From an uncultured Actinomycetota bacterium (GTDB taxonomy: Bacteria > Actinomycetota > Actinomycetes > Actinomycetales > Dermatophilaceae): a stretch of 64,000 nucleotides of DNA. Of this stretch, positions 1-64,000 are shown in pieces. Each line of letters begins with the position of its first letter. Within the stretch, counting starts at the first letter, position 1. The translations under genes were made by a program, and so were the position numbers. The notes under the pieces are model-generated. The model did not search any database, was not told where the DNA came from, and saw only the letters and a list, made by a program, of their open reading frames with translations. The DNA lies in NCBI GenBank assembly GCA_963800435.1, contig CAWDBE010000008.1, positions 397,839 to 461,838 on the forward strand, written 5' to 3'.

Positions 1-1023
1 GGGACCGAGGCCGACAACCTCGCCGTCAAGGGCACCTACGCCGCCCGCCGGGCCGCTGACCCGCGCCGCACCCGGATCGTCACCAGCGGGTTCGAGCACC
101 ATGCCGTACTCGACCCGGTCGAGTACCTCGTCGAGGCGCAGGGGGCCTCGGTGACCTGGCTCGAGCCGGACCGCAACGGCCACGTGCACGTCGCCGACCT
201 CGCCGCGGCGATCGCCGAGGAGCCGGACTCGGTCGCCCTCGTCTCGGTCATGTGGGCCAACAACGAGGTGGGCACCGTCCAGCCCGTGGCGGCGCTCGCG
301 GCGCTCGCGCGCGAGCACGGCATCCCGTTCCACACCGACGCCGTCCAGGCCCTGCCGTCGCTGCCGGTCGACTTCGCCTCGAGCGGTGCCGACCTGCTCA
401 CCCTCACCGGGCACAAGATCGGCGGCCCCATCGGCGTCGGGGCCCTGCTCGCGCGCCGCGACGCCGCGCTGGTCCCGCTGGCGCATGGAGGTGGCCAGGA
501 ACGGCAGGTCCGCAGCGGCACGCTCGACACCCCGGCCATCGCCGCGCTCGCGGTCGCCGTCGAGCACACCGTCGAACACCGCGAGCTCGAGTCCAAGCGC
601 GTCGGGCTGCTGCGCGACCGGCTCGTCGAGGGCGCCCTCGACCTCGGTCTGGGCATCACCGTCTCCGGCTCGTGGGCCCCGGGCGACAACTCCAGCCGGG
701 TCGCGGGGAACGCCCACCTGCTCATCCGGGGGTGCGAGGGCGACTCGCTGCTCTATCTCCTCGATGCCGCAGGTGTCGAGTGCAGCACGGGGTCGGCGTG
801 CCAGGCGGGCGTCCCGCAGCCGAGCCACGTGCTGCTCGCCATGGGCTACACCGAGGCCGAGGCCCGCGGGGCCCTGCGGCTCACCTTGGGCCACACCTCG
901 ACCCAGGAGGACGTCGACGCGGCGCTCGCCGCGCTGCCCGGTGTCGTCGAGCGGGCCCGCCGTGCCTCGCGCCCGTCCCGGACGACCTCGTCCACATCGA
1001 CCCCGGCGCCGCGGAGCGCGTGA
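1..1023 (+). CDS. cysteine desulfurase (NifS/IscS-type, class V aminotransferase), 5' end outside window
   Basis: Frame 1 is open from base 1. The translation has the PLP-lysine region [17 protein letters not shown] and the active-site loop [10 protein letters not shown]. Stop TGA 1021-1023 overlaps the next start (ATGA). Confidence 0.88.
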
Positions 1024-2120
1024 TGCGCGTCGTCGCCGCCATGAGCGGGGGCGTCGACTCGGCCGTCGCCGCCGCTCGCATGGTCGACGCCGGCCACGAG
1101 GTCGTCGGCGTCCACCTCGCGCTGTCGCGCTCCGCCGCCACCCTGCGCGAGGGCGCCCGCGGCTGCTGCACCCTGGAGGACGCCGGCGACGCCCGCCGGG
1201 TCGCCGACCGGCTGGGGATCCCGTTCTACGTGTGGGACTTCGCCGACCGGTTCGCGCAGGACGTCGTCGAGGACTTCGTCGCCGAGTATGCCGCGGGGCG
1301 GACCCCGAACCCGTGCCTGCGGTGCAACGAGCGGATCAAGTTCGCCGCCCTCCTGGACCGGGCCGTGGCGCTGGGCTTCGACGCGGTGGCGACGGGACAC
1401 TATGCCCGGGTGCTCGAGACCCCGGGCGGCGCTCGCGAGCTGCACCGCGCGACCGATTCCGCCAAGGACCAGTCCTACGTGCTCGGCGTGCTCGAGGCCG
1501 CCCAGCTCGCCGGTGCCGTGTTCCCGCTCGGCGACTCGGTCAAGCCCGACATCCGGGCCGAGGCGGAGCGGCGGGGGCTCGGCGTGGCCAGGAAGCCGGA
1601 CAGCCACGACGTGTGCTTCATCCCCGACGGCGACACCCGGGGCTTCCTGCGGGCCCGGCTGGGTGAGCGACCCGGTGAGGTCGTCGACCCCGCCGGGACG
1701 GTTCTGGGGTCGCACACCGGCACCTACGGGTTCACCGTCGGCCAGCGGCGTAACCTCGGCCTCGACCGCAGCTCCCTCGACGGTGCGCCACGCTTCGTCC
1801 TCGGCGTCGACGCCCCCGGCCGCAGGGTCGTCGTCGGGACCGGGGATCTCCTGGGCGTCGACGAGCTCACCGGAGTGCACCTGCGCTGGTGTGGTCCGGC
1901 CCCGGACGGCGAGGTGAGCGTCGGCGCGCAGGTCCGCGCGCACGGCGAGGAGGTGCCGGCCACGGCATACCTCGCCTCGGACGACGAGGTCAAGGTGCGG
2001 CTGGAGCGGGCCGTACGCGGGGTCGCGCCGGGTCAAGCGGTCGTCCTCTACGACGGGACCCGGGTCGTCGGCTCGGCGACGATCGCCGCGACGGCACGGT
2101 CCGCACCGCTCCCCGGCTGA
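1023..2120 (+). CDS. mnmA: tRNA 2-thiouridine(34) synthase MnmA
   Basis: PP-loop [12 protein letters not shown] and the [10 protein letters not shown] motif. ATG 1023 overlaps the upstream stop. Pairing with a cysteine desulfurase is typical. Confidence 0.92.
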
Positions 2121-2208
2121 GGCGAGCCGACCGCCGTCGCCGCGGTGCGCCTGGCAAGGTGTACGTGGGCCATCGGGTCCGCGCACCGCATCGAGAGAGG
2201 CCACCGTC

Positions 2209-2970
2209 GTGAGCACCCCCCGCGTCCTGGCCGTCGTGCCCGCCCGCGGCGGGTCAAAGGGCCTGCCCGGCAAGAACGTCCGGCTCCTTGCCGGGCTGCC
2301 GCTCATCGCCCACTCGATCGCCGCGGCGGCCCTCATGCCGTCGGTCACCCGGTGCGTGGTGACCACCGACTCCGCCGAGATCGCCGCCGTCGCGCGGGCC
2401 CACGGGGGTGACGTGCCGTTCCTGCGGCCGGCCGAGCTCGCGGGGGACGACACCCCCATGGCGCCGGTGCTCCGGCACGCGCTGGCGAGCGTCGAGGAGC
2501 AGGAGGGCGCGGCATACGACCTGGTCGTCCTGCTCGACCCGACGAGTCCGGGGCGCGACCCGGACCGCGTCGAGGACGCGGTCGCGGGCCTGCTCGACGA
2601 CGGGTCCCTCGACGGAGTCGTCAGCGTGTCCGAGCCGACGTTCAACCCGCTGTGGGTCGGCGTGCGCGAGCGGCGCGAGGACCCGGGGGTGCTCGAACGC
2701 TACTTCGCGGAGGGCGAGGACATCACCCGCCGTCAGGACGCCCCGCGCTACCTACGGATCAACGGTGGTTTCTACGTGTGGCGGGCCGAGTTCGTCCGGC
2801 GTCTCGAGACCTCGTGGTTCGACGAGGGTCGGCACGCGATGGTCGAGGTTCCCGAGGTCCGGGCGTTCTCCATCGACGACGAGTACGAGCTCCGGCTGCT
2901 CCAGGCGGTCATCGACGCGGGCCTGGTGTACCTGCCGTGGCTTCGGACACCACCGGGGGAGGCGACATGA
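2209..2970 (+). CDS. acylneuraminate/CMP-sugar cytidylyltransferase family protein (NeuA/PtmB-like)
   Basis: The N-terminus VVPARGGSKGLPGKNV is the hallmark of the CMP-NeuAc/CMP-KDO synthetase-like fold. GTG start. 4-nt overlap with the next gene. Confidence 0.75.
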   Translation: MSTPRVLAVVPARGGSKGLPGKNVRLLAGLPLIAHSIAAAALMPSVTRCVVTTDSAEIAAVARAHGGDVPFLRPAELAGDDTPMAPVLRHALASVEEQEGAAYDLVVLLDPTSPGRDPDRVEDAVAGLLDDGSLDGVVSVSEPTFNPLWVGVRERREDPGVLERYFAEGEDITRRQDAPRYLRINGGFYVWRAEFVRRLETSWFDEGRHAMVEVPEVRAFSIDDEYELRLLQAVIDAGLVYLPWLRTPPGEAT

Positions 2971-3938
2971 GCGCCGCCCGGGTGCTCGTCCGCGGCGGGG
3001 GGTCCATCGGGACGCGGCAGGCCGAGGTGTTCGCCTCGCTCGGCTGCGATGTGGCGCTGTGGCCGGTCCGCCCTGGGCGCGAGGGCCCAGCCGGGGCACG
3101 GGTCGTGACCGACTCCGGTGGCGTGGCGGAGGCGGGCGCGGCCGACCTCGTCGTCGTCGCCACGGATACCGCCCGGCACGTGGCCGACGCCCTGGTGCTC
3201 CTCGAGGCCGGCGCGGCCAGGCTGCTCGTCGAGAAGCCCGTCGCACCGACGGCGGCCGACGTGGCGGTACTGGTGGGCCACCCGCGGGCCGGGGACGTCG
3301 TGGTCGCCGCTCCGCTGCGGGCGCACGATGCATTCGCCGTGGTCGCCGCTTGGGTGCACGACGGCCCACGGCCCAGCCACGCCGCGGCCTGGTGCCAGTC
3401 GTGGTTGCCCGACTGGCGTCCTGGGCGCGACTACCGCGAGAGCTACTCAGCGCGCCCCGACGAGGGAGGGGTTCTCAGGGATCTGGTCCACGAGCTCGAC
3501 TACCTCTGCCTGCTGCTCGGTGAGCCCTCTCGGGTCTCGGCGCGTCTGCGGAGAGACGGCCCACTCGACATCGACGCCGAGCAGGCGGCGACCCTGTTGT
3601 GGGACGCCGGTACCACGACGGTGCAGGCTCGGCTCGACTACGTCACCCGTCCCGCGCGGCGGGGCCTGCTGCTGAGTGGGGCCGACGGCAGCATCTCGTG
3701 GGACGTCCTCGACGCCACGGTCACCACGGCGTCCGCGGGCGGGCAGACGCACGTCCGCCGGTTCGCCGGCGACCTCGACCGCATGTCGGTGATGCGCCGC
3801 CAGGCGGCCGCTGCTCTCGCCGAGGAGCCGGGAGCCCCCGGCCGACCCGCCCCGGCGTCCCTCGCCGACGGCGTGCGGGTCGTCGCTCTCGCCGACGCCG
3901 CCCGCGCCTGCGCGGCGGCCGCACCACGACAGGAGTGA
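2967..3938 (+). CDS. Gfo/Idh/MocA-like oxidoreductase
   Basis: ATG 2967 overlaps the upstream stop. There is an N-terminal Rossmann-like segment, an EKP motif (LLVEKPVA) and a C-terminal alpha/beta domain. Confidence 0.6.
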   Translation: MSAARVLVRGGGSIGTRQAEVFASLGCDVALWPVRPGREGPAGARVVTDSGGVAEAGAADLVVVATDTARHVADALVLLEAGAARLLVEKPVAPTAADVAVLVGHPRAGDVVVAAPLRAHDAFAVVAAWVHDGPRPSHAAAWCQSWLPDWRPGRDYRESYSARPDEGGVLRDLVHELDYLCLLLGEPSRVSARLRRDGPLDIDAEQAATLLWDAGTTTVQARLDYVTRPARRGLLLSGADGSISWDVLDATVTTASAGGQTHVRRFAGDLDRMSVMRRQAAAALAEEPGAPGRPAPASLADGVRVVALADAARACAAAAPRQE

Positions 3939-3943
3939 GCAGG

Positions 3944-4726
3944 ATGGACACTTCGCTCGACGGCCGCACGGCCCTGGTCACCGGTGGCGCCGGCCCGTTG
4001 GGCAGTGTCCTCGGCGCCACGCTCGCCGAGGAGGGGGCCCGGGTGGTCGTCGTCGACCGTGACACCGACGCCGTCGACCGGTGCGTCTCCGGCCTTCCCG
4101 GCGCGGACCGCCGGCACGTCGGCGTGGTAGCCGACCTCATGTCGGGCGAGGGCCTGGACCGGGTCGAGGCCGTGGTCACCGGCCTCGGCGAGCTGGACGT
4201 GCTCGTCCACAACGCGGCCTTCACCGGGACCAGCGGCGTGCCGGGGTATGCCGTGCCCTTCGACGAGCAGAGCGACGAGGCCTTCGCGATGGCGACCTGG
4301 CTCAACCTCACGGTGCCCTTCTCGCTGACCCGCCGCATGCGCCCGCTGCTGGCGGCGTCGGGCCACGGCTCGGTCGTGTCGGTGTCCTCGATCTACGGTC
4401 TCGTCGGCCCCAACATGGGGCTGTACGCGGGCACGACGATGGGCAACCCCGCGGCGTATGCCGCGACCAAGGGTGGGCTCACGCAGCTCACGCGCTACCT
4501 CGCGACAGTGCTCGCTCCGGACATCCGGGTCAACGCCTTCGCCCCGGGCGGCATAGAGCGGGGCCAGGACGGGGCGTTCATCGAGCGCTACACCCGGCTT
4601 ACGCCGCTCGCCCGGATGGGCCGAGAGTCCGACCTCCGCGGGGTGCTGGCGTTCCTCGCGGGAGACGCGTCGGCCTACGTCACGGGCCAGGTCATCGCGG
4701 TCGACGGCGGGTGGACCGCCTGGTGA
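3944..4726 (+). CDS. SDR family oxidoreductase (PtmA-like)
   Basis: TGGAGPLGS dinucleotide motif and YAATKGG (YxxxK) catalytic motif. ATG 3944 lies 6 nt after the upstream stop. Confidence 0.8.
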   Translation: MDTSLDGRTALVTGGAGPLGSVLGATLAEEGARVVVVDRDTDAVDRCVSGLPGADRRHVGVVADLMSGEGLDRVEAVVTGLGELDVLVHNAAFTGTSGVPGYAVPFDEQSDEAFAMATWLNLTVPFSLTRRMRPLLAASGHGSVVSVSSIYGLVGPNMGLYAGTTMGNPAAYAATKGGLTQLTRYLATVLAPDIRVNAFAPGGIERGQDGAFIERYTRLTPLARMGRESDLRGVLAFLAGDASAYVTGQVIAVDGGWTAW

Positions 4727-4745
4727 CGGGGGTTCGGCCGACGGT

Positions 4746-6167
4746 TCACGGCTCCAGCACGCTCGCGAGGCACCGCGCCGCTGCGTCGGCCTGGGTCTCG
4801 GGCAGCCCGGCGTAGCAGAGGACCAGCCCCGAGAGGTCGCGGTCGACGCAGTACGCCGACAGCGGGCTCGCGGCCAGTCCCGCGCTCAGCAGCGCCCCGG
4901 TCACCACGAGGTCGTCGGTCTCCTCGGGCAGCCGCAGCACGACGTGCAGGCCCGCGTCGACCCCCACGAGCGCGAGGCCGGGCAGGTGCTGGGCCAGGGC
5001 GGAGACGAGGGCGGCGCGGCGGGCGGCATACGTGCGGGCGGCGCGGGCGTGGTGGGCCGCCATGGCGCCGGACCCGACGAACTCGGCCAGCGCGGCGCCG
5101 GTGGCCTCGTTGACGACGAGGCCGCGCAACTCGAGGGCGACCCGCAGGCTGTCCCGCAGGTGGGGCGGCGCGACGACCCAGGCGACCCGCAGGCTGGGGG
5201 CGAGGACCTTCGAGCTCGTGCCGATGTAGACGACGTGGTCGGCGGCGTCGGGCAGCGCGCGCAGCGCCGGCAGCGGCGACACGTCGTAGCGGAACTCGCC
5301 GTCGTAGTCGTCCTCGACGACCGTTGCGCCGCTCCGGCGGGCCCACGCCACGAGCTCGGCCCGGCGGCCGACCGGCATCCGCCCTCCGAGGGGGTACTGG
5401 TGGGACGGCGTGACATAGACCGCGGCGTCGTCGTCGCGCAGGGTGGCGGGGTCGAGCCCGTCGTCGTCGACCGGCACCGTCCGCACCCGGACCCCGGAGT
5501 CGGCGAAGGCCGTGACGGCCTCGACGTAGCCCGGGTCCTCGAGCACGGCGGACCGGCCGAGCAGCCCCAGGGCGTCCGGGAGGGCCCACAGCGACGCGGC
5601 GACCCCGGGCACGACGAGGAGGTCCTCGGGGGCCAGGGGTATGCCGCGTGAGCGCCGCAGGTGGTCGGCGAGCACGGCCCGCAGCCGGGTGTGCGGGGGC
5701 CCCGCGCCCGCGTCGTTGCCCGGCACGACTGTCGCTGCCGCCCGCCAGGCCCGCCGCCACGCGGCGGGGTCGATGAGCGTGGTGTCGGGGCGCCCCGGGC
5801 GCAGGTCCCACCGCGGGGGGGTCGGCGCGGCCGCGACCGCCTCGGGACCTCTCGTCCCCGCAGGCCGGACATGGCTGGCCGCCCCGGCCGCCGCGGCGAG
5901 GTCGGCCTCGGGCGCGACGACGGCTCCGGAGCCGGTCCGGGTGAGGATGTACCCCGCCGCGAGCAGCTCGTCGTACGCGGCGACGACCGGTCCACGGGAG
6001 ATGCCCAGCGAGGTCGCCAGGGCGCGCGTCGAGGGCAGCCGGTCGCCGGGACGCAGCCGCCCGTCCCGGAGCTCGGCGACGAGCGCGTCGGCGATCCGGT
6101 GGCGCAGCGGGGCCGCGCCGTCGAGGAGGCGCAGGACGAGGGTGGACACCGCAGCGGTTCGGGCCAT
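4746..6167 (-). CDS. MocR/PdxR-like GntR-family regulator with fused aminotransferase domain
   Basis: N-terminal wHTH LPSTRALATSLGISRGPVVAAYDEL, followed by a fold-type I aminotransferase domain with SSKVLAPSLRVAW (PLP lysine). Confidence 0.85.
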   Translation of the reverse strand: MARTAAVSTLVLRLLDGAAPLRHRIADALVAELRDGRLRPGDRLPSTRALATSLGISRGPVVAAYDELLAAGYILTRTGSGAVVAPEADLAAAAGAASHVRPAGTRGPEAVAAAPTPPRWDLRPGRPDTTLIDPAAWRRAWRAAATVVPGNDAGAGPPHTRLRAVLADHLRRSRGIPLAPEDLLVVPGVAASLWALPDALGLLGRSAVLEDPGYVEAVTAFADSGVRVRTVPVDDDGLDPATLRDDDAAVYVTPSHQYPLGGRMPVGRRAELVAWARRSGATVVEDDYDGEFRYDVSPLPALRALPDAADHVVYIGTSSKVLAPSLRVAWVVAPPHLRDSLRVALELRGLVVNEATGAALAEFVGSGAMAAHHARAARTYAARRAALVSALAQHLPGLALVGVDAGLHVVLRLPEETDDLVVTGALLSAGLAASPLSAYCVDRDLSGLVLCYAGLPETQADAAARCLASVLEP

Positions 6168-6294
6168 CTGCGCACCATACTGGTCCTGCGTTCGATAGGC
6201 ATTGCGGACCTTGGCCAGAGGCCAGTATTGGCCTTGACTGGTCGCACGACCTCACCGCCCGGCACTGCCGGGCCCGACCGGAGAAGGACCCCCC

Positions 6295-7200
6295 GTGCTC
6301 GACCTGCGCCCGTCGTGCGAGTGCTGCGACACCGACCTGCCCCCGGGGTCGCCGGAGGCCCGGATCTGCTCGTTCGAGTGCACGTTCTGCGCCGACTGCG
6401 TCGACGGGCACCTGGGCGGGGTCTGCCCCGGCTGCGGCGGCGGGTTCGTACCGCGTCCGGTGCGGCCGCCGGCCGAGCTGGCCCGCCACCCCGCCTCGAC
6501 CGTGCGCGTCGTCTCGCAGACCCCCTGCCCGGGACGTCGGCAGCCGACCCACCCGGCCCCGCTCCTCCCGGTGAGCCGGCACCCGGAGCGGGCCCTCGCC
6601 CAGCGGGACGCCCTGGACCACCTGCTCGACGACGTCCTGGCGGGCACCCTGTCGGTCAGCGTCGACGGGCGTGCGGTGGTGGTCCCGATCCTGTTCGCCC
6701 GCGACGGCGACCGGGTCATCGTCCACGGCTCCACCGGCGCCGGGGTGCTCCGGCACCTGGCCGGCGGCGCGCCCGTCGTGCTCTGCGTCTTCGCGCTCGA
6801 CGGCCTCGTCGTGGCGCACTCGACCTTCGAGTCGTCGGCGAACTACCGTTCGGCCGTGCTGCAGGGCGTGGCCGAGGTGCTGGGCGGCGATGCCAGGACC
6901 ACCGCACTCGAGCGGTTCTCCGACCGGCTGCTGCCCGGGCGCACGGGCGAGGTCCAGCCCACGACGGCCAAGGAGCGGGCGGCGACGCTGACCCTCGCCC
7001 TGCCGATCGCCGACGGCCAGTGGGTCCTCAAGACGCGCACCGGCCAGGCCGACCCGCCAGAGGGCCCGACCGACGCGTGGTGCGGCGTCGTCCCGCTGCA
7101 TACGGTCGCCGGGCCGCTGCAGCCCGCTCCGTGGACCTCGCCGGGCACGCCCGTCCCCGCCTCGGTCCGGGCGGTCGTGGACCGGAGGTCGATGCCGTGA
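6295..7200 (+). CDS. DUF1272 (Cys-rich) domain fused to pyridoxamine 5'-phosphate oxidase-like FMN-binding domain
   Basis: N-terminal LDLRPSCECCDTDLPPGSPEARICSFECTFCADCV...CPGCGG matches my recollection of DUF1272. The C-terminal half (VPILFARDGDRVIVHGS...NYRSAVLQG) looks like the PNPOx split-barrel. It is divergent from the MocR gene. Confidence 0.65.
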   Translation: MLDLRPSCECCDTDLPPGSPEARICSFECTFCADCVDGHLGGVCPGCGGGFVPRPVRPPAELARHPASTVRVVSQTPCPGRRQPTHPAPLLPVSRHPERALAQRDALDHLLDDVLAGTLSVSVDGRAVVVPILFARDGDRVIVHGSTGAGVLRHLAGGAPVVLCVFALDGLVVAHSTFESSANYRSAVLQGVAEVLGGDARTTALERFSDRLLPGRTGEVQPTTAKERAATLTLALPIADGQWVLKTRTGQADPPEGPTDAWCGVVPLHTVAGPLQPAPWTSPGTPVPASVRAVVDRRSMP

Positions 7201-8261
7201 CGGCGGCGGGGGAGCCGGGCGGCGGAGCGCCCGGTGTCAGCGGGGCGGCATACGCTGCCGTGGTGGACAAGGCCGAGGTGACCCGGGCCAGCGGCGTCGG
7301 GGGCTGGCCCGGCACCGACGTCCGCGAGGCCGTCGTCACCGTGCGCGACCTGCTCGGCGCCGACCACGGACTGCCCTACCTGCCCGAGCTGCCGGCCCGC
7401 GGGCCGGGCGCCGACATGATCGGCCGGGCCGCCGGCCTGCTCGTCGAGATGCCCGTCGACCTCCAGCCGTCGGGGTGGCGGTTCGTCGACCGGCCCGGGC
7501 GCGATGCCGCGCGCACCGGCGCGTTCCTGCGCGAGGACCTCGACGTCGCCGCCGAGGCCTACGACGGCTACCGCGGAGAGCTCAAGGTGCAGGTCACCGG
7601 TCCGTGGACCCTCGCGGCCTCCGTCGAGCTCAACCGCGGCGAGCGGGCCATCGTCGACGAGGGCGCCGCCCGCGACCTCGTCGACTCCCTCGCCGACGGT
7701 GTCGCCGGGTATGTCGCCGACGTGCGCCGGCTGGTGCCGGGGGCCCGGGTCGTCCTCCAGGTCGACGAGCCGTCCCTGCCCGCGGTGCTGGGTGGGACCC
7801 TGCCGACCGCGTCGGGCTACGGACGGATCCGGGCCGTCGACCGCCAGGTCGTCGCTCGCGGTATCCAGACCGTCCTCGCCGGCCACGACGGACCCACCGT
7901 CGTCCACTGCTGCGCCGCCACCGCCCCCCTGCCGCTGCTGCGCGCGACCGGCGCCGGCGCGGTCTCGGTCGACCTCACCGATGCCACGCCCGCGCGGTGG
8001 GAGTCGGTGGCCGCCACCCTCGAGGAGGGTGTCGACCTCTATGCCGGGGTGCTCCCCAGCGATGGCACGGGCAGCCGGGACCGTGCGGTCCGCTCCGTGA
8101 TCGAGGGTCTCGACCGCGCCGGACTGGACGCCACGTGGCTCGCCCACGTCGTCATCACCCCCACCTGCGGGCTGGCCGGGCTCACAGCGTCGGGGGCCCA
8201 GGACGTTCACCGGATGGCGCTGGACGTGGCGCGCGAGCTGACCGAGAGGGCGGAGGGCTGA
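7197..8261 (+). CDS. cobalamin-independent methionine synthase (MetE C-terminal)-like family protein
   Basis: VGGWPGTDV near the N-terminus, VLQVDEPSL, HCCA and ITPTCGLAG motifs. The start is uncertain: GTG 7197 overlaps the upstream stop, and GTG 7278 is an alternative. Confidence 0.7.
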   Translation: MTAAGEPGGGAPGVSGAAYAAVVDKAEVTRASGVGGWPGTDVREAVVTVRDLLGADHGLPYLPELPARGPGADMIGRAAGLLVEMPVDLQPSGWRFVDRPGRDAARTGAFLREDLDVAAEAYDGYRGELKVQVTGPWTLAASVELNRGERAIVDEGAARDLVDSLADGVAGYVADVRRLVPGARVVLQVDEPSLPAVLGGTLPTASGYGRIRAVDRQVVARGIQTVLAGHDGPTVVHCCAATAPLPLLRATGAGAVSVDLTDATPARWESVAATLEEGVDLYAGVLPSDGTGSRDRAVRSVIEGLDRAGLDATWLAHVVITPTCGLAGLTASGAQDVHRMALDVARELTERAEG

Positions 8262-8262
8262 G

Positions 8263-9228
8263 ATGGCCGCGGTGACGACGACCGCACCGGTGGTGCGATC
8301 GCCCCGGGTGGCCTGGCCGGTCAAGTACCTCGCGCTCGTCCTCATCTGGGGGTCGAGCTTCCTGCTGATGAAGGTCGGGCTCGAGGCGCTGGGGCCGCTG
8401 CAGATCTCGGGGCTGCGGATCCTCACCGGCGCGGCGGTGCTGCTCCTCCTGCTGCTCGGGCGCGGCGGGTCGCTGCCCCGCGACCGCCGGGTGTGGGGGC
8501 ACCTGCTCGTGTGCGGGTTCTTCCTCGCGGCGCTGCCGTTCACCCTCTTCGCGGCGTCCGAGACCCGGGTCGCCTCGGCCCTCGCCGGGATCGGCAACGC
8601 GACGACCCCCATCGCGACGGTGCTGGCGACGCTGTTCCTCCTGCCGGGGGAGCGCGCCACCGGGCGGCGGCTGGTGGCGGTGGCCGTCGGGTTCGCCGGC
8701 GTCGTGACCATCATGCAGCCGTGGACCACCGACCGGCCCGACCTCGTCGGGTTCACGATGGCCCTCACGGGCGGCGCGAGCTATGGGATCGGCTGGACGT
8801 ACAACCGCCGGTTCCTCGCCCACGCCGACCTCGGCGGGCTGTCGCAGCCGGCAGCGACGCTGAGCGTGGGGCTGCTCCTCATGGTGCCGATCGAGCTCGG
8901 CTGGGCGCTGCTCCAGCCGGCCGGGCTGCCCGCTCTGTGGGCCTACCACCCGACGGGCACCGGCCTGCATCGCTGGCTGCCGCTCGCCTGCATCCTCGTC
9001 CTCGGCCTCGTCGGGACCGGGTTCGCCTACATGCTCCAGTTCGACGTCGTACGCGGCGCCGGGCCGATGGTCGGCTCGACGATCACCTACCTCATCCCGG
9101 TCGTCTCGGTGGTGCTCGGCGTCCTCGTCCTCGGCGAGCGGCTCGGCTGGGCCGAGCTCGTCGGCTTCGCGGTCGTCCTGGGGGCGGCCCTGGTCATCAA
9201 CACCCGCCGGGCCCCCGCGCGACGATGA
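8263..9228 (+). CDS. DMT (EamA-like) family transporter
   Basis: About 10 hydrophobic segments, two EamA-like halves, and a WGSSFLLMK motif. Confidence 0.8.
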   Translation: MAAVTTTAPVVRSPRVAWPVKYLALVLIWGSSFLLMKVGLEALGPLQISGLRILTGAAVLLLLLLGRGGSLPRDRRVWGHLLVCGFFLAALPFTLFAASETRVASALAGIGNATTPIATVLATLFLLPGERATGRRLVAVAVGFAGVVTIMQPWTTDRPDLVGFTMALTGGASYGIGWTYNRRFLAHADLGGLSQPAATLSVGLLLMVPIELGWALLQPAGLPALWAYHPTGTGLHRWLPLACILVLGLVGTGFAYMLQFDVVRGAGPMVGSTITYLIPVVSVVLGVLVLGERLGWAELVGFAVVLGAALVINTRRAPARR

Positions 9229-9256
9229 CAGCCGCGACCGGCCCGAGGCGAGTCGG

Positions 9257-10321
9257 TCAGGCCGGGCGGGCACCACCGAGGAAGTCGAGCCAGACGGCGC
9301 TCCAGGCCTGGGTCGCGTCGATGAACGGCGCATGGCCCGAGCCCTCGAAGATCTCGCTGCGGACCCGTCCGCCGGCCGCCTCGTACCGGGAGAGGACTTC
9401 TCGGATCTGGGTCACCATCGGCTGTGACGGCACCATGTCGGGTCCGGGCCACCCCGGGACCACCCCGGCGGCGCCCAGCGTCGCCATGTCCCACGCCGAG
9501 GCGTCGGAGATCACGACGTCCGCCCCGCCATGGGTCCACAGCACCGGCGGCTTCGGGTCGAGGTCGACGATCGCGGCCCAGTTGCAGTACTTCGGTGACA
9601 GGGCGTTGAGGATGCCTCTGGTGCCGGGTGCGACGCCGGGCCAGTGGGGCGAGGGCACCGAGTCGCCCGGGTAGCCGTCGTCTCCGGTGACGCTCAGCAG
9701 CACCTCGTCGACGAGGACGTCCTCGCGTTCGCGAGGCACCGTGTGCGAGGTCGCCCAGTACGACGCGCGCATGATGTTGCGCGGCGAGAACGGGCTGTCC
9801 ACGCCGCGGTCTCCGTCGCGGACCGCGGCCGCGAAGTCCGGCGACCCCACGCCGCCGCCGGATCCCGCCCAGTCCTCGAAGCACGCGGTGCCGTCCGCGC
9901 GGACGCCGCCGAAGCCGAACGGAGAGACCGGGTCGACATACGTCAGCGACGCGACATCGCCGTGGTCGAGCGCGTACGAGCTGATGGCCGCACCCCCGGT
10001 GGACCAGCCGAGCAGGTGCGCCGGGCGTCCGGCCAGCCCGAGGGCCTCCAGGAGCGAGCGCACGTCGTCGGACCAGTCGCGCAGCCCGCGGGTGGCGTCG
10101 ATCGGCCGCGGCTCGCTGCGGCCGAAGCCGCGCATGTCCGGCGCGATCACCCGGTAGCCGTCGGGCACGAGGGGCATCAGGTGCTCGAAGAACCGTCCCG
10201 TCGACAGGTTCCCGTGGACCAGGACGACGAGCTCGCCGTCCTCGGGACCGGAGCCGAACCAGTGCATCTGCAGGCGTGCGGTGTCCGTCGTGTGGGCGGT
10301 GACGCCCGGGGTGAGCTGCAT
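9257..10321 (-). CDS. alpha/beta hydrolase
   Basis: HG oxyanion region (VLVHGN) and nucleophile elbow GWSTGG. Confidence 0.8.
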   Translation of the reverse strand: MQLTPGVTAHTTDTARLQMHWFGSGPEDGELVVLVHGNLSTGRFFEHLMPLVPDGYRVIAPDMRGFGRSEPRPIDATRGLRDWSDDVRSLLEALGLAGRPAHLLGWSTGGAAISSYALDHGDVASLTYVDPVSPFGFGGVRADGTACFEDWAGSGGGVGSPDFAAAVRDGDRGVDSPFSPRNIMRASYWATSHTVPREREDVLVDEVLLSVTGDDGYPGDSVPSPHWPGVAPGTRGILNALSPKYCNWAAIVDLDPKPPVLWTHGGADVVISDASAWDMATLGAAGVVPGWPGPDMVPSQPMVTQIREVLSRYEAAGGRVRSEIFEGSGHAPFIDATQAWSAVWLDFLGGARPA

Positions 10322-10362
10322 GCCGACTCCCTCCTCGCGGGCGGCTGGTGGCGGGTCCGTCG

Positions 10363-11859
10363 TCAGGTGCTGGCGGGCTTGACCTCACGGCGGAGGATCT
10401 TGCCCGTCGGGCCCTTGGGCAGCTCGGGGACGACCCAGACCTGGCGGGGGTACTTGTAGGCCGCGATGCGCTCCTTGGTGAACGCGATGATGTCCTCGGG
10501 CGTGGCCGTCGAACCCTCGCGCAGCGCCACGGCGGCCCCGACGTTCTCGCCGAGGAGGTCGTCGGGGATCGCGACGACCGCGACCTCGAGGACGTCGGGG
10601 TGGGTGTAGATGACCTCCTCGACCTCGCGCGGGTACACGTTCATCCCGCCGCGCAGGATCATGTCCTTCTTGCGGTCGACGATCGTGAAGTAGCCCTCGG
10701 CGTCCATCGTCGCGAGGTCGCCCGTGCGGAACCACCCGTCCGGGATCGCCTCGGCGGTGGCCTCGGGCTTGTTCCAGTAGCCCTTCATGACGTTGTCCCC
10801 GCGGATGGCGATCTCGCCCACCTCGCCGACCGGCACCTCCGCGCCCTCCAGGTCGACGCACCTCATCTCGCAGCCGGGGATGGCCACGCCGATGGTGCCG
10901 GGCTTGCGCTCCTTGTCGATCATGTTGAAGCTCGCGACCGGCGAGGTCTCGGAGAGGCCGTAGCCCTCGAGGATCATCGTCCCGAACTTCGCCTCGAACC
11001 CCTTCATCACCTCGAGAGGCATGGCCGAGCCACCCGAGACGCACGTCCGCAGGGACGTGGCGTCGAGGGTGTCGCTGTCGGGGTGGTTGAGGATCGCGGC
11101 ATACATGGTCGGGACGCCCTGCATGACCGTGACCCGCTCCTTGCCGATGACCTCGATGGCCTTGGCCGGGTCGAACCGGGGGATGAGGGCGAGCGTCGAG
11201 CCCGCGATGACCGAGGCGTTGAGCCCGACGACGAGCCCGAAGACGTGGAACAGCGGCAGGCAGCCCATGACGACGTCGTCGGGGTGGATCTCCTGGATGA
11301 CCGTGGCACTGCGCAGGGCGTTGAGGTGGACGTTGCTGTGGGTCAGCTCGGCGCCCTTGGGGCGGCCGGTCGTTCCAGAGGTGTAGAGGATGATCGCCGT
11401 GTCGTCGTCGGCCCGCTCGGTCGCCTCGCCGATGGGGGACCCGCCGGTGAGGGCGCCCTCGACCGGGCCGGTCGGGCCGCACTCGACGATCCGGGTGCCC
11501 GCGTTGACGGCGCCCTTGGTGGCCTCGTCGACGAAGTCCGGCCACACGAACGCGATCTTGGCCCCGGAGTCGGTGAAGAAGAAGTCGATCTCGCCGGACT
11601 TGAGCAGCGGGTTCATCGGGACGACGATCCCGCCGGCCAGGAGGATCCCGAAGAACACGACCGGGAACGCCGGGACGTTGGGCAGGATGATCGCCACCCG
11701 GTCGCCCGGCTCGATGCCGGCCTGCCTCAGCTCGCCGGCCAGCTTGGCCGCCATCGCATGCAGCTGCGCGTAGCCGATGTGCAGACCGTCGATGGTGATG
11801 GCCGTCTGGTCGGGGGCCTTCGCTGCGGTCGTCGTCAGGTTGGTGGCGAGGTTGGTCAT
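10363..11859 (-). CDS. long-chain fatty acid-CoA ligase / AMP-dependent synthetase
   Basis: AMP-binding motif YTSGTTGRPKG, plus GYGLSETS and the C-terminal GKILRR. ATG 11859 is chosen over the longer Arg-rich extension. Confidence 0.9.
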   Translation of the reverse strand: MTNLATNLTTTAAKAPDQTAITIDGLHIGYAQLHAMAAKLAGELRQAGIEPGDRVAIILPNVPAFPVVFFGILLAGGIVVPMNPLLKSGEIDFFFTDSGAKIAFVWPDFVDEATKGAVNAGTRIVECGPTGPVEGALTGGSPIGEATERADDDTAIILYTSGTTGRPKGAELTHSNVHLNALRSATVIQEIHPDDVVMGCLPLFHVFGLVVGLNASVIAGSTLALIPRFDPAKAIEVIGKERVTVMQGVPTMYAAILNHPDSDTLDATSLRTCVSGGSAMPLEVMKGFEAKFGTMILEGYGLSETSPVASFNMIDKERKPGTIGVAIPGCEMRCVDLEGAEVPVGEVGEIAIRGDNVMKGYWNKPEATAEAIPDGWFRTGDLATMDAEGYFTIVDRKKDMILRGGMNVYPREVEEVIYTHPDVLEVAVVAIPDDLLGENVGAAVALREGSTATPEDIIAFTKERIAAYKYPRQVWVVPELPKGPTGKILRREVKPAST

Positions 11860-11957
11860 CGATGCTCCTGTGGTCCGGCGTCGTCGGCGGGTGCCGCCCA
11901 TTGTGTCTCCCGCGCCCGGAGGTGACTAGGGGGTAACCCCGGCCTAGCCTGAGGTGG

Positions 11958-12434
11958 ATGATCACCGTGGAGGAGTACCTGGGCTACTGCGACAGGGCCC
12001 TGGTCAGGCTGGGCGAGATCGCCACCGAGCTGGGCGACGACCTCGTGGGCGCCCGCCTCGACGACGTGCCGGGCTCGAACTCGGCGTTCGGGCTGCTCAG
12101 CCACTGCATCGGCGTCATGGGCCGCTGGGCGCGGCAGGTCAACCGCGGCATCCCGGTGCCCCGCGACCGGGACGCCGAGTTCCGCGCGACCGGAACGGTC
12201 GCCGAGATCCTCCTGGCGCTGTCGGCCGCCCGGGACCGGCTCCATGAGGACGCGTTCGCTGCCTCCCCGCGCGAGCCGCCCGCCGACCCGCCCACGTCCG
12301 AGGACGTCCCCGACCCGCCGCCGACCCAGGGCGACATCCTGCTGCACGTCTACGAGGAGCTCGCCCAGCACCTCGGCCAGCTCGAGGTGACCCGCGACGT
12401 CCTCCTGGTGCGCGCGGCGCGCCGGCGAGGGTGA
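11958..12434 (+). CDS. DinB/DUF664-like four-helix-bundle protein
   Basis: Small protein with conserved His positions (LLSHCIG, LLHVYEELAQHLGQL) typical of the DinB superfamily. Confidence 0.55.
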   Translation: MITVEEYLGYCDRALVRLGEIATELGDDLVGARLDDVPGSNSAFGLLSHCIGVMGRWARQVNRGIPVPRDRDAEFRATGTVAEILLALSAARDRLHEDAFAASPREPPADPPTSEDVPDPPPTQGDILLHVYEELAQHLGQLEVTRDVLLVRAARRRG

Positions 12435-14720
<2,286 letters not shown>

Positions 14721-14817
14721 CCGCTCCGGCCGGCGAAGGGTGGGGATCCGCCCCTTCGCAGGTCCTGAAGGGGCCGATCCCCACCTCTCGCGGGTCAGGC
14801 TGACCCGGCACATGGTC

Positions 14818-14859
14818 TGGGCCCGCGGCATCCAGCCCCTCCTGGATGCCGCGGGCCCA
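14818..14859. terminator. perfect 18-bp inverted repeat between convergent ligA and vWA genes (bidirectional terminator candidate)
   Basis: TGGGCCCGCGGCATCCAG / CTGGATGCCGCGGGCCCA with a 6-nt loop, read directly. There is no T-tract. Confidence 0.55.
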
Positions 14860-14928
14860 GCGTCGTGGCCGGCGGGCGGGTGCCCGGTCAGCGTCCGGTA
14901 TGCCGGGTCAACGGCCTACCGGGTCGGC

Positions 14929-16665
14929 TCACGGAGCCCGGTGCGGACGCACCGTGCGGCTCGTGATGCCCGAGGCCCCGGCCTCGCGCGACCCGGTCAC
15001 CGTGTGGGTGACCGTGACGTCGAGCGGGTGGCTCGCGACGATGTCGAGCACGCCGACGAGCAGCCGCGGGTCGTTCCCGACGGCCTCGGCGATGGCGCAG
15101 CAGTCGTCCATCGTCGCCTCGCCAGGCTGGAGCACGATCTTGGCGAACGGCTTCGCCGGGACCTTCCGCGGCTCGCGGCCCTCTGGCTCCCCGTTGCGCA
15201 CGAGCGGCGCGAAGCGCTTCTCGATGACGACGGGGCAGGACAGCGGGTTGTAGATCGTCACGACGGTCGAGTAGTGGCCGGGCTCGACGGTCAGGCACTT
15301 CTCCTTGCCGTCGGCGTCCTGCTTCTCGGTGCGGCACAGGAACTCCACGCTGTGGTGGTAGCGGCACGGCGGCACCGTGACCCGGACCTTCTTCTGCGCG
15401 ACCACGGTCCCGTCGGCGACGACGTCGATGGTGCCGGTGAACTCCTGCTTCTTCTCGGCGCAGGCCTTCACGCCCCGCCACACGACCTCGAAGGTCAGGA
15501 CGTGCTCGACGTCCCCCTTGAGCGGGCCGTACCCCCCGGCCGGGGTGATCGACTCGACGAACTGAGCCGTGCCGCCGGTCGCCACGAGGTGGACGTTCCC
15601 GATCGTCGAGACCGCCGCGGCGATGAGGTCGCCCAGGGTGGTCGCGACGGTGTCGGGGTCGACCCCCTCGGTGTACGAGCCTGCGGTGGCGGCGGTGATG
15701 CGGGTGGCCTGGCCGGCGGATCCCGCCGGTGCGCAGGCGCCGTAGTCGAAGACACTGGCGTTGGGGTCGTCGTCGAGGTCGTCCGCGAACCCGGTCGTCG
15801 TGCCGACCGCGACGACGCTGACCTGCGCGGCCTGGAGCGCCGCCGTGGCCGTCGCCTCGGTGATGTCGGCGGCCAGGCCGGTCAGCGACGTACAGATCGG
15901 GTCGTGCCCGGGCGCGTCCCCGAACCACACGATGATCTTCTTGGCGTCGCTGCGCCAGCCGATGCCCGCGTCGGTGGCGAGCTGCTGAAGGGCGTTCAGC
16001 TGGCCCTCGGAGCCGTCCGAGCCCTCGTTCGCCGACCACGCCGAGATCGCCGCGTCCGCGGGGACGTGGTCCGTCGTCGGCGCGAGCTGGTGCTGGAAGG
16101 CGTAGCTGTTGAGGCCGGTGCCCACCGGGAAGTCCCGGTAGTTGCCGACGCCCCACGCGACGTCGTAGCCCACCAGACCGGGGTGGTTGAGGATGCCGCT
16201 CGCCCCGGCCTTGACCGCGGCGAGGACCGGGCCCATGGAGCCGGTCGTGTCGGCGAGCAGGTAGACGTCGGCCTTCGGAGCGGCGCCCTTCGGGACGGTG
16301 ACCGTGATCCTCTCCCGGTGCTCCTCGCACTTGGAGAGGGTCCAGTCGTTGGTCGTCGGGTCGATGGTGATCGGCGCCGTCGGAGCCGCCGGGCGAACCC
16401 GACCCGGCGTGAAGGTCGGCGTGAAGACGTCGTGGCCGGCCAGGGCCACGAGCTCGGATAGCGGACGGATGACCCCGTCGGAGTCGACGGTCGTCGTCGT
16501 GACGGTGTTGGGCCTGCCGGAAGCGGCCGCGGTGACGGCGTGCACCTCGCCGAGACCGGCGACGGTGACGGCCGTGACGTGAGTGATCTCGACGTCGGTG
16601 GCATCCAGGTCCGCAGCCAGTCGGGCCGTGACCTCCTTGGACACCGTGAACTTGCGTGAAGCCAT
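14929..16665 (-). CDS. cytoplasmic multidomain von Willebrand factor A (vWA) protein with uncharacterised N- and Cys-rich C-terminal domains
   Basis: ATG 16665 is preceded by GGGGGA 7 nt upstream. The MIDAS-like motif is LLADTTGSMG, and WFGDAPGHD is typical of the vWA fold. No signal peptide or TM segment is present. The C-terminal domain has GHYSTVVTIYNP...DDCCAI. Confidence 0.75.
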   Translation of the reverse strand: MASRKFTVSKEVTARLAADLDATDVEITHVTAVTVAGLGEVHAVTAAASGRPNTVTTTTVDSDGVIRPLSELVALAGHDVFTPTFTPGRVRPAAPTAPITIDPTTNDWTLSKCEEHRERITVTVPKGAAPKADVYLLADTTGSMGPVLAAVKAGASGILNHPGLVGYDVAWGVGNYRDFPVGTGLNSYAFQHQLAPTTDHVPADAAISAWSANEGSDGSEGQLNALQQLATDAGIGWRSDAKKIIVWFGDAPGHDPICTSLTGLAADITEATATAALQAAQVSVVAVGTTTGFADDLDDDPNASVFDYGACAPAGSAGQATRITAATAGSYTEGVDPDTVATTLGDLIAAAVSTIGNVHLVATGGTAQFVESITPAGGYGPLKGDVEHVLTFEVVWRGVKACAEKKQEFTGTIDVVADGTVVAQKKVRVTVPPCRYHHSVEFLCRTEKQDADGKEKCLTVEPGHYSTVVTIYNPLSCPVVIEKRFAPLVRNGEPEGREPRKVPAKPFAKIVLQPGEATMDDCCAIAEAVGNDPRLLVGVLDIVASHPLDVTVTHTVTGSREAGASGITSRTVRPHRAP

Positions 16666-16798
16666 GATGCGTCCCCCTGAGTCGTACCGCCCGGACAGCC
16701 CGGACGGTGATAGGGAAGGGAGCCGTGGGACGGGCGCGTGATACCTCGCCACGCCGGGAAGAGGCGAAGTCGAGGGGTGGGTCCCTACTGTTGCCACC

Positions 16799-17776
16799 AT
16801 GAAGGCTCTCGACCGCAAGCTGGCCACCATCGCCGCGGGTTCGTACACCCCGGAGCACTTCGTGCTCGCCGATGCCAAGGACGCCGACATGGCGTTCGGC
16901 GTCCAGGCGCCCGGTCCGGTGCCCGACACACCGGGAGGCTTCCGCACGCGGCCCGAGTACCTCCAGGCCATGGTGGACGAGGTGCGTGCCGAGGCCGTCG
17001 ACATCGTGCTCACCTCGGCCTCGAATGCGGAGCGGCTGCTCCGGGAGGGTGTCCTCGACGCCAGCGGCGTCACGCTCGCGGTGCGCGCCAACGACACCAC
17101 CGACATCTGGAGCCCTCGGGGCGGGCGCTACTCCGCCCGGCCGTCCCGCCCGTTCCGTACCGCGAACCTCAGACAGGTGCGCGAGCTCAGCTCGCTGGTG
17201 CTCTACTCGGTGACCTTCAACAACGACCTCGACCACGACCTGGCCACCCTCGAGCACTACGCCGCCTTCCGCGCCGAGGCCCACGACGTGGGGATCCGCC
17301 ACTTCCTCGAGGTGTTCAACCCGAACGCCCCGGTGGACCTCGCCCCGGCGGACGTCGGCGCGTTCGTCAACGACCAGATCGTCCGGCTGCTCGCCGGGGT
17401 GACCCAGGTCGAGCGCCCGCTGTTCCTCAAGATGGCCTACAACGGCCCCGAGGCGATGACCGAGCTGGTCTCGCACGACCCCTCGCTCGTGGTCGGCGTC
17501 CTCGGCGGGTCCGCCGGCACGACGAGGGACACCCTCGAGCTGCTGGCCCAGGCCGAGCAGCACGGCGCCCGGGTGGCCCTGTTCGGGCGAAAGGTGCAGC
17601 GGGCCGAGTCCCAGCTCGACCTGCTCGCCTCGATGCGCGCCGTGGTGAGCCGGCGCATCGGCCCCGAGGAGGCCGTCGCCGCATACCACGACGCGCTGCA
17701 GAGCAAGGGGATCACCGCGGCCCGCACCCTCGCCGAGGACCAGGTGGTCACCGAGCCGGTCCTCGCCGGGGGCTGA
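16799..17776 (+). CDS. (beta/alpha)8 aldolase-like protein (resembles the family I recall as 'Cgl0159 family')
   Basis: About 325 aa with alternating beta/alpha pattern. It lies upstream of a PfkB kinase with a 4-nt gap. Family assignment is from memory only. Confidence 0.45.
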   Translation: MKALDRKLATIAAGSYTPEHFVLADAKDADMAFGVQAPGPVPDTPGGFRTRPEYLQAMVDEVRAEAVDIVLTSASNAERLLREGVLDASGVTLAVRANDTTDIWSPRGGRYSARPSRPFRTANLRQVRELSSLVLYSVTFNNDLDHDLATLEHYAAFRAEAHDVGIRHFLEVFNPNAPVDLAPADVGAFVNDQIVRLLAGVTQVERPLFLKMAYNGPEAMTELVSHDPSLVVGVLGGSAGTTRDTLELLAQAEQHGARVALFGRKVQRAESQLDLLASMRAVVSRRIGPEEAVAAYHDALQSKGITAARTLAEDQVVTEPVLAGG

Positions 17777-17780
17777 CCGG

Positions 17781-18788
17781 GTGCGCTCCGGAGTGCTGTG
17801 TGCCGGGTCGGTCGTCGTCGACGTGGGCAAGGTGATCGACGCCTACCCGGCACAGGAACGGCTCGCGATCGTCGAGTCGGTGGCCCTCAGCACGGGTGGG
17901 CCGGCGGTGAACATCGCGGTGGACCTGGCCCACCTCGGGGCACCCTTCCCGCTCGCCGTGGCCGGGGTCGTCGGGCAGGACGAGTACGGCGACTTCCTGC
18001 TGGGTGCGCTGGCCGCGGAGGGGGTCGACACCTCCCGGGTCCGTCGCTCGAACGAGGCGGCCACGTCCTTCACCGACGCGATGGTGGTCCGCGACGGCGG
18101 GTCGCGCACCTTCTTCCACCATGTCGGCGCCAACGACCTGCTGTCGGTGCGGGACGTCGACCCCGAGGCGTCCTCGGCCAGGATCCTGCACATGGGAGCC
18201 CCCGGGCTGCACCCGACGATGGACGCCGCAGCCGGTTGGGTCGAGGTGCTGGGGGCGGCCCAGGCGGCCGGGATGCACACCAACCTCGAGCTCGTCTCGT
18301 TGGCGCCCGAGCGGATCCGCGAGGTGGCACTGTCCTGCCTGCCACACCTGGACTCGATCGTGGTCAACGAGATCGAGGCCTCGGCGCTGGTCGCGGAGCC
18401 GGTGCCGGCGAGCGGGCTGGACGGCCCGGTGGACTGGGCGGCGCTGGAGCGGGTCGCCGCCCGGCTGGTCGAGCTCGGGGTCAATGGCCTGGCCGCCGTC
18501 CACTTCCCCGCGGGGTGCGTGGCCGCGGCTCCGGGCGGGCTGGCCTGGCGACAGGGATCGGTGCGGCTACCCCAGGCCGAGATCCGCAGCGCGACCGGGG
18601 CAGGTGATGCGTTCGCCAGCGGTGTCGTCCTCGGCCTGCACGAGGGCTGGGCGGTCCCTGGCTGCCTCCGGGCAGGAGTGAGCGCTGCTGCGGCATGTCT
18701 GCGCGGGGCCGGGACGTCGGACGCCGTGCTGGCGCTGGCCGACTGCCTCGCCCTCGGCGAACGGTACGGGTTCCGCGCAACGTCCTGA
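17781..18788 (+). CDS. PfkB-family carbohydrate kinase
   Basis: N-terminal GSVVVD, GG dipeptide (STGGPAVN), and the C-terminal GAGDAF motif. Confidence 0.8.
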   Translation: MRSGVLCAGSVVVDVGKVIDAYPAQERLAIVESVALSTGGPAVNIAVDLAHLGAPFPLAVAGVVGQDEYGDFLLGALAAEGVDTSRVRRSNEAATSFTDAMVVRDGGSRTFFHHVGANDLLSVRDVDPEASSARILHMGAPGLHPTMDAAAGWVEVLGAAQAAGMHTNLELVSLAPERIREVALSCLPHLDSIVVNEIEASALVAEPVPASGLDGPVDWAALERVAARLVELGVNGLAAVHFPAGCVAAAPGGLAWRQGSVRLPQAEIRSATGAGDAFASGVVLGLHEGWAVPGCLRAGVSAAAACLRGAGTSDAVLALADCLALGERYGFRATS

Positions 18789-18902
18789 GACCGTTGGCCG
18801 CGCGCGCCGACGGGTGCCGCCCCCTTCCCGTGTCTCGTCCCCGTGTCTCGCCGCCGGTGAGCCACGAGGAACGGGTCCTGCGGCCCCCATAGACTGGCAG
18901 AC

Positions 18903-19199
18903 ATGGCAGACCTCACCCGTGCCGACGTGGCCCATCTGGCCGGGCTGGCGCGCATCGACCTCTCCGACGCCGAGCTTGACAAGATGGTCGGCGAGCTCGG
19001 CGTGATCCTCGAGTCGGTGGCCACCGTCCAGCAGGCGCCGATCGCCGACGTCGAGCCGATGTCGCACCCCATGCCGCTGGTCAACGTCACCCGTCCCGAC
19101 GTGATCCGGCCCTCGCTGAGCCCGCAGGACGCGCTCAGCGGGGCCCCCGAGGCCGAGCAGCAGCGCTTCTCGGTCCCGAAGATCCTCGGGGAAGACTGA
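18903..19199 (+). CDS. gatC: Asp-tRNA(Asn)/Glu-tRNA(Gln) amidotransferase subunit C
   Basis: 98 aa with VAHLAGLARIDLSDAEL and the canonical position before gatA-gatB. Confidence 0.9.
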   Translation: MADLTRADVAHLAGLARIDLSDAELDKMVGELGVILESVATVQQAPIADVEPMSHPMPLVNVTRPDVIRPSLSPQDALSGAPEAEQQRFSVPKILGED

Positions 19200-19286
19200 G
19201 CGAGCCGGTATGCCGCGCACCGAGCTGAGCCCGCGGCACACACCCGACGCCAACGAGCCGACCACGACCCCAAGGACGACAGCCCC

Positions 19287-20822
19287 GTGAGCACCGACCT
19301 CACCCGAGCCAGCGCCGCCGAGCTGGCCAACCTCATCGCCACCGGCGAGACCTCCTCCGTCGAGGTCGTCCGGGCGCACCTCGACCGGACCGGGGCCGTC
19401 GACGGCCTGGTCCACGGCTACCTCCACGTCGACGCCGAGGGTGCGCTCGCGACCGCCCGCGACACCGACGAGCGCCGGGCCCGCGGCGAGGAGCTGCACG
19501 TCATGGCCGGTGTCCCGATCGCCGTCAAGGACGTCATGGCGACCAGGGGCATGCCGACCACCTGCGGCAGCCGGATCCTGCAGGGCTGGGTACCGCCCTA
19601 CGACGCGACCCTCGTGCGCAAGATCCGCGAGGCGGGCATGCCCATCCTCGGCAAGACCAACATGGACGAGTTCGCCATGGGCTCCTCGACGGAGCACTCG
19701 GCCTACGGCCCCACCCACAACCCGTGGGACCTCGACCGGATCCCCGGCGGCTCAGGCGGCGGCTCGGCGGCGGTCGTCGGCTCCTTCCAGGCGCCGCTCG
19801 CCGTCGGAACGGACACCGGCGGGTCGATCCGCCAGCCCGCCGCCGTGACCGGCACGGTCGGCACCAAGCCGACCTACGGCGGGGTCTCCCGCTACGGGCT
19901 CGTCGCGCTCGCCTCCTCCCTCGACCAGGCCGGGCCGGTCAGCCGCACGATCCTCGACGCGGCGCTGCTGCACAGCGTCATCGGCGGCTACGACCCGATG
20001 GACTCGACGTCCATCGACGCCCCGGCCCCGCCGGTCGTCGAGGCCGCGACCCGCGCCGACGTCGCCGGCGTGCGCATCGGCATCGTCAAGGAGCTGACCG
20101 GCGAGGGGTTCCAGCCCGGTGTCCAACGGCGCTTCGACGAGGCCGTCGAGCACCTCGTGGCCGCCGGTGCGGAGGTCGTCGAGGTGTCCGCCCCGAGCTT
20201 CACCTACGCGCTCGCGGCCTACTACCTCATCCTCCCCAGCGAGGCCTCGAGCAACCTGGCCAAGTTCGACGCCATGCGCTACGGCCTGCGGGTCTGGCCC
20301 GAGGGCGTCGACGACGCCAGCGCCGAGCAGGTCATGGCGGCCACCCGCGACGCCGGGTTCGGCGACGAGGTCAAGCGCCGGATCATCCTCGGCACGTACG
20401 CCCTGTCCAGCGGCTACTACGACGCCTACTACGGCTCGGCACAGAAGGTCCGCCGGCTCATCGCCGACGACTTCGCCCGGGCCTTCGAGTCCGCCGACGT
20501 GCTCGTCAGCCCGACCGCGCCCACGACGGCGTTCCGGCTCGGCGACAAGCTCGACGACCCCATGGCGATGTACCTCAACGACATCGCCACCATCCCGGCC
20601 AACCTCGCGGGCGTCCCGGCGATCTCGTTGCCGAGTGGGCTCGCCGACGAGGACGGCCTGCCCGCCGGGTTCCAGGTCATCGCCCCCGCGACCAAGGACG
20701 AGCGCCTGTATGCCGTGGCCTCGGCCCTGGAGCAGCGCCTCCACGACGCGTGGGGCGGGCCCCTGCTGGCCCAGGCGCCCGACCTGACCGCCCTGTCCGC
20801 GACGACCGCGAAGGAGGCCTGA
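19287..20822 (+). CDS. gatA: Asp-tRNA(Asn)/Glu-tRNA(Gln) amidotransferase subunit A
   Basis: Amidase signature [11 protein letters not shown]...[14 protein letters not shown] start. Confidence 0.95.
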
Positions 20823-20825
20823 GCG

Positions 20826-22388
20826 ATGAGCACCCAGGCGAGCAGCCACTCCGTCGGTGAGCCGGTCATGGCCTACGACGACGCGGTCGCGGCATACGAC
20901 CCGGTCCTGGGCCTCGAGGTCCACGTCGAGCTCAACACCGCGACGAAGATGTTCTGCGGCTGCGCGACCGAGTTCGGCGCCGAGCCCAACACCCAGGTCT
21001 GCCCGGTCTGCCTCGGGCTGCCGGGGGCGCTGCCGGTCGTCAACGAGAAGGGCGTCGAGTCGGCCATCCGGATCGGTCTGTCGCTCGGCTGCGAGATCGC
21101 GCAGTGGTGCCGGTTCGCCCGGAAGAACTACTTCTACCCCGACATGCCGAAGAACTTCCAGACCTCCCAGTACGACGAGCCGCTGTCCTCCAACGGCCAC
21201 CTCGACGTCGAGCTCGAGGACGGGACCGTCTTCCGCGTCGAGATCGAGCGCGCCCACATGGAGGAGGACACGGGCAAGTCCCTCCACGTCGGCGGCGCGA
21301 CGGGTCGCATCCACGGCGCGACGCACAGCCTCGTCGACTACAACCGGGCCGGGATCCCGCTCATCGAGATCGTCACCAAGCCGATCACCGGAGCGGGCGA
21401 GCGGGCGCCGGAGCTGGCCAAGGCCTACGTGTCGACGCTGCGCGACCTCGTCAAGGCGCTGGGCGTCTCGGACGTCAAGATGGAGCAGGGCTCGATGCGC
21501 TGCGACGTCAACCTCTCGCTGCGGCCCAAGGTGGCCGAGGGCGAGGACCAGGACGGCGTGCCCCTCGGGACCCGATCCGAGACCAAGAACGTCAACTCGC
21601 TGCGCTCGGTCGAGCGGGCCGTTCGCTACGAGATCGGGCGGCACGCCGCGATCCTCGCGGACGGCGGGTCGGTGGTCCAGGAGACCCGGCACTGGCACGA
21701 GGACACCGGGATCACCACGAGCGGTCGCGTGAAGTCCGACGCCGAGGACTATCGCTACTTCCCCGAGCCCGACCTCGTCCCGGTGGCGCCCTCCCGAGAG
21801 AGCGTCGATGCGCTGCGAGCCACCCTCCCCGAGCCGCCGGCCCAGCGCCGCAGGCGCCTCCAGGCGGACTGGGGCTTCAGCGACCTCGAGATGCGCGACG
21901 TCCTCAACGCCGGTCTCGTCGAGCTCATCGGCGAGACCGTCGCCGCCGGGTCGACCCCCGCGGGAGCACGCAAGTGGTGGTCAGGAGAGATCGCTCGGCG
22001 CGCGAGCGAGGCGGGGGTGGACGTGCCGACCCATGCCGCCTCGCTCGGCGTCACGGTGGCGCACGTCGTCGAGCTCGAGTCGCTGGTCGTCGGCGGCCGG
22101 CTCAACGACGCGATGGCTCGCCAGGTCTGGGACGGCGTCCTCGACGGCGAGGGCACCCCGACCACCGTGGCCGACGCCCGCGGACTCGAGCTCGTCCAGG
22201 ACGACTCCGCCCTGGAGGGTGCCGTCGACGACGTCATCGCGGCCAACCCCGAGGTCGCCGACAGGATCCGCGACGGCAAGGTCCAGGCGGTCGGCGCGCT
22301 GATCGGTCAGGTCATGAAGGCGACCAAGGGCCAGGCCGACGCGGCCAAGGTGCGCGAGCTCATCCTCGCCAGGCTCGGCGCCGGCTGA
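20826..22388 (+). CDS. gatB: Asp-tRNA(Asn)/Glu-tRNA(Gln) amidotransferase subunit B
   Basis: [23 protein letters not shown] and a C-terminal GatB/YqeY domain. Confidence 0.95.
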
Positions 22389-22476
22389 CCCGCATACCCG
22401 TCCTGCCGTCCGCCGCGAGGGCTACGGGCGCCCGCCCTGCCGGGCGGAGCAGGGGCCTTGCGTAGGCTGAGCGGCT

Positions 22477-23409
22477 ATGACGGTCGTGTCCTTCCCTGAC
22501 CAGTCCTGGCTCGACTCGGTGGGCCCGATCGACGGCATCGAGGCCGTCGTCTGGGACCCGCGCGAGCCGCCGCCCGACCGGCCCGTCCAGGTCGTCATCG
22601 CCCCCTACCTGCGCCCGGCGTCCGAGCTCGAGTCGGTGCGAGGTATGCCGTCCGTCCGCCTGGTCCAGCTCCTCACCGCGGGCTACGACGGCGCCCTGAC
22701 GTCGGTCCCGGAGAGCATTGCGGTGGCCAACGCCGCAGGGGTGCACGACGCCTCGACCTCGGAGCTCGCCGTCGCCCTCATCCTGGCCTCGCTGCGCGGC
22801 ATACCCGAAGCGGTGCGCGACGGCACGCAGGGCACCTGGGCCAGGCTGACGATCCGGCCCTCGCTCGCCGACCGGCGGGTCCTGGTCGTGGGATACGGGT
22901 CGGTCGGCCGCGCCATCGCCCGGCGGCTCGCGCCGTTCGAGGTGTCGTTGACCGGCGTGGCGAGCCGCGCCCGCGCGGGGGACGACCTCGTCGACGAGGT
23001 CCACGGCGTGGCCGAGCTTCCCGTGCTGCTGCCGCGGCACGATGTCGTCGTCGTATCGGTCCCCCTCACCGACGACACCCGCGGGCTGGTCGGCGAGGGC
23101 TTGCTCGCCGCCGTCCCCGATGGCGGGCTCGTCGTCAACGTCGCCCGCGGCGGCGTGGCCGACACCGACGCCATCCTCCGGCACGCCGGACGGCTGTCCT
23201 TCGGCCTGGACGTCACCGACCCCGAGCCCCTGCCGCCCGAGCACCCGCTGTGGAGCGCCCCGGGGGTGCTCATCACCCCGCACGTCGGTGGGGCCACCTC
23301 GGCCTTCCGGCCGAGGGCCGTGGCGATGCTGCGGGAGCAGCTGGCCCGGCTCGCAGCCGGCGCGGAGCCTCGGCACGTCGTGCGGTACGCCACGCCGACG
23401 AGCGGCTGA
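22477..23409 (+). CDS. D-isomer-specific 2-hydroxyacid dehydrogenase family protein
   Basis: NAD-binding VVGYGSVGRAIARRL and the catalytic region NVARGG...ITPHVGG. Confidence 0.85.
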   Translation: MTVVSFPDQSWLDSVGPIDGIEAVVWDPREPPPDRPVQVVIAPYLRPASELESVRGMPSVRLVQLLTAGYDGALTSVPESIAVANAAGVHDASTSELAVALILASLRGIPEAVRDGTQGTWARLTIRPSLADRRVLVVGYGSVGRAIARRLAPFEVSLTGVASRARAGDDLVDEVHGVAELPVLLPRHDVVVVSVPLTDDTRGLVGEGLLAAVPDGGLVVNVARGGVADTDAILRHAGRLSFGLDVTDPEPLPPEHPLWSAPGVLITPHVGGATSAFRPRAVAMLREQLARLAAGAEPRHVVRYATPTSG

Positions 23410-23440
23410 CAAGCACGGGGCGGGGGAGCAAGATCGAGAT

Positions 23441-23965
23441 ATGACAACCGCATCGGAGGACCGCATCCTCGTCCTGCTCCGGCACGCCAAGGCCGAGCAC
23501 GGTGGCTACGAGCGCGACCACGAGCGTGAGCTCACGGCTCGCGGGAAGCGGGACGCCTCCGCGGCCGGGCACTGGCTCGTCGAGCACGCCATCGGCCTCG
23601 ACGAGGTCATCTGCTCGACCTCGGCGCGGACCCAGCAGACCGCCGAGGAGCTGTGGGTCGCCGGTTGCCCCGAGGCGGAGGTCCATTTCGACCGGCGCGT
23701 CTACAACGCCTCGCCCGGGACCCTGCTCGAGGTGCTCCGCGAGAGCGACCCCGAGGCGTCCGTGATCATGCTCGTGGGCCATGCGCCCGGGATCCCCGCC
23801 CTCGCGTCGATGCTGGCCGACGGCGAGGGCAGCTGGGAGGCCCACCAGGCGATGTCCCAGGGGTACCCGACGTGCGGCCTCGCGGTCCTGCGCTACTCCG
23901 GTCACTGGGCGGCGCTCGGCGAGAGCATGGCGGTGCTCGACCGGTTCCACGTCGCCCGCGGCTGA
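23441..23965 (+). CDS. histidine phosphatase family protein (SixA-like)
   Basis: LLRHAKAE (RHG-type motif) and VGHAPG. Confidence 0.75.
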   Translation: MTTASEDRILVLLRHAKAEHGGYERDHERELTARGKRDASAAGHWLVEHAIGLDEVICSTSARTQQTAEELWVAGCPEAEVHFDRRVYNASPGTLLEVLRESDPEASVIMLVGHAPGIPALASMLADGEGSWEAHQAMSQGYPTCGLAVLRYSGHWAALGESMAVLDRFHVARG

Positions 23966-24072
23966 ACGCCACGGGGGCGCCGTCGGCCGCACGTCGGGGG
24001 TGACTACTCCGTTCGGCCTGGATTGCCCCATCGGCCCCACCAGGCGCACCAGGCCGACCTAGACTCACCGCC

Positions 24073-24836
<764 letters not shown>

Positions 24837-24852
<16 letters not shown>

Positions 24853-26408
24853 TCCACCTCCGGCTCACCCTCTGGCGGCACGGTCTGCGGCGTAGCCCGG
24901 CCCAGCGGGCCTCCACGATCATCGGCGGCGTGGCGGCCCTGGTCGGCTGGGGTGTGCTCGTCCCGACCCTCATCCTGCTGCGCGGCGGGTCCGTCGGCCT
25001 CCAGGACGTCACCGTGCCGGCCTTCGCCACCCTGACCATGCTGTGGAGCGTCATGTCTCTCATCGCGGCCGGGGTCGACAACACCCTCGACCCGGCACGG
25101 TTCGCGGTGCTCCCGGTGCCGGCCAGGCAGCTGGTCCCGGGGCTGTTCGCGGCCGCCTTCGTCGGCATCCCAGCGGTCTTCCTCGTCGGCCTCGCAGGGG
25201 CCCAGGTCGTCACGTGGTCGGGTGGTCCGGGGACCCTGGCGGCGGCGGCGCTCGCCGCGTCCCTCGGCGTGCCGACCGCGGTGCTCGGCTCGCGGGTCCT
25301 CACGACGGCCCTGGCCCGGATCATGACCTCCCGGCGAGGGCGCGAGATCGGCGCGTTCGTGATCTCGATGGTGACCCTCGCACCGATGGGGCTCAACCTG
25401 CTCATCGCCCGCGGAGGCCGGAGCTTCCGGCCGGACGACGTCGATGCGACCCAGGCCGCTCATCTCGCCGGGTGGACCCCGGTGGGCTGGGCCTGGGCGT
25501 TGCCCGACGACGTGGCCCGGGGACTGTGGCTGCGGGCCCTGGTCCACCTTGTGCTCGCCGGCCTCCTCCTCGCTCTGCTGTGGTGGGCGTGGGTGCGGCT
25601 GCTCGCGCGCGTGCTCACCTCCCCGCTGGTGACCGGCGGGGGGCAGCGCATCGGGGCCGGCCGCATCCTGCCCCGCCTGCTCGGCACCAGCCCCGCGGCC
25701 GCCATCGCGACCCGCCGGATCCGGGCGTGGCGCCGGGACAGCCGGCTGGTCAGCATCGCCCTGCGAACCCTCGTGCTGCCCGTCGTCCTCATCGCGCAGG
25801 GACTACTCACCCGTGAGGCGAACCCCATCGCACCCATGGGCGCGGTGATGCTCGCGATCTTCTCGGGGCTCACCCTCATGAACGACCTCGCCTTCGACGG
25901 CCCGCCCTGGTGGCTTCATCTCGCCACCGGGGTGAGTGGGCGGGACGACCGGCTCGGCCGGGTCCTCGCCTCGAGCGTGGTGTTCGCCCCGGTTACCGCC
26001 GCGGCGTATGCCGCCGCGGTGGCGCTGGGGCTGGTCGCCCACCCCGTGCCATGGCTCGCGGTCGTGCTCAGCGCCCTGCTGTGCAGCATGGGCATCGCCG
26101 CCTTCGTCGGCGCCTACCTCCCCGGCACCGCGCCCCGGACCGGGGGCAACCCCTTCGGCGCCCAGTCGGGGGCTGCGGCGCAGGGGTGCGTGACGGCCAT
26201 CGTCTCGTTCGTCGCCCCGGTCGTCCTGCTCGTCCCCGTCGTCCTCGTGGCGGTTCTGCTCGCCGGCACCGCCTGGAGCTGGCTGTCTGTCCTGGTGGGC
26301 CTCGGCTGGGGTCTGGCCGTCGTGGCCGGGGGCATCGTGTTCGGAGGCCGGCGGCTCGACGCCAGGGGCCCGGAGATGCTCGGCCTGCTCGCCCGGGCGC
26401 AGATATAG
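24837..26408 (+). CDS. polytopic ABC-2-type exporter permease (putative)
   Basis: About 12 hydrophobic segments. It overlaps the ATPase gene by 16 nt. The GTG start is uncertain. Confidence 0.6.
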
Positions 26409-26556
26409 GTGCTGCCGCCGGGCCGAGGCCGGGGGCGGGGCCCCCGGGGCGCGGCCGGGGCGAGGGCCTGGGCCGAAGGCAGCCCCCAGGTCCCGGATCG
26501 TGGGATCCCCCGTCTCAGTGATTGACACCCCAGGCCGCGCGCGGGAGAGTTCTCGC

Positions 26557-26595
26557 GTGGCCCGAGTCCTCGTACTTTCCCAGCGCGCCGGCTGA
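26557..26595 (+). promoter_or_regulatory. candidate ilvB leader peptide M-A-R-V-L-V-L-S-Q-R-A-G
   Basis: GTG at 26557 with GGGAGAG 9 nt upstream. There are four consecutive Val/Leu codons, including the rare GTA and CTT. TGA at 26593-26595. A terminator hairpin follows 28 nt later. Confidence 0.55.
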
Positions 26596-26622
26596 CCCCA
26601 ACGGTCCTCCGCCGAGCGCGCG

Positions 26623-26662
26623 CCCTCCGGCGTCCCACACCATCGGGACAGGAGGGCTTTTT
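26623..26662 (+). terminator. intrinsic terminator/attenuator upstream of ilvB
   Basis: CCCTCCggcGTCCC-acaccatc-GGGACaGGAGGG followed by CTTTTT. T-tracts are rare in this DNA. It lies 72 nt before the ilvB start. Confidence 0.65.
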
Positions 26663-26733
26663 CATGGGCTGACCCGGCCGGGCCACCGGCGCCCTCCGTC
26701 CACCGCGCGACCGCGCAGGGACGAGGGACGAGA

Positions 26734-28668
26734 ATGCAGGAACCAGTTGTGAACCCAGGAAGCGGTGACGACGTGAGTAACACCCAGACGGCGGCTCCAT
26801 CGAGCACGCCCACGCCGGCCCAGATGCCCCAGCAGGCCAGGACCAAGGCCCCGGTCGATGTCACCGGCGCCCAGAGCCTGGTGCTCTCGCTCGAGGCGCT
26901 GGAGGTCGACACCGTCTTCGGAATTCCCGGGGGGACGATCCTGCCGGCCTACGACCCCCTGCTGGACTCGGTCAAGGTGCGCCACATCCTGGTCCGCCAC
27001 GAGCAGGGCGCCGGCCATGCCGCCGAGGGCTATGCGGCGGCGACAGGCAAGGTCGGTGTGTGCATGGCCACCTCCGGGCCGGGCGCGACCAACCTCGTCA
27101 CGGCGATCGCGGACGCCTACATGGACTCGGTGCCGATCGTCGCCATCACCGGCCAGGTCACCTCGAAGTCGATCGGGACCGACGCCTTCCAGGAGGCGGA
27201 CATCCGGGGCATCACGATGCCCATCACCAAGCACAACTACCTCGTCACCGACCCGGCGGACATCCCGCGGACGATCGCCGAGGCGTTCCACATCGCCGGC
27301 ACCGGTCGGCCGGGGCCGGTCCTCGTCGACATTCCCAAGGACGTTCTCCAGGCCCGGACCACCTTCGCGTGGCCGCCGCGGATCGAGCTACCGGGCTACC
27401 ACCCGGTCACCCGCCCGCACAGCAAGCAGATCCGCGAGGCGGCCCGGCTCATCGCCGAGGCGGAGCGCCCGATCCTCTATGTCGGTGGCGGTGTCATCCG
27501 GGCGCGGGCCGCAGAAGAGCTGCGCCGGTTCGTCGACCTGACCCAGATCCCCGTCGTGACGACGCTCATGGCGCGCGGCGCGCTGCCCGACAGCCACCCG
27601 CTGCATCTCGGCATGCCCGGCATGCACGGCTCGGTGTCGGCGGTGACCGGGCTGCAGAAGGCCGACCTCATCGTCGCGCTCGGCGCCCGGTTCGACGACC
27701 GGGTCACCGGGCAGCTGTCGACCTTCGCCCCCGAGGCCAAGATCATCCACGCCGACATCGACCCGGCCGAGATCAGCAAGAACCGCAAGGCCGACGTGCC
27801 GATCGTCGGTGACTGCAAGGCCGTCATCGCCGACCTCATCGAGGCCGTCGACGCCGACATCGACGCCGGTCACGCGGGCGACTACGCAGCGTGGCGGGAG
27901 CGTACCCGGGGGTGGCAGAAGACCTTCCCGGTCGGCTACACGCCGCCGTCGGACGGCACGCTCGCCCCGCAGTACGTCCTCGAGCGGCTCGGCGCGCTCG
28001 CCGGACCGGAGGCCGTCTACGTCGCCGGTGTCGGCCAGCACCAGATGTGGGCCTCGCAGTTCATCCAGTACGAACGCCCCAACGCCTGGCTCAACTCCGG
28101 TGGCCTCGGGACGATGGGGTATGCCGTTCCGGCCGCCATGGGTGCCCAGGTCGGCCAGCCCGACCGGCAGGTGTGGGCGATCGACGGCGACGGATGCTTC
28201 CAGATGACCAACCAGGAGCTCGCGACCTGCGTCATCAACGACATCCCCATCAAGATCGCGCTGATCAACAACTCCAGCCTCGGCATGGTCCGTCAGTGGC
28301 AGTCGCTCTTCTACAACGAGCGCTACTCCAACACCGACCTGCACACCTCCGTCGGGGGCCGGACCCCCGACTTCGTCAAGCTCGCCGAGGCCTACGGCTG
28401 TGTCGGGCTGCGCTGCGAGAGGCCCGAGGACGTCGACGCGACGATCACGGCGGCGATGGAGGTCACCGACCGGCCGGTCGTCATCGACTTCGTCGTCCAC
28501 CGCGACGCCATGGTGTGGCCGATGGTCCCCGCCGGCGTGAGCAATGACGCCATCCAGGTCGCCCAGGACACCGCGCCGCAGTGGGACCGCGAGGAGTCCG
28601 ACGCTGCCGAGCAGGGCCAGGACGCCGACCACAGCGCCGCTGCGAGCACCGACCAGGCCGCCGGCTAG
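26734..28668 (+). CDS. ilvB: acetolactate synthase large subunit
   Basis: ThDP motif [16 protein letters not shown]...IDGDGCFQM...NNSSLGMV. The N-terminal start could be a later Met. Confidence 0.95.
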
Positions 28669-28697
28669 GCCCCAAGAGAGCAGAGAGAGCGATACCC

Positions 28698-29210
28698 ATG
28701 TCCAAGCACACCCTGTCCGTGCTCGTCGAGAACAAGCCGGGCGTGCTCGCCCGGATCGCCGGGCTCTTCTCCCGGCGCGGCTTCAACATCGACTCCCTCG
28801 CCGTCGGCGAGACCGAGCACGCGGAGATCTCCCGGATGACCGTCGTCGTCGACGTCGAGGACCTGCCGCTCGAGCAGGTGACCAAGCAGCTCAACAAGCT
28901 TGTCGAGGTGCTCAAGGTCGTCGAGCTCGAACCCGGCTCGGCCGTCCAGCGCCAGGTCATGCTCATCAAGGTCCGCGCCGACGCGGCGACCCGCAGCCAG
29001 GTGCTCGAGATGGTGCAGATGTTCCGCGCCAAGGTCGTCGACGTCGCCACCGAGTCCCTGACGATCGAGGCGACCGGTCCCTCCGAGAAGCTCCGCGCCC
29101 TGCTCGACGTGCTCGACCCCTACGGTGTCAAGGAGCTCGTCCAGTCCGGGATGGTCGGCATCGGCCGCGGGCCGCGCTCGATCACCGACCGGGCGCTGCG
29201 CAGCGCCTGA
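28698..29210 (+). CDS. ilvN: acetolactate synthase small (regulatory) subunit
   Basis: ACT domain HTLSVLVENKPGVLARIAGLFSRRGFNIDSL. Confidence 0.93.
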   Translation: MSKHTLSVLVENKPGVLARIAGLFSRRGFNIDSLAVGETEHAEISRMTVVVDVEDLPLEQVTKQLNKLVEVLKVVELEPGSAVQRQVMLIKVRADAATRSQVLEMVQMFRAKVVDVATESLTIEATGPSEKLRALLDVLDPYGVKELVQSGMVGIGRGPRSITDRALRSA

Positions 29211-29243
29211 CCCACCGCCTTCCCCCTCGCAGCGTCCGAGTGA

Positions 29244-30419
<1,176 letters not shown>

Positions 30420-30450
30420 GGCCCCACCTCTGCCCGCCCCGGCGGGGTAT

Positions 30451-30485
30451 GCCGGCCGGTCACCCCACGAGGGTGGCCGGCCGGT
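30451..30485 (+). terminator. GC-rich hairpin after ilvC
   Basis: GCCGGCCGGTCACCC-cacga-GGGTGGCCGGCCGG (one mismatch), 32 nt after the ilvC stop. There is no T-tract. Confidence 0.45.
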
Positions 30486-30529
30486 GTCGCGCCGCGGCTC
30501 AGCAGAAGGTGGCTCGACGGAGGTTGCTC

Positions 30530-30589
30530 AGCAGAGGTTAGGGGACCAAGCAGAGGTTGTACCTTCTGCTTGGTCCCCTAACCTCTGCT
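30530..30589. repeat. near-perfect 28-bp inverted repeat (about 50% GC) inside a six-box AGCAGARGKT array
   Basis: AGCAGAGGTTAGGGGACCAAGCAGAGGT-tgt-ACCTTCTGCTTGGTCCCCTAACCTCTGCT, with one mismatch. Read directly. Confidence 0.85.
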
Positions 30590-30812
30590 AGCAGAAGTTA
30601 GGGAGAGCCCGGCGCAGGTCGGGGAGAAGGGTCGGGGGCGGGGGCGCATCGGTGACCGCGCTCATATCGTGGGCGGGGTGTCCGGCATGTGATGGCCCCC
30701 ATACGATGGGCCTCAGGTACACCGGAGTGCCGCGCTCTCGCCACCCGAGTGAGGGCGGACCCACCCAGCCGTGGCGGCATACCGGCTGGGTCCGCAGGAG
30801 AGAAGGACCGTC

Positions 30813-32399
30813 GTGACCAAGCCAGTCGTGCTCATCGCCGAGGAGCTCTCGCCCGCCACCTTGGACGCCCTGGGGCCCGACTTCGAGGTCCGGCACACCG
30901 ACGGTGCCGACCGCTCCCAGCTCCTCCCGGCCCTCGAGGGTGTCGACGCCGTGCTCGTCCGGTCCGCCACGAAGATGGACGCCGAGGCCATCGCCGCCGC
31001 CAAGAGCCTCAAGGTCATCGCCCGGGCCGGCGTGGGCCTCGACAACGTCGACGTCGAGGCGGCCACCAAGGCCGGGGTCATGGTCGTCAACGCCCCGACC
31101 TCCAACATCACCAGCGCCGCGGAGCTGGCGATCGGGCTCATGCTCGCCACCGCCCGAAACATCGCCCCGGCCAACGAGGCGCTCAAGGGCGGGGCCTGGA
31201 AGCGCAGCAAGTACTCCGGCGTCGAGCTGCTCGACAAGACGGTCGGCATCGTCGGGTTCGGCCGGATCGGCCAGCTCGTCGCCGAGCGGCTCAAGGGCTT
31301 CGGCGTCGAGATCCTCGCCTACGACCCCTACGTCTCGGCCCAGCGGGCAGGGCAGGCCGGCGCCAGCCTGGTCAGCCTCGACGAGCTGCTCGCCCGGGCG
31401 GACTTCATCACCGTCCACCTCCCCAAGAACGCCGAGACGATCGGGCTCATCGGCGCTGAGGCACTGACCAAGGTCAAGCCGAGCGTGCGCATCGTCAACG
31501 CCGCCCGCGGCGGGATCGTCGACGAGGCGGCCCTCGCCGCGGCCATCGCCGAGGGCCGGGTGGCGGGCGCCGGCATCGACGTGTTCGCCACCGAGCCGAC
31601 GACCGAGAGCGCCCTGTTCGACCACGAGACCGTCGTCGTCACCCCGCACCTCGGCGCCTCGACCGAGGAGGCCCAGGAGAAGGCGGGGGTGGCCGTCGCC
31701 AAGTCGGTCCGGCTGGCCCTGTCCGGCGACCTCGTGCCCGACGCGGTCAACGTCTCCGGCGGGACGGTCGCCGAGGAGGTCCGGCCCGGCATGGACCTCG
31801 TCGAGAAGCTCGGCCGCATCTTCACGGCGGTCGCCGGTGGGGTCCCGGTCCAGCTCGACGTCGACGTCCGCGGCGAGATCACCGAGTTCGACGTCTCGAT
31901 CTGGGAGCTCTCTGCGCTCAAGGGCCTGTTCGCCGACGTCACCGAGGACCCGGTGACGTATGTCAACGCGCCGCTGCTGGCCAAGGAGCGCGGCTGCGAG
32001 GTGCGGCTCATCACCAGCGCCGTGGCCGAGGACTTCCGCAACGTGACCACCCTGGCCGGCACGCTGGCCGACGGCTCGAAGGTCTCGGTGTCCGGGACCC
32101 TGACCGGCCCGAAGATGGTCCAGAAGATCATCGGCGTCAACGGCTTCGACCTCGAGATCCCGCTCAGCCAGCACATGGCCTTCTTCTCCTACGAGGACCG
32201 CCCCGGCGTCATCGGCAGGGTCGGCCGGCTGCTCGGCGACGCCGGTGTCAACATCGCCGGCATGCAGGTCGCCCGCAACGACGACACCGGCATGGCCCTG
32301 GTGGCCCTGACCGTCGACAGCGTCATCCCGGGCGAGGTCGTCGCGGCCATCGGTGCCGAGATCGGCGCCGAGGTGGTCAAGGTCGTCGACCTCGACTGA
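30813..32399 (+). CDS. serA: D-3-phosphoglycerate dehydrogenase
   Basis: VTKPVVLIAEEL N-terminus (GTG 30813 after GGAGAGAAGGA), NAD site GFGRIGQLVAERL and a C-terminal ACT domain. Confidence 0.95.
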   Translation: MTKPVVLIAEELSPATLDALGPDFEVRHTDGADRSQLLPALEGVDAVLVRSATKMDAEAIAAAKSLKVIARAGVGLDNVDVEAATKAGVMVVNAPTSNITSAAELAIGLMLATARNIAPANEALKGGAWKRSKYSGVELLDKTVGIVGFGRIGQLVAERLKGFGVEILAYDPYVSAQRAGQAGASLVSLDELLARADFITVHLPKNAETIGLIGAEALTKVKPSVRIVNAARGGIVDEAALAAAIAEGRVAGAGIDVFATEPTTESALFDHETVVVTPHLGASTEEAQEKAGVAVAKSVRLALSGDLVPDAVNVSGGTVAEEVRPGMDLVEKLGRIFTAVAGGVPVQLDVDVRGEITEFDVSIWELSALKGLFADVTEDPVTYVNAPLLAKERGCEVRLITSAVAEDFRNVTTLAGTLADGSKVSVSGTLTGPKMVQKIIGVNGFDLEIPLSQHMAFFSYEDRPGVIGRVGRLLGDAGVNIAGMQVARNDDTGMALVALTVDSVIPGEVVAAIGAEIGAEVVKVVDLD

Positions 32400-32441
32400 C
32401 AGCGGAGCACCGGGTTCCCGTCGAGGGGGCGGGGACATCGG

Positions 32442-32488
32442 GTATGCCGCGTGCAGGCGGGCCGAGCGGCGGCCGGCACGCGGCATAC
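32442..32488 (+). terminator. hairpin after serA built from an inverted pair of the over-represented 8-mer
   Basis: GTATGCCGCGTGC (32442-32454) and GCACGCGGCATAC (32476-32488) form a perfect 13-bp stem with a 21-nt GC-rich loop, 43 nt after the serA stop. Confidence 0.5.
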
Positions 32489-33070
32489 GTCGGCGGTGTC
32501 CTGGCTGAGAAGTCACCACGCGGCTGAGTACCTTCCCAGCCGGATGGTGACTGCTCAGCCGACGTGCCGACGGCCCGTGGGCAGGCGGGCGGGGCGCCGC
32601 CCGTTCGGCGGAGACCGGGGTCAACCGTGAGGTCCGCGATCTGGGAAGAAGCCACCACATAGTTGGACGTCCATCTACTCTGGATGTATGCCGCGACGCG
32701 ACGGACTCCTCGTCGCCCGCCGCGGCCGGGTCCGGTAGTCAGCGTCCACGCCGCGGAGACCCCGCTGCGGTTGCTGACCGGCTCGCCGATCACTCGGCTC
32801 GAGCCGCCGCACCTCCCCATGCCGACGGCTCTCGCGAGCCCGAGAAGGATGTGTGACGCAGATGAACCCCGAGATGATGACCTCCGAGGCCGACGGCGCC
32901 CGCCGGGCCCTGCAGGAGTCGATGGACCTGCGCGACCAGGGCCACAGTGAGGACTGACGCTCGACGCGCGCACCCCAGGGCTCGGCTGACGTCTCGGCCG
33001 GGCCCTTGGCGTATGCCGCGATGCGAGACGCCATGTCCACATCACGGGACGTTTGCCTAGGCTGCCGGGC

Positions 33071-34132
33071 ATGAGCGACACCGCCGCGGGCAGCCTGCAG
33101 ATCGCCGTCATCGGCGGCGACGGCATCGGGCCCGAGGTGCTCGCCGAGGGCCTGAAGGTCCTCGAGACGGTGACCCGCGCGAGCGGGCTGAAGGTCGCGA
33201 CGACCCAGTACGACCTCGGCGCGAGGCGCTGGCACGACACGGGCGAGACCCTCCCCGAGTCGGTGCTCGCCGAGCTGCGGGACCACGACGCGATCCTGCT
33301 CGGTGCCATCGGCGATCCCACGGTGCCGAGTGGGGTCCTCGAGCGCGGTGTGCTGCTCCCGCTGCGCTTCGCCCTCGAGCACTACGTCAACCTTCGCCCG
33401 GCCCGGCTCTACCCCGGGGTGCTCAGCCCCCTGGCGGTCGAGCGGGTGGCCCCCAACGGCATCGACTTCGTCGTCGTCCGCGAGGGCACCGAGGGACCGT
33501 ATGTCGGCAACGGCGGCTCGCTGCGTACCGGCACCCCGAACGAGATCGCGACCGAGGTGAGCATCAACACCCGGTTCGGCGTCGAGCGCGTCGTCCGCGA
33601 CGCCTTCGCCCGCGCCCAGGCGCGCCCTCGCCGCCACCTGACCCTCGTCCACAAGCACAACGTCCTCACCTACGCCGGCCATCTCTGGCGGCGCACGGTC
33701 GAGGAGGTCGGTGCCGAGTTCCCCGACGTCGAGACGGCATACCAGCACGTCGACGCCGCGACGATCTTCCTCACGACCGACCCCGGACGCTTCGATGTCA
33801 TCGTGACCGACAACCTCTTCGGCGACATCATCACCGACATCGCCGCGGCCGTCACGGGCGGCATCGGCCTCGCCGCAAGCGGCAACATCAACCCCGAGGG
33901 CCGCTACCCGAGCATGTTCGAGCCGGTCCACGGCTCCGCTCCGGACATCGCCGGGCAGGGCAAGGCAGACCCCACCGCTGCCATCTTGTCGGTCTCGATG
34001 CTCCTCGCGCACCTGGGCCACGGTGCCGAGGCCGAGCGAGTAGAGCAGGCGGTCGCCGCCGACCTCGCCGAGCGTGGCTCCACCGCCCGCTCGACCACGC
34101 AGGTCGGCGACGACATCGCCGCCCGGCTGTAG
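33071..34132 (+). CDS. leuB: 3-isopropylmalate dehydrogenase
   Basis: [22 protein letters not shown] and [11 protein letters not shown]. Confidence 0.95.
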
Positions 34133-34335
34133 CCCTCACCTGAGTACGCGCATCGGCCCCCGGACGGCGAACCGCCTCCGGGGGCCGAACCGTCGGTGAG
34201 GACCCGCCGGCGGCGACGACCGCACGACCCCGTCGACCTCGCGACCACCCACCTGCCACTCCCAACCCCACCGGCTCGGGCTACCCTGCCAGGAGCGCCA
34301 CCAGCCTCATGGACCGTCCAGGAAGGACCACCAGC

Positions 34336-35436
34336 ATGACCTCGCCTCTCACCTTCACCGTTCACCCTCGCGCCGACGTGGCGTCGGACGCCGGGTGTGC
34401 GGAGATCCTGGCCAACCCGGGCTTCGGCGTGTACTTCACCGACCACATGGTCACCGCGACGTGGACCCCCGACGAGGGGTGGCACGACGGCCAGGTCAGG
34501 GCATACGGGCCGATCACCATGATGCCGTCGGCCGCGGTGCTGCACTACGCGCAGGAGATCTTCGAGGGTCTCAAGGCCTACCGCCATGCCGACGGCTCGG
34601 TGTGGGCCTTCCGGCCCGAGGCCAACGCCCAGCGGATGATCCGCAGCGCCGGCCGACTGGCGCTGCCCACGCTGGCGGAGGAGGACTTCATCGCCTCGCT
34701 CAAGGCGCTCGTGTCCGTCGACGGGCGCTGGGTCCCCGCAGCCGACGGCACCGAGAAGAGCCTCTACCTGCGGCCGTTCATGTACGCCTCGGAGTCCTTC
34801 CTCGGGGTGCGTCCGGCCCGTGAGGTGACCTACTCGGTCATCGCCTCCCCGGCGGGGGCGTACTTCTCGGGCGGCCTGAAGCCGGTCAACCTGTGGGTGT
34901 CCACGCGCTTCGCCCGCGCGGGGGAGGGCGGCACCGGCGCCGCCAAGTGCGGCGGCAACTACGCCTCCAGCCTGGCCGGCCAGATGGAGGGGCTCGAGCA
35001 CGGGTGCGACCAGGCGGTCTTCCTCGACTCCGCGTCGCACACCTACATCGAGGAGCTCGGCGGGATGAACCTCTTCTTCGTCACCGGGGACGGCACCCTG
35101 GTCACCCCCGAGCTCACCGGCACCATCCTCGAGGGCGTGACACGCGCGTCGATCCTCGAGATCGCCAAGGAGCTGGGCCTGGCGCCGGAGGAGCGACGCA
35201 TCCCCATCGCCGAGTGGGAGGACGGCGTGCGGTCCGGGCACATCACCGAGGTGTTCGCCTGCGGCACGGCGGCTGTCGTCACCCCGGTCGGCGAGCTGCG
35301 CTGGGACGGCGGTTCGGCGGCATCGACGGCGGGCGAGGCCGGCGGCGAGGTCACCAACGCGATCCGCACCCGGCTCCTCGACATCCAGTACGGTCGCGCC
35401 GAGGACAACCACGGCTGGCTGACCCGGCTCGCCTGA
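34336..35436 (+). CDS. ilvE: branched-chain amino acid aminotransferase
   Basis: FEGLKAYR and GGTGAAKCGGNYA. ATG 34336 follows GGAAGGA. Confidence 0.93.
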   Translation: MTSPLTFTVHPRADVASDAGCAEILANPGFGVYFTDHMVTATWTPDEGWHDGQVRAYGPITMMPSAAVLHYAQEIFEGLKAYRHADGSVWAFRPEANAQRMIRSAGRLALPTLAEEDFIASLKALVSVDGRWVPAADGTEKSLYLRPFMYASESFLGVRPAREVTYSVIASPAGAYFSGGLKPVNLWVSTRFARAGEGGTGAAKCGGNYASSLAGQMEGLEHGCDQAVFLDSASHTYIEELGGMNLFFVTGDGTLVTPELTGTILEGVTRASILEIAKELGLAPEERRIPIAEWEDGVRSGHITEVFACGTAAVVTPVGELRWDGGSAASTAGEAGGEVTNAIRTRLLDIQYGRAEDNHGWLTRLA

Positions 35437-35464
35437 GCCGGTCGGTCGCAGGAGGCGGTATGCC

Positions 35465-36292
35465 GTGTCCGTCCTGAGTCTGCCGTCGGCCCGGCCGCGG
35501 CTGGTCGCCACAGACCTGGACGGGACCCTCGTGCGGTCCGACGGAACCGTGTCGGGGCGCTCGCGTGCGGCGATCGCCGCGGCCGACGCGGCCGGCGTGG
35601 AGGTCGTCATCGTCACGGCCCGACCGCCTCGGTGGATCGATGCCCTGGCCGATCTCGTCAGCAGCCACGGAACGGTCCTGTGCGGCAACGGTGCCTTCGT
35701 CTACGACGTGCCCACCCGTACCGTGGTGTCCGACATGGGCTTCGGCCACGACGAGCTCGTCGGGCTCGTCGCCGGGCTCCGCACGTGGCTGCCCCGGGCG
35801 GGGTTCGCGGTGGAGCGACGGGACGGCATGCGGGTCGAACGCGGCTACCGGTCACCCCACGGCGAGGAGCTGCCCGAGCAGATCCATGTCGACTCCATCG
35901 AGGACCTCGACGACGTCCCGGTCGGCAAGCTGCTCGTCACGTGCTCGTCGATGGGCGACCAGGAGTTCCTGGCTCGGGTGCGCGAGATCGTCGGCGCTCG
36001 AGGGATCGTCGCGTTCTCGGGGGTGGGCGGCCTGGCCGAGATCTCGGCGCCGGGGGTGACGAAGGCGGCCGCGCTGCGGCGCTGGTGCGCGCATCTCGGC
36101 ATCGACGCGGTCGGGGTCTGGGCGTTCGGCGACATGCCCAACGACCTGCCGATGCTCACCTGGGCGGGCGTGTCCTTCGCCGTCGCGAACGCCCACCCCG
36201 AGGTGCTCGCCGCGGCGACGCACACGTGCCCGGCCAACGACGACGACGGGGTGGCCCAGGTCCTCGAGGCCGCGCTGGCGCTTGGGCCGTGA
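35465..36292 (+). CDS. Cof-type HAD-IIB family hydrolase
   Basis: Motif I ATDLDGTLV and motif IV AFGDMPNDLPML. Confidence 0.8.
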   Translation: MSVLSLPSARPRLVATDLDGTLVRSDGTVSGRSRAAIAAADAAGVEVVIVTARPPRWIDALADLVSSHGTVLCGNGAFVYDVPTRTVVSDMGFGHDELVGLVAGLRTWLPRAGFAVERRDGMRVERGYRSPHGEELPEQIHVDSIEDLDDVPVGKLLVTCSSMGDQEFLARVREIVGARGIVAFSGVGGLAEISAPGVTKAAALRRWCAHLGIDAVGVWAFGDMPNDLPMLTWAGVSFAVANAHPEVLAAATHTCPANDDDGVAQVLEAALALGP

Positions 36293-36429
36293 GCGCGCGG
36301 CGGGCCCGCGCGTCCGGCCGGGTTCCTCGGCGTGACCGGCAGACGGGAGGGTCGGGCGGCACCGCCGGGCCGGCCGACGCGGGTGCGTCGGCCGGCCCGG
36401 CCGGTCACTGAGGCCGGAGCAGGCGACGG

Positions 36430-37995
36430 CTAGACCCCGGTGGTGGTGTCGTCGCGGTGTTCCATGAGCCTCTCGGTCACGTCGTAGCCCTCGGTCTGCG
36501 GATGCCCGTGCTCACCGTGGGTCATGGCGAACTCCTCCTCCGGGGACAGCACGAGCCGATGCCTGCCGTAGACGGCGAAGTAGATCAGCGCGAGGACGTA
36601 GAGCCCGAGGATGCCGAGAACCGGCGTGCGGTACGACTCGTTGAACGGCAGGTAGACGAGGGTCACCGCCGCCACGATGCCGGCGAACCAGGCACCGACC
36701 GTCCCGACCGGGCTGCGGTATGGACGGGTGACGGAGGCGTACTTCCGTCGAAGGATGATGAACGAGACCATCTGTAGCACGTAGGCGATGACCGCTCCGA
36801 AGACCGCCACGAGCAGCAGCGAGTTGGCGAACGTGACGTTGTCGAGGCTCAGGACCAGGGGCACGACGATCGTGGCCAGGACGCCGACGACCGCCGTGAG
36901 GAGCAGCGCCACATATGGCGTCTGACGGCGCCCCGTGAGCGAGAAGAACTGCGGGTAGTAGCCCGCCCGCGACAGGGAGTAGACGTTGCGGCCGGCCGCG
37001 AACATGATCCCCTGGAACGACGCCACGAGTCCGGTGAGGGCGAACAGGGACAGCAGTGCCGCGATGTTGCTGTTGGGGAAGATGGCCCGGAAGCCGTCGA
37101 GCAGCGGCTCCCCGCTGGCCTGAAGTGCATCGGACCCCACGACCATCGGGTTGAGGACCAGGACGAGCGCCGCGCTCACGAGCAGGGTGAGCATGCCGGC
37201 TACCGAGCCCCTGGGGATGTCCCGGGCGGGCGTGTGCGTCTCCTCGGCCGCCAGCGGGAGCTCCTCGATGCCGAGGAAGAACCAGATCGCGAACGGCAGG
37301 GCGAACAGGATCCCGCTCGGCCCGAACGGCAGGAACGACGACCCACCGCCGGTCGGCTTGATGTCGCTGAGGGCGCTGGTGCTCAGCTTGCCCGAGAACA
37401 GCGCCGTCACAGCGAAGATGACGAGAACGAGCAGTGACAGGATCGCGATGACCACGGCGAACCGGAAGGACGCGGCGGCGCCCCAGGCGTTGAGCGTCAC
37501 GAAGATGACGTAGAAGATCGTCATCCACAGCCACAAGGGCAGGCTCACCCCGAACACGTCGGACACGATGGCGTCGGCGTACAGGCTGGAGAAGATGCCC
37601 ACCACCGCGGTGGTGAAGATGTACTCGATCGACTCGGCCACGCCGGTGACGTAGCCACCCCACGGCCCCATCGCCGACCGGGCGAAGGAGTAGGCGCCCC
37701 CGGTGTGGGGCATGGTCGAGGACATCTCGGCGATGCTGTAGACCATGAGGAGGTACATGGCGCCGATGACCACGGTGGCGATGAGCAGGCCACCCCAGCC
37801 CGCCTGGGCCAGACCCCCGTTCCACCCCGAGAAGTCGCCCGAGATGACCGCCGCGACGCCCAGCGCCCAGAGCGACCACGCTCCGGCGTGCCGGGTCAGC
37901 TTCCGTTTCTCGAAGTACTCCGCCCCTGCATGCTCATAGCTGACGCCGTCGACCGTGACGATCGGCTTGGCGTCGCTCGTGTGATGGTCCGTCAT
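36430..37995 (-). CDS. APC-superfamily amino acid/ethanolamine permease (EAT-like)
   Basis: N-terminal YFEKRKLTRHAGAWSLWALGVAAVISGDFSGWN resembles ethanolamine permeases. About 12 TM segments. ATG 37995. Confidence 0.8.
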   Translation of the reverse strand: MTDHHTSDAKPIVTVDGVSYEHAGAEYFEKRKLTRHAGAWSLWALGVAAVISGDFSGWNGGLAQAGWGGLLIATVVIGAMYLLMVYSIAEMSSTMPHTGGAYSFARSAMGPWGGYVTGVAESIEYIFTTAVVGIFSSLYADAIVSDVFGVSLPLWLWMTIFYVIFVTLNAWGAAASFRFAVVIAILSLLVLVIFAVTALFSGKLSTSALSDIKPTGGGSSFLPFGPSGILFALPFAIWFFLGIEELPLAAEETHTPARDIPRGSVAGMLTLLVSAALVLVLNPMVVGSDALQASGEPLLDGFRAIFPNSNIAALLSLFALTGLVASFQGIMFAAGRNVYSLSRAGYYPQFFSLTGRRQTPYVALLLTAVVGVLATIVVPLVLSLDNVTFANSLLLVAVFGAVIAYVLQMVSFIILRRKYASVTRPYRSPVGTVGAWFAGIVAAVTLVYLPFNESYRTPVLGILGLYVLALIYFAVYGRHRLVLSPEEEFAMTHGEHGHPQTEGYDVTERLMEHRDDTTTGV

Positions 37996-38200
37996 GGTGG
38001 CCGTCCTCTCGTGCGGTGTGCTCCGGTCCAGCGAGACGGTGCGTCCGCTCCCGGCCACCGGACCGCCGTGGCGATCCCGTACCGCAGTGCGAATGCACCG
38101 GAGGCTAGACCTGTGATGAAGGACACGTAAAGAGGGTCCGGGCAAAAAGGTGTGAACTCGGACCATTGACAGTCCCGGCTCGGGGTCCAAGACTCTCGGC

Positions 38201-38926
38201 GTGAGCGCCGAACCTCGTCTGCACCTCTCCGACACGGTGCTCCGGCCGGTGCGCGGGCACCATGCGTTCGAGACGACGGTCGAGCAGCTGGCCACCGCGA
38301 TCAGGCTGGGGGTGCTCGTCCGCGGCGAGCGGCTGCCTCCCGAACGCGAGCTCGCCGAGCGGCTCGGGGTCAGCCGCCACACCCTGCGCGAGGCGATCGC
38401 CGCCCTGCGCGACTCCGGACTGGTCGCCACCAGCCGCGGGCGCGGGGGAGGGACCGTCGTCACGTATGCCGCCCGGGAGCCGGGGACGCTCCCCGCGGCC
38501 GCACGGCGGGGCGCGGCGTTGGCCGACGCGCTCGACTTCCGCCGGGTCGTCGAGCCGGGAGCTGCCTGGCTCGCCGCCACCCGCGAGCTGTCGGCCGACC
38601 AGCGGGCCTGGCTGGCACAGAGCCTCGACGACGCGCTCGCCCGTCAGGAGGACGGGTTCCGTCGGATCGCCGACAGCCGCCTGCACCTCGCGATCGCGAC
38701 CCTGTCGGGCACGCCGATGGTCATCGAGGCGGTGACCCGGGCACAGGCCGCTCTCGGCGACCTGCTCCGCGGCATACCGGTGCTGCGCCGCAACATCGAC
38801 CACTCCGACGACCAGCACCGTGCCGTCGTCGAGGCCATCCTGCGTGGGGACCCCGACCGGGCCCGCGCCGTGATGGAGGAGCATTGTGACGCGACCTCCG
38901 CCTTGCTGCGGGGTCTGATCGGTTGA
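38201..38926 (+). CDS. GntR/FadR-family transcriptional regulator (FCD domain)
   Basis: wHTH LPPERELAERLGVSRHTLREAIAAL plus a helical C-terminal domain. It is divergent from the permease and upstream of the GS-like gene. Confidence 0.85.
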   Translation: MSAEPRLHLSDTVLRPVRGHHAFETTVEQLATAIRLGVLVRGERLPPERELAERLGVSRHTLREAIAALRDSGLVATSRGRGGGTVVTYAAREPGTLPAAARRGAALADALDFRRVVEPGAAWLAATRELSADQRAWLAQSLDDALARQEDGFRRIADSRLHLAIATLSGTPMVIEAVTRAQAALGDLLRGIPVLRRNIDHSDDQHRAVVEAILRGDPDRARAVMEEHCDATSALLRGLIG

Positions 38927-38940
38927 CGAAGGAGAGCACC

Positions 38941-40317
38941 ATGGCCACGCAGCACCATCCGAGGCACCTCACCGTCGAGGAGCTGCGCCGCGACATCGAG
39001 GCGGGTCACATCGACACCGTCATCGTCGCGTTCACCGACATGCAGGGGCGCCTCCAAGGCAAGCGCCTGCACAGCCACTACTTCCTCGACCACGTCCTGG
39101 CGCACGGGACCGAGGGCTGCAACTACCTCCTTGCCGTCGACGTGGACATGAACACCGTCGACGGCTACGCGATCTCCTCCTGGGAGAAGGGGTACGGCGA
39201 CTTCGAGTTCGTCCTCGACATGTCGACGCTACGGCGTACGCCGGGCCAGCCCAACTCGGCGACCATCCAGTGCGACCTCGCCTGGCTCGACGGCTCGGGT
39301 CCCGTACGCCAGTCTCCTCGGAGCATCCTCGCCACCCAGGTCGCCCGGGCCGCCGAGACGGGGTATGAGGCGTTCGCCGGCACCGAGCTGGAGTTCATCC
39401 TCTTCGAGGACTCCTACGAGAAGGCGTGGGACCAGGGCTACCGGGATCTGACCGGCGCGAACCGCTACAACGTCGACTACTCGATCCTCGGTGGGACGCG
39501 GGTCGAGCCGGTGCTGCGCGAGATCCGCAACGAGATGTTCGCCGCGGGGATGACGGTCGAGAGCGCCAAGGGGGAGTGCAACCTCGGCCAGCACGAGATC
39601 GCGTTCCTCTACGACGAGGTGGTGCGCACCTGCGACAACCATGTCGTCTACAAGACGGCGGCCAAGGAGATCGCCGCGCGCCACGGCCAGGCCCTGACGT
39701 TCATGGCCAAGTACGACGAGCGCGAGGGCAACTCGTGCCACATCCACCTGTCGCTGCGCGGGACCGACGGGTCGGCCGTCTTCGCCGACGAAGCGCGCGA
39801 GGGCGGGCAGAGCAGGCTGTTCGACCACTTCATCGCCGGGCTCCAGGTGACCCTGCGCGAGCTGACCCTGCTGTACGCGCCGAACGTCAACTCCTACAAG
39901 CGCTTCCAGCCCGGGTCGTTCGCGCCCACCGCTGTCGCCTGGGGGCGTGACAACCGCACCTGCGCGCTGCGGGTGGTCGGCCATGGGGCGGGGATGCGGG
40001 TGGAGAACCGGGTGCCCGGCGGGGACGTCAACCCCTACCTCGGCATCGCGGCGATGCTCGCGGGCGGGCTCCACGGCATCGAGAACGAGATCCCCCTGGA
40101 GCCCCCGTTCACCGGCAACGCGTATGCCGCTGACCGCGACCACGTCCCGTCGACCCTCGCCGAGGCTCGGGACCTGTTCGCCGGCTCGTCGGTGGCGCGG
40201 GCGGCCTTCGGGGACGACGTCGTCGACCACTACGTCAACGCGGCCGACATCGAGCTCGGCGCCTTCAACCGGGCCGTGACCGACTGGGAACGAGTGAGAG
40301 GTTTCGAGCGGCTGTGA
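38941..40317 (+). CDS. glutamine synthetase family protein (gamma-glutamyl-amine synthetase type, GlnA3/GlnA4/PuuA-like)
   Basis: GS catalytic domain with NSCHIHLSL, NRTCALRV and ENRVPGGDVNPYL. ATG 38941 follows GAAGGAGAG. Confidence 0.85.
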   Translation: MATQHHPRHLTVEELRRDIEAGHIDTVIVAFTDMQGRLQGKRLHSHYFLDHVLAHGTEGCNYLLAVDVDMNTVDGYAISSWEKGYGDFEFVLDMSTLRRTPGQPNSATIQCDLAWLDGSGPVRQSPRSILATQVARAAETGYEAFAGTELEFILFEDSYEKAWDQGYRDLTGANRYNVDYSILGGTRVEPVLREIRNEMFAAGMTVESAKGECNLGQHEIAFLYDEVVRTCDNHVVYKTAAKEIAARHGQALTFMAKYDEREGNSCHIHLSLRGTDGSAVFADEAREGGQSRLFDHFIAGLQVTLRELTLLYAPNVNSYKRFQPGSFAPTAVAWGRDNRTCALRVVGHGAGMRVENRVPGGDVNPYLGIAAMLAGGLHGIENEIPLEPPFTGNAYAADRDHVPSTLAEARDLFAGSSVARAAFGDDVVDHYVNAADIELGAFNRAVTDWERVRGFERL

Positions 40318-41711
40318 CTGCGACAGACACGGCGACGCCGCGCACCCGCGACGTCATCAACCCGGCGACCGAGGACCTGGTCCGCACCATCGACCTCGTG
40401 GGCGTCGAGGAGACCGACGAGGCGATCGCCCGGGCGGTCGAGGTCGGCCCGGCCTGGCGGGCGGTGACCCCGGCGGACCGCGGGCGCCTGCTGCGCAGGT
40501 TCTCCGACCTGGTGGGGGAGCGGGGTGAGGAGCTCGCGCAGCTCGAGGTGGCCAACTCCGGGCACACGATCGGGAACGCCCGGTGGGAGGCCGGGAACGT
40601 CCGCGACGTCCTCGCCTACTACGCTGCGGCGCCCGAGCGGCTGTTCGGCAGGCAGATCCCCGTCGCGGGCGGCATCGACATCACCTTCAAGGAGCCGCTC
40701 GGCGTCGTGTCGGTCGTCGTGCCGTGGAACTTCCCCATGCCGATCGCCGGGTGGGGGTTCGCCCCGGCCCTCGCCGCGGGCAACACGGTCGTCCTCAAGC
40801 CGGCCGAGCTGACCCCGCTGACCGCGATGCGGCTCGGCGAGCTCGCCCTTGAGGCGGGGATCCCCGAGGGCGTCTTCACCGTGCTGCCCGGCAAGGGATC
40901 GGTGGTGGGGGAGCGCTTCGTCAGCCACCCGGACGTCCGCAAGGTGTGCTTCACCGGGTCGACCGAGGTGGGCCAGGGCATCATGCGCAAGGCCGCCGAC
41001 CAGCTCAAGCGGGTCACCCTCGAGCTCGGGGGCAAGAGCGCCAACATCGTCTTCGCGGACGCCGACCTCGACGCGGCAGCGTCCTCGGCCCCCATGTCGT
41101 TCCTCGACAACGCCGGGCAGGACTGCTGCGCCCGCAGTCGGATCCTGGTGGAGCGCACGGCGTTCGACGCGTTCATGGAGCGGTTCGAGTCTGCGGTCAA
41201 GGGCGTCACGGTCGGCGACCCCAGCGACGAGGCGACCCAGATGGGCCCACTCATCAGCGACGGCCAGCGCCAGGTGGTGCGCTCGTTCGTCGAGGGGACC
41301 GACGGGGGTGTCGACGTGGCGTTCCGGGGGACCTGCCCGACCGGGCCGGGCTACTGGTACCCCCCGACCGTCGTCCTCCCCGGCTCGACCGAGGATGCCG
41401 TCTGGCAGCAGGAGATCTTCGGGCCGGTCGTCGCGGTCATGCCGTTCGACGACGAGGCCGACGCCATCCGCATGGCCAACGACACGGCATACGGTCTCTC
41501 CGGCTCGATCTGGACCCGGGACGTGGGCCGGGCGATCCGGGTGGCTCGCGGTGTGGAGACCGGGAACCTGTCGGTCAACAGCCACTCCAGCGTGCGCTAC
41601 TCGACGCCGTTCGGCGGGTTCAAGTCCAGTGGCCTCGGCCGCGAGCTGGGACCCGACGCACTCGACGCGTTCACCGAGGTCAAGAACGTCTTCATCAGCA
41701 CCGAGGGCTGA
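40314..41711 (+). CDS. NAD-dependent aldehyde dehydrogenase
   Basis: ELGGKSA and the catalytic Cys region NAGQDCCA. The GTG start overlaps the upstream stop. Confidence 0.9.
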   Translation: MTATDTATPRTRDVINPATEDLVRTIDLVGVEETDEAIARAVEVGPAWRAVTPADRGRLLRRFSDLVGERGEELAQLEVANSGHTIGNARWEAGNVRDVLAYYAAAPERLFGRQIPVAGGIDITFKEPLGVVSVVVPWNFPMPIAGWGFAPALAAGNTVVLKPAELTPLTAMRLGELALEAGIPEGVFTVLPGKGSVVGERFVSHPDVRKVCFTGSTEVGQGIMRKAADQLKRVTLELGGKSANIVFADADLDAAASSAPMSFLDNAGQDCCARSRILVERTAFDAFMERFESAVKGVTVGDPSDEATQMGPLISDGQRQVVRSFVEGTDGGVDVAFRGTCPTGPGYWYPPTVVLPGSTEDAVWQQEIFGPVVAVMPFDDEADAIRMANDTAYGLSGSIWTRDVGRAIRVARGVETGNLSVNSHSSVRYSTPFGGFKSSGLGRELGPDALDAFTEVKNVFISTEG

Positions 41712-41776
41712 GCACGAGCAGCCGACTCGCAACACCCAAACCCCAACTCCCAGAACAGGATCGAGGAACCCACACC

Positions 41777-42544
41777 ATGGCAGGCAGGCTCGAGGGCAAG
41801 GTCGCCGTCGTCACCGGCGGCTGCTCCGGCATCGGCTTGGCGACGGTGCGGCGCTTCGCGCAGGAAGGCGCGAAGGCCGTCATCGGCGACGTCAACGACG
41901 AGCTCGGCGCTCAGATCGCGGGCGAGGCCGGCGGCGCCTACGTCCACTGCGACGTGACCGACAAGGACCAGGTGGACGCGATGTTCGCCACAGCCAAGGA
42001 CCGGTTCGGCAGCGTCGACATCGCCTTCAACAACGCCGGGATCAGCCCGCCCGAGGACGACTCGATCCTCGACACCGACCTCGATGCGTGGCGTCGGGTC
42101 CAGGAGGTCAACCTCACCAGCGTCTACCTCTGCTGCAAGGCCGCTCTGCCCTACATGCTCGAGCAGAAGTCGGGATCGATCATCAACACGGCGAGCTTCG
42201 TTGCGATCCTCGGCGCCGCCACGTCGCAGATCTCCTACAGCGCCTCCAAGGGCGGGGTGCTCTCGATGAGCCGTGAGCTGGGGGTGCAGTTCGCCCGCGA
42301 GGGGATCCGGGTCAACGCGTTGTGCCCCGGCCCGGTCAACACCCCTCTGCTGCAGGAGCTGTTCGCCAAGGACGCCGAGCGGGCGGCCCGGCGGCTGGTC
42401 CACATCCCGATGGGGCGCTTCGGCGAGCCCGAGGAGATGGCCAACGCCGTGCTGTTCCTCGCCTCCGACGAGTCGAGCTTCATCACGGCTTCGACGTTCC
42501 TCGTCGACGGCGGGATCTCCGGCGCCTACGTCACGCCACTGTGA
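41777..42544 (+). CDS. SDR family oxidoreductase
   Basis: TGGCSGIG, NNAG and YSASKGG. Confidence 0.85.
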   Translation: MAGRLEGKVAVVTGGCSGIGLATVRRFAQEGAKAVIGDVNDELGAQIAGEAGGAYVHCDVTDKDQVDAMFATAKDRFGSVDIAFNNAGISPPEDDSILDTDLDAWRRVQEVNLTSVYLCCKAALPYMLEQKSGSIINTASFVAILGAATSQISYSASKGGVLSMSRELGVQFAREGIRVNALCPGPVNTPLLQELFAKDAERAARRLVHIPMGRFGEPEEMANAVLFLASDESSFITASTFLVDGGISGAYVTPL

Positions 42545-42553
42545 CGAGACCTG

Positions 42554-43288
42554 GTGGCACTGGTGAGTGACGCCCGTCCCCTCATCGGGATCAGCTGCTA
42601 CGTCGAGCGGGTCGACCGGGACCCGTGGCGACGTCAGCCCAGCGCGGTGCTGCCGCTCGCGTATGTCGCTCACATCGAGCAGGCCGGTGGGGTGGTCCTC
42701 GCGCTGCCGCCTCGGTCCGAGGCCGACGACGCGCTGGCCGAGGAGGTGGCCCGGTCGGTGCTGCGCCGCGTCGACGGGCTCATCCTGGCGGGTGGTGCCG
42801 ACGTCGAGTCCAGCCGGTACGCCGCCCCGGCGGACCGGACCTCCCAGGCGCCGCGTCCCGACCGCGACGCCTGGGAGCTCGCCCTGGCGCGTGTCTCCGC
42901 CGGGCTCGGCACACCGGTGCTGGGCATCTGTCGTGGGATGCAGGTCATGGCCGTGGCGGCCGGCGGGGTGCTCGACCAACATCTGCCCGACTCGGTGGGC
43001 TCGGCCGAGCACCTCCCGGTCCCCGGCGTCTACACCTCGCATCCGGTGACCCCGGTCGCCGGCACCCGGGTGAGCGCCATCCTCGGGGACGAGACGGTCA
43101 CCGTCCCGACCTACCACCACCAGGGGGTGCGCAGCCACCCCGGCTACCTCCCGTCGGCGTGGCACGCGGACGGGACGCTCGAGGCGATGGAGGACCCGGC
43201 AGCAGCGTTCCGGCTCGCGGTCCAGTGGCACCCGGAGGCGGGGGAGGACAACCGCCTCTTCGCCGCGCTCGTCGCCGCCGCGCGCTGA
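42554..43288 (+). CDS. gamma-glutamyl-gamma-aminobutyrate hydrolase-like class I amidotransferase (peptidase C26, PuuD-like)
   Basis: Nucleophile GICRGMQV, plus YHHQ and QWHPE. Confidence 0.8.
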   Translation: MALVSDARPLIGISCYVERVDRDPWRRQPSAVLPLAYVAHIEQAGGVVLALPPRSEADDALAEEVARSVLRRVDGLILAGGADVESSRYAAPADRTSQAPRPDRDAWELALARVSAGLGTPVLGICRGMQVMAVAAGGVLDQHLPDSVGSAEHLPVPGVYTSHPVTPVAGTRVSAILGDETVTVPTYHHQGVRSHPGYLPSAWHADGTLEAMEDPAAAFRLAVQWHPEAGEDNRLFAALVAAAR

Positions 43289-43367
43289 CGTCGGCCGACG
43301 ACCTTGTGCGGGCCCGGGTCCGCACCGGGTTCAGGCGCATCGCGCTGCCGTTTGTGAGACTAGGGCG

Positions 43368-44588
43368 ATGAGCGCTCTGTCGAGACTGACATCCCGGGCC
43401 GTCGGCGCCGCGGGCCGCACCGGACGCGTGCTGATGTCCGCCCGCGAGATCCCCGATGCCATGGGCGGCCGGGTCGAGGGGCCGAGAGCCGACCGGGTCG
43501 CCGGGTCGCCGCGCTGGCGCGACGGGGCGTTCCACAACGCCCCGCCCATCGAGAGCGGGCCGTCCGGCGCGATGCGCGATGCACTGCAGCGCCTGGCATC
43601 CGGGTTGCCCGACCGCAAGCCGGCCGGTCCCGTGCCCGTGGTGGAGCCCGATCTCGATCTCGCAGTGGGCGACGGCGGGGCCAGCCGGAGCGGGTCCAGC
43701 GCGGACGGCATCCGGACCACGTGGTACGGCCACGCCACGGCACTGGTGGAGATCGACGGGGCGCGACTCCTCTTCGACCCGGTATGGAGCGAGCGGGTCT
43801 CGCCCTCGCAGGAGCTGGGGCCGCGGCGGCTGCACCCGGCGCCCGTCGCGCTCGAGCTCGTGCCCGCGCTCGACGCGGTCGTCGTCTCGCATGACCACTA
43901 CGACCACCTCGACATGATCACCGTCCGCGAGGTGGCGGCGACGCGGCCGGAGACCGTGTTCGTCGTGCCGCTCGGCGTGGGGGCGCACCTCGAGCACTGG
44001 GGGGTCCCGGTGGGCCGCATCGTCGAGCTCGACTGGGACGAGGAGCACGAGGTCGCCGAGGGCGTGCGGCTGGTCGCGGCGGCAGCGCGACACTTCTCGG
44101 GGCGCGGGTTCGGGCGGGACCGGACCCTGTGGGCGTCGTGGGTCGTCGCGGGGCCGCGGCACCGGGTGTACTACACCGGCGACTCGGGCTACTTCCCCGG
44201 TTACGGGGCGATCGGCGCCGACCACGGTCCGTTCGATCTCACCCTCGTGCAGATCGGGGCGTACGACCGGGCCTGGCCGGGCATCCACATGACCCCGGAG
44301 GAGGGGGTCGCGGCCCACCTCGACGTGTGCGGGGGGCTGCTCGTGCCGGTGCACTGGGGGACGTTCGTGCTGGCCATGCACCCGTGGGCCGAGCCCATCG
44401 AGCGGCTGCTCGCCGAGGCTGCCGCGACCGGGGCGCGGGTCGCGGTGCCCCGGCCGGGCCAGCTCGTCGACGTGGCCGCCCCACCCGAGCCCGACGGCTG
44501 GTGGGTCGAGCTCGCCCACGCGGCCAACGCCCACGCGGCGAGCGCGCGGCATACCCCCTCGCCCAGCCCCGACCCCGACCCCGCCTGA
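43368..44588 (+). CDS. MBL-fold metallo-hydrolase (NAPE-PLD-like architecture)
   Basis: WYGHAT...DPVWS...SHDHYDHLD metal motif, with a C-terminal HW/GTF region. Confidence 0.72.
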   Translation: MSALSRLTSRAVGAAGRTGRVLMSAREIPDAMGGRVEGPRADRVAGSPRWRDGAFHNAPPIESGPSGAMRDALQRLASGLPDRKPAGPVPVVEPDLDLAVGDGGASRSGSSADGIRTTWYGHATALVEIDGARLLFDPVWSERVSPSQELGPRRLHPAPVALELVPALDAVVVSHDHYDHLDMITVREVAATRPETVFVVPLGVGAHLEHWGVPVGRIVELDWDEEHEVAEGVRLVAAAARHFSGRGFGRDRTLWASWVVAGPRHRVYYTGDSGYFPGYGAIGADHGPFDLTLVQIGAYDRAWPGIHMTPEEGVAAHLDVCGGLLVPVHWGTFVLAMHPWAEPIERLLAEAAATGARVAVPRPGQLVDVAAPPEPDGWWVELAHAANAHAASARHTPSPSPDPDPA

Positions 44589-44636
44589 CCCGGCCCGACC
44601 TGCACCTCGCTCCGGATCCTCGTTGCCCGGCCGGCT

Positions 44637-44703
44637 GGGCTCGCTGTTACGTCCTCGACTCGCTGAACATCCGGCGAGCCGACGAAGAACCAGCGAGCCG
44701 ACG
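44637..44703. repeat. 67-nt element, copy 1 (internally hairpin-forming)
   Basis: GGGCTCGCTGTTACGTCCTCGACTCGCTGAACATCCGGCGAGCCGACGAAGAACCAGCGAGCCGACG. About 79% identical (hand alignment) to the reverse complement of 45864-45931. Confidence 0.7.
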
Positions 44704-44859
44704 CGATCCGACCGGGAGGAGGGCTCACGGGCCGGGGCGGTGCCTCGAGCGGCGGGGGGCCGTGCGCGGCTCGTCCACAAGGGCCGTCGGTCGGGCGGGT
44801 CGTCCACACCCCGGTTCTCGGGGCGAGCGCCGCCGCCGGAGCGCCCGGATCCTGGGTGC

Positions 44860-46022
44860 ATGGACTCCTCGCTGCGCGCACTCGCGCGGGCCCAGCGCGG
44901 GGTGTTCTGCGCCGCCCAGGCCGCCGGGGCCCGGCATCAGCGTCGGTCGCCTTCAGGCGCTGGTGTGCTCGGGGGAGCTGTGGCGACCGCGGCAGGGCGC
45001 GTTCGTCCTCGGGGAGCTCGCGGTAGCAGCCCGACCCCAGGAGCCGTACGCCCTGGCAGTCCGGGCCGGTGTGCTGCACCCGGCCGACCGCCGCGGCCTC
45101 GCACCACGCCGGGCTCGCCATCCACGGCCTCCCGATCGCCGGGGTGGACCTCGCGCGGATCGACCTCGTCGCGGACGTCGCCCACGCGAGCACCCGAAGC
45201 GGTGTCCGCACCCGCCCGATGCCGCCGGGCGAGCGGATCCTGCCGGTCGAGGGGGTGCGCGTCGCCTCGGTGGCGACGTGCCTCGTCCAGACCACCGCGG
45301 AGTCGGGCCTGCTGGCGGGCCTGGTCAGTGCGGATGCCGCCCTCCACGACGGCCTCGTCGACCGCGCCGAGCTCGCGGCCGCCGCGGTTCGGCTCGCGCC
45401 TCGCAGGGGTGCCGGCAGCGTGCGGACGGCGCTGTGGCTGGTCGACCCTCGGGCCGAGTCGCCCGGAGAGACCCGCACCCGGTTGATGCTGGTGTCCGCG
45501 GGCCTGGCGTTCGTGTCCCAGGCTCAGATCGTCGACGGGACCGGGCGCTTCCTCGCTCGGGTGGACTTCCTCGTCGCCGGGCGGGTGGTCGTGGAGTTCG
45601 ACGGCGCGGTGACGTATGCCGGTGCCGACGGGCGCGAAGGGCTGGTCCGGGAGAAGCGGCGCGAGGACGCGCTGCGCGCGCTCGACTATGAGGTCGTCCG
45701 GCTCTCCTGGGCCGACCTCGACCGTCCCGAGCTCGTCCTGGCCCGGATCCACGAGGCACTCGCCCGTGCCGGCGCGCGGGTGAGCGGCACTCGCACGTCT
45801 GCCTGGTGGGCGCCGGCACGGTCCGGCCGGGACGGGGCCTGCGCCTTGCCCAGGAGCCGCAGTGGCTCGACCCGCTGGTTCTTCCTCACCTCACCGGATA
45901 TTCAGCGACTCGACGAAGGAACGGCGAGCCGAGCTGCGACGAGGCGAGGGCGGGCGAGCCCACGGGGCGGGACGGCATACCGGGTCGGGTGGCGGCAACC
46001 ACTATGTGGGACCAGGTGGTGA
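44860..46022 (+). pseudogene. AbiEi-N/DUF559 (Vsr-like endonuclease fold) family gene with two +1 frameshifts
   Basis: The family-typical sequence is spread over three frames. These are MDSSLRALARAQRGVFCAAQAAGA (from 44860), GISVGRLQALVCSGELWRPRQGAFV (after about 44932), and AAASHHAGLAIHGLP...DPRAESPGETRTRL...RVDFLVAGRVVVEFDG...LRALDYEVVRLSWADL (after about 45083). Confidence 0.65.
45864..45931. repeat. 67-nt element, copy 2 (inverted relative to copy 1)
   Basis: Its reverse complement aligns with 44637-44703. The shared core is TCGCTGAAYATCCGGYGAG...GAAGAACCAGCG. Confidence 0.7.
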
Positions 46023-46123
46023 CGGATGGGGCCACGTGTGGCAGGGTTGCGCCCGTGACGTTCACTGACGTGGCCACCGCCACGATCATTATCGGCTAGC
46101 GCGACGAGACCTCCTCGTCGCGC

Positions 46124-46156
46124 AGACCTCCCACACCCGGGGGGTCTTTTGCTTTG
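46124..46156 (+). terminator. intrinsic terminator with U-tract
   Basis: AGACCTCCC-acaccc-GGGGGGTCT followed by TTTGCTTTG. It is preceded by a second perfect 10-bp hairpin GCGCGACGAG/CTCGTCGCGC at 46099-46123. Confidence 0.6.
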
Positions 46157-46465
46157 CCGGGAACGTCGCCCACCGCGAGACGGCCCGCCGGAGCAAGGGT
46201 TCCCGGCCCACACCCCAGGGCCAGGAGCGGCAGCGCGGCCGAGACGCACGCCGGAGACGGTGGGCCGCCTGGGCGGCTCGCGGGCATCCGCCCGTGGGAC
46301 GCCCAGGCGCCACCGGCCCGACACGACCGACAGAACCCGACGGGACCGGCCCGACCAGCTGAACCGGACCGACCGGCACGGGACGCACGACCAGCACGAC
46401 CGAGCCTGACCCCACTCGCCGGACCCACCCGGCATACCGCGCTCCACAGATCGAGGCGAGACACG

Positions 46466-48058
46466 ATGACCGACCTGCACGTCTACGACACCACGCTGCG
46501 CGACGGTGCCCAGCAAGAGGGGCTCAACCTCTCCGTGACGGACAAGCTGGCCATTGCGAGCCACCTCGACGAGCTCGGGGTGGGCTACATCGAGGGCGGC
46601 TGGCCCGGGGCGAACCCCAAGGACACCGAGTTCTTCGCCCGCGCCCAGCGCGAGCTGACCCTCGCAAACGCCACCCTCGCGGCGTTCGGTGCGACGCGGC
46701 GCGCGGGGGGCACCGCGGCGACGGACCCGCTCGTCCGGGCGCTGCTCGACTCCGGGGCCTCGGTCGTCACCCTCGTCGCCAAGTCGCACCCAGGGCACGT
46801 CGAACGGGCCCTGCGCACCACCCTCGAGGAGAACCTCGAGATGATCCGCGACACCGTCGCCTTCCTCACCGGGGAGGGACGCAGGGTGTTCCTCGACGCC
46901 GAGCACTTCTTCGACGGGTATGCCGCGAACCGCGACTATGCCGTCGAGACCGTCCGTGCCGCGATGGAGGCGGGCGCCGAGGTGGGGGTCCTCTGCGACA
47001 CCAACGGCGGCATGCTGCCCGGCCAGGTCGCCGATGTCGTCCACGACGTCGTCACGGCGACCGGCGGCAAGATCGGCATCCACTGCCACAACGACACCGG
47101 CTGCGCCGTCGCGAACTCGATGGCCGCGGTCGACGCGGGCGCCACGCACGTCCAGGGGACGATCAACGGCTACGGCGAGCGCACCGGAAACGCCGACCTG
47201 CTCACGGTCGTCGCCAACCTCCAGATCAAGCGGGGGCTGCCCCTCATCGACCCGCACCGGCTCGCCGAGTCGACCCGGATCGCGCACGCCATCAGCGAGG
47301 TCACCAACGTCCCGCCCTACAGCCGCCAGCCCTACGTCGGTGCGAGCGCCTTCGCCCACAAGGCCGGCCTGCACGCCAGCGCCATCAAGGTCGACCCCGA
47401 CCTCTACCAGCACACCGACCCCAAGCACGTGGGCAACGACATGCGGATGCTCGTCTCCGACATGGCCGGCCGGGCCTCGATCGAGCTGAAGAGCCGCGAG
47501 CTCGGCCTCGACCTCGACGGCACGAACGAGGCCGACGCCGCGACCCTGAAGAAGGTGCTCAAGAAGGTCAAGGATCTCGAGCTGCGGGGCTACACCTTCG
47601 ACGCCGCCGATGCCTCCTTCGAGCTCCTCCTGCGCCGAGAGCTCGACGGCTCGCTGCCGCCCTACTTCGACGTCGAGTCCTGGCGGGTCATCACCGACCG
47701 CGGCGGCGCCGGCGACGCCCTGTCGGAGGCGACGGTCAAGATCGTCGCATCCGGACGGCGCTACGTCAGGACCGGCGAGGGCAACGGCCCGGTCAACGCC
47801 CTCGACCACGCGCTGCGCGACGCCCTCTCGCACGCCTACCCCGAGATCGCCCACCTCGAGCTCATCGACTACCGGGTCCGCATCCTCGACGCGGCCCATG
47901 GCACCGACGCCGTCACCCGGGTGCTCATCGAGACCTCCGACGGCGCGACCTCGTGGCAGACCATCGGGGTCGCCGCCAACATCGTCGAGGCGTCCTGGGA
48001 GGCCCTCGTCGACGGCGTCACCTACGGCCTCATCCGGGCCGGGGTCACGCCCCGCTGA
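46466..48058 (+). CDS. citramalate synthase / 2-isopropylmalate synthase family (short CimA-like form)
   Basis: HVYDTTLRDGAQQEGL, HCHND and a C-terminal LeuA-dimer regulatory domain, about 530 aa. CimA versus LeuA cannot be decided from sequence alone. Confidence 0.88.
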   Translation: MTDLHVYDTTLRDGAQQEGLNLSVTDKLAIASHLDELGVGYIEGGWPGANPKDTEFFARAQRELTLANATLAAFGATRRAGGTAATDPLVRALLDSGASVVTLVAKSHPGHVERALRTTLEENLEMIRDTVAFLTGEGRRVFLDAEHFFDGYAANRDYAVETVRAAMEAGAEVGVLCDTNGGMLPGQVADVVHDVVTATGGKIGIHCHNDTGCAVANSMAAVDAGATHVQGTINGYGERTGNADLLTVVANLQIKRGLPLIDPHRLAESTRIAHAISEVTNVPPYSRQPYVGASAFAHKAGLHASAIKVDPDLYQHTDPKHVGNDMRMLVSDMAGRASIELKSRELGLDLDGTNEADAATLKKVLKKVKDLELRGYTFDAADASFELLLRRELDGSLPPYFDVESWRVITDRGGAGDALSEATVKIVASGRRYVRTGEGNGPVNALDHALRDALSHAYPEIAHLELIDYRVRILDAAHGTDAVTRVLIETSDGATSWQTIGVAANIVEASWEALVDGVTYGLIRAGVTPR

Positions 48059-48140
48059 GCCCCGCGGGGGCGCTGGACCCGGATGCCGGCCTGCGGCTCC
48101 GGGGTGGCGTGGGCCGGTGCCGACGGGCCAGGCTAGGCCC

Positions 48141-49271
48141 ATGACGGCCGGCCTCATCCCCTTCCCGCTGTGGGGCCAGCGCGGGTGGTGCTCGGTCGAG
48201 GTCCTCGGGGAGAGGTTCCACGAGGAGTCGCTGCGCGCGCTGTTCGCCGAGGTGCCCCGTGGCCGTCGCGACGAGGTGGACGGCACGGCATACCTCATGC
48301 CCGAGCCGAATAGCGCGCGTGACGCCGTCCGCGTCGTGTGCGACGGCCTGCACGTGGGCTACCTGCCGGCGGCGCTCGCCGTGGCCTACCGGCCCGTCGT
48401 CGCCCGCCTCGAGGCCGCGGGACACGTTGCCACGGTGGCGTTCCGTGCCTGGGGTGAGGAGTACGAGCCGTGGGGCGCGGAGCGCGACGGAGGCGGCCCG
48501 GGTGCCAGGTTCTCCGGTGGGGTCTACCTCGACCTCGCCGAGCCGCATCTCGTCCTGCCGCTCAACGACCGGCCACCCGGGGCCGTGCGCGAGCTGCCGG
48601 TGGGGACCGCGATCCAGGTGTGGGGCGAGGAGCACTACCTCGCGCATCTTCGGGCCTATACCCGAACGGAGGGGGAGGCATGGGTGTACGCGACCTTGCA
48701 CCCGGTGCTCGAGGAGCTCGCGCGCTCGACGCGCAGCCTGGTCGAGGTGCGGGTCGACGGTGAGCCGGTGGGCCGGCTCACCCCACGGATGAGCGGCGCG
48801 GTGCTGCCCGCCGTCGAGCACGTCGAGCGCCGTGGCGCCACGGCGGTGGCACGGGCGCTGGTGAAAGGCACCGCGATCAGGGCCGAGGTGTTGCTCCACG
48901 TCCAGCGGGCTCACGAGATCGCCCCTGACTGGCTCGAGGGCCGAACCGATGGGCCTCGATCCCGCGTGGCACCGCCCAGCGACCCGGCGGACGACCATGC
49001 GGACGACCCGGCGGACGACCAGGATCCAGTGGCCACCGGCCCGGGGGGGAGCGAGCCCCCGGCCGCGAAACCGTCGACGCCACCGGCGCTGCAGCCCGCT
49101 CGGCCGGAGGCGCGGCATCCGGGCGTGCCGACCCGGCCGATGCGGCTGGTGTTCAACCTTCCCCCCGGCTGGCCACCCCCGCCCGACGGCTGGGAGCCCG
49201 AGCCCGGGTGGAGGCCTCCAGGGGACTGGCCGGCCGCGCCCGAGGGCTGGGAGTACTGGGTCGGCCGCTGA
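48141..49271 (+). CDS. hypothetical protein with two HIRAN-like modules and a Pro/Trp-rich tail
   Basis: EPNSARDAVRVVCDGLHVGYLP resembles the HIRAN core. The C-terminus is PPGWPPPPDGWEPEPGWRPPGDWPAAPEGWEYW. Third-position GC is high throughout. Confidence 0.55.
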   Translation: MTAGLIPFPLWGQRGWCSVEVLGERFHEESLRALFAEVPRGRRDEVDGTAYLMPEPNSARDAVRVVCDGLHVGYLPAALAVAYRPVVARLEAAGHVATVAFRAWGEEYEPWGAERDGGGPGARFSGGVYLDLAEPHLVLPLNDRPPGAVRELPVGTAIQVWGEEHYLAHLRAYTRTEGEAWVYATLHPVLEELARSTRSLVEVRVDGEPVGRLTPRMSGAVLPAVEHVERRGATAVARALVKGTAIRAEVLLHVQRAHEIAPDWLEGRTDGPRSRVAPPSDPADDHADDPADDQDPVATGPGGSEPPAAKPSTPPALQPARPEARHPGVPTRPMRLVFNLPPGWPPPPDGWEPEPGWRPPGDWPAAPEGWEYWVGR

Positions 49272-49436
49272 CGGCGCGAGCACTCTCGACGGACTCCACG
49301 GCCCGTTTCAGGTTGCGTCCAGGGTGGGTTCGTAACGTCGATGACCGTCGGTCGACGGGCCGCAGACGCACCCAGAGCTCACCTCTGTCGCCACCCGCCG
49401 CCACGTCCGAGAGTCGACGAACGAGGAGGGTGTCCG

Positions 49437-51575
49437 GTGACCGGAGCTCGCCGAGCGCTCCGGTCCCAGGCCAGGGTGTGGCGGGCGCTGGCGGGACTGG
49501 GCGCGCTGGCCGTGACGGCCGGGATCCTCGGCTCCGGGCTGGCCCTGCCGCTCGTGGCGGTGGCCGCCTCCAGCGTCGACGCCGGCACCACCGCGTTCGC
49601 GTCGCTGCCCGCCGACATCCCGACGGTCTCGCTGCCCCAGACCACGGTCGTGCTCGACGCCAAGGGCCACGCGATCGCCCATCTCTACGACGAGAACCGC
49701 ACCCAGGTCCCACTGTCGGCGATGTCCGTGCTCGTGCAGCACGCGATCGTCGCCGTGGAGGACTCGCGGTTCTTCCAGCACGGCCCCGTCGATCCCCGAG
49801 GCCTGGCGCGAGCCCTGGTCGCCGACGCCACGGGCCACCCCATCCAGGGCGCTTCCACGCTGACCCAGCAGTACGCCAAGAACCTCCTCCTCGAACAGGA
49901 CGTCCTGGCGGGTGACACGGCCGGCGCCAGGGCCGATGTCGCCCGCACGGTGTCCCGCAAGGTTCGCGAGCTGCGCCTGGCGGTCAGCCTTGAGCAGCAC
50001 TACACCAAGCAGCAGATCCTCGAGCGCTACCTCAACATCGTCTACTTCGGCCAAGGCGCCTACGGGGTCCAGGCCGCCGCCGAGCGGTTCTTCGGGGTTC
50101 CTGCGGCCAGGCTCGACGTGGCCCAAGCCGCGACGCTCGCGGGCCTGGTCCAGGACCCCGCGGCATACGACCCGGTCCAGCATCCCAGCGCGGCCCGGCG
50201 GCGCCGCGACGAGGTGCTCACGGACATGCGCGCGCAGGGGATGATCACCACCGCGCAGTACTCGAGGGCCGTCGCGTCCAAGGTCACGGTCACCGGCAAG
50301 GCAGCGCCCGAAGGGTGCGCGGCATCGGGGACCACCGGCTTCTTCTGCGACTATGTCGTCCAGTCCCTCCTGCGCGACCCGGCGTATGCCGCTCTCGGCG
50401 CCACCGCGGGCCAGCGGCAGCAGGCGCTGCTGAACGGCGGGCTGGTCATCCACACCACGCTCGACCCCTCGACCCAGTCGGCCGCCGTCCATGCCGTCGA
50501 CGCCAAGGTGCCCGCCAAGGACAGCAGCAGGCTCGGAGCCGCGGCGGTGACGGTCGAGCCGGGGACCGGGGCGGTCGTCGCGATGGCGGAGAACCGCACC
50601 TTCTCCCCGACGGCCGGTCGGGGCCGGACCTCGGTGAACTACACGACCGACGCCAGCCTCGGTGGGGCGAGCGGCTTCCAGACCGGGTCCTCGTTCAAGC
50701 CGTTCACGCTCGCGACGTGGCTGGAGCAGGGCCGCAACCTCAGTGACGTCGTCGACGCCACGAAGCGCGGCTTCCCGTTCTCGTCGTTCACCTCCTGCGG
50801 GCAGCCCCTCTCGGGCACCCAGCCCTACCTCCCCGGCAACTCCGAGGGCACCGAGACCGGGCCGATGTCGGTCCTGGACGCCACGGTCAACTCGGTCAAC
50901 GTCGCCTACGTCGATATGGAGACCCAGCTCGACCTGTGCAGCGTGGCCAAGACCGCCGAGGCGCTCGGCGTGCACACGGCCACCCCGCAGCAGGTGTGCA
51001 CAGCGGGCGGCAAGGCCTCGACCGACCTGCCGACCTGTCTGCCCTCGCTCACGCTCGGGGTCGAGGACATCGCGCCTCTGACGATGGCCGCGGCCTATGC
51101 GGGCTTCGCGTCGGGCGGGACCTACTGTGCGCCGATGCCGGTCGGCTCCATCACCAGCCGCGCCTCGCCGGGCGCGAAGGAGACCGCTGTCCTCACGGCG
51201 CACCCGAGCTGCCGCCAGGCGCTCTCCGGTGCGGTGGCCTCCGGCGTCAACACCGCGTTGGAGCAGGTGCTCACGCGGGGTACGGCCGCCGGCAGTGGAC
51301 CGCTGTTCCCGTGGCAGTCGGCCGGCAAGACCGGTACGACCGACGGGCCGTACGACTCGTGGTTCGTGGGCTACACGGCGCAGCGCAGCACCGCGGTCTG
51401 GGTGGGCGACCCCGGGCGCACCGTCCACGGCAAGGCCACCCGGCTGCGCCTGACCAACGTCATGGTGGGCGGGACCTACTACCCGGTCGTCTATGGCGCG
51501 AGCATCGCCGCGCCGATCTGGAAGCAGCTCATGACGAGCGCCATGGCCGGCCTGCCCGCCGCGCCGCTGCCCTGA
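49437..51575 (+). CDS. class A penicillin-binding protein (transglycosylase/transpeptidase)
   Basis: GT51 motifs EDSRFFQHGPVD and GASTLTQQ. Transpeptidase motifs SSFKP (SxxK) and KTGTT. GTG 49437 lies 7 nt after GAGGAGGG, and a TM anchor follows. Confidence 0.92.
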   Translation: MTGARRALRSQARVWRALAGLGALAVTAGILGSGLALPLVAVAASSVDAGTTAFASLPADIPTVSLPQTTVVLDAKGHAIAHLYDENRTQVPLSAMSVLVQHAIVAVEDSRFFQHGPVDPRGLARALVADATGHPIQGASTLTQQYAKNLLLEQDVLAGDTAGARADVARTVSRKVRELRLAVSLEQHYTKQQILERYLNIVYFGQGAYGVQAAAERFFGVPAARLDVAQAATLAGLVQDPAAYDPVQHPSAARRRRDEVLTDMRAQGMITTAQYSRAVASKVTVTGKAAPEGCAASGTTGFFCDYVVQSLLRDPAYAALGATAGQRQQALLNGGLVIHTTLDPSTQSAAVHAVDAKVPAKDSSRLGAAAVTVEPGTGAVVAMAENRTFSPTAGRGRTSVNYTTDASLGGASGFQTGSSFKPFTLATWLEQGRNLSDVVDATKRGFPFSSFTSCGQPLSGTQPYLPGNSEGTETGPMSVLDATVNSVNVAYVDMETQLDLCSVAKTAEALGVHTATPQQVCTAGGKASTDLPTCLPSLTLGVEDIAPLTMAAAYAGFASGGTYCAPMPVGSITSRASPGAKETAVLTAHPSCRQALSGAVASGVNTALEQVLTRGTAAGSGPLFPWQSAGKTGTTDGPYDSWFVGYTAQRSTAVWVGDPGRTVHGKATRLRLTNVMVGGTYYPVVYGASIAAPIWKQLMTSAMAGLPAAPLP

Positions 51576-51809
51576 CGCTCGCGGGACCCCGGCGCCGTCC
51601 GCCCCCCGAGTATCGGCAGCGCGCTCGTGGTGATGGTGCTCGCCGCCGGTTGCACCGGCCGAGCCACCGATCACGCGGTCGACGGTTCACCCAGGCCACT
51701 TTCGGCGGCCACCTCGGTGAACCCGACCCCGATATCCCCGTCCGACCCATGCCGTCGTCAGAGTGGTCGACTCGCGGCGCTGTGACGCACTGTCACGTCG
51801 ACGCGGATA

Positions 51810-52355
51810 TCAGGGCGCTTCGGGCTTGGGAATCGTCAGTTGGGCCCGGTGGTGCCGGTAGTGCTTCGGGGCCCACTCGAACAGATCTCGGCGGCTCATC
51901 CAGGCCGTGAAGTAGGGGTCCCACCCGGCCGGTACCGACATGCCCCGAGCGAGGTCGTGCTCGCTGGCGGCGTCGGCCCATCGCACCATCGCGGCGGTGT
52001 CGTGGGCCATCCACCGTTGTGCGCGGGCCAGGCCACCCACCCGAGCGCCCGCGACGCTTCCCGCGTAGTTGATCCAACCGTAGGGGCGGCTCATCGCCGT
52101 CAGAAGTTGCGCGTAGCGACGCGACGCCGGTGGGGGCAGCCGTGAGAAGCCCCCGATCATGGGGATGAAGACTCTCGCGATGCGCTGACCGAACCACATG
52201 TGGAACAGCAGCTCCCGGTTCGTCCACCGGGTGCCGTCGCTGGGTGCGTTCAAGGCGTCCAGTGCTACGCCGGTGGTGAGCATGTCGAAGTCCGCGCTCA
52301 CCCACACCAGCGCGCTACGTGCCTCGGCCGAAAGGCCCACTCCACGAGTGTGCAC
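51810..52355 (-). CDS. DinB_2/maleylpyruvate-isomerase-N-like protein (tentative)
   Basis: WTNRELLFHMW and the C-terminal HYRHH are reminiscent of the DinB superfamily. This is the first gene in the lower-GC region. Confidence 0.4.
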   Translation of the reverse strand: MHTRGVGLSAEARSALVWVSADFDMLTTGVALDALNAPSDGTRWTNRELLFHMWFGQRIARVFIPMIGGFSRLPPPASRRYAQLLTAMSRPYGWINYAGSVAGARVGGLARAQRWMAHDTAAMVRWADAASEHDLARGMSVPAGWDPYFTAWMSRRDLFEWAPKHYRHHRAQLTIPKPEAP

Positions 52356-52438
52356 CGCGTAGGCGTGTGTGCCGCCGCCAGGACGCGGCGCGATGGGACC
52401 ACCGCCCGCGCCGGTCAGTCGACACGCCAGGGCAGGGT

Positions 52439-52475
52439 GCGGGTGCGAACCGCCCGACTCTGCTTGTGTGCGGAC
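52439..52475 (+). repeat. direct repeat copy A (28 nt exact, about 37 nt with mismatches)
   Basis: GCGGGTGCGAACCGCCCGACTCTGCTTG is identical to 58144-58171. The extension ...GCGGAC is also shared. Confidence 0.85.
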
Positions 52476-52538
52476 GTCCGCTCTTCGCGGTTATGCACGT
52501 GATCCGGAGTAGCCGATGAGCGGGCGTCCTCGGCGCAA

Positions 52539-52862
52539 ATGGGGGTGATCATGGTGAGTGCCGTCACGGGCCACTCGGGGACGAGCCCACCCCTGGAACC
52601 ACGGTCTTTTTCGTTATACGCTAAACGCGTGGCGAGCGAAGAGCGGATCCAGCAGTGGGCCGACGAGGCCGAAGCGGGATACGACGTCGACGTTCTCAAG
52701 CGTCGGGGCCGCGGGCGCCCTGGTCGCGGGGCTGAACCGATGCAGGTCGTGGCGGTCCGGCTGACCGCCGAGGAGCTTGACGCTCTCGACGCCGCGGCAG
52801 CCAAGAACGACATGAGCAGGTCCGAGGCGATCCGGGCCGCGCTGGCCCACTTCGCTGCGTGA
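52539..52862 (+). CDS. ribbon-helix-helix (CopG-like) antitoxin
   Basis: AEAGYDVDVL...VVAVRLTAEELDALDAAAAKNDMSRSEAIRAAL is a classic RHH beta-alpha-alpha. The exact start is uncertain. Confidence 0.7.
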   Translation: MGVIMVSAVTGHSGTSPPLEPRSFSLYAKRVASEERIQQWADEAEAGYDVDVLKRRGRGRPGRGAEPMQVVAVRLTAEELDALDAAAAKNDMSRSEAIRAALAHFAA

Positions 52863-53100
52863 AGGTCCACCGGAGCGCGCTCAGCACGGCATCACGTCGG
52901 AGGATGCGATCCAGGCAGCACAGTGGTCGCTGTGGATCGAGCCCCTCGACGAGGACGGCCCTCCCCACCGAGAGTCGCGCCTGGGTTTCGACACCGGAGC
53001 CCGCCTGCTGGAGACGGTGGTACTCGCCCTCGAGAACGGCGACGAGAGGGTCATCCACGCGATGCCGGCTCGCAAGAAGTACGTCGACCTACTGCCGTAA
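52859..53100 (+). pseudogene. small toxin-like gene (C-terminal VIHAMPARKKY motif) interrupted by a 1-nt frameshift
   Basis: GTG 52859 overlaps the antitoxin stop (GTGA) and gives VKVHRSALS. The rest (HGITSEDAIQAAQ...LETVVLALENGDERVIHAMPARKKYVDLLP, stop 53098-53100) is in the -1 frame, with the junction near 52886-52888. Confidence 0.5.
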
Positions 53101-53221
53101 TGACCGAGATCAGTACCCGGACAGCCCGTCGGCGCTCCGACCGGGACGCTGTCGGCCCAGCCGGCTCCGCGGGACGCGCGCCGGACGGTCGTCGCTCCCC
53201 TCAGTCGACGGGTGTCCTTGG

Positions 53222-53785
53222 TCAAACGGTTGACGCGGCTCGCCGTCGCGCTCGGTAGGCGCGGGTCTTGACGCGGTTGCCGCATCCGTACTCGCACCAC
53301 TGGCGGGACTGGTTCTTCGAGTGGTCGTAGTAGGCCCACTCGCACTCGTCGAATGAGCAGATCTTCAGCCTTCCCCACACTCCCTGGGCGGCCGCCTCGT
53401 GCGCTGCGATGCCGACCTTGGCCAAGGCAGCAGCCACCCCTCTGGCTCGGGCTGGCCGCAAGACCGGTCCAGCGGGCGACCAGGTCAGCTCGACCTCGAG
53501 GTCGGCCAGGCTGCGCGCCAGGCCGGGCAGTGGGTCGCCGGTCCCGTCGTGGTTCTGCTCCAGGGCCAACCGAAGGTTGGTGCGCAGCCGCCGGGCGAGG
53601 TCGAGGTCAAGTCGGGTCGCACGGGCGGGAGACGTCACGAGCCCCTCAGCAGTGAGGTAGCCCACCAAACTAGCGGCCGTCGCCAGCTCGTCGATACCGG
53701 TCTCGTGGTCGTCGGTGTTGACGAAGTTGCGCACGATCGCAATGGGAGCCGGCGCATCGGGGCGAGGCAGGTCCGGGTAGTGCAT
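53222..53785 (-). CDS. CGNR zinc-finger (ABATE-domain) putative stress-responsive regulator
   Basis: C-terminal CSFDECEWAYYDHSKNQSRQWCEYGCGNRVKTRAY. Confidence 0.85.
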   Translation of the reverse strand: MHYPDLPRPDAPAPIAIVRNFVNTDDHETGIDELATAASLVGYLTAEGLVTSPARATRLDLDLARRLRTNLRLALEQNHDGTGDPLPGLARSLADLEVELTWSPAGPVLRPARARGVAAALAKVGIAAHEAAAQGVWGRLKICSFDECEWAYYDHSKNQSRQWCEYGCGNRVKTRAYRARRRAASTV

Positions 53786-54048
53786 CGATTCTCCTCCTGG
53801 GCAGCGACACCAGCATAAGTGTTTTGTCTATTGCGCCAGCCTCGACACCGTCATACGCTGTTTGTCAGTGTCGTGACCGCAGCGCGGTGGGAGGCCACCG
53901 AAAGGCGGGCCGACTCCGGCGCCGCGACCGGCGAGCGTCCGGCCTGTTTCAGCCCGGCGGATCGCTACCGAGCACCGTGTCATGAGCATGAGATCAACCT
54001 CCAAGCCGACTGGCTGCTCCAAGCAATCCACTATCGAGGCACCTGCAA

Positions 54049-54690
54049 GTGAGGAGATCGACGGTGAGGTATCTGTTCGCGCACGACAGTCTGGAGGGCC
54101 GTACCGCAGAGGGTGGGCCGCTGCTGGCACCGGTGGTCAACGAGCACCAGGTGCGTGCGGCAGCCGGCATCACGATGGTGCTGGGGGCCGTGGCCTTCTC
54201 CTACGCATACTTCGAGCATCGTTACCTGGGTCTGCAGGTCGTATCCACCTTCTTCTTCGCTGAGTTCCTCGTGCGGGTGACCGCCGGGATCGCTCGTAGC
54301 CCGGTCGGTCTGCTGGCCGGCCGGATGACCCGGAGGCAACCTCCGGACTGGGTGTCGGCCAAGCCCAAGCGGTTCGCCTGGACGCTCGGTGTGACCATGT
54401 CCGGGGCGATGATGGTCATCACCAATGTCGGCATCCGGGGCTGGCTGCCCCGGTCGATCTGCCTGGTGTGCCTCACCCTGATGTGGCTCGAGTCGGCACT
54501 CGGTCTCTGCCTGGGCTGCGAGATTCATGGAAAGTTGGTGCGGCGCGGCTGGGTGCAGAAAGATGAGGCGTTCGAGATCTGCGCGCATGGCGCATGTGAC
54601 GTTGGGTCGCGGGCCGGGTCGACCGGGTTGCGCGACGGCACGTTAAGAGAGGCGAGGCAGAACGCTTCACCTAGCGTAGCGCGTCGGTAA
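54049..54690 (+). CDS. DUF4395-like membrane protein
   Basis: Four hydrophobic segments and the C-terminal LGLCLGCEIH. It is divergent from the CGNR gene. The family name is from memory. Confidence 0.55.
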   Translation: MRRSTVRYLFAHDSLEGRTAEGGPLLAPVVNEHQVRAAAGITMVLGAVAFSYAYFEHRYLGLQVVSTFFFAEFLVRVTAGIARSPVGLLAGRMTRRQPPDWVSAKPKRFAWTLGVTMSGAMMVITNVGIRGWLPRSICLVCLTLMWLESALGLCLGCEIHGKLVRRGWVQKDEAFEICAHGACDVGSRAGSTGLRDGTLREARQNASPSVARR

Positions 54691-54697
54691 TTGATTT

Positions 54698-55833
54698 ACA
54701 GTGGATGGTCCGTGAGAATGGGGCATGGACAGTGCGGCGTTGGTGATCAGTGTTGAGGACCGGGCGACGTTGGACTCCTGGGCGCGGTCGCGGGCGATCC
54801 GGGCCAGTCATGTCGAGCGGGCGCGGATCGTGCTGGCGGTCGCGGACGGGAAGGGGACCTCGGGCACGGCCCGCGAGGTCGGGGTGTCGCGTCCGACGGT
54901 GATCAAGTGGCGCGACCGGTTCGCGCAGCTGGGGCTGGCGGGGTTGGAGCACGAACCGCGCCCGGGGCGGCCCAAGACCGTTGATGACTCGGCGATCATC
55001 GCCGCGACGTTGGACTCGCTGGCGGTCACGCACTGGTCGAGCCGGCTGCCGGCCAGGCATCTCGGTGTCGGGGACGCCACGGTGGCGCGGGCGTGGCGCA
55101 GGTACCGGGTGCAGCCGTGGCGACGTGAGACGTTCAAGTTCTCCACCGACCCGCAGCTCGAAGGCCAAGGTCCGTGACGTGGTCGGGTTGTATCTGAACC
55201 CGCCGACCAACGCGATCGTGCTGTGCGTGGATCGGGTCCCTCCCGCTTGCGGGGGCGAAGTCCCAGATCCTGGCGCTGAACCGGACCGCGCCGATCCTGC
55301 CGCTGCGTCAGGGTCTGCCGGAGAGGGCCACCCACGACTACCAGCGCAACGGGACCACGACCCTGTTCGCCGCCCTGGAGGTCGCGACCGGGAAGGTGGC
55401 CGACCAGTGTTACGACCGGCACGGCAAGGCCGAGTTCGGCGACTTCCTGGAGAAGGTCGCCAAGGCCTACCCGCGCCGCCGGCTGCACGTGGTGGTGGAC
55501 AACTACCACTCCCACAAGCACGCCGAGATCACCGCCTGGCTGGCCAAGAACCCCCGGGTGACACTGCACTTCACCCCGACCTCAGGGTCCTGGCTCAACC
55601 TCGTCGAGGTGTTCTTCGGGATCATCACCCGACAGGCCATCCGCCGCGGGTCCTTCGACAACGTCCCCCGGCTCGTCGCCGCCATCCGCGCCTTCATCGA
55701 GGGCTGGAACGACCGCTGCCACCCCTTCACCTGGACCAAGACCGCCGACGAGATCCTGCCCCACGCCACCCGTCAACGAAACTCAGACGCGCGACGCTAG
55801 CTGGGGTCCTGTGACCCGAACGACAACGAGTTA
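54698..55833 (+). mobile_element. degenerate IS630-family element (IS copy 1); right boundary uncertain, may continue after the nested IS to about 56985
   Basis: The left end has TA followed by CAGTGGATGGTCC (Tc1/IS630-like terminus). It carries the broken transposase below. Confidence 0.55.
54725..55800 (+). pseudogene. IS630-family transposase, inactivated (two +1 frame disruptions)
   Basis: Three frame pieces: the HTH part up to FSTDPQL, then KVRDVVGLYLNPPTNAIVLCVD, then SQILALNRTAP...VVDNYHSHK...TPTSGSWLNLVEVFFG. Compared with the intact relative at 63257-64000, there is one extra base near 55165. There is also a 24-nt palindromic insert (55233-55256) combined with a 2-nt loss. Confidence 0.8.
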
Positions 55834-56947
55834 CTAAGACACGCGTAAGTATGTCGAATGATTCTGGCTGCAGTTCTGGGAGACTGGGCCATGCGCGAGG
55901 ACGACGGCCGCAAGCTGGACCACCAAACACTGGAGACGCTGCGGCTGCGCGCGGTCGAGCGAGTGGCGCAGGGCGCGGACCCACGGGAGGTGTCGCGCGC
56001 GCTCGGACTGCACAAGCACACCGTCTACGGGTGGGTCGCCACCGCGCGCAACGGAGGCCGGGTAGCCTTGCGGGCCAGGCCGATTCCGGGTCGGCCGGCG
56101 AAGCTGGACGAAGCTCAGACGCGGCGGCTGTACGAGGCAGTGGTCGGCAAGGACCCGCGGCAGCTGCAGTTCGACTTCGCATTGTGGACCCGGGACCTTG
56201 TGGGCGAGTTCATCCGCCGCGAGTTCAAGGTCGAGCTGTCCGCCTCAGCGGTCGGGCGTCTGCTGCACCGGATCGGGCTCTCGCCGCAGCGGCCGCTGTG
56301 GCGGGCCTGGCAGGCCGACCCGGAGAAGGTGGCGGCGTGGAAGGAGACCGAGTATCCGGCGATTGCCAAGGCCGCCAAGAAGACTGGCGGGACGGTCTAC
56401 TTCGCCGACGAGGCCGGGATTCGTTCGGACCACCACGCCGGGACCACCTGGGGCGCGATCGGCAAGACCCCGATGGTGAAGACGACCGGCGCCCGATTCT
56501 CGCTGAACATGATCTCCGCCGTGACGGCCAAGGGCCTGCTGCGCTTCTCCACCTTCAACGGGTCGATGACCGGCGAGAAGTTCATCGAGTTCTGCAGGCG
56601 GCTGATGGCCGACACCGACGGGCCGGTATTCCTGGTCGTCGACGGCCACCCGGTGCACCGCTCCAAGCTGGTAAAGGCCTTTGCCGCCAACAGCGGCGGC
56701 CAGCTGCGCCTGTACCAGCTGCCCGGCTACTCCCCCCAGCTAAATCCCGACGAATGGGTCTGGAAGAACGTCAAGAACGACCGCGTCGGACGTTCCGGGA
56801 TCACCGGCCCCGACCAGTTCAAGGCTCTCGCGGTCGCCGCGCTGCGCCGCCTTCAGGCCCTGCCGCACATTGTGCGCGGCTTCTTCGGCGACCCCGATCT
56901 GGCCTACATCACGACAGTCTGATTCGAGCTACTAACGCCCGGCTTGG
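55834..56947 (+). mobile_element. intact IS630-family insertion sequence (IS copy 2), 1114 bp, TA target duplication
   Basis: Imperfect terminal inverted repeats CTAAGACACGCGTAAGTATGTCGAATGATTCTG and (reverse complement of the right end) CCAAGCCGGGCGTTAGTAGCTCGAATCAGACTG. It is flanked by TA at 55832-55833 and at 56948-56949. Confidence 0.75.
55858..56922 (+). CDS. IS630-family DDE transposase
   Basis: HTH N-terminus and the DDE region YFADEAG...VVDGHPVHRS...LPGYSPQLNPDEWVW. ATG 55891 is an alternative start. Confidence 0.85.
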   Translation: MILAAVLGDWAMREDDGRKLDHQTLETLRLRAVERVAQGADPREVSRALGLHKHTVYGWVATARNGGRVALRARPIPGRPAKLDEAQTRRLYEAVVGKDPRQLQFDFALWTRDLVGEFIRREFKVELSASAVGRLLHRIGLSPQRPLWRAWQADPEKVAAWKETEYPAIAKAAKKTGGTVYFADEAGIRSDHHAGTTWGAIGKTPMVKTTGARFSLNMISAVTAKGLLRFSTFNGSMTGEKFIEFCRRLMADTDGPVFLVVDGHPVHRSKLVKAFAANSGGQLRLYQLPGYSPQLNPDEWVWKNVKNDRVGRSGITGPDQFKALAVAALRRLQALPHIVRGFFGDPDLAYITTV

Positions 56948-57028
56948 TAATTCCTCGAACTGGTGTGGAGGTCCATTGTCCTCAACACCAGCCCCGACTC
57001 GCAATGCACTCATCTGCCGCGAGCTGCG

Positions 57029-57307
57029 CTACCCGCGGGACGACCAAACGCCTTCGAACGGCTCCGCGCGAGATGGCCCAGGGTGCCCAGTCCTCGAGTT
57101 GATCCACCGCGCCTGGCCTAACCCCCCGAACTCGTCGGTCTCGTGGTCCGGTCCATAACGCAACCTCGGACCAAGGTCGTACACCTCAATCTGTCGAGTT
57201 GGCCATCCGTCATCTCCGGTCTCGAAGTAGTAAGTCGCCGGGCCCCAAGAGTCGAAGGAGTCGCCGCGTGGCTCGTCCCAGCGCCGCTTGAACCATCGAC
57301 TCTGCAT
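57029..57307 (-). CDS. small hypothetical protein (widespread actinobacterial family, function unknown)
   Basis: MQSRWFKRRWDEP...YYFETGDDGWPTRQIEVYDLG...FEGVW. The start is taken at Met40 of the track ORF to avoid overlap with vapC. Confidence 0.45.
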   Translation of the reverse strand: MQSRWFKRRWDEPRGDSFDSWGPATYYFETGDDGWPTRQIEVYDLGPRLRYGPDHETDEFGGLGQARWINSRTGHPGPSRAEPFEGVWSSRG

Positions 57308-57368
57308 GCGAGCAGCCTGCCAGTCGGCACGTCCGACCATGCCGCGATTCGCGCGTGTTGGTGGCTTG

Positions 57369-57755
57369 TCAGCTGTCTGCGATCTCAAGGCCAACGGCCC
57401 GGGCGGCCTTGACGACGCGTTCATCGAAGGACGCTAGTCGTGCCTGCCGGTCGCGGGCGCTGAGCAGCACGCAGCAGTCGGGCATCTTCAGCAGGGTCTC
57501 GGCGCGAAGCTGCGCCAGGGTCACGGCCGAGCCTGCCGGGAACTGCAGCGTCTCGACACCGAGGTCGTCGAGGATGCCCAGGACCGTGTCGCGTTGTCCG
57601 GTGCGGGTGGGTGCGACCAGGATCTCGGCCAGCGTCAGGAGGTTGACCGCGAAGTCGTCGTCGATCTGGCTGGTCAGCAGGGCCGTGGCCCGTGCGTGGT
57701 GGGCGTCGCCGGCGTCGAGGTAGCCGATCAGCACGCTGGCGTCCAGGACGATCAC
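57369..57755 (-). CDS. vapC: PIN-domain toxin VapC
   Basis: MIVLDASVLI with an acidic quartet pattern, 128 aa. It has a 4-nt overlap with the upstream antitoxin. Confidence 0.85.
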   Translation of the reverse strand: MIVLDASVLIGYLDAGDAHHARATALLTSQIDDDFAVNLLTLAEILVAPTRTGQRDTVLGILDDLGVETLQFPAGSAVTLAQLRAETLLKMPDCCVLLSARDRQARLASFDERVVKAARAVGLEIADS

Positions 57756-58015
57756 TCAGGCCACTCCTCCCGCAGCGCCTCGAGGTGGCCTGGCGGGTAG
57801 ACCCCGGTCAGGGCGCCGCTGTGCCGCCGGAGAGCTTGGAGTCGGGCGCTGCGGTGCTGACGCTGCCCGACGACGGCGGCTCGGTGTCCCTCCAGCGCCA
57901 GCCGAGTGATCAGCTGGCCGCGACTGAGTCCGGGCCAACGCGCCGCGGCGTCGTCCAGTGCGGCAGCCAGCTCGTCGGTCTCGGTGACCTGGTGGCGCGG
58001 TCGCGTGGTAGGCAC
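57752..58015 (-). CDS. vapB: VapB-type antitoxin (putative)
   Basis: An 87-aa ORF translationally coupled to vapC. The call rests mainly on position and size. Confidence 0.6.
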   Translation of the reverse strand: MPTTRPRHQVTETDELAAALDDAAARWPGLSRGQLITRLALEGHRAAVVGQRQHRSARLQALRRHSGALTGVYPPGHLEALREEWPE

Positions 58016-58143
58016 CCCCGAAGTGTATCACCTAGACACAGGGGTGGTACACCTACGTCGGTGCGCCGCCCCGCTTCCCGGCCTTCCCGCACATACGGAC
58101 CGGTACGTGTGCCGCGGACAGGGCGGTCGCTACGCGGTATGAC

Positions 58144-58181
58144 GCGGGTGCGAACCGCCCGACTCTGCTTGATGAGCGGAC
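58144..58181 (+). repeat. direct repeat copy B
   Basis: GCGGGTGCGAACCGCCCGACTCTGCTTG is identical to 52439-52466. Confidence 0.85.
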
Positions 58182-58366
58182 TTTGTGAAGGCCGGCTCGG
58201 GTCGCGTCTCTCCGCCCACTCAGCCCTTCCGCTGCCGCGGACGGCGTGGACCTCGAATCGCGACGGACCCACAACCTACGGAGTGGACGCGGGCACGCGC
58301 CAACCCAAGCGCGGCTCCGGTGGGGTGACGGTGACCTCGCGAACGTATCGCAGGCGCAGCCGGCGC

Positions 58367-59227
58367 TCACGGCGCCTGCCCAGGCGCGGGCTCCTCGCCG
58401 ACGACCTCGGGCAGGATGAGGTAGCCGCCGTCGGTGCGGGTTAGGCGTAGGAGCGTGCCCGGAGGCAGCTCCTCGCGCAGGTGGACGGGGAGGGGGACGA
58501 ACCCGTCGGCCGTGACGACGGCGTACTCCTGGCCGCTGCGGCCCTCACCCCCGATCCGGCCGTCGCGGATCGTCACCGTGCGCGGCAGCCGCTCGGCGAC
58601 CTCCGGGTCGTGGGTGACGACGACCACGGTCGTGCCCTGCTGGTCGTTGACCTGCAGGAGCGCGTCGATGATCCGCTCCCGCGCGACCCGGTCGAGGGCG
58701 CTCGTCGGCTCGTCGGCGAGCAGGACCCCGGGAGCGGGGGCCATGGCGACGGCGAGCGCGGCCATCTGCAGCTGCCCCTGGGACAGGCGCTGGGGCCGCC
58801 CGTCGGCGAAGTCGGCCGCGCCGACGAGGTCGAGGACGCGGTCGACACCGGGCACCTCCGCCCCCAGGCGGGCCGCCTCGGCCCGGGCGAAGGCGACGTT
58901 CTCGCGGACCGTGAGGTAGGGGACGAGGTTGCGCCGCGCCCCCTGGAGCATGAGCGAGGTCTCCCGGGCCTGGAACGCGTCGAGCTGCTCCGGCGTGAGC
59001 GAGGACAGCTCGTGGTCGCCGACGAAGATCTTGCCGGCGCTCGGCCGGAAGAGCCCGGCAAGGAGCGCGAGCAGGGTCGACTTGCCGGAGCCGGACGGCC
59101 CGAGCAGCCCGACGACCTCCCCGGCCCCGACGCTGAGGTCGACCCCCGAGAGGGCAGCCACATCATGGCCCTCGGTCCGGTAGAGGTGGACCAGGGCGAC
59201 GGTCGTGATGGCCGAGGCGCGCGTCAT
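58367..59227 (-). CDS. ABC transporter ATP-binding protein (MacB/LolD-like)
   Basis: Walker A GPSGSGKST, signature LSQGQLQ and Walker B LLADEPT. ATG 59227 overlaps the permease stop (ATGA). Confidence 0.9.
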   Translation of the reverse strand: MTRASAITTVALVHLYRTEGHDVAALSGVDLSVGAGEVVGLLGPSGSGKSTLLALLAGLFRPSAGKIFVGDHELSSLTPEQLDAFQARETSLMLQGARRNLVPYLTVRENVAFARAEAARLGAEVPGVDRVLDLVGAADFADGRPQRLSQGQLQMAALAVAMAPAPGVLLADEPTSALDRVARERIIDALLQVNDQQGTTVVVVTHDPEVAERLPRTVTIRDGRIGGEGRSGQEYAVVTADGFVPLPVHLREELPPGTLLRLTRTDGGYLILPEVVGEEPAPGQAP

Positions 59228-62200
59228 CCGGACACCCGCAGACTGTCGAGGTCGGCCCGCCGGGCGGCCCGGTGGCTGGTGACGGCCCCGACGGCTCCGA
59301 GGGTGGCGAGGCCGACGCCCGCGGCGAGGAGCGCCGGCCCCCACGCGGTGGCCAGGTCGACCGGGAAGGTCGGGGGAGGGGAGGTGAAGAGCGGCACCAG
59401 GCCGACGGCGGCAGGAGCCGCCCACAGCCCCACCGCCGCGCCGAGCACCGCGGAGGTGACGATGACCGGGGCCGTCTCGAGCTGGGCGAGCAGAGCGGTA
59501 CCGCGTGGTCGCTGACCGACCAGCCGCAGGGCGGCGTAGTCGCGGCCGCGGGCCCGCCCCGACGTCGAGGCCAGCACGACGATCCCGACGGCGGCGACGA
59601 GCAGCGCGAGCACGCCCACGGCGAGGGCCAGCTGGAGACTCCAGGCCGCGGCGCTGCGACCGTACGCCGCGCCGACCGCCGCCGACTCCCTCGTCGCGAC
59701 CACGGGGATGCCGCGCTCGCCGAGAGCGGACCTGAGCCGGGCGAGGAACGCGGGGTCGTGGGTGTCGACGTACGCCTCAAGGACGGCGGAGCCGTGGCCC
59801 CGCCAGCCTTGGGCGAGCAGGTTGTCGAGGTTGACCAGGCTCGCCGACGGCGGTCCTCCGGGGACGAACGCCACCTGCCCCAGAGAGCTCAGCAGGAGGA
59901 TGCTGCCGTCGACGTAGCTGCCGGCGAACGTCGCCCCGGAGCTGCTCGGGGACGCGGCCTGCGTGGTGAGGGCGGGCACGACGTCCGGCACGGAGGCGTG
60001 GGCGAGGAAGGAGCCGTCGAAGCCGTTGGTCGCGTAGTCGAGGCGCAGGCCGCCGTGGGGATGGCCGCCCCGCGCGGAGGCGCCGTCCGCCGTGGTGTCG
60101 CGCCACGACCCCGCCCCGCCGAGGTCGACCGCTCGGCCGTCGACGGTCACCGAGGAGAGGGTCACCGTGCCGGTGACCGAGGCCGTGGCCCGCGGCGTGA
60201 GGACCCCGATCCCCGTGACCCGGCACCCGCGCGCACAGTCGAGGGTGGCCGACTGGTCGGCCTGCACCCCGGCAGCCGGGAGGGTGCCCAGCCCGAGGGG
60301 CGCCACGGTGCCGTCGTTGTGGACGACGCGCAGGCCGAGGACGAGGGCGGTCGGGGCGGCCCGGAGGACGGGTGGGCTGGGGCGCAGCGCCGAGGCGTCC
60401 ACGTGGTAGGCGATGCGGGTCCCGGTGAGGACGAGCGGCGGCACGGTGGGCGCGGTGAGCCCGCCCCACGGCAGGTCGGAGGTCCGCACCCCCGGCCACA
60501 GGGCGATCCGGCGGAAGGCCGCGGGGACGACGCCCACGGTCGTCGTGCCGGCGGTCACCGTCGGCGCGAGGACGGCGACGGGGGTGACGTGCGCACCCGT
60601 CGGGTCGATGGCGCGCAGGGCGGTCGTCACGGCGGGGAGGTCGACCGAGCCCAGCGTGAGCACGCCGGCGGCCCCCACCTCGGCGTCGGCCCGGCCGGTC
60701 CAGTTGCGCGCGCCGACCGCCAGCGCATCGACCGAGACGACCGCGATGCTGAGCGCGACGGTGACCACGGGGACGAGCCACCGGGTCGTCGTACGACGGC
60801 TCGAGGTGAGCAGCGCGGCGCCCAGGGTCGCCCGTCCGCGGCGCAGCAGCGTCCGCCCGCCGACGGCGAGCGCCGACGACATGACCCGGGCCCCGACGAC
60901 GCCGACGGCGAGGGCCAGCAGGGTCGGGGTGACCTGGCCGACGGCCCCGCCGACCGAGCCGGTGACGAGAGCGACGAAGGCGGCCAGGGCCGCGGCCACG
61001 AGCATGGCCTCGAGCACCCCCAGCCGGATCCCGGCCCGGCGTGGGGGGACGCTGCGCAGCAGGGCCGCGACCGGCTCCCGGCTGACCCGCCGGACCGAGA
61101 GGGCGGCGAGGCCCGCCATGACGGCCAGGGCGGCGCCGAGGGCGACGACCGCGCCGAGAGGGAGCTCGAAGGGGGGGTCTGACGTGAGCACGGTGTGCCG
61201 TGCGAGCGTGCAGCAGGCGACGGCGAGGAGCGCGCCGAGGGGGGCGCCGAGCACGACCGGGGGGAGCGTCTCGGCGAGGAGCAGTCGGCGCGCCCCGCGG
61301 GCGCCCCGACCGCGCAGCCGCGCCACGGCGACCTCGCCGCGGCGCTGGTCCGCCGCCGCCACGAGGACGAGCCAGAGGACGCACCCGATCAGGAGCGAGA
61401 TCTGGGCCATGAGCAGGGGCACGGTGACCGAGGCCTGGGCGCTGCCGACCCGGACCTCGTCGGCGATGGCGGGCAGCCCGCTGCGCACGGTCACCGTCTG
61501 GGCCTGCTGGGTCGCGCTCCGTGCCACGCCCATCGGGTAGCGGACCATGTCGCGCACGCTCGCCCCGAGGGGCCCGAGCTCGTCGACGCCCACGCGGGCG
61601 GCGACGAGTGGCAGGTCGACGGCGTACTGCGGTTGGAACCATGACGTCGCCCGGCCATCCGGCCCGGTCACCTCACCGGCCAGCGTGGCGAGCGGCGTGA
61701 GCATGGCGTCGTACCCCACCCGCGTCGCGGCCGCTCCGGTGAGGGGGTCGCCGAAGAAGGACGGCCCCGGCTCGTAGACGCCGACGACGCGCAAGGTGGT
61801 CCGGGGGGAGGCCTCCGGTCGGCTGACGGCCCCGTCGAACTCGCCGGCCTCGAGGGTCGCCCCCACGGGCATCGCGTAGACCCGCGCCTGGTCGGCGGAC
61901 ACGGCGATCTCCTGCGCTGCCGTGGGGCAGCGGCCGCTCGTGAAGCGGACCTCCTGGCACAGGCCGTCGCGGGCCAGGAGGCGTCCCCCCGGCTGGCTGA
62001 GGAGCGGCATCCGGCGCACCGCGACGGAGGTGCTGGTGACCGGGTCGCCGTAGAAGGGGCGGGCGGACGCCGGCACCAGCTGGGTGAGGGCGTCCGGCGG
62101 GAGGGCGAGCGCCGGTGTCGCGGAGCTCGTGGACACCAGGCTCAGTCCGCTCTCCTGCGGCGCGGCGTCGTGGAGCAGGGTCCGCGTGGTGGCCTGCTCC

Positions 62201-62307
62201 AGCGCTCGCGTGTAGAGCGGCGCGAGGACGAGGCAGGTCGAGACGAGGGCCGAGAGCACGACGACGACGAGGCCGTGGGCCAGTCGGTACCGCAGCGCTG
62301 CCAGCAT
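59224..62307 (-). CDS. large FtsX-like ABC permease (1027 aa, two FtsX modules with long extracytoplasmic domains)
   Basis: Hydrophobic clusters at the N-terminus, the middle (around aa 300-480) and the C-terminus. It is translationally coupled to the ATPase. Confidence 0.78.
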   Translation of the reverse strand: MLAALRYRLAHGLVVVVLSALVSTCLVLAPLYTRALEQATTRTLLHDAAPQESGLSLVSTSSATPALALPPDALTQLVPASARPFYGDPVTSTSVAVRRMPLLSQPGGRLLARDGLCQEVRFTSGRCPTAAQEIAVSADQARVYAMPVGATLEAGEFDGAVSRPEASPRTTLRVVGVYEPGPSFFGDPLTGAAATRVGYDAMLTPLATLAGEVTGPDGRATSWFQPQYAVDLPLVAARVGVDELGPLGASVRDMVRYPMGVARSATQQAQTVTVRSGLPAIADEVRVGSAQASVTVPLLMAQISLLIGCVLWLVLVAAADQRRGEVAVARLRGRGARGARRLLLAETLPPVVLGAPLGALLAVACCTLARHTVLTSDPPFELPLGAVVALGAALAVMAGLAALSVRRVSREPVAALLRSVPPRRAGIRLGVLEAMLVAAALAAFVALVTGSVGGAVGQVTPTLLALAVGVVGARVMSSALAVGGRTLLRRGRATLGAALLTSSRRTTTRWLVPVVTVALSIAVVSVDALAVGARNWTGRADAEVGAAGVLTLGSVDLPAVTTALRAIDPTGAHVTPVAVLAPTVTAGTTTVGVVPAAFRRIALWPGVRTSDLPWGGLTAPTVPPLVLTGTRIAYHVDASALRPSPPVLRAAPTALVLGLRVVHNDGTVAPLGLGTLPAAGVQADQSATLDCARGCRVTGIGVLTPRATASVTGTVTLSSVTVDGRAVDLGGAGSWRDTTADGASARGGHPHGGLRLDYATNGFDGSFLAHASVPDVVPALTTQAASPSSSGATFAGSYVDGSILLLSSLGQVAFVPGGPPSASLVNLDNLLAQGWRGHGSAVLEAYVDTHDPAFLARLRSALGERGIPVVATRESAAVGAAYGRSAAAWSLQLALAVGVLALLVAAVGIVVLASTSGRARGRDYAALRLVGQRPRGTALLAQLETAPVIVTSAVLGAAVGLWAAPAAVGLVPLFTSPPPTFPVDLATAWGPALLAAGVGLATLGAVGAVTSHRAARRADLDSLRVSG

Positions 62308-62402
62308 GAGTCCTCCTGGTCGACGCGTACCGTGCGGCGACCTTCTGTCGTACCGTACCTGCTTGACGACCCGCCCTCGGTGGGGCTGGAAGGAGGCAGC
62401 CG

Positions 62403-63107
62403 GTGCCGACCGACGACGTGGCTGCGGGTCTCCCGCGACCGGCCGATGCCCCCCGCCGTCCCCTCCCGCTCGCGGCGACCGGCATCACCGTGGACACCGC
62501 CGAGCGCCGGGTCCTCGACGACGTGAGCCTCACCCTGGAGCCCGGGTCGTTCACCGCCCTGACCGGGGCCTCCGGAGCGGGCAAGTCGACGCTGCTGTGG
62601 GTGCTCGCCGGCGCCCTGCGGCCCAGGAGCGGCACAGTGGCGTACGCCGGGAGCCTGGTGACCGACCACGACGCGGCGACCGGCGCGGGGGTCCAGCTCG
62701 TGCCGCAGAGCATCGCCCTGGTGACCCCGCTGACAGCCCGGGAGAACCTGGTGGTCCCCCTCCTGGTGCAGGGCGTCCCCCCGCGCGAGGCGCACGAGCG
62801 GGCCGAGGAGGTGCTGGAGCGGGTCCGGCTCTCCGACTCCGGCGACCACCTCGTCGAGGAGCTGTCGGGCGGTCAGCAGCAGCGGGTCGCTGTAGCACGC
62901 GGCCTGGCTCTGCGGGCCAGCGTGCTGCTGGCCGACGAGCCGACGAGCGAGCTCGACGCCGCGACCCGGGACGTCGTGATCGCGCTGCTGGCCGCGGAGG
63001 CCGCAGCCGGCGCGGCCGTCCTCGTGGCGACGCACGACCCAGCCTGCGCGGACCAGGCCGACGCGGAGTACCACCTCGACGTGGGCCGACTCCGCCGCGT
63101 CCGCTGA
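62403..63107 (+). CDS. second ABC transporter ATP-binding protein, divergent from the FtsX permease operon
   Basis: Walker A GASGAGKST, signature LSGGQQQR and Walker B LLADEPT. GTG start. Confidence 0.85.
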   Translation: MPTDDVAAGLPRPADAPRRPLPLAATGITVDTAERRVLDDVSLTLEPGSFTALTGASGAGKSTLLWVLAGALRPRSGTVAYAGSLVTDHDAATGAGVQLVPQSIALVTPLTARENLVVPLLVQGVPPREAHERAEEVLERVRLSDSGDHLVEELSGGQQQRVAVARGLALRASVLLADEPTSELDAATRDVVIALLAAEAAAGAAVLVATHDPACADQADAEYHLDVGRLRRVR

Positions 63108-63256
63108 CCCCACCCCCGACGACCGCTTGTTGCTCCCAAGTGACGCCGATCCACTCCTATCCTCGATTGGGACCGTAATCGTCTACTACCTGGTAATTCG
63201 CGACTCGGCCCTAACAGCCGCCGACGATCGCTCCATGCTCGTGGGGTTTGAGCAAC

Positions 63257-64000
63257 TTAGTGGGTCGTGTTTGAAGTTGTTCGACGGTTGGCTTTGGTGA
63301 GGATCTGGTCGGCGGTCTTGGTCCACACGAACGGGTGGGCGCGGTCGTTCCAGCCGTCGATGAATGAGCGGATCTTGGCGTTGAGGTCTTTGACCGAGCC
63401 GAAGCTGCCGCGGTGGATGGCTTGGCGCTCGATGATGCCGAACCAGACCTCGACCAGGTTCAGCCAGGACCCGGAGGTCGGGGTGAAGTGGACGTGGATC
63501 CGCGGGTTCGCCTCGAGCCAGGCCCGGACCTCGTCCTTCTTGTGGGTGGCGTAGTTGTCCATCACCAGGTGCAGTTCGATCGGGCGGCCCTGCTCGTCGA
63601 CGTCCTCGGGGTAGGCGCGGGCCACCTGCTTGAGGAAGGCCAGAAACTCCTGGTGCCGATGCCGCGGCTTGACCGCCCCGGTCACCTTGCCGGTGGCGAT
63701 CTCCAGCGCCGCGGACAGGGTCGTGGTGCCGTGCCGGACGTAGTCGTGGGTGCGGCGTTCGGGCAGCCCTGGCTGCATCGGCAGCATCGGCGCGGTCCGG
63801 TCCAACGCCTGGATCTGGCTCTTCTCATCGACGCACAGCACGATCGCGTTCTCCGGCGGGGCGAGGTAAAGCCCGACGACATCGGTGACCTTCGCGACGA
63901 GCTGCGGGTCGGTGGAGAACTTGAACGTCTCCACCCGCCACGGCTGCACGCCGTACTCGCGCCAGGCCGTGGCCACGGTGCGGTTACCGATGCCCAGGTG
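63257..64000 (-). CDS. IS630-family transposase (IS copy 3), N-terminus beyond window edge
   Basis: FSTDPQLVAKVTDVVGLYL...VMDNYATHK...TPTSGSWLNLVEVWFG. It is clearly related to the degenerate copy at 54725-55800 and remains open to base 64000. Confidence 0.85.
   Translation of the reverse strand, partial: HLGIGNRTVATAWREYGVQPWRVETFKFSTDPQLVAKVTDVVGLYLAPPENAIVLCVDEKSQIQALDRTAPMLPMQPGLPERRTHDYVRHGTTTLSAALEIATGKVTGAVKPRHRHQEFLAFLKQVARAYPEDVDEQGRPIELHLVMDNYATHKKDEVRAWLEANPRIHVHFTPTSGSWLNLVEVWFGIIERQAIHRGSFGSVKDLNAKIRSFIDGWNDRAHPFVWTKTADQILTKANRRTTSNTTH

Follow-up and report, generated by a model that had tools for sequence, protein, structure and literature searches.

The 8-bp word CGGCATAC (GTATGCCG on the minus strand) is hyper-abundant throughout a large group of Dermatophilaceae, where it is imposed at the DNA level, occupies preferred sites, is conserved yet turns over, and gives way to dialect words in sister lineages. 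Our favored, though tentative, interpretation is that it is a possible lineage-specific signal for recognition of self-DNA, akin to the DUS/USS uptake sequences, that would have spread by biased uptake and recombination.

Results

Abundance and codon context

The 64-kb stretch of DNA analyzed here (the window) contains 39 exact copies between positions 1286 and 50391, 19 on the plus strand and 20 on the minus strand (Table 1). The count, the orientation neutrality and every position given in the initial annotation, from the first copy at 1286 to the last at 50384-50391, were correct. In comparison, 100 dinucleotide-preserving shuffles of the window gave a mean of 1.07 copies (maximum 6), and Markov models of order 0, 1, 2 and 3 predicted 2.1, 1.1, 1.5 and 2.5 copies, respectively. 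Within genes, 27 copies were observed as opposed to 2.3 +/- 1.4 (maximum 9) under synonymous-codon shuffling, which preserves the protein and codon usage, and 0.9 under codon-order shuffling. Shuffles and Markov models together put the expectation for the window at 1-2.5 copies, as opposed to the 39 observed. The limits of the word were sharp (GGCATAC, n = 40; CGGCATA, n = 43 in the window) and its flanks weak, with R at -1 and C or G at +1 in 35/39 copies each. Its density of ~1 per kb is 15 to 140 times that expected by chance or found in related genomes. The host is a soil or sludge actinobacterium of the family Dermatophilaceae.

Although all three reading frames are used, the earlier description of the motif as frame-independent is an overstatement and wrong as it was worded, since two of the six possible combinations of frame and orientation account for 22 of the 27 coding copies, namely xxG-TAT-GCC-Gxx (Tyr-Ala; 13 copies) and xCG-GCA-TAC (Ala-Tyr; 9 copies). 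Among pooled coding copies (n = 218), 79% were in two of the six classes. The codons used by the motif (TAT, GCA and ATA) are rare. TAT was chosen for Tyr-Ala in 16/25 cases when G comes next and in 1/15 elsewhere, and GCA for Ala-Tyr in 8/16 cases when CG precedes and in 2/32 elsewhere. Genes of the first 50.5 kb contain only 5 ATA codons, 3 of which lie within CGGCATAC, in the Gly-Ile-Pro contexts at 5639, 22797 and 38770 that had been pointed out previously. The encoded tripeptides YAA, YAV and TAY were enriched 2.2-, 2.8- and 3.9-fold, respectively. The force behind CGGCATAC works at the DNA level, against codon bias.

Placement, spacing and hairpins

As the initial annotation had it, copies are enriched between genes: 12/39 lie outside genes in the window, where 10.1% of the DNA is non-coding (p = 3e-4), and 38% of pooled copies lie within the 17% of DNA that is non-coding (p = 4e-21). 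The enrichment outside genes is 2-3 fold and arises mainly directly after stop codons, with copies clustering 19-34 nt past the stop; density was 2.5 per kb in spacers between tandem or convergent genes vs. 0.95 per kb in divergent ones. Copies upstream of start codons, which had been noted earlier, do occur but are less typical than those just past stops. Dyads were arranged as GTATGCCG..CGGCATAC in 14 cases and in the reverse order in 2; they are intergenic and form long hairpins, and inverted pairs of the motif fold into terminator-like structures. The pair noted after serA (32442/32481) yielded a 13-bp-based hairpin with a dG of -44.6 kcal/mol (z = -5.1). Spacing was more regular than random (CV 0.82 vs. 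1.01 +/- 0.05), and 0/2000 simulations were as even. The reported absence from accessory DNA was borne out, in that the last 13.6 kb, with its IS630-type transposase ORFs and PIN toxin, lack the motif (P = 2e-5 at core density).

Table 1. Copies of CGGCATAC and features of the motif-free tail in the window.
Feature	Position	Strand	Context
mnmA-like gene 1020-2120	1286-1293	-	G-TAT-GCC-G (Glu-Tyr-Ala-Ala)
mnmA-like gene 1020-2120	1963-1970	+	CG-GCA-TAC (Thr-Ala-Tyr)
Cytidylyltransferase gene 2209-2970	2510-2517	+	Ala-Ala-Tyr
SDR gene 3935-4726	4246-4253	-	Gly-Tyr(TAT)-Ala-Val
SDR gene 3935-4726	4456-4463	-	Ala-Tyr(TAT)-Ala-Ala
GntR/aminotransferase gene 4746-6149 (- strand)	5024-5031	+	Thr-Tyr(TAT)-Ala-Ala
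GntR/aminotransferase gene 4746-6149	5639-5646	-	Arg-Gly-Ile(ATA)-Pro
Intergenic	7246-7253	+	7 nt upstream of start called at 7260
AMP-binding enzyme gene 10363-11859 (- strand)	11097-11104	+	Met-Tyr(TAT)-Ala-Ala
ligA 12546-14720	12913-12920	+	Ala-Ala(GCA)-Tyr-His
Intergenic	14898-14905	-	ligA and 14929-16644 converge on spacer
Intergenic	19208-19215	-	gatC stop + 9 nt; 72 nt upstream of gatA
gatA	20708-20715	-	Leu-Tyr(TAT)-Ala-Val
gatB	20890-20897	+	Ala-Ala(GCA)-Tyr-Asp
2-Hydroxyacid dehydrogenase gene 22477-23409	22643-22650	-	Gly-Met-Pro frame; orthologous site in L001 without motif
2-Hydroxyacid dehydrogenase gene 22477-23409	22797-22804	+	Arg-Gly-Ile(ATA)-Pro; kept in L001
Gene 24837-26408	26006-26013	-	Ala-Tyr-Ala-Ala
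ilvB	28119-28126	-	Gly-Tyr(TAT)-Ala-Val; kept in L001, L005, L006
Intergenic	29311-29318	+	70 nt upstream of ilvC; kept in L003, L004
Intergenic	30447-30454	-	ilvC stop + 28 nt
Intergenic	30775-30782	+	31 nt upstream of serA; L001 has one-off CGGCATGC
Inverted pair GTATGCCG(32442)...CGGCATAC(32481)	32442-32488		hairpin base, serA stop + 43 nt
Intergenic	32686-32693	-	spacer serA / 31-aa ORF; kept in L001
Intergenic	33011-33018	-	53 nt upstream of leuB
leuB	33735-33742	+	Thr(ACG)-Ala(GCA)-Tyr; kept in L001, L003
28-nt spacer, aminotransferase (end 35436) / HAD hydrolase (start 35465)	35458-35465	-	kept in L001
GntR/FCD regulator gene 38201-38926	38464-38471	-	Thr-Tyr(TAT)-Ala-Ala; kept in L001
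GntR/FCD regulator gene 38201-38926	38770-38777	+	Arg-Gly-Ile(ATA)-Pro; kept in L001
Glutamine-synthetase-family gene 38923-40317	40122-40129	-	Ala-Tyr(TAT)-Ala-Ala; kept in L001
Aldehyde dehydrogenase gene	41485-41492	+	Thr-Ala(GCA)-Tyr-Gly
MBL-fold gene 43428-44588, close to 3' end	44547-44554	+	rare frame Arg-His-Thr-Pro
Gene 45069-46022	45614-45621	-	Thr-Tyr(TAT)-Ala-Gly
Gene 45069-46022	45973-45980	+	Thr-Ala(GCA)-Tyr-Arg
Intergenic	46430-46437	+	29 nt upstream of leuA/cimA-like gene 46466-48058
leuA/cimA-like gene 46466-48058	46918-46925	-	Gly-Tyr(TAT)-Ala-Ala
Gene 48141-49271	48286-48293	+	Thr-Ala(GCA)-Tyr-Leu
Class A PBP gene 49476-51575	50161-50168	+	Ala-Ala(GCA)-Tyr-Asp
Class A PBP gene 49476-51575 (last copy)	50384-50391	-	Ala-Tyr(TAT)-Ala-Ala
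Motif-free tail	50392-64000		0 copies
Accessory genes	from 51.8 kb on		within tail
IS630-type transposase ORFs	54740-55177, 55396-55800, 55891-56922, 63257-64000		within tail
PIN toxin	57369-57755		within tail
ABC/FtsX	58367-62307		within tail

Distribution and conservation in relatives

The abundance of CGGCATAC is clade-wide. Pooling of relatives, which comprised Knoellia, Pedococcus, Intrasporangium and a large number of metagenome contigs, gave 351 copies in ~380 kb (379 kb), a ~140-fold higher density than the 3 copies in 452 kb of GC-matched relatives. Contigs with serA identities from 100% down to ~71% were hyper-abundant in the motif, and its carriers include Knoellia subterranea as well as MAGs with the labels Pedococcus and Intrasporangium. 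Sister lineages had no word or the variants CGCATAC (L002, L218, L219 and L262; 31 in 45.8 kb vs. 2 in 80.9 kb) or CGGCATCC (L004, L206 and L207) in its place, and in the CGGCATCC lineages the rare-codon frame G-GAT-GCC-G occurred 10 times in 28.7 kb vs. once in 80.9 kb. Such variants resemble DUS dialects, and the occurrence of two dialects side by side in L262 has a counterpart in Simonsiella (PMC3630211).

Retention of orthologous copies was about double that of 8-mers overall, and of 8-mers matched for frame, across all divergence bins (0.85/0.37, 0.59/0.28, 0.39/0.21 and 0.27/0.14), and all eight positions were conserved above background. The window and L001 had 9/13 copies in common vs. 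0.23 expected (p = 5e-4). The motif is maintained, with turnover. Between the motif and its counterparts at orthologous sites, synonymous, double and amino-acid changes were all seen. At the ilvB site (28119), relatives without the motif have GTACGCCG, GTACGCGG or CTACGCCG, in which Tyr is TAC, a synonymous difference at that codon; at the leuB site (33735), ACC-GCC-TAC or ACC-GCG-TAC is two synonymous changes away. Site 22797 reads CTCCGTCC or CAGCATCC in relatives without the motif, and the copy at 26006 is tied to an amino-acid difference because relatives have Phe (GTTCGCCG, CTTCGTCG).

Discussion

Neisseria and Haemophilus recognize their own DNA through DNA uptake signals. Common properties of USS and DUS (PMC2817400) include equal orientations, even spacing, under-representation in coding DNA, intergenic dyad pairs, a reading-frame preference, enriched tripeptides and absence from accessory DNA, and CGGCATAC has every one of them. 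The likeness to uptake sequences proposed in the initial annotation holds and is strengthened by clade-specific dialects, even spacing, terminator placement, frame bias, tripeptides, conservation and absence from accessory DNA. The initial interpretation is partly supported, as a putative functional analogy. In the proposed process, the DNA-binding part of the import machinery, in actinobacteria presumably a Tad/Flp-type pilus with ComEA/ComEC, would prefer double-stranded fragments bearing CGGCATAC. Recombination would then swap the imported fragments for their homologues, so that new copies would be transmitted more than motif-less alleles (a proposed molecular drive), and a common preference would also promote exchange with kin. 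The word could climb to ~1 per kb wherever sequence tolerates it, in non-coding DNA, chiefly in terminator hairpins behind genes, and, despite rare codons, at coding positions where Tyr-Ala, Ala-Tyr or Gly-Ile fit, while recently acquired DNA would lack it. A shift in receptor specificity, with the genome following, would produce dialects, and upon loss of the system the motif would be erased by strong GC3 pressure.

Several observations count against uptake. The word is only 8 bp long with almost no flanking information, whereas USS/DUS cores span 9-12 bp with further context, and no competence, pilus, methylase or nuclease genes are encoded within the 64-kb window. We found no uptake-signal-like sequence described for any Gram-positive bacterium and, for Dermatophilaceae, no paper dealing with competence or with the specificity of uptake. 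The distribution is also patchy and would require several losses or a mobile determinant: Knoellia had 0.65 per kb, but at comparable serA distances the count was 0 in Phycicoccus endophyticus, P. duodecadis, Nostocoides sp. Soil756 and strain NEB 688. The phage data point both ways. L173, a siphovirus structural module whose composition resembles that of the clade, has CGGCATAC at ~1/3 to 1/2 of host density, which we count in favor of the proposal, yet uptake drive does not predict copies in phage structural genes except in a temperate phage of long residence.

The main rival is a HIP1-like chromosomal motif. HIP1 has been proposed to be selected as a binding site on the chromosome, and selection of this kind is compatible with every hallmark of CGGCATAC listed here. 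Deamination of 5mC (TACGCC to TATGCC), an alternative raised initially, is disfavored as sole cause, because the entire precursor pool in related genomes is ~6x rarer than CGGCATAC, orthologous states are mostly >=2 changes away, some with amino-acid changes, and conservation extends to all eight positions. Neither one mutational hot spot nor Chi/KOPS nor REP/MITE elements fit the motif; among the motif kinds compared, only USS/DUS and HIP1 match its class of excess.

Abundance of the word and its excess over chance

The initial annotation had counted 39 exact copies of the 8-mer by eye, and a pattern search returned every one of them, 19 as CGGCATAC and 20 as its other-strand reading GTATGCCG, between positions 1286 and 50391 of the window. 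This amounts to 0.79 copies per kb in DNA of 72.3% G+C. The claimed excess over chance was also borne out: dinucleotide-preserving shuffles contained a mean of 1.07 copies (maximum 6), and Markov models of order 0-3 predicted 1.1-2.5 copies for the window. CGGCATAC was in 15- to 40-fold excess over the nulls, and in ~140-fold excess over related genomes. The edges of the word were sharp, the sub-words GGCATAC and CGGCATA occurring 40 and 43 times in the window, respectively, and the window flanks contributed just a purine at -1 and C/G at +1. When motif-rich loci of relatives were pooled, position -2 was C in 61% of copies, -1 was a purine in 78% and +9 was C/G in 90%; positions farther out carried zero information.

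The copies within genes were compared with codon-aware nulls. Against 27 coding copies observed in the window, shuffling of synonymous codons within genes, which preserves both proteins and codon usage, gave 2.3 +/- 1.4, and shuffling of codon order gave 0.9. Codon choice in the window genes also depended on context: Tyr-Ala was written TAT-GCC or TAT-GCG in 16 of 25 cases when the next base was G as opposed to 1 of 15 when it was not, and Ala-Tyr used GCA in 8 of 16 cases after CG and in 2 of 32 otherwise. The two shuffles and this context-dependent codon choice rule out a codon artefact, in agreement with the initial annotation, which had also noted that the word forces rare ATA codons; three of the five ATA codons in the analysed window genes fall inside it.

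Gene setting and the motif-free tail

An exact match to its SerA placed the window within the 1.5-Mb ENA metagenome contig ERZ25039495:contig_22211; identical entries for its IlvC and GatB were not found, probably owing to differing start calls. Window genes were called from third-position G+C and named via Pfam (see table). The first 51 kb consisted of ordinary actinobacterial core DNA, with 36 of 41 genes on the + strand, and from 51.8 kb onward the gene content changed to three or four IS630-type ORFs, a PIN toxin and ABC/FtsX genes. The word had been described as absent from accessory DNA, and this IS630/PIN/ABC tail contained 0 copies in 13.6 kb (p = 2e-5, for one region only). No competence, methylase or nuclease gene was found among the window genes with Pfam, and Rfam and tRNA scans of the window gave no match.

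Genes and mobile elements of the window, with window positions
Feature	Position	Remarks
mnmA, ligA, gatCAB, ilvBNC, serA, leuB, leuA/cimA-like, class A PBP	first 51 kb	core genes; Pfam
Split IS630-type (DDE_3) transposase, HTH	54740-55177	
Split IS630-type (DDE_3) transposase, DDE	55396-55800	
Intact IS630-type (DDE_3) transposase ORF	55891-56922	
PIN toxin	57369-57755	
ABC/FtsX pair	58367-62307	77% G+C
Further IS630-type (DDE_3) transposase ORF	63257-64000	cut by window end

Distribution among relatives

Loci around ilvC were surveyed with one genome per species. The word was abundant in the MAG designated L001, whose IlvC is 94% identical to that of the window (13 copies in 21 kb), in the Dermatophilaceae MAG L003 (21 copies in 21 kb), in an Intrasporangium MAG (L005; 8 copies in 6.7 kb) and in a Pedococcus MAG (L006; 15 copies in 21 kb). 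The remaining Actinobacteria of this survey, other Dermatophilaceae MAGs included, had chance counts of 0-2 per locus. Among 80 serA-centred metagenome contigs, most of those with 71-89% SerA identity carried 0.3-1.7 copies per kb, and those at 70% or below were at chance level with 0 or 1 copy each. Pooling 22 non-redundant motif-rich loci gave 351 copies in ~380 kb (0.9 per kb) versus 3 in 452 kb of G+C-matched relatives, a ~140-fold difference. Of cultured organisms, Knoellia subterranea had 14 copies and Pedococcus sp. KACC 23699 had 5, each in 21.6 kb, and 0 copies were found in the 21.6 kb checked for each of Phycicoccus endophyticus, P. duodecadis, Nostocoides sp. Soil756 and strain NEB 688. 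Since the motif occurs in many lineages of the family and is absent from some genera, the trait is old and widespread in the family, yet patchy.

One of these loci (L287; CP053707) is labelled 'Arthrobacter sp. NEB 688'. Its SerA is 81% identical to that of the window and the synteny around ilvBNC-serA-leuB is of the Dermatophilaceae type; judging from these sequences, the genus name is probably wrong.

A viral contig, L173 (IMGVR_UViG_3300027673_000039, 12525-27290), holds a siphovirus structural module of 70% G+C with genes for a tape measure, major tail, neck and head protease. Over 14.8 kb it contains CGGCATAC six times, with three copies within the tape-measure gene; this density is biased upward as the contig was found via an inverted pair. 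That scan for inverted pairs in viral sequences gave at least 120 matches, by our estimate roughly the number expected by chance in a collection of this size, and only L173 looked clade-like. Tetrasphaera phage TJE1, whose host is not necessarily motif-rich, had 2 copies in 49 kb, which is the chance expectation.

Intergenic placement, hairpins and spacing

As the initial annotation had proposed, the word was enriched between genes: 12 of the 39 window copies lie in the 10.1% of the DNA that is non-coding (p = 3e-4). In the pooled loci, 38% of copies fell in the 17% of DNA not assigned to genes (p = 4e-21). Across the pooled loci and the window, the coding share of copies was 62-69%, inside ordinary housekeeping genes. 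Density in spacers where a gene ends (tandem or convergent) was 2.5 per kb versus 0.95 per kb in divergent spacers, the latter being near the coding density, and the pooled copies clustered 19-34 nt past stop codons. Close copies had a preferred arrangement. In the 21 pooled pairs less than 80 bp apart, 14 read GTATGCCG...CGGCATAC, 2 were inverted the opposite way and 5 were direct. Pairs of the favoured kind give a long hairpin with the word at its base and an inner stem that varies by locus. The window example downstream of serA, already recognized as a hairpin in the initial annotation, has a predicted dG of -44.6 kcal/mol (z = -5.1). A perfect or one-off inverted partner was found for about one quarter of intergenic copies. 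These dyad pairs resemble the terminators of uptake sequences, and they are putative terminators here as well.

Spacing along the pooled loci was more even than random, with a coefficient of variation of gap lengths of 0.82 versus 1.01 +/- 0.05 for random placement; 0 of 2000 simulations were equally even. The longest gap between copies was 4.3 kb where 6.5 kb was expected.

Reading frames and encoded peptides

The word had been called frame-independent, which proved too strong a statement: 22 of the 27 coding copies in the window, and 79% of coding copies in the pooled set, fall in two of the six frame/orientation classes. Pooled coding copies encoded Tyr-Ala (109), Ala-Tyr (63), Gly-Ile (24), Met-Pro (15) and other peptides (7), and the corresponding tripeptides were enriched relative to control proteins (YAA 2.2-fold, YAV 2.8-fold, TAY 3.9-fold). 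With respect to transcription, 91 pooled coding copies were in the same and 127 in the opposite direction. The use of both orientations, together with the empty Rfam scan, excludes a role at the RNA level.

Conservation and turnover of sites

The window and L001 share 83.6% nucleotide identity, and 37% of their aligned 8-mers are identical. By comparison, the two loci have in common 9 of the window's 12 copies and 9 of L001's 10, i.e., 9 of the 13 sites in the union, where a fraction of 0.23 was expected (p = 5e-4). Across successive divergence bins, the motif was retained about twice as often as all or frame-matched 8-mers (0.85/0.37, 0.59/0.28, 0.39/0.21 and 0.27/0.14), although the locus pairs are not independent. 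All eight positions of the word were conserved above background. Turnover was nonetheless high, ~60% of sites being unshared at 78% identity.

Motif copies and their orthologues differed most often at position 5, where the A/T distinguishes GTATGCCG from GTACGCCG and CGGCCTAC. An orthologous GTACGCCG is one synonymous change away (e.g., site 28119), CCGCCTAC is two synonymous changes away (e.g., site 33735), and GTTCGCCG has Phe in place of the Tyr encoded by the motif (e.g., site 26006). Most orthologous states of non-shared sites were two or more changes off (CCGCCTAC, CGGAGTAG, CGGCGAAG, GTTCGCCG), and some were more distant still.

In the pooled motif-rich loci, two one-off words were more frequent than in controls, CGGCCTAC about two times (34 vs. 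17) and CGACATAC about six times (19 vs. 2.5), with other one-offs near baseline. The two raised words could be decaying copies of the motif or could reflect weaker recognition of variants.

Dialects of the word in sister lineages

In the loci L002, L218, L219 and L262, CGGCATAC was absent or nearly so and CGCATAC stood in its place, with 31 copies (13 of them intergenic) in 45.8 kb versus 2 in 80.9 kb of near relatives. L262 bears both words, 7 copies of CGCATAC and 4 of CGGCATAC in 9.9 kb. A third word, CGGCATCC, occurred at about 1 per kb in L004, L206 and L207. In L004 it was initially considered a mere codon effect, as Microbacteriaceae are equally dense in it with ordinary codons, a view overturned by frame analysis: the rare-codon frame G-GAT-GCC-G was found 10 times in 28.7 kb versus a single time in the 80.9 kb of control loci, and L004 and L206 also had a raised number of intergenic copies. 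Because the rare-codon frame and the intergenic copies are specifically raised in these two loci, we accept CGGCATCC as a dialect. The three words have the core GCAT in common. They are linked to lineage, as judged by ilvC/serA identity as a proxy for phylogeny. Eight DUS dialects, one- and two-base variants that track lineages and sometimes co-occur, have been described in Neisseriaceae (PMC3630211).

The copy at 29311 lies 70 nt upstream of ilvC, and orthologous sites are kept in L003 and in L004, which belongs to the CGGCATCC-dialect lineage. This copy may belong to a conserved leader or promoter element of ilvC.

The palindrome GTAC was depleted three- to five-fold, to 0.4-0.7 per kb, in six of the motif-rich loci (L003, L203, L204, L213, L239 and L256) and was not depleted, at 2-3 per kb, in the window, L001, L006 and L260. 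The pattern suggests that the target of a GTAC-specific restriction system is avoided in these loci, and it is separate from the 8-mer.

Comparison with known genomic words

Taken as a whole, the results indicate that the complete 8-mer is advantageous at the DNA level in motif-rich lineages, sufficiently so to override codon bias and shift amino acids, and that this advantage has gone in sister genera, where the word is fully erased. Our preferred, though tentative, reading is that CGGCATAC is a signal of the DUS/USS kind that would spread via biased uptake and recombination, with uptake, receptor and competence proposed by analogy. It is favored because, of the motif types considered, uptake sequences alone unite the features seen here: the word is non-palindromic, unskewed, present about once per kb and evenly spaced; it forms terminator pairs, prefers certain frames, enriches its peptides, is missing from new DNA and has dialects. 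CGGCATAC agrees with DUS and USS in every sequence-level property that could be tested. The organisms concerned are soil and activated-sludge Actinobacteria that include Knoellia, Pedococcus and Intrasporangium, the motif-rich status of the latter two having been shown in MAGs only. This Dermatophilaceae group might practise sequence-selective transformation with CGGCATAC and its dialects as an independent signal, a proposal we advance with reserve; it would be a third origin of such a system, the first in a Gram-positive phylum, and would involve a novel receptor. Our literature search yielded nothing on competence in Dermatophilaceae/Intrasporangiaceae, nor did it find a description of CGGCATAC or its sub-words, or of an uptake-like motif from any actinobacterium.

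The DUS of Neisseriaceae (GCCGTCTGAA core, 12-mer AT-DUS) are recognized by the minor pilin ComP. The present word is like DUS in being short and non-palindromic, in occurring about once per kb in both orientations with a family-level distribution, in having one- and two-base dialects that track lineages, two of them in some genomes, in forming dyad pairs that give terminator hairpins, and in its reading-frame bias. In contrast to DUS, it has an unrelated sequence, an 8-bp core rather than 10-12 bp and hardly any flank; it is more patchy among genera, belongs to a high-GC Gram-positive host that has no outer membrane, and is known here from sequence whereas DUS are known from uptake. We know of no ComP-type pilin in a high-GC Gram-positive host. 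Recently acquired DNA generally lacks uptake sequences (PMC2817400), as does the tail of the window. The USS of Pasteurellaceae (AAGTGCGGT / ACAAGCGGT) resemble the word in being mostly coding with few preferred frames, evenly spaced, enriched about two-fold or more in the encoded tripeptides, and present as two subtypes in sister lineages (PMC2817400). They differ from it in sequence and in their AT-rich flanking segments, which CGGCATAC does not have, and USS frame use correlates with preferred codons (PMC2817400), whereas the preferred frames of CGGCATAC use rare codons. CGGCATAC contains neither GCCGTCTGAA (CTG core) nor the AAGTGCGGT core and occurs in another phylum. It is an analogue and not a member of the DUS or USS family, and if it is an uptake signal its origin is therefore independent.

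Alternative explanations

The main rival holds that an abundant chromosomal protein binds the word, in which case natural selection would keep a copy every 1-2 kb with no uptake involved. Candidates include a protein that structures the nucleoid or controls topology (gyrase or topoisomerase, cf. REP/BIME at gene ends) and an unoriented 'self' tag for recombination or a nuclease. The precedent is HIP1, the highly iterated palindrome GCGATCGC of cyanobacteria, which illustrates that a hyper-abundant and conserved 8-mer need not be an uptake signal. HIP1 is likewise an 8-mer in 15- to 300-fold excess inside and between genes, is conserved between genomes above neighboring sequence, and possibly has a chromosomal function. 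It differs in being a palindrome that two orphan methyltransferases recognize, whereas CGGCATAC is non-palindromic and has no known methyltransferase link. A chromosomal site would suit the even spacing with few long gaps, the conservation of all eight positions, the enrichment at the 3' ends of genes, where supercoiling and hairpins play a role, and the occurrence of the word in a phage module, and drift in the specificity of any DNA-binding protein would yield dialects. It accounts for conservation, spacing and phage copies equally well. We nevertheless regard it as rather unlikely, as no protein of this kind is known or turned up in the window, selection at each of thousands of sites would need to be strong enough to override codon bias and change amino acids, turnover is high, and whole genera at the same phylogenetic distance are without the word, which would be odd for a core function. 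The enterobacterial REP/BIME elements are themselves like the word in having inverted, hairpin-forming copies just downstream of genes. However, REPs are ~35-bp imperfect palindromes that, as far as is known, are intergenic only, whereas the unit here is 8 bp long, has no conserved stem interior and occurs mostly as single copies within genes.

Ranking third is biased repair or methylation drive, in the manner of very-short-patch repair, by which a sequence-specific methyltransferase, nuclease or glycosylase would resolve mismatches in near-cognate sites toward a functionless CGGCATAC. That orthologues differ most often at position 5 speaks for it, GTACGCCG is depleted in the pooled clade (16 vs. 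60 expected from controls), and patchiness and dialects would suit a mobile specificity determinant of the restriction-modification type. This explanation is improbable on several grounds. The word is non-palindromic with all 8 bp specified, which is unusual among methyltransferase sites, and Vsr-type repair runs opposite to the change required here (C:G to T:A). GTACGCCG is not depleted in the window (10 seen vs. 4-6 expected), and its pooled depletion tracks the general avoidance of GTAC in some lineages only. In addition, multi-step differences and flanking synonymous conservation would require conversion at all eight positions, even spacing is not predicted, and the window is without a methylase or nuclease gene.

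A context-specific mutational hot spot acting alone, e.g., 5mC deamination of GTACGCCG to GTATGCCG as a mutational sink, had been listed as an alternative in the initial annotation. The one-step synonymous precursor does differ by C-to-T at a CpG, site 28119 shows exactly that change relative to motif-less relatives, and the precursor is depleted in the pooled data. That depletion, about four-fold, does not prove deamination, however; it reflects GTAC avoidance in some lineages and is absent from the window. By our flux argument, a sink fed by a single precursor cannot much exceed the precursor pool, yet there are 351 copies versus ~60 precursors in control genomes. Most orthologous states are at least two changes away, the other seven positions are conserved above background, and decay products at the third positions of the flanks, which are free to vary, show little increase (CTATGCCG 13 vs. 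9; GTATGCGG 7 vs. 3). Neither the even spacing nor the strong preference of inverted pairs for one arrangement fits. Deamination as the sole cause is largely refuted by the pool size, the multi-step states and the conservation at all positions, and we consider a hot spot highly improbable.

An oriented chromosome-processing signal, whether a Chi-like hot spot or a KOPS/SRS-like translocase guide, is less credible still. Such words are non-palindromic, lineage-specific and 5-8 bp long, read by a DNA-tracking enzyme, and CGGCATAC has a suitable length (8 bp) and is clade-specific. They are, however, skewed to one strand per replichore, while the strands here are balanced, 19:20, in a region with 36 of 41 genes in one orientation (p = 0.001 against a 75% skew), and close copies are often inverted pairs. 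As far as is known, Chi and KOPS words are only modestly over-represented, and the 15- to 140-fold excess of CGGCATAC is far above that of any of them. The least plausible source is a single family of mobile elements (REP, MITE or IS ends), suggested by the hairpin-forming inverted pairs at gene ends but refuted because conserved flanks are absent, the flanks being nearly uninformative past +/-2 nt; moreover, the sequence between paired copies varies by locus, most copies sit in housekeeping genes in fixed frames, and the IS copies of the window are without the word.

Implications of a possible uptake signal

To our knowledge, sequence-specific DNA uptake occurs in just two families of Gram-negative Proteobacteria, and its purpose and origin are still debated. 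If CGGCATAC is indeed an uptake signal, self-recognition words evolve repeatedly, and natural transformation would be widespread, though so far unnoticed, among Actinobacteria that abound in soil and wastewater. The DNA receptor would have to be of a new kind because the outer membrane and ComP are absent, and adding the word to DNA could render these poorly tractable organisms transformable. Should the role instead be chromosomal like that of HIP1, the word would provide a second, non-palindromic system for a thirty-year-old question. CGGCATAC can also serve as a sharp marker of native versus acquired DNA and for binning metagenomes of the family. The hypothesis is directly testable because cultures exist of close relatives that are rich in the motif (Knoellia subterranea) and of others that are without it (Phycicoccus). 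Complete genomes are on record as well (e.g., CP157483, CP060712 and CP053707).

A conserved small ORF between serA and leuB

A 31-codon ORF (MNPEMMTSEADGARRALQESMDLRDQGHSED) is present between serA and leuB at window positions 32862-32957 (+). It belongs to no Pfam family. The ORF is conserved: its counterparts in Phycicoccus, Nostocoides and strain NEB 688, which are likewise annotated as genes, are 65-74% identical.
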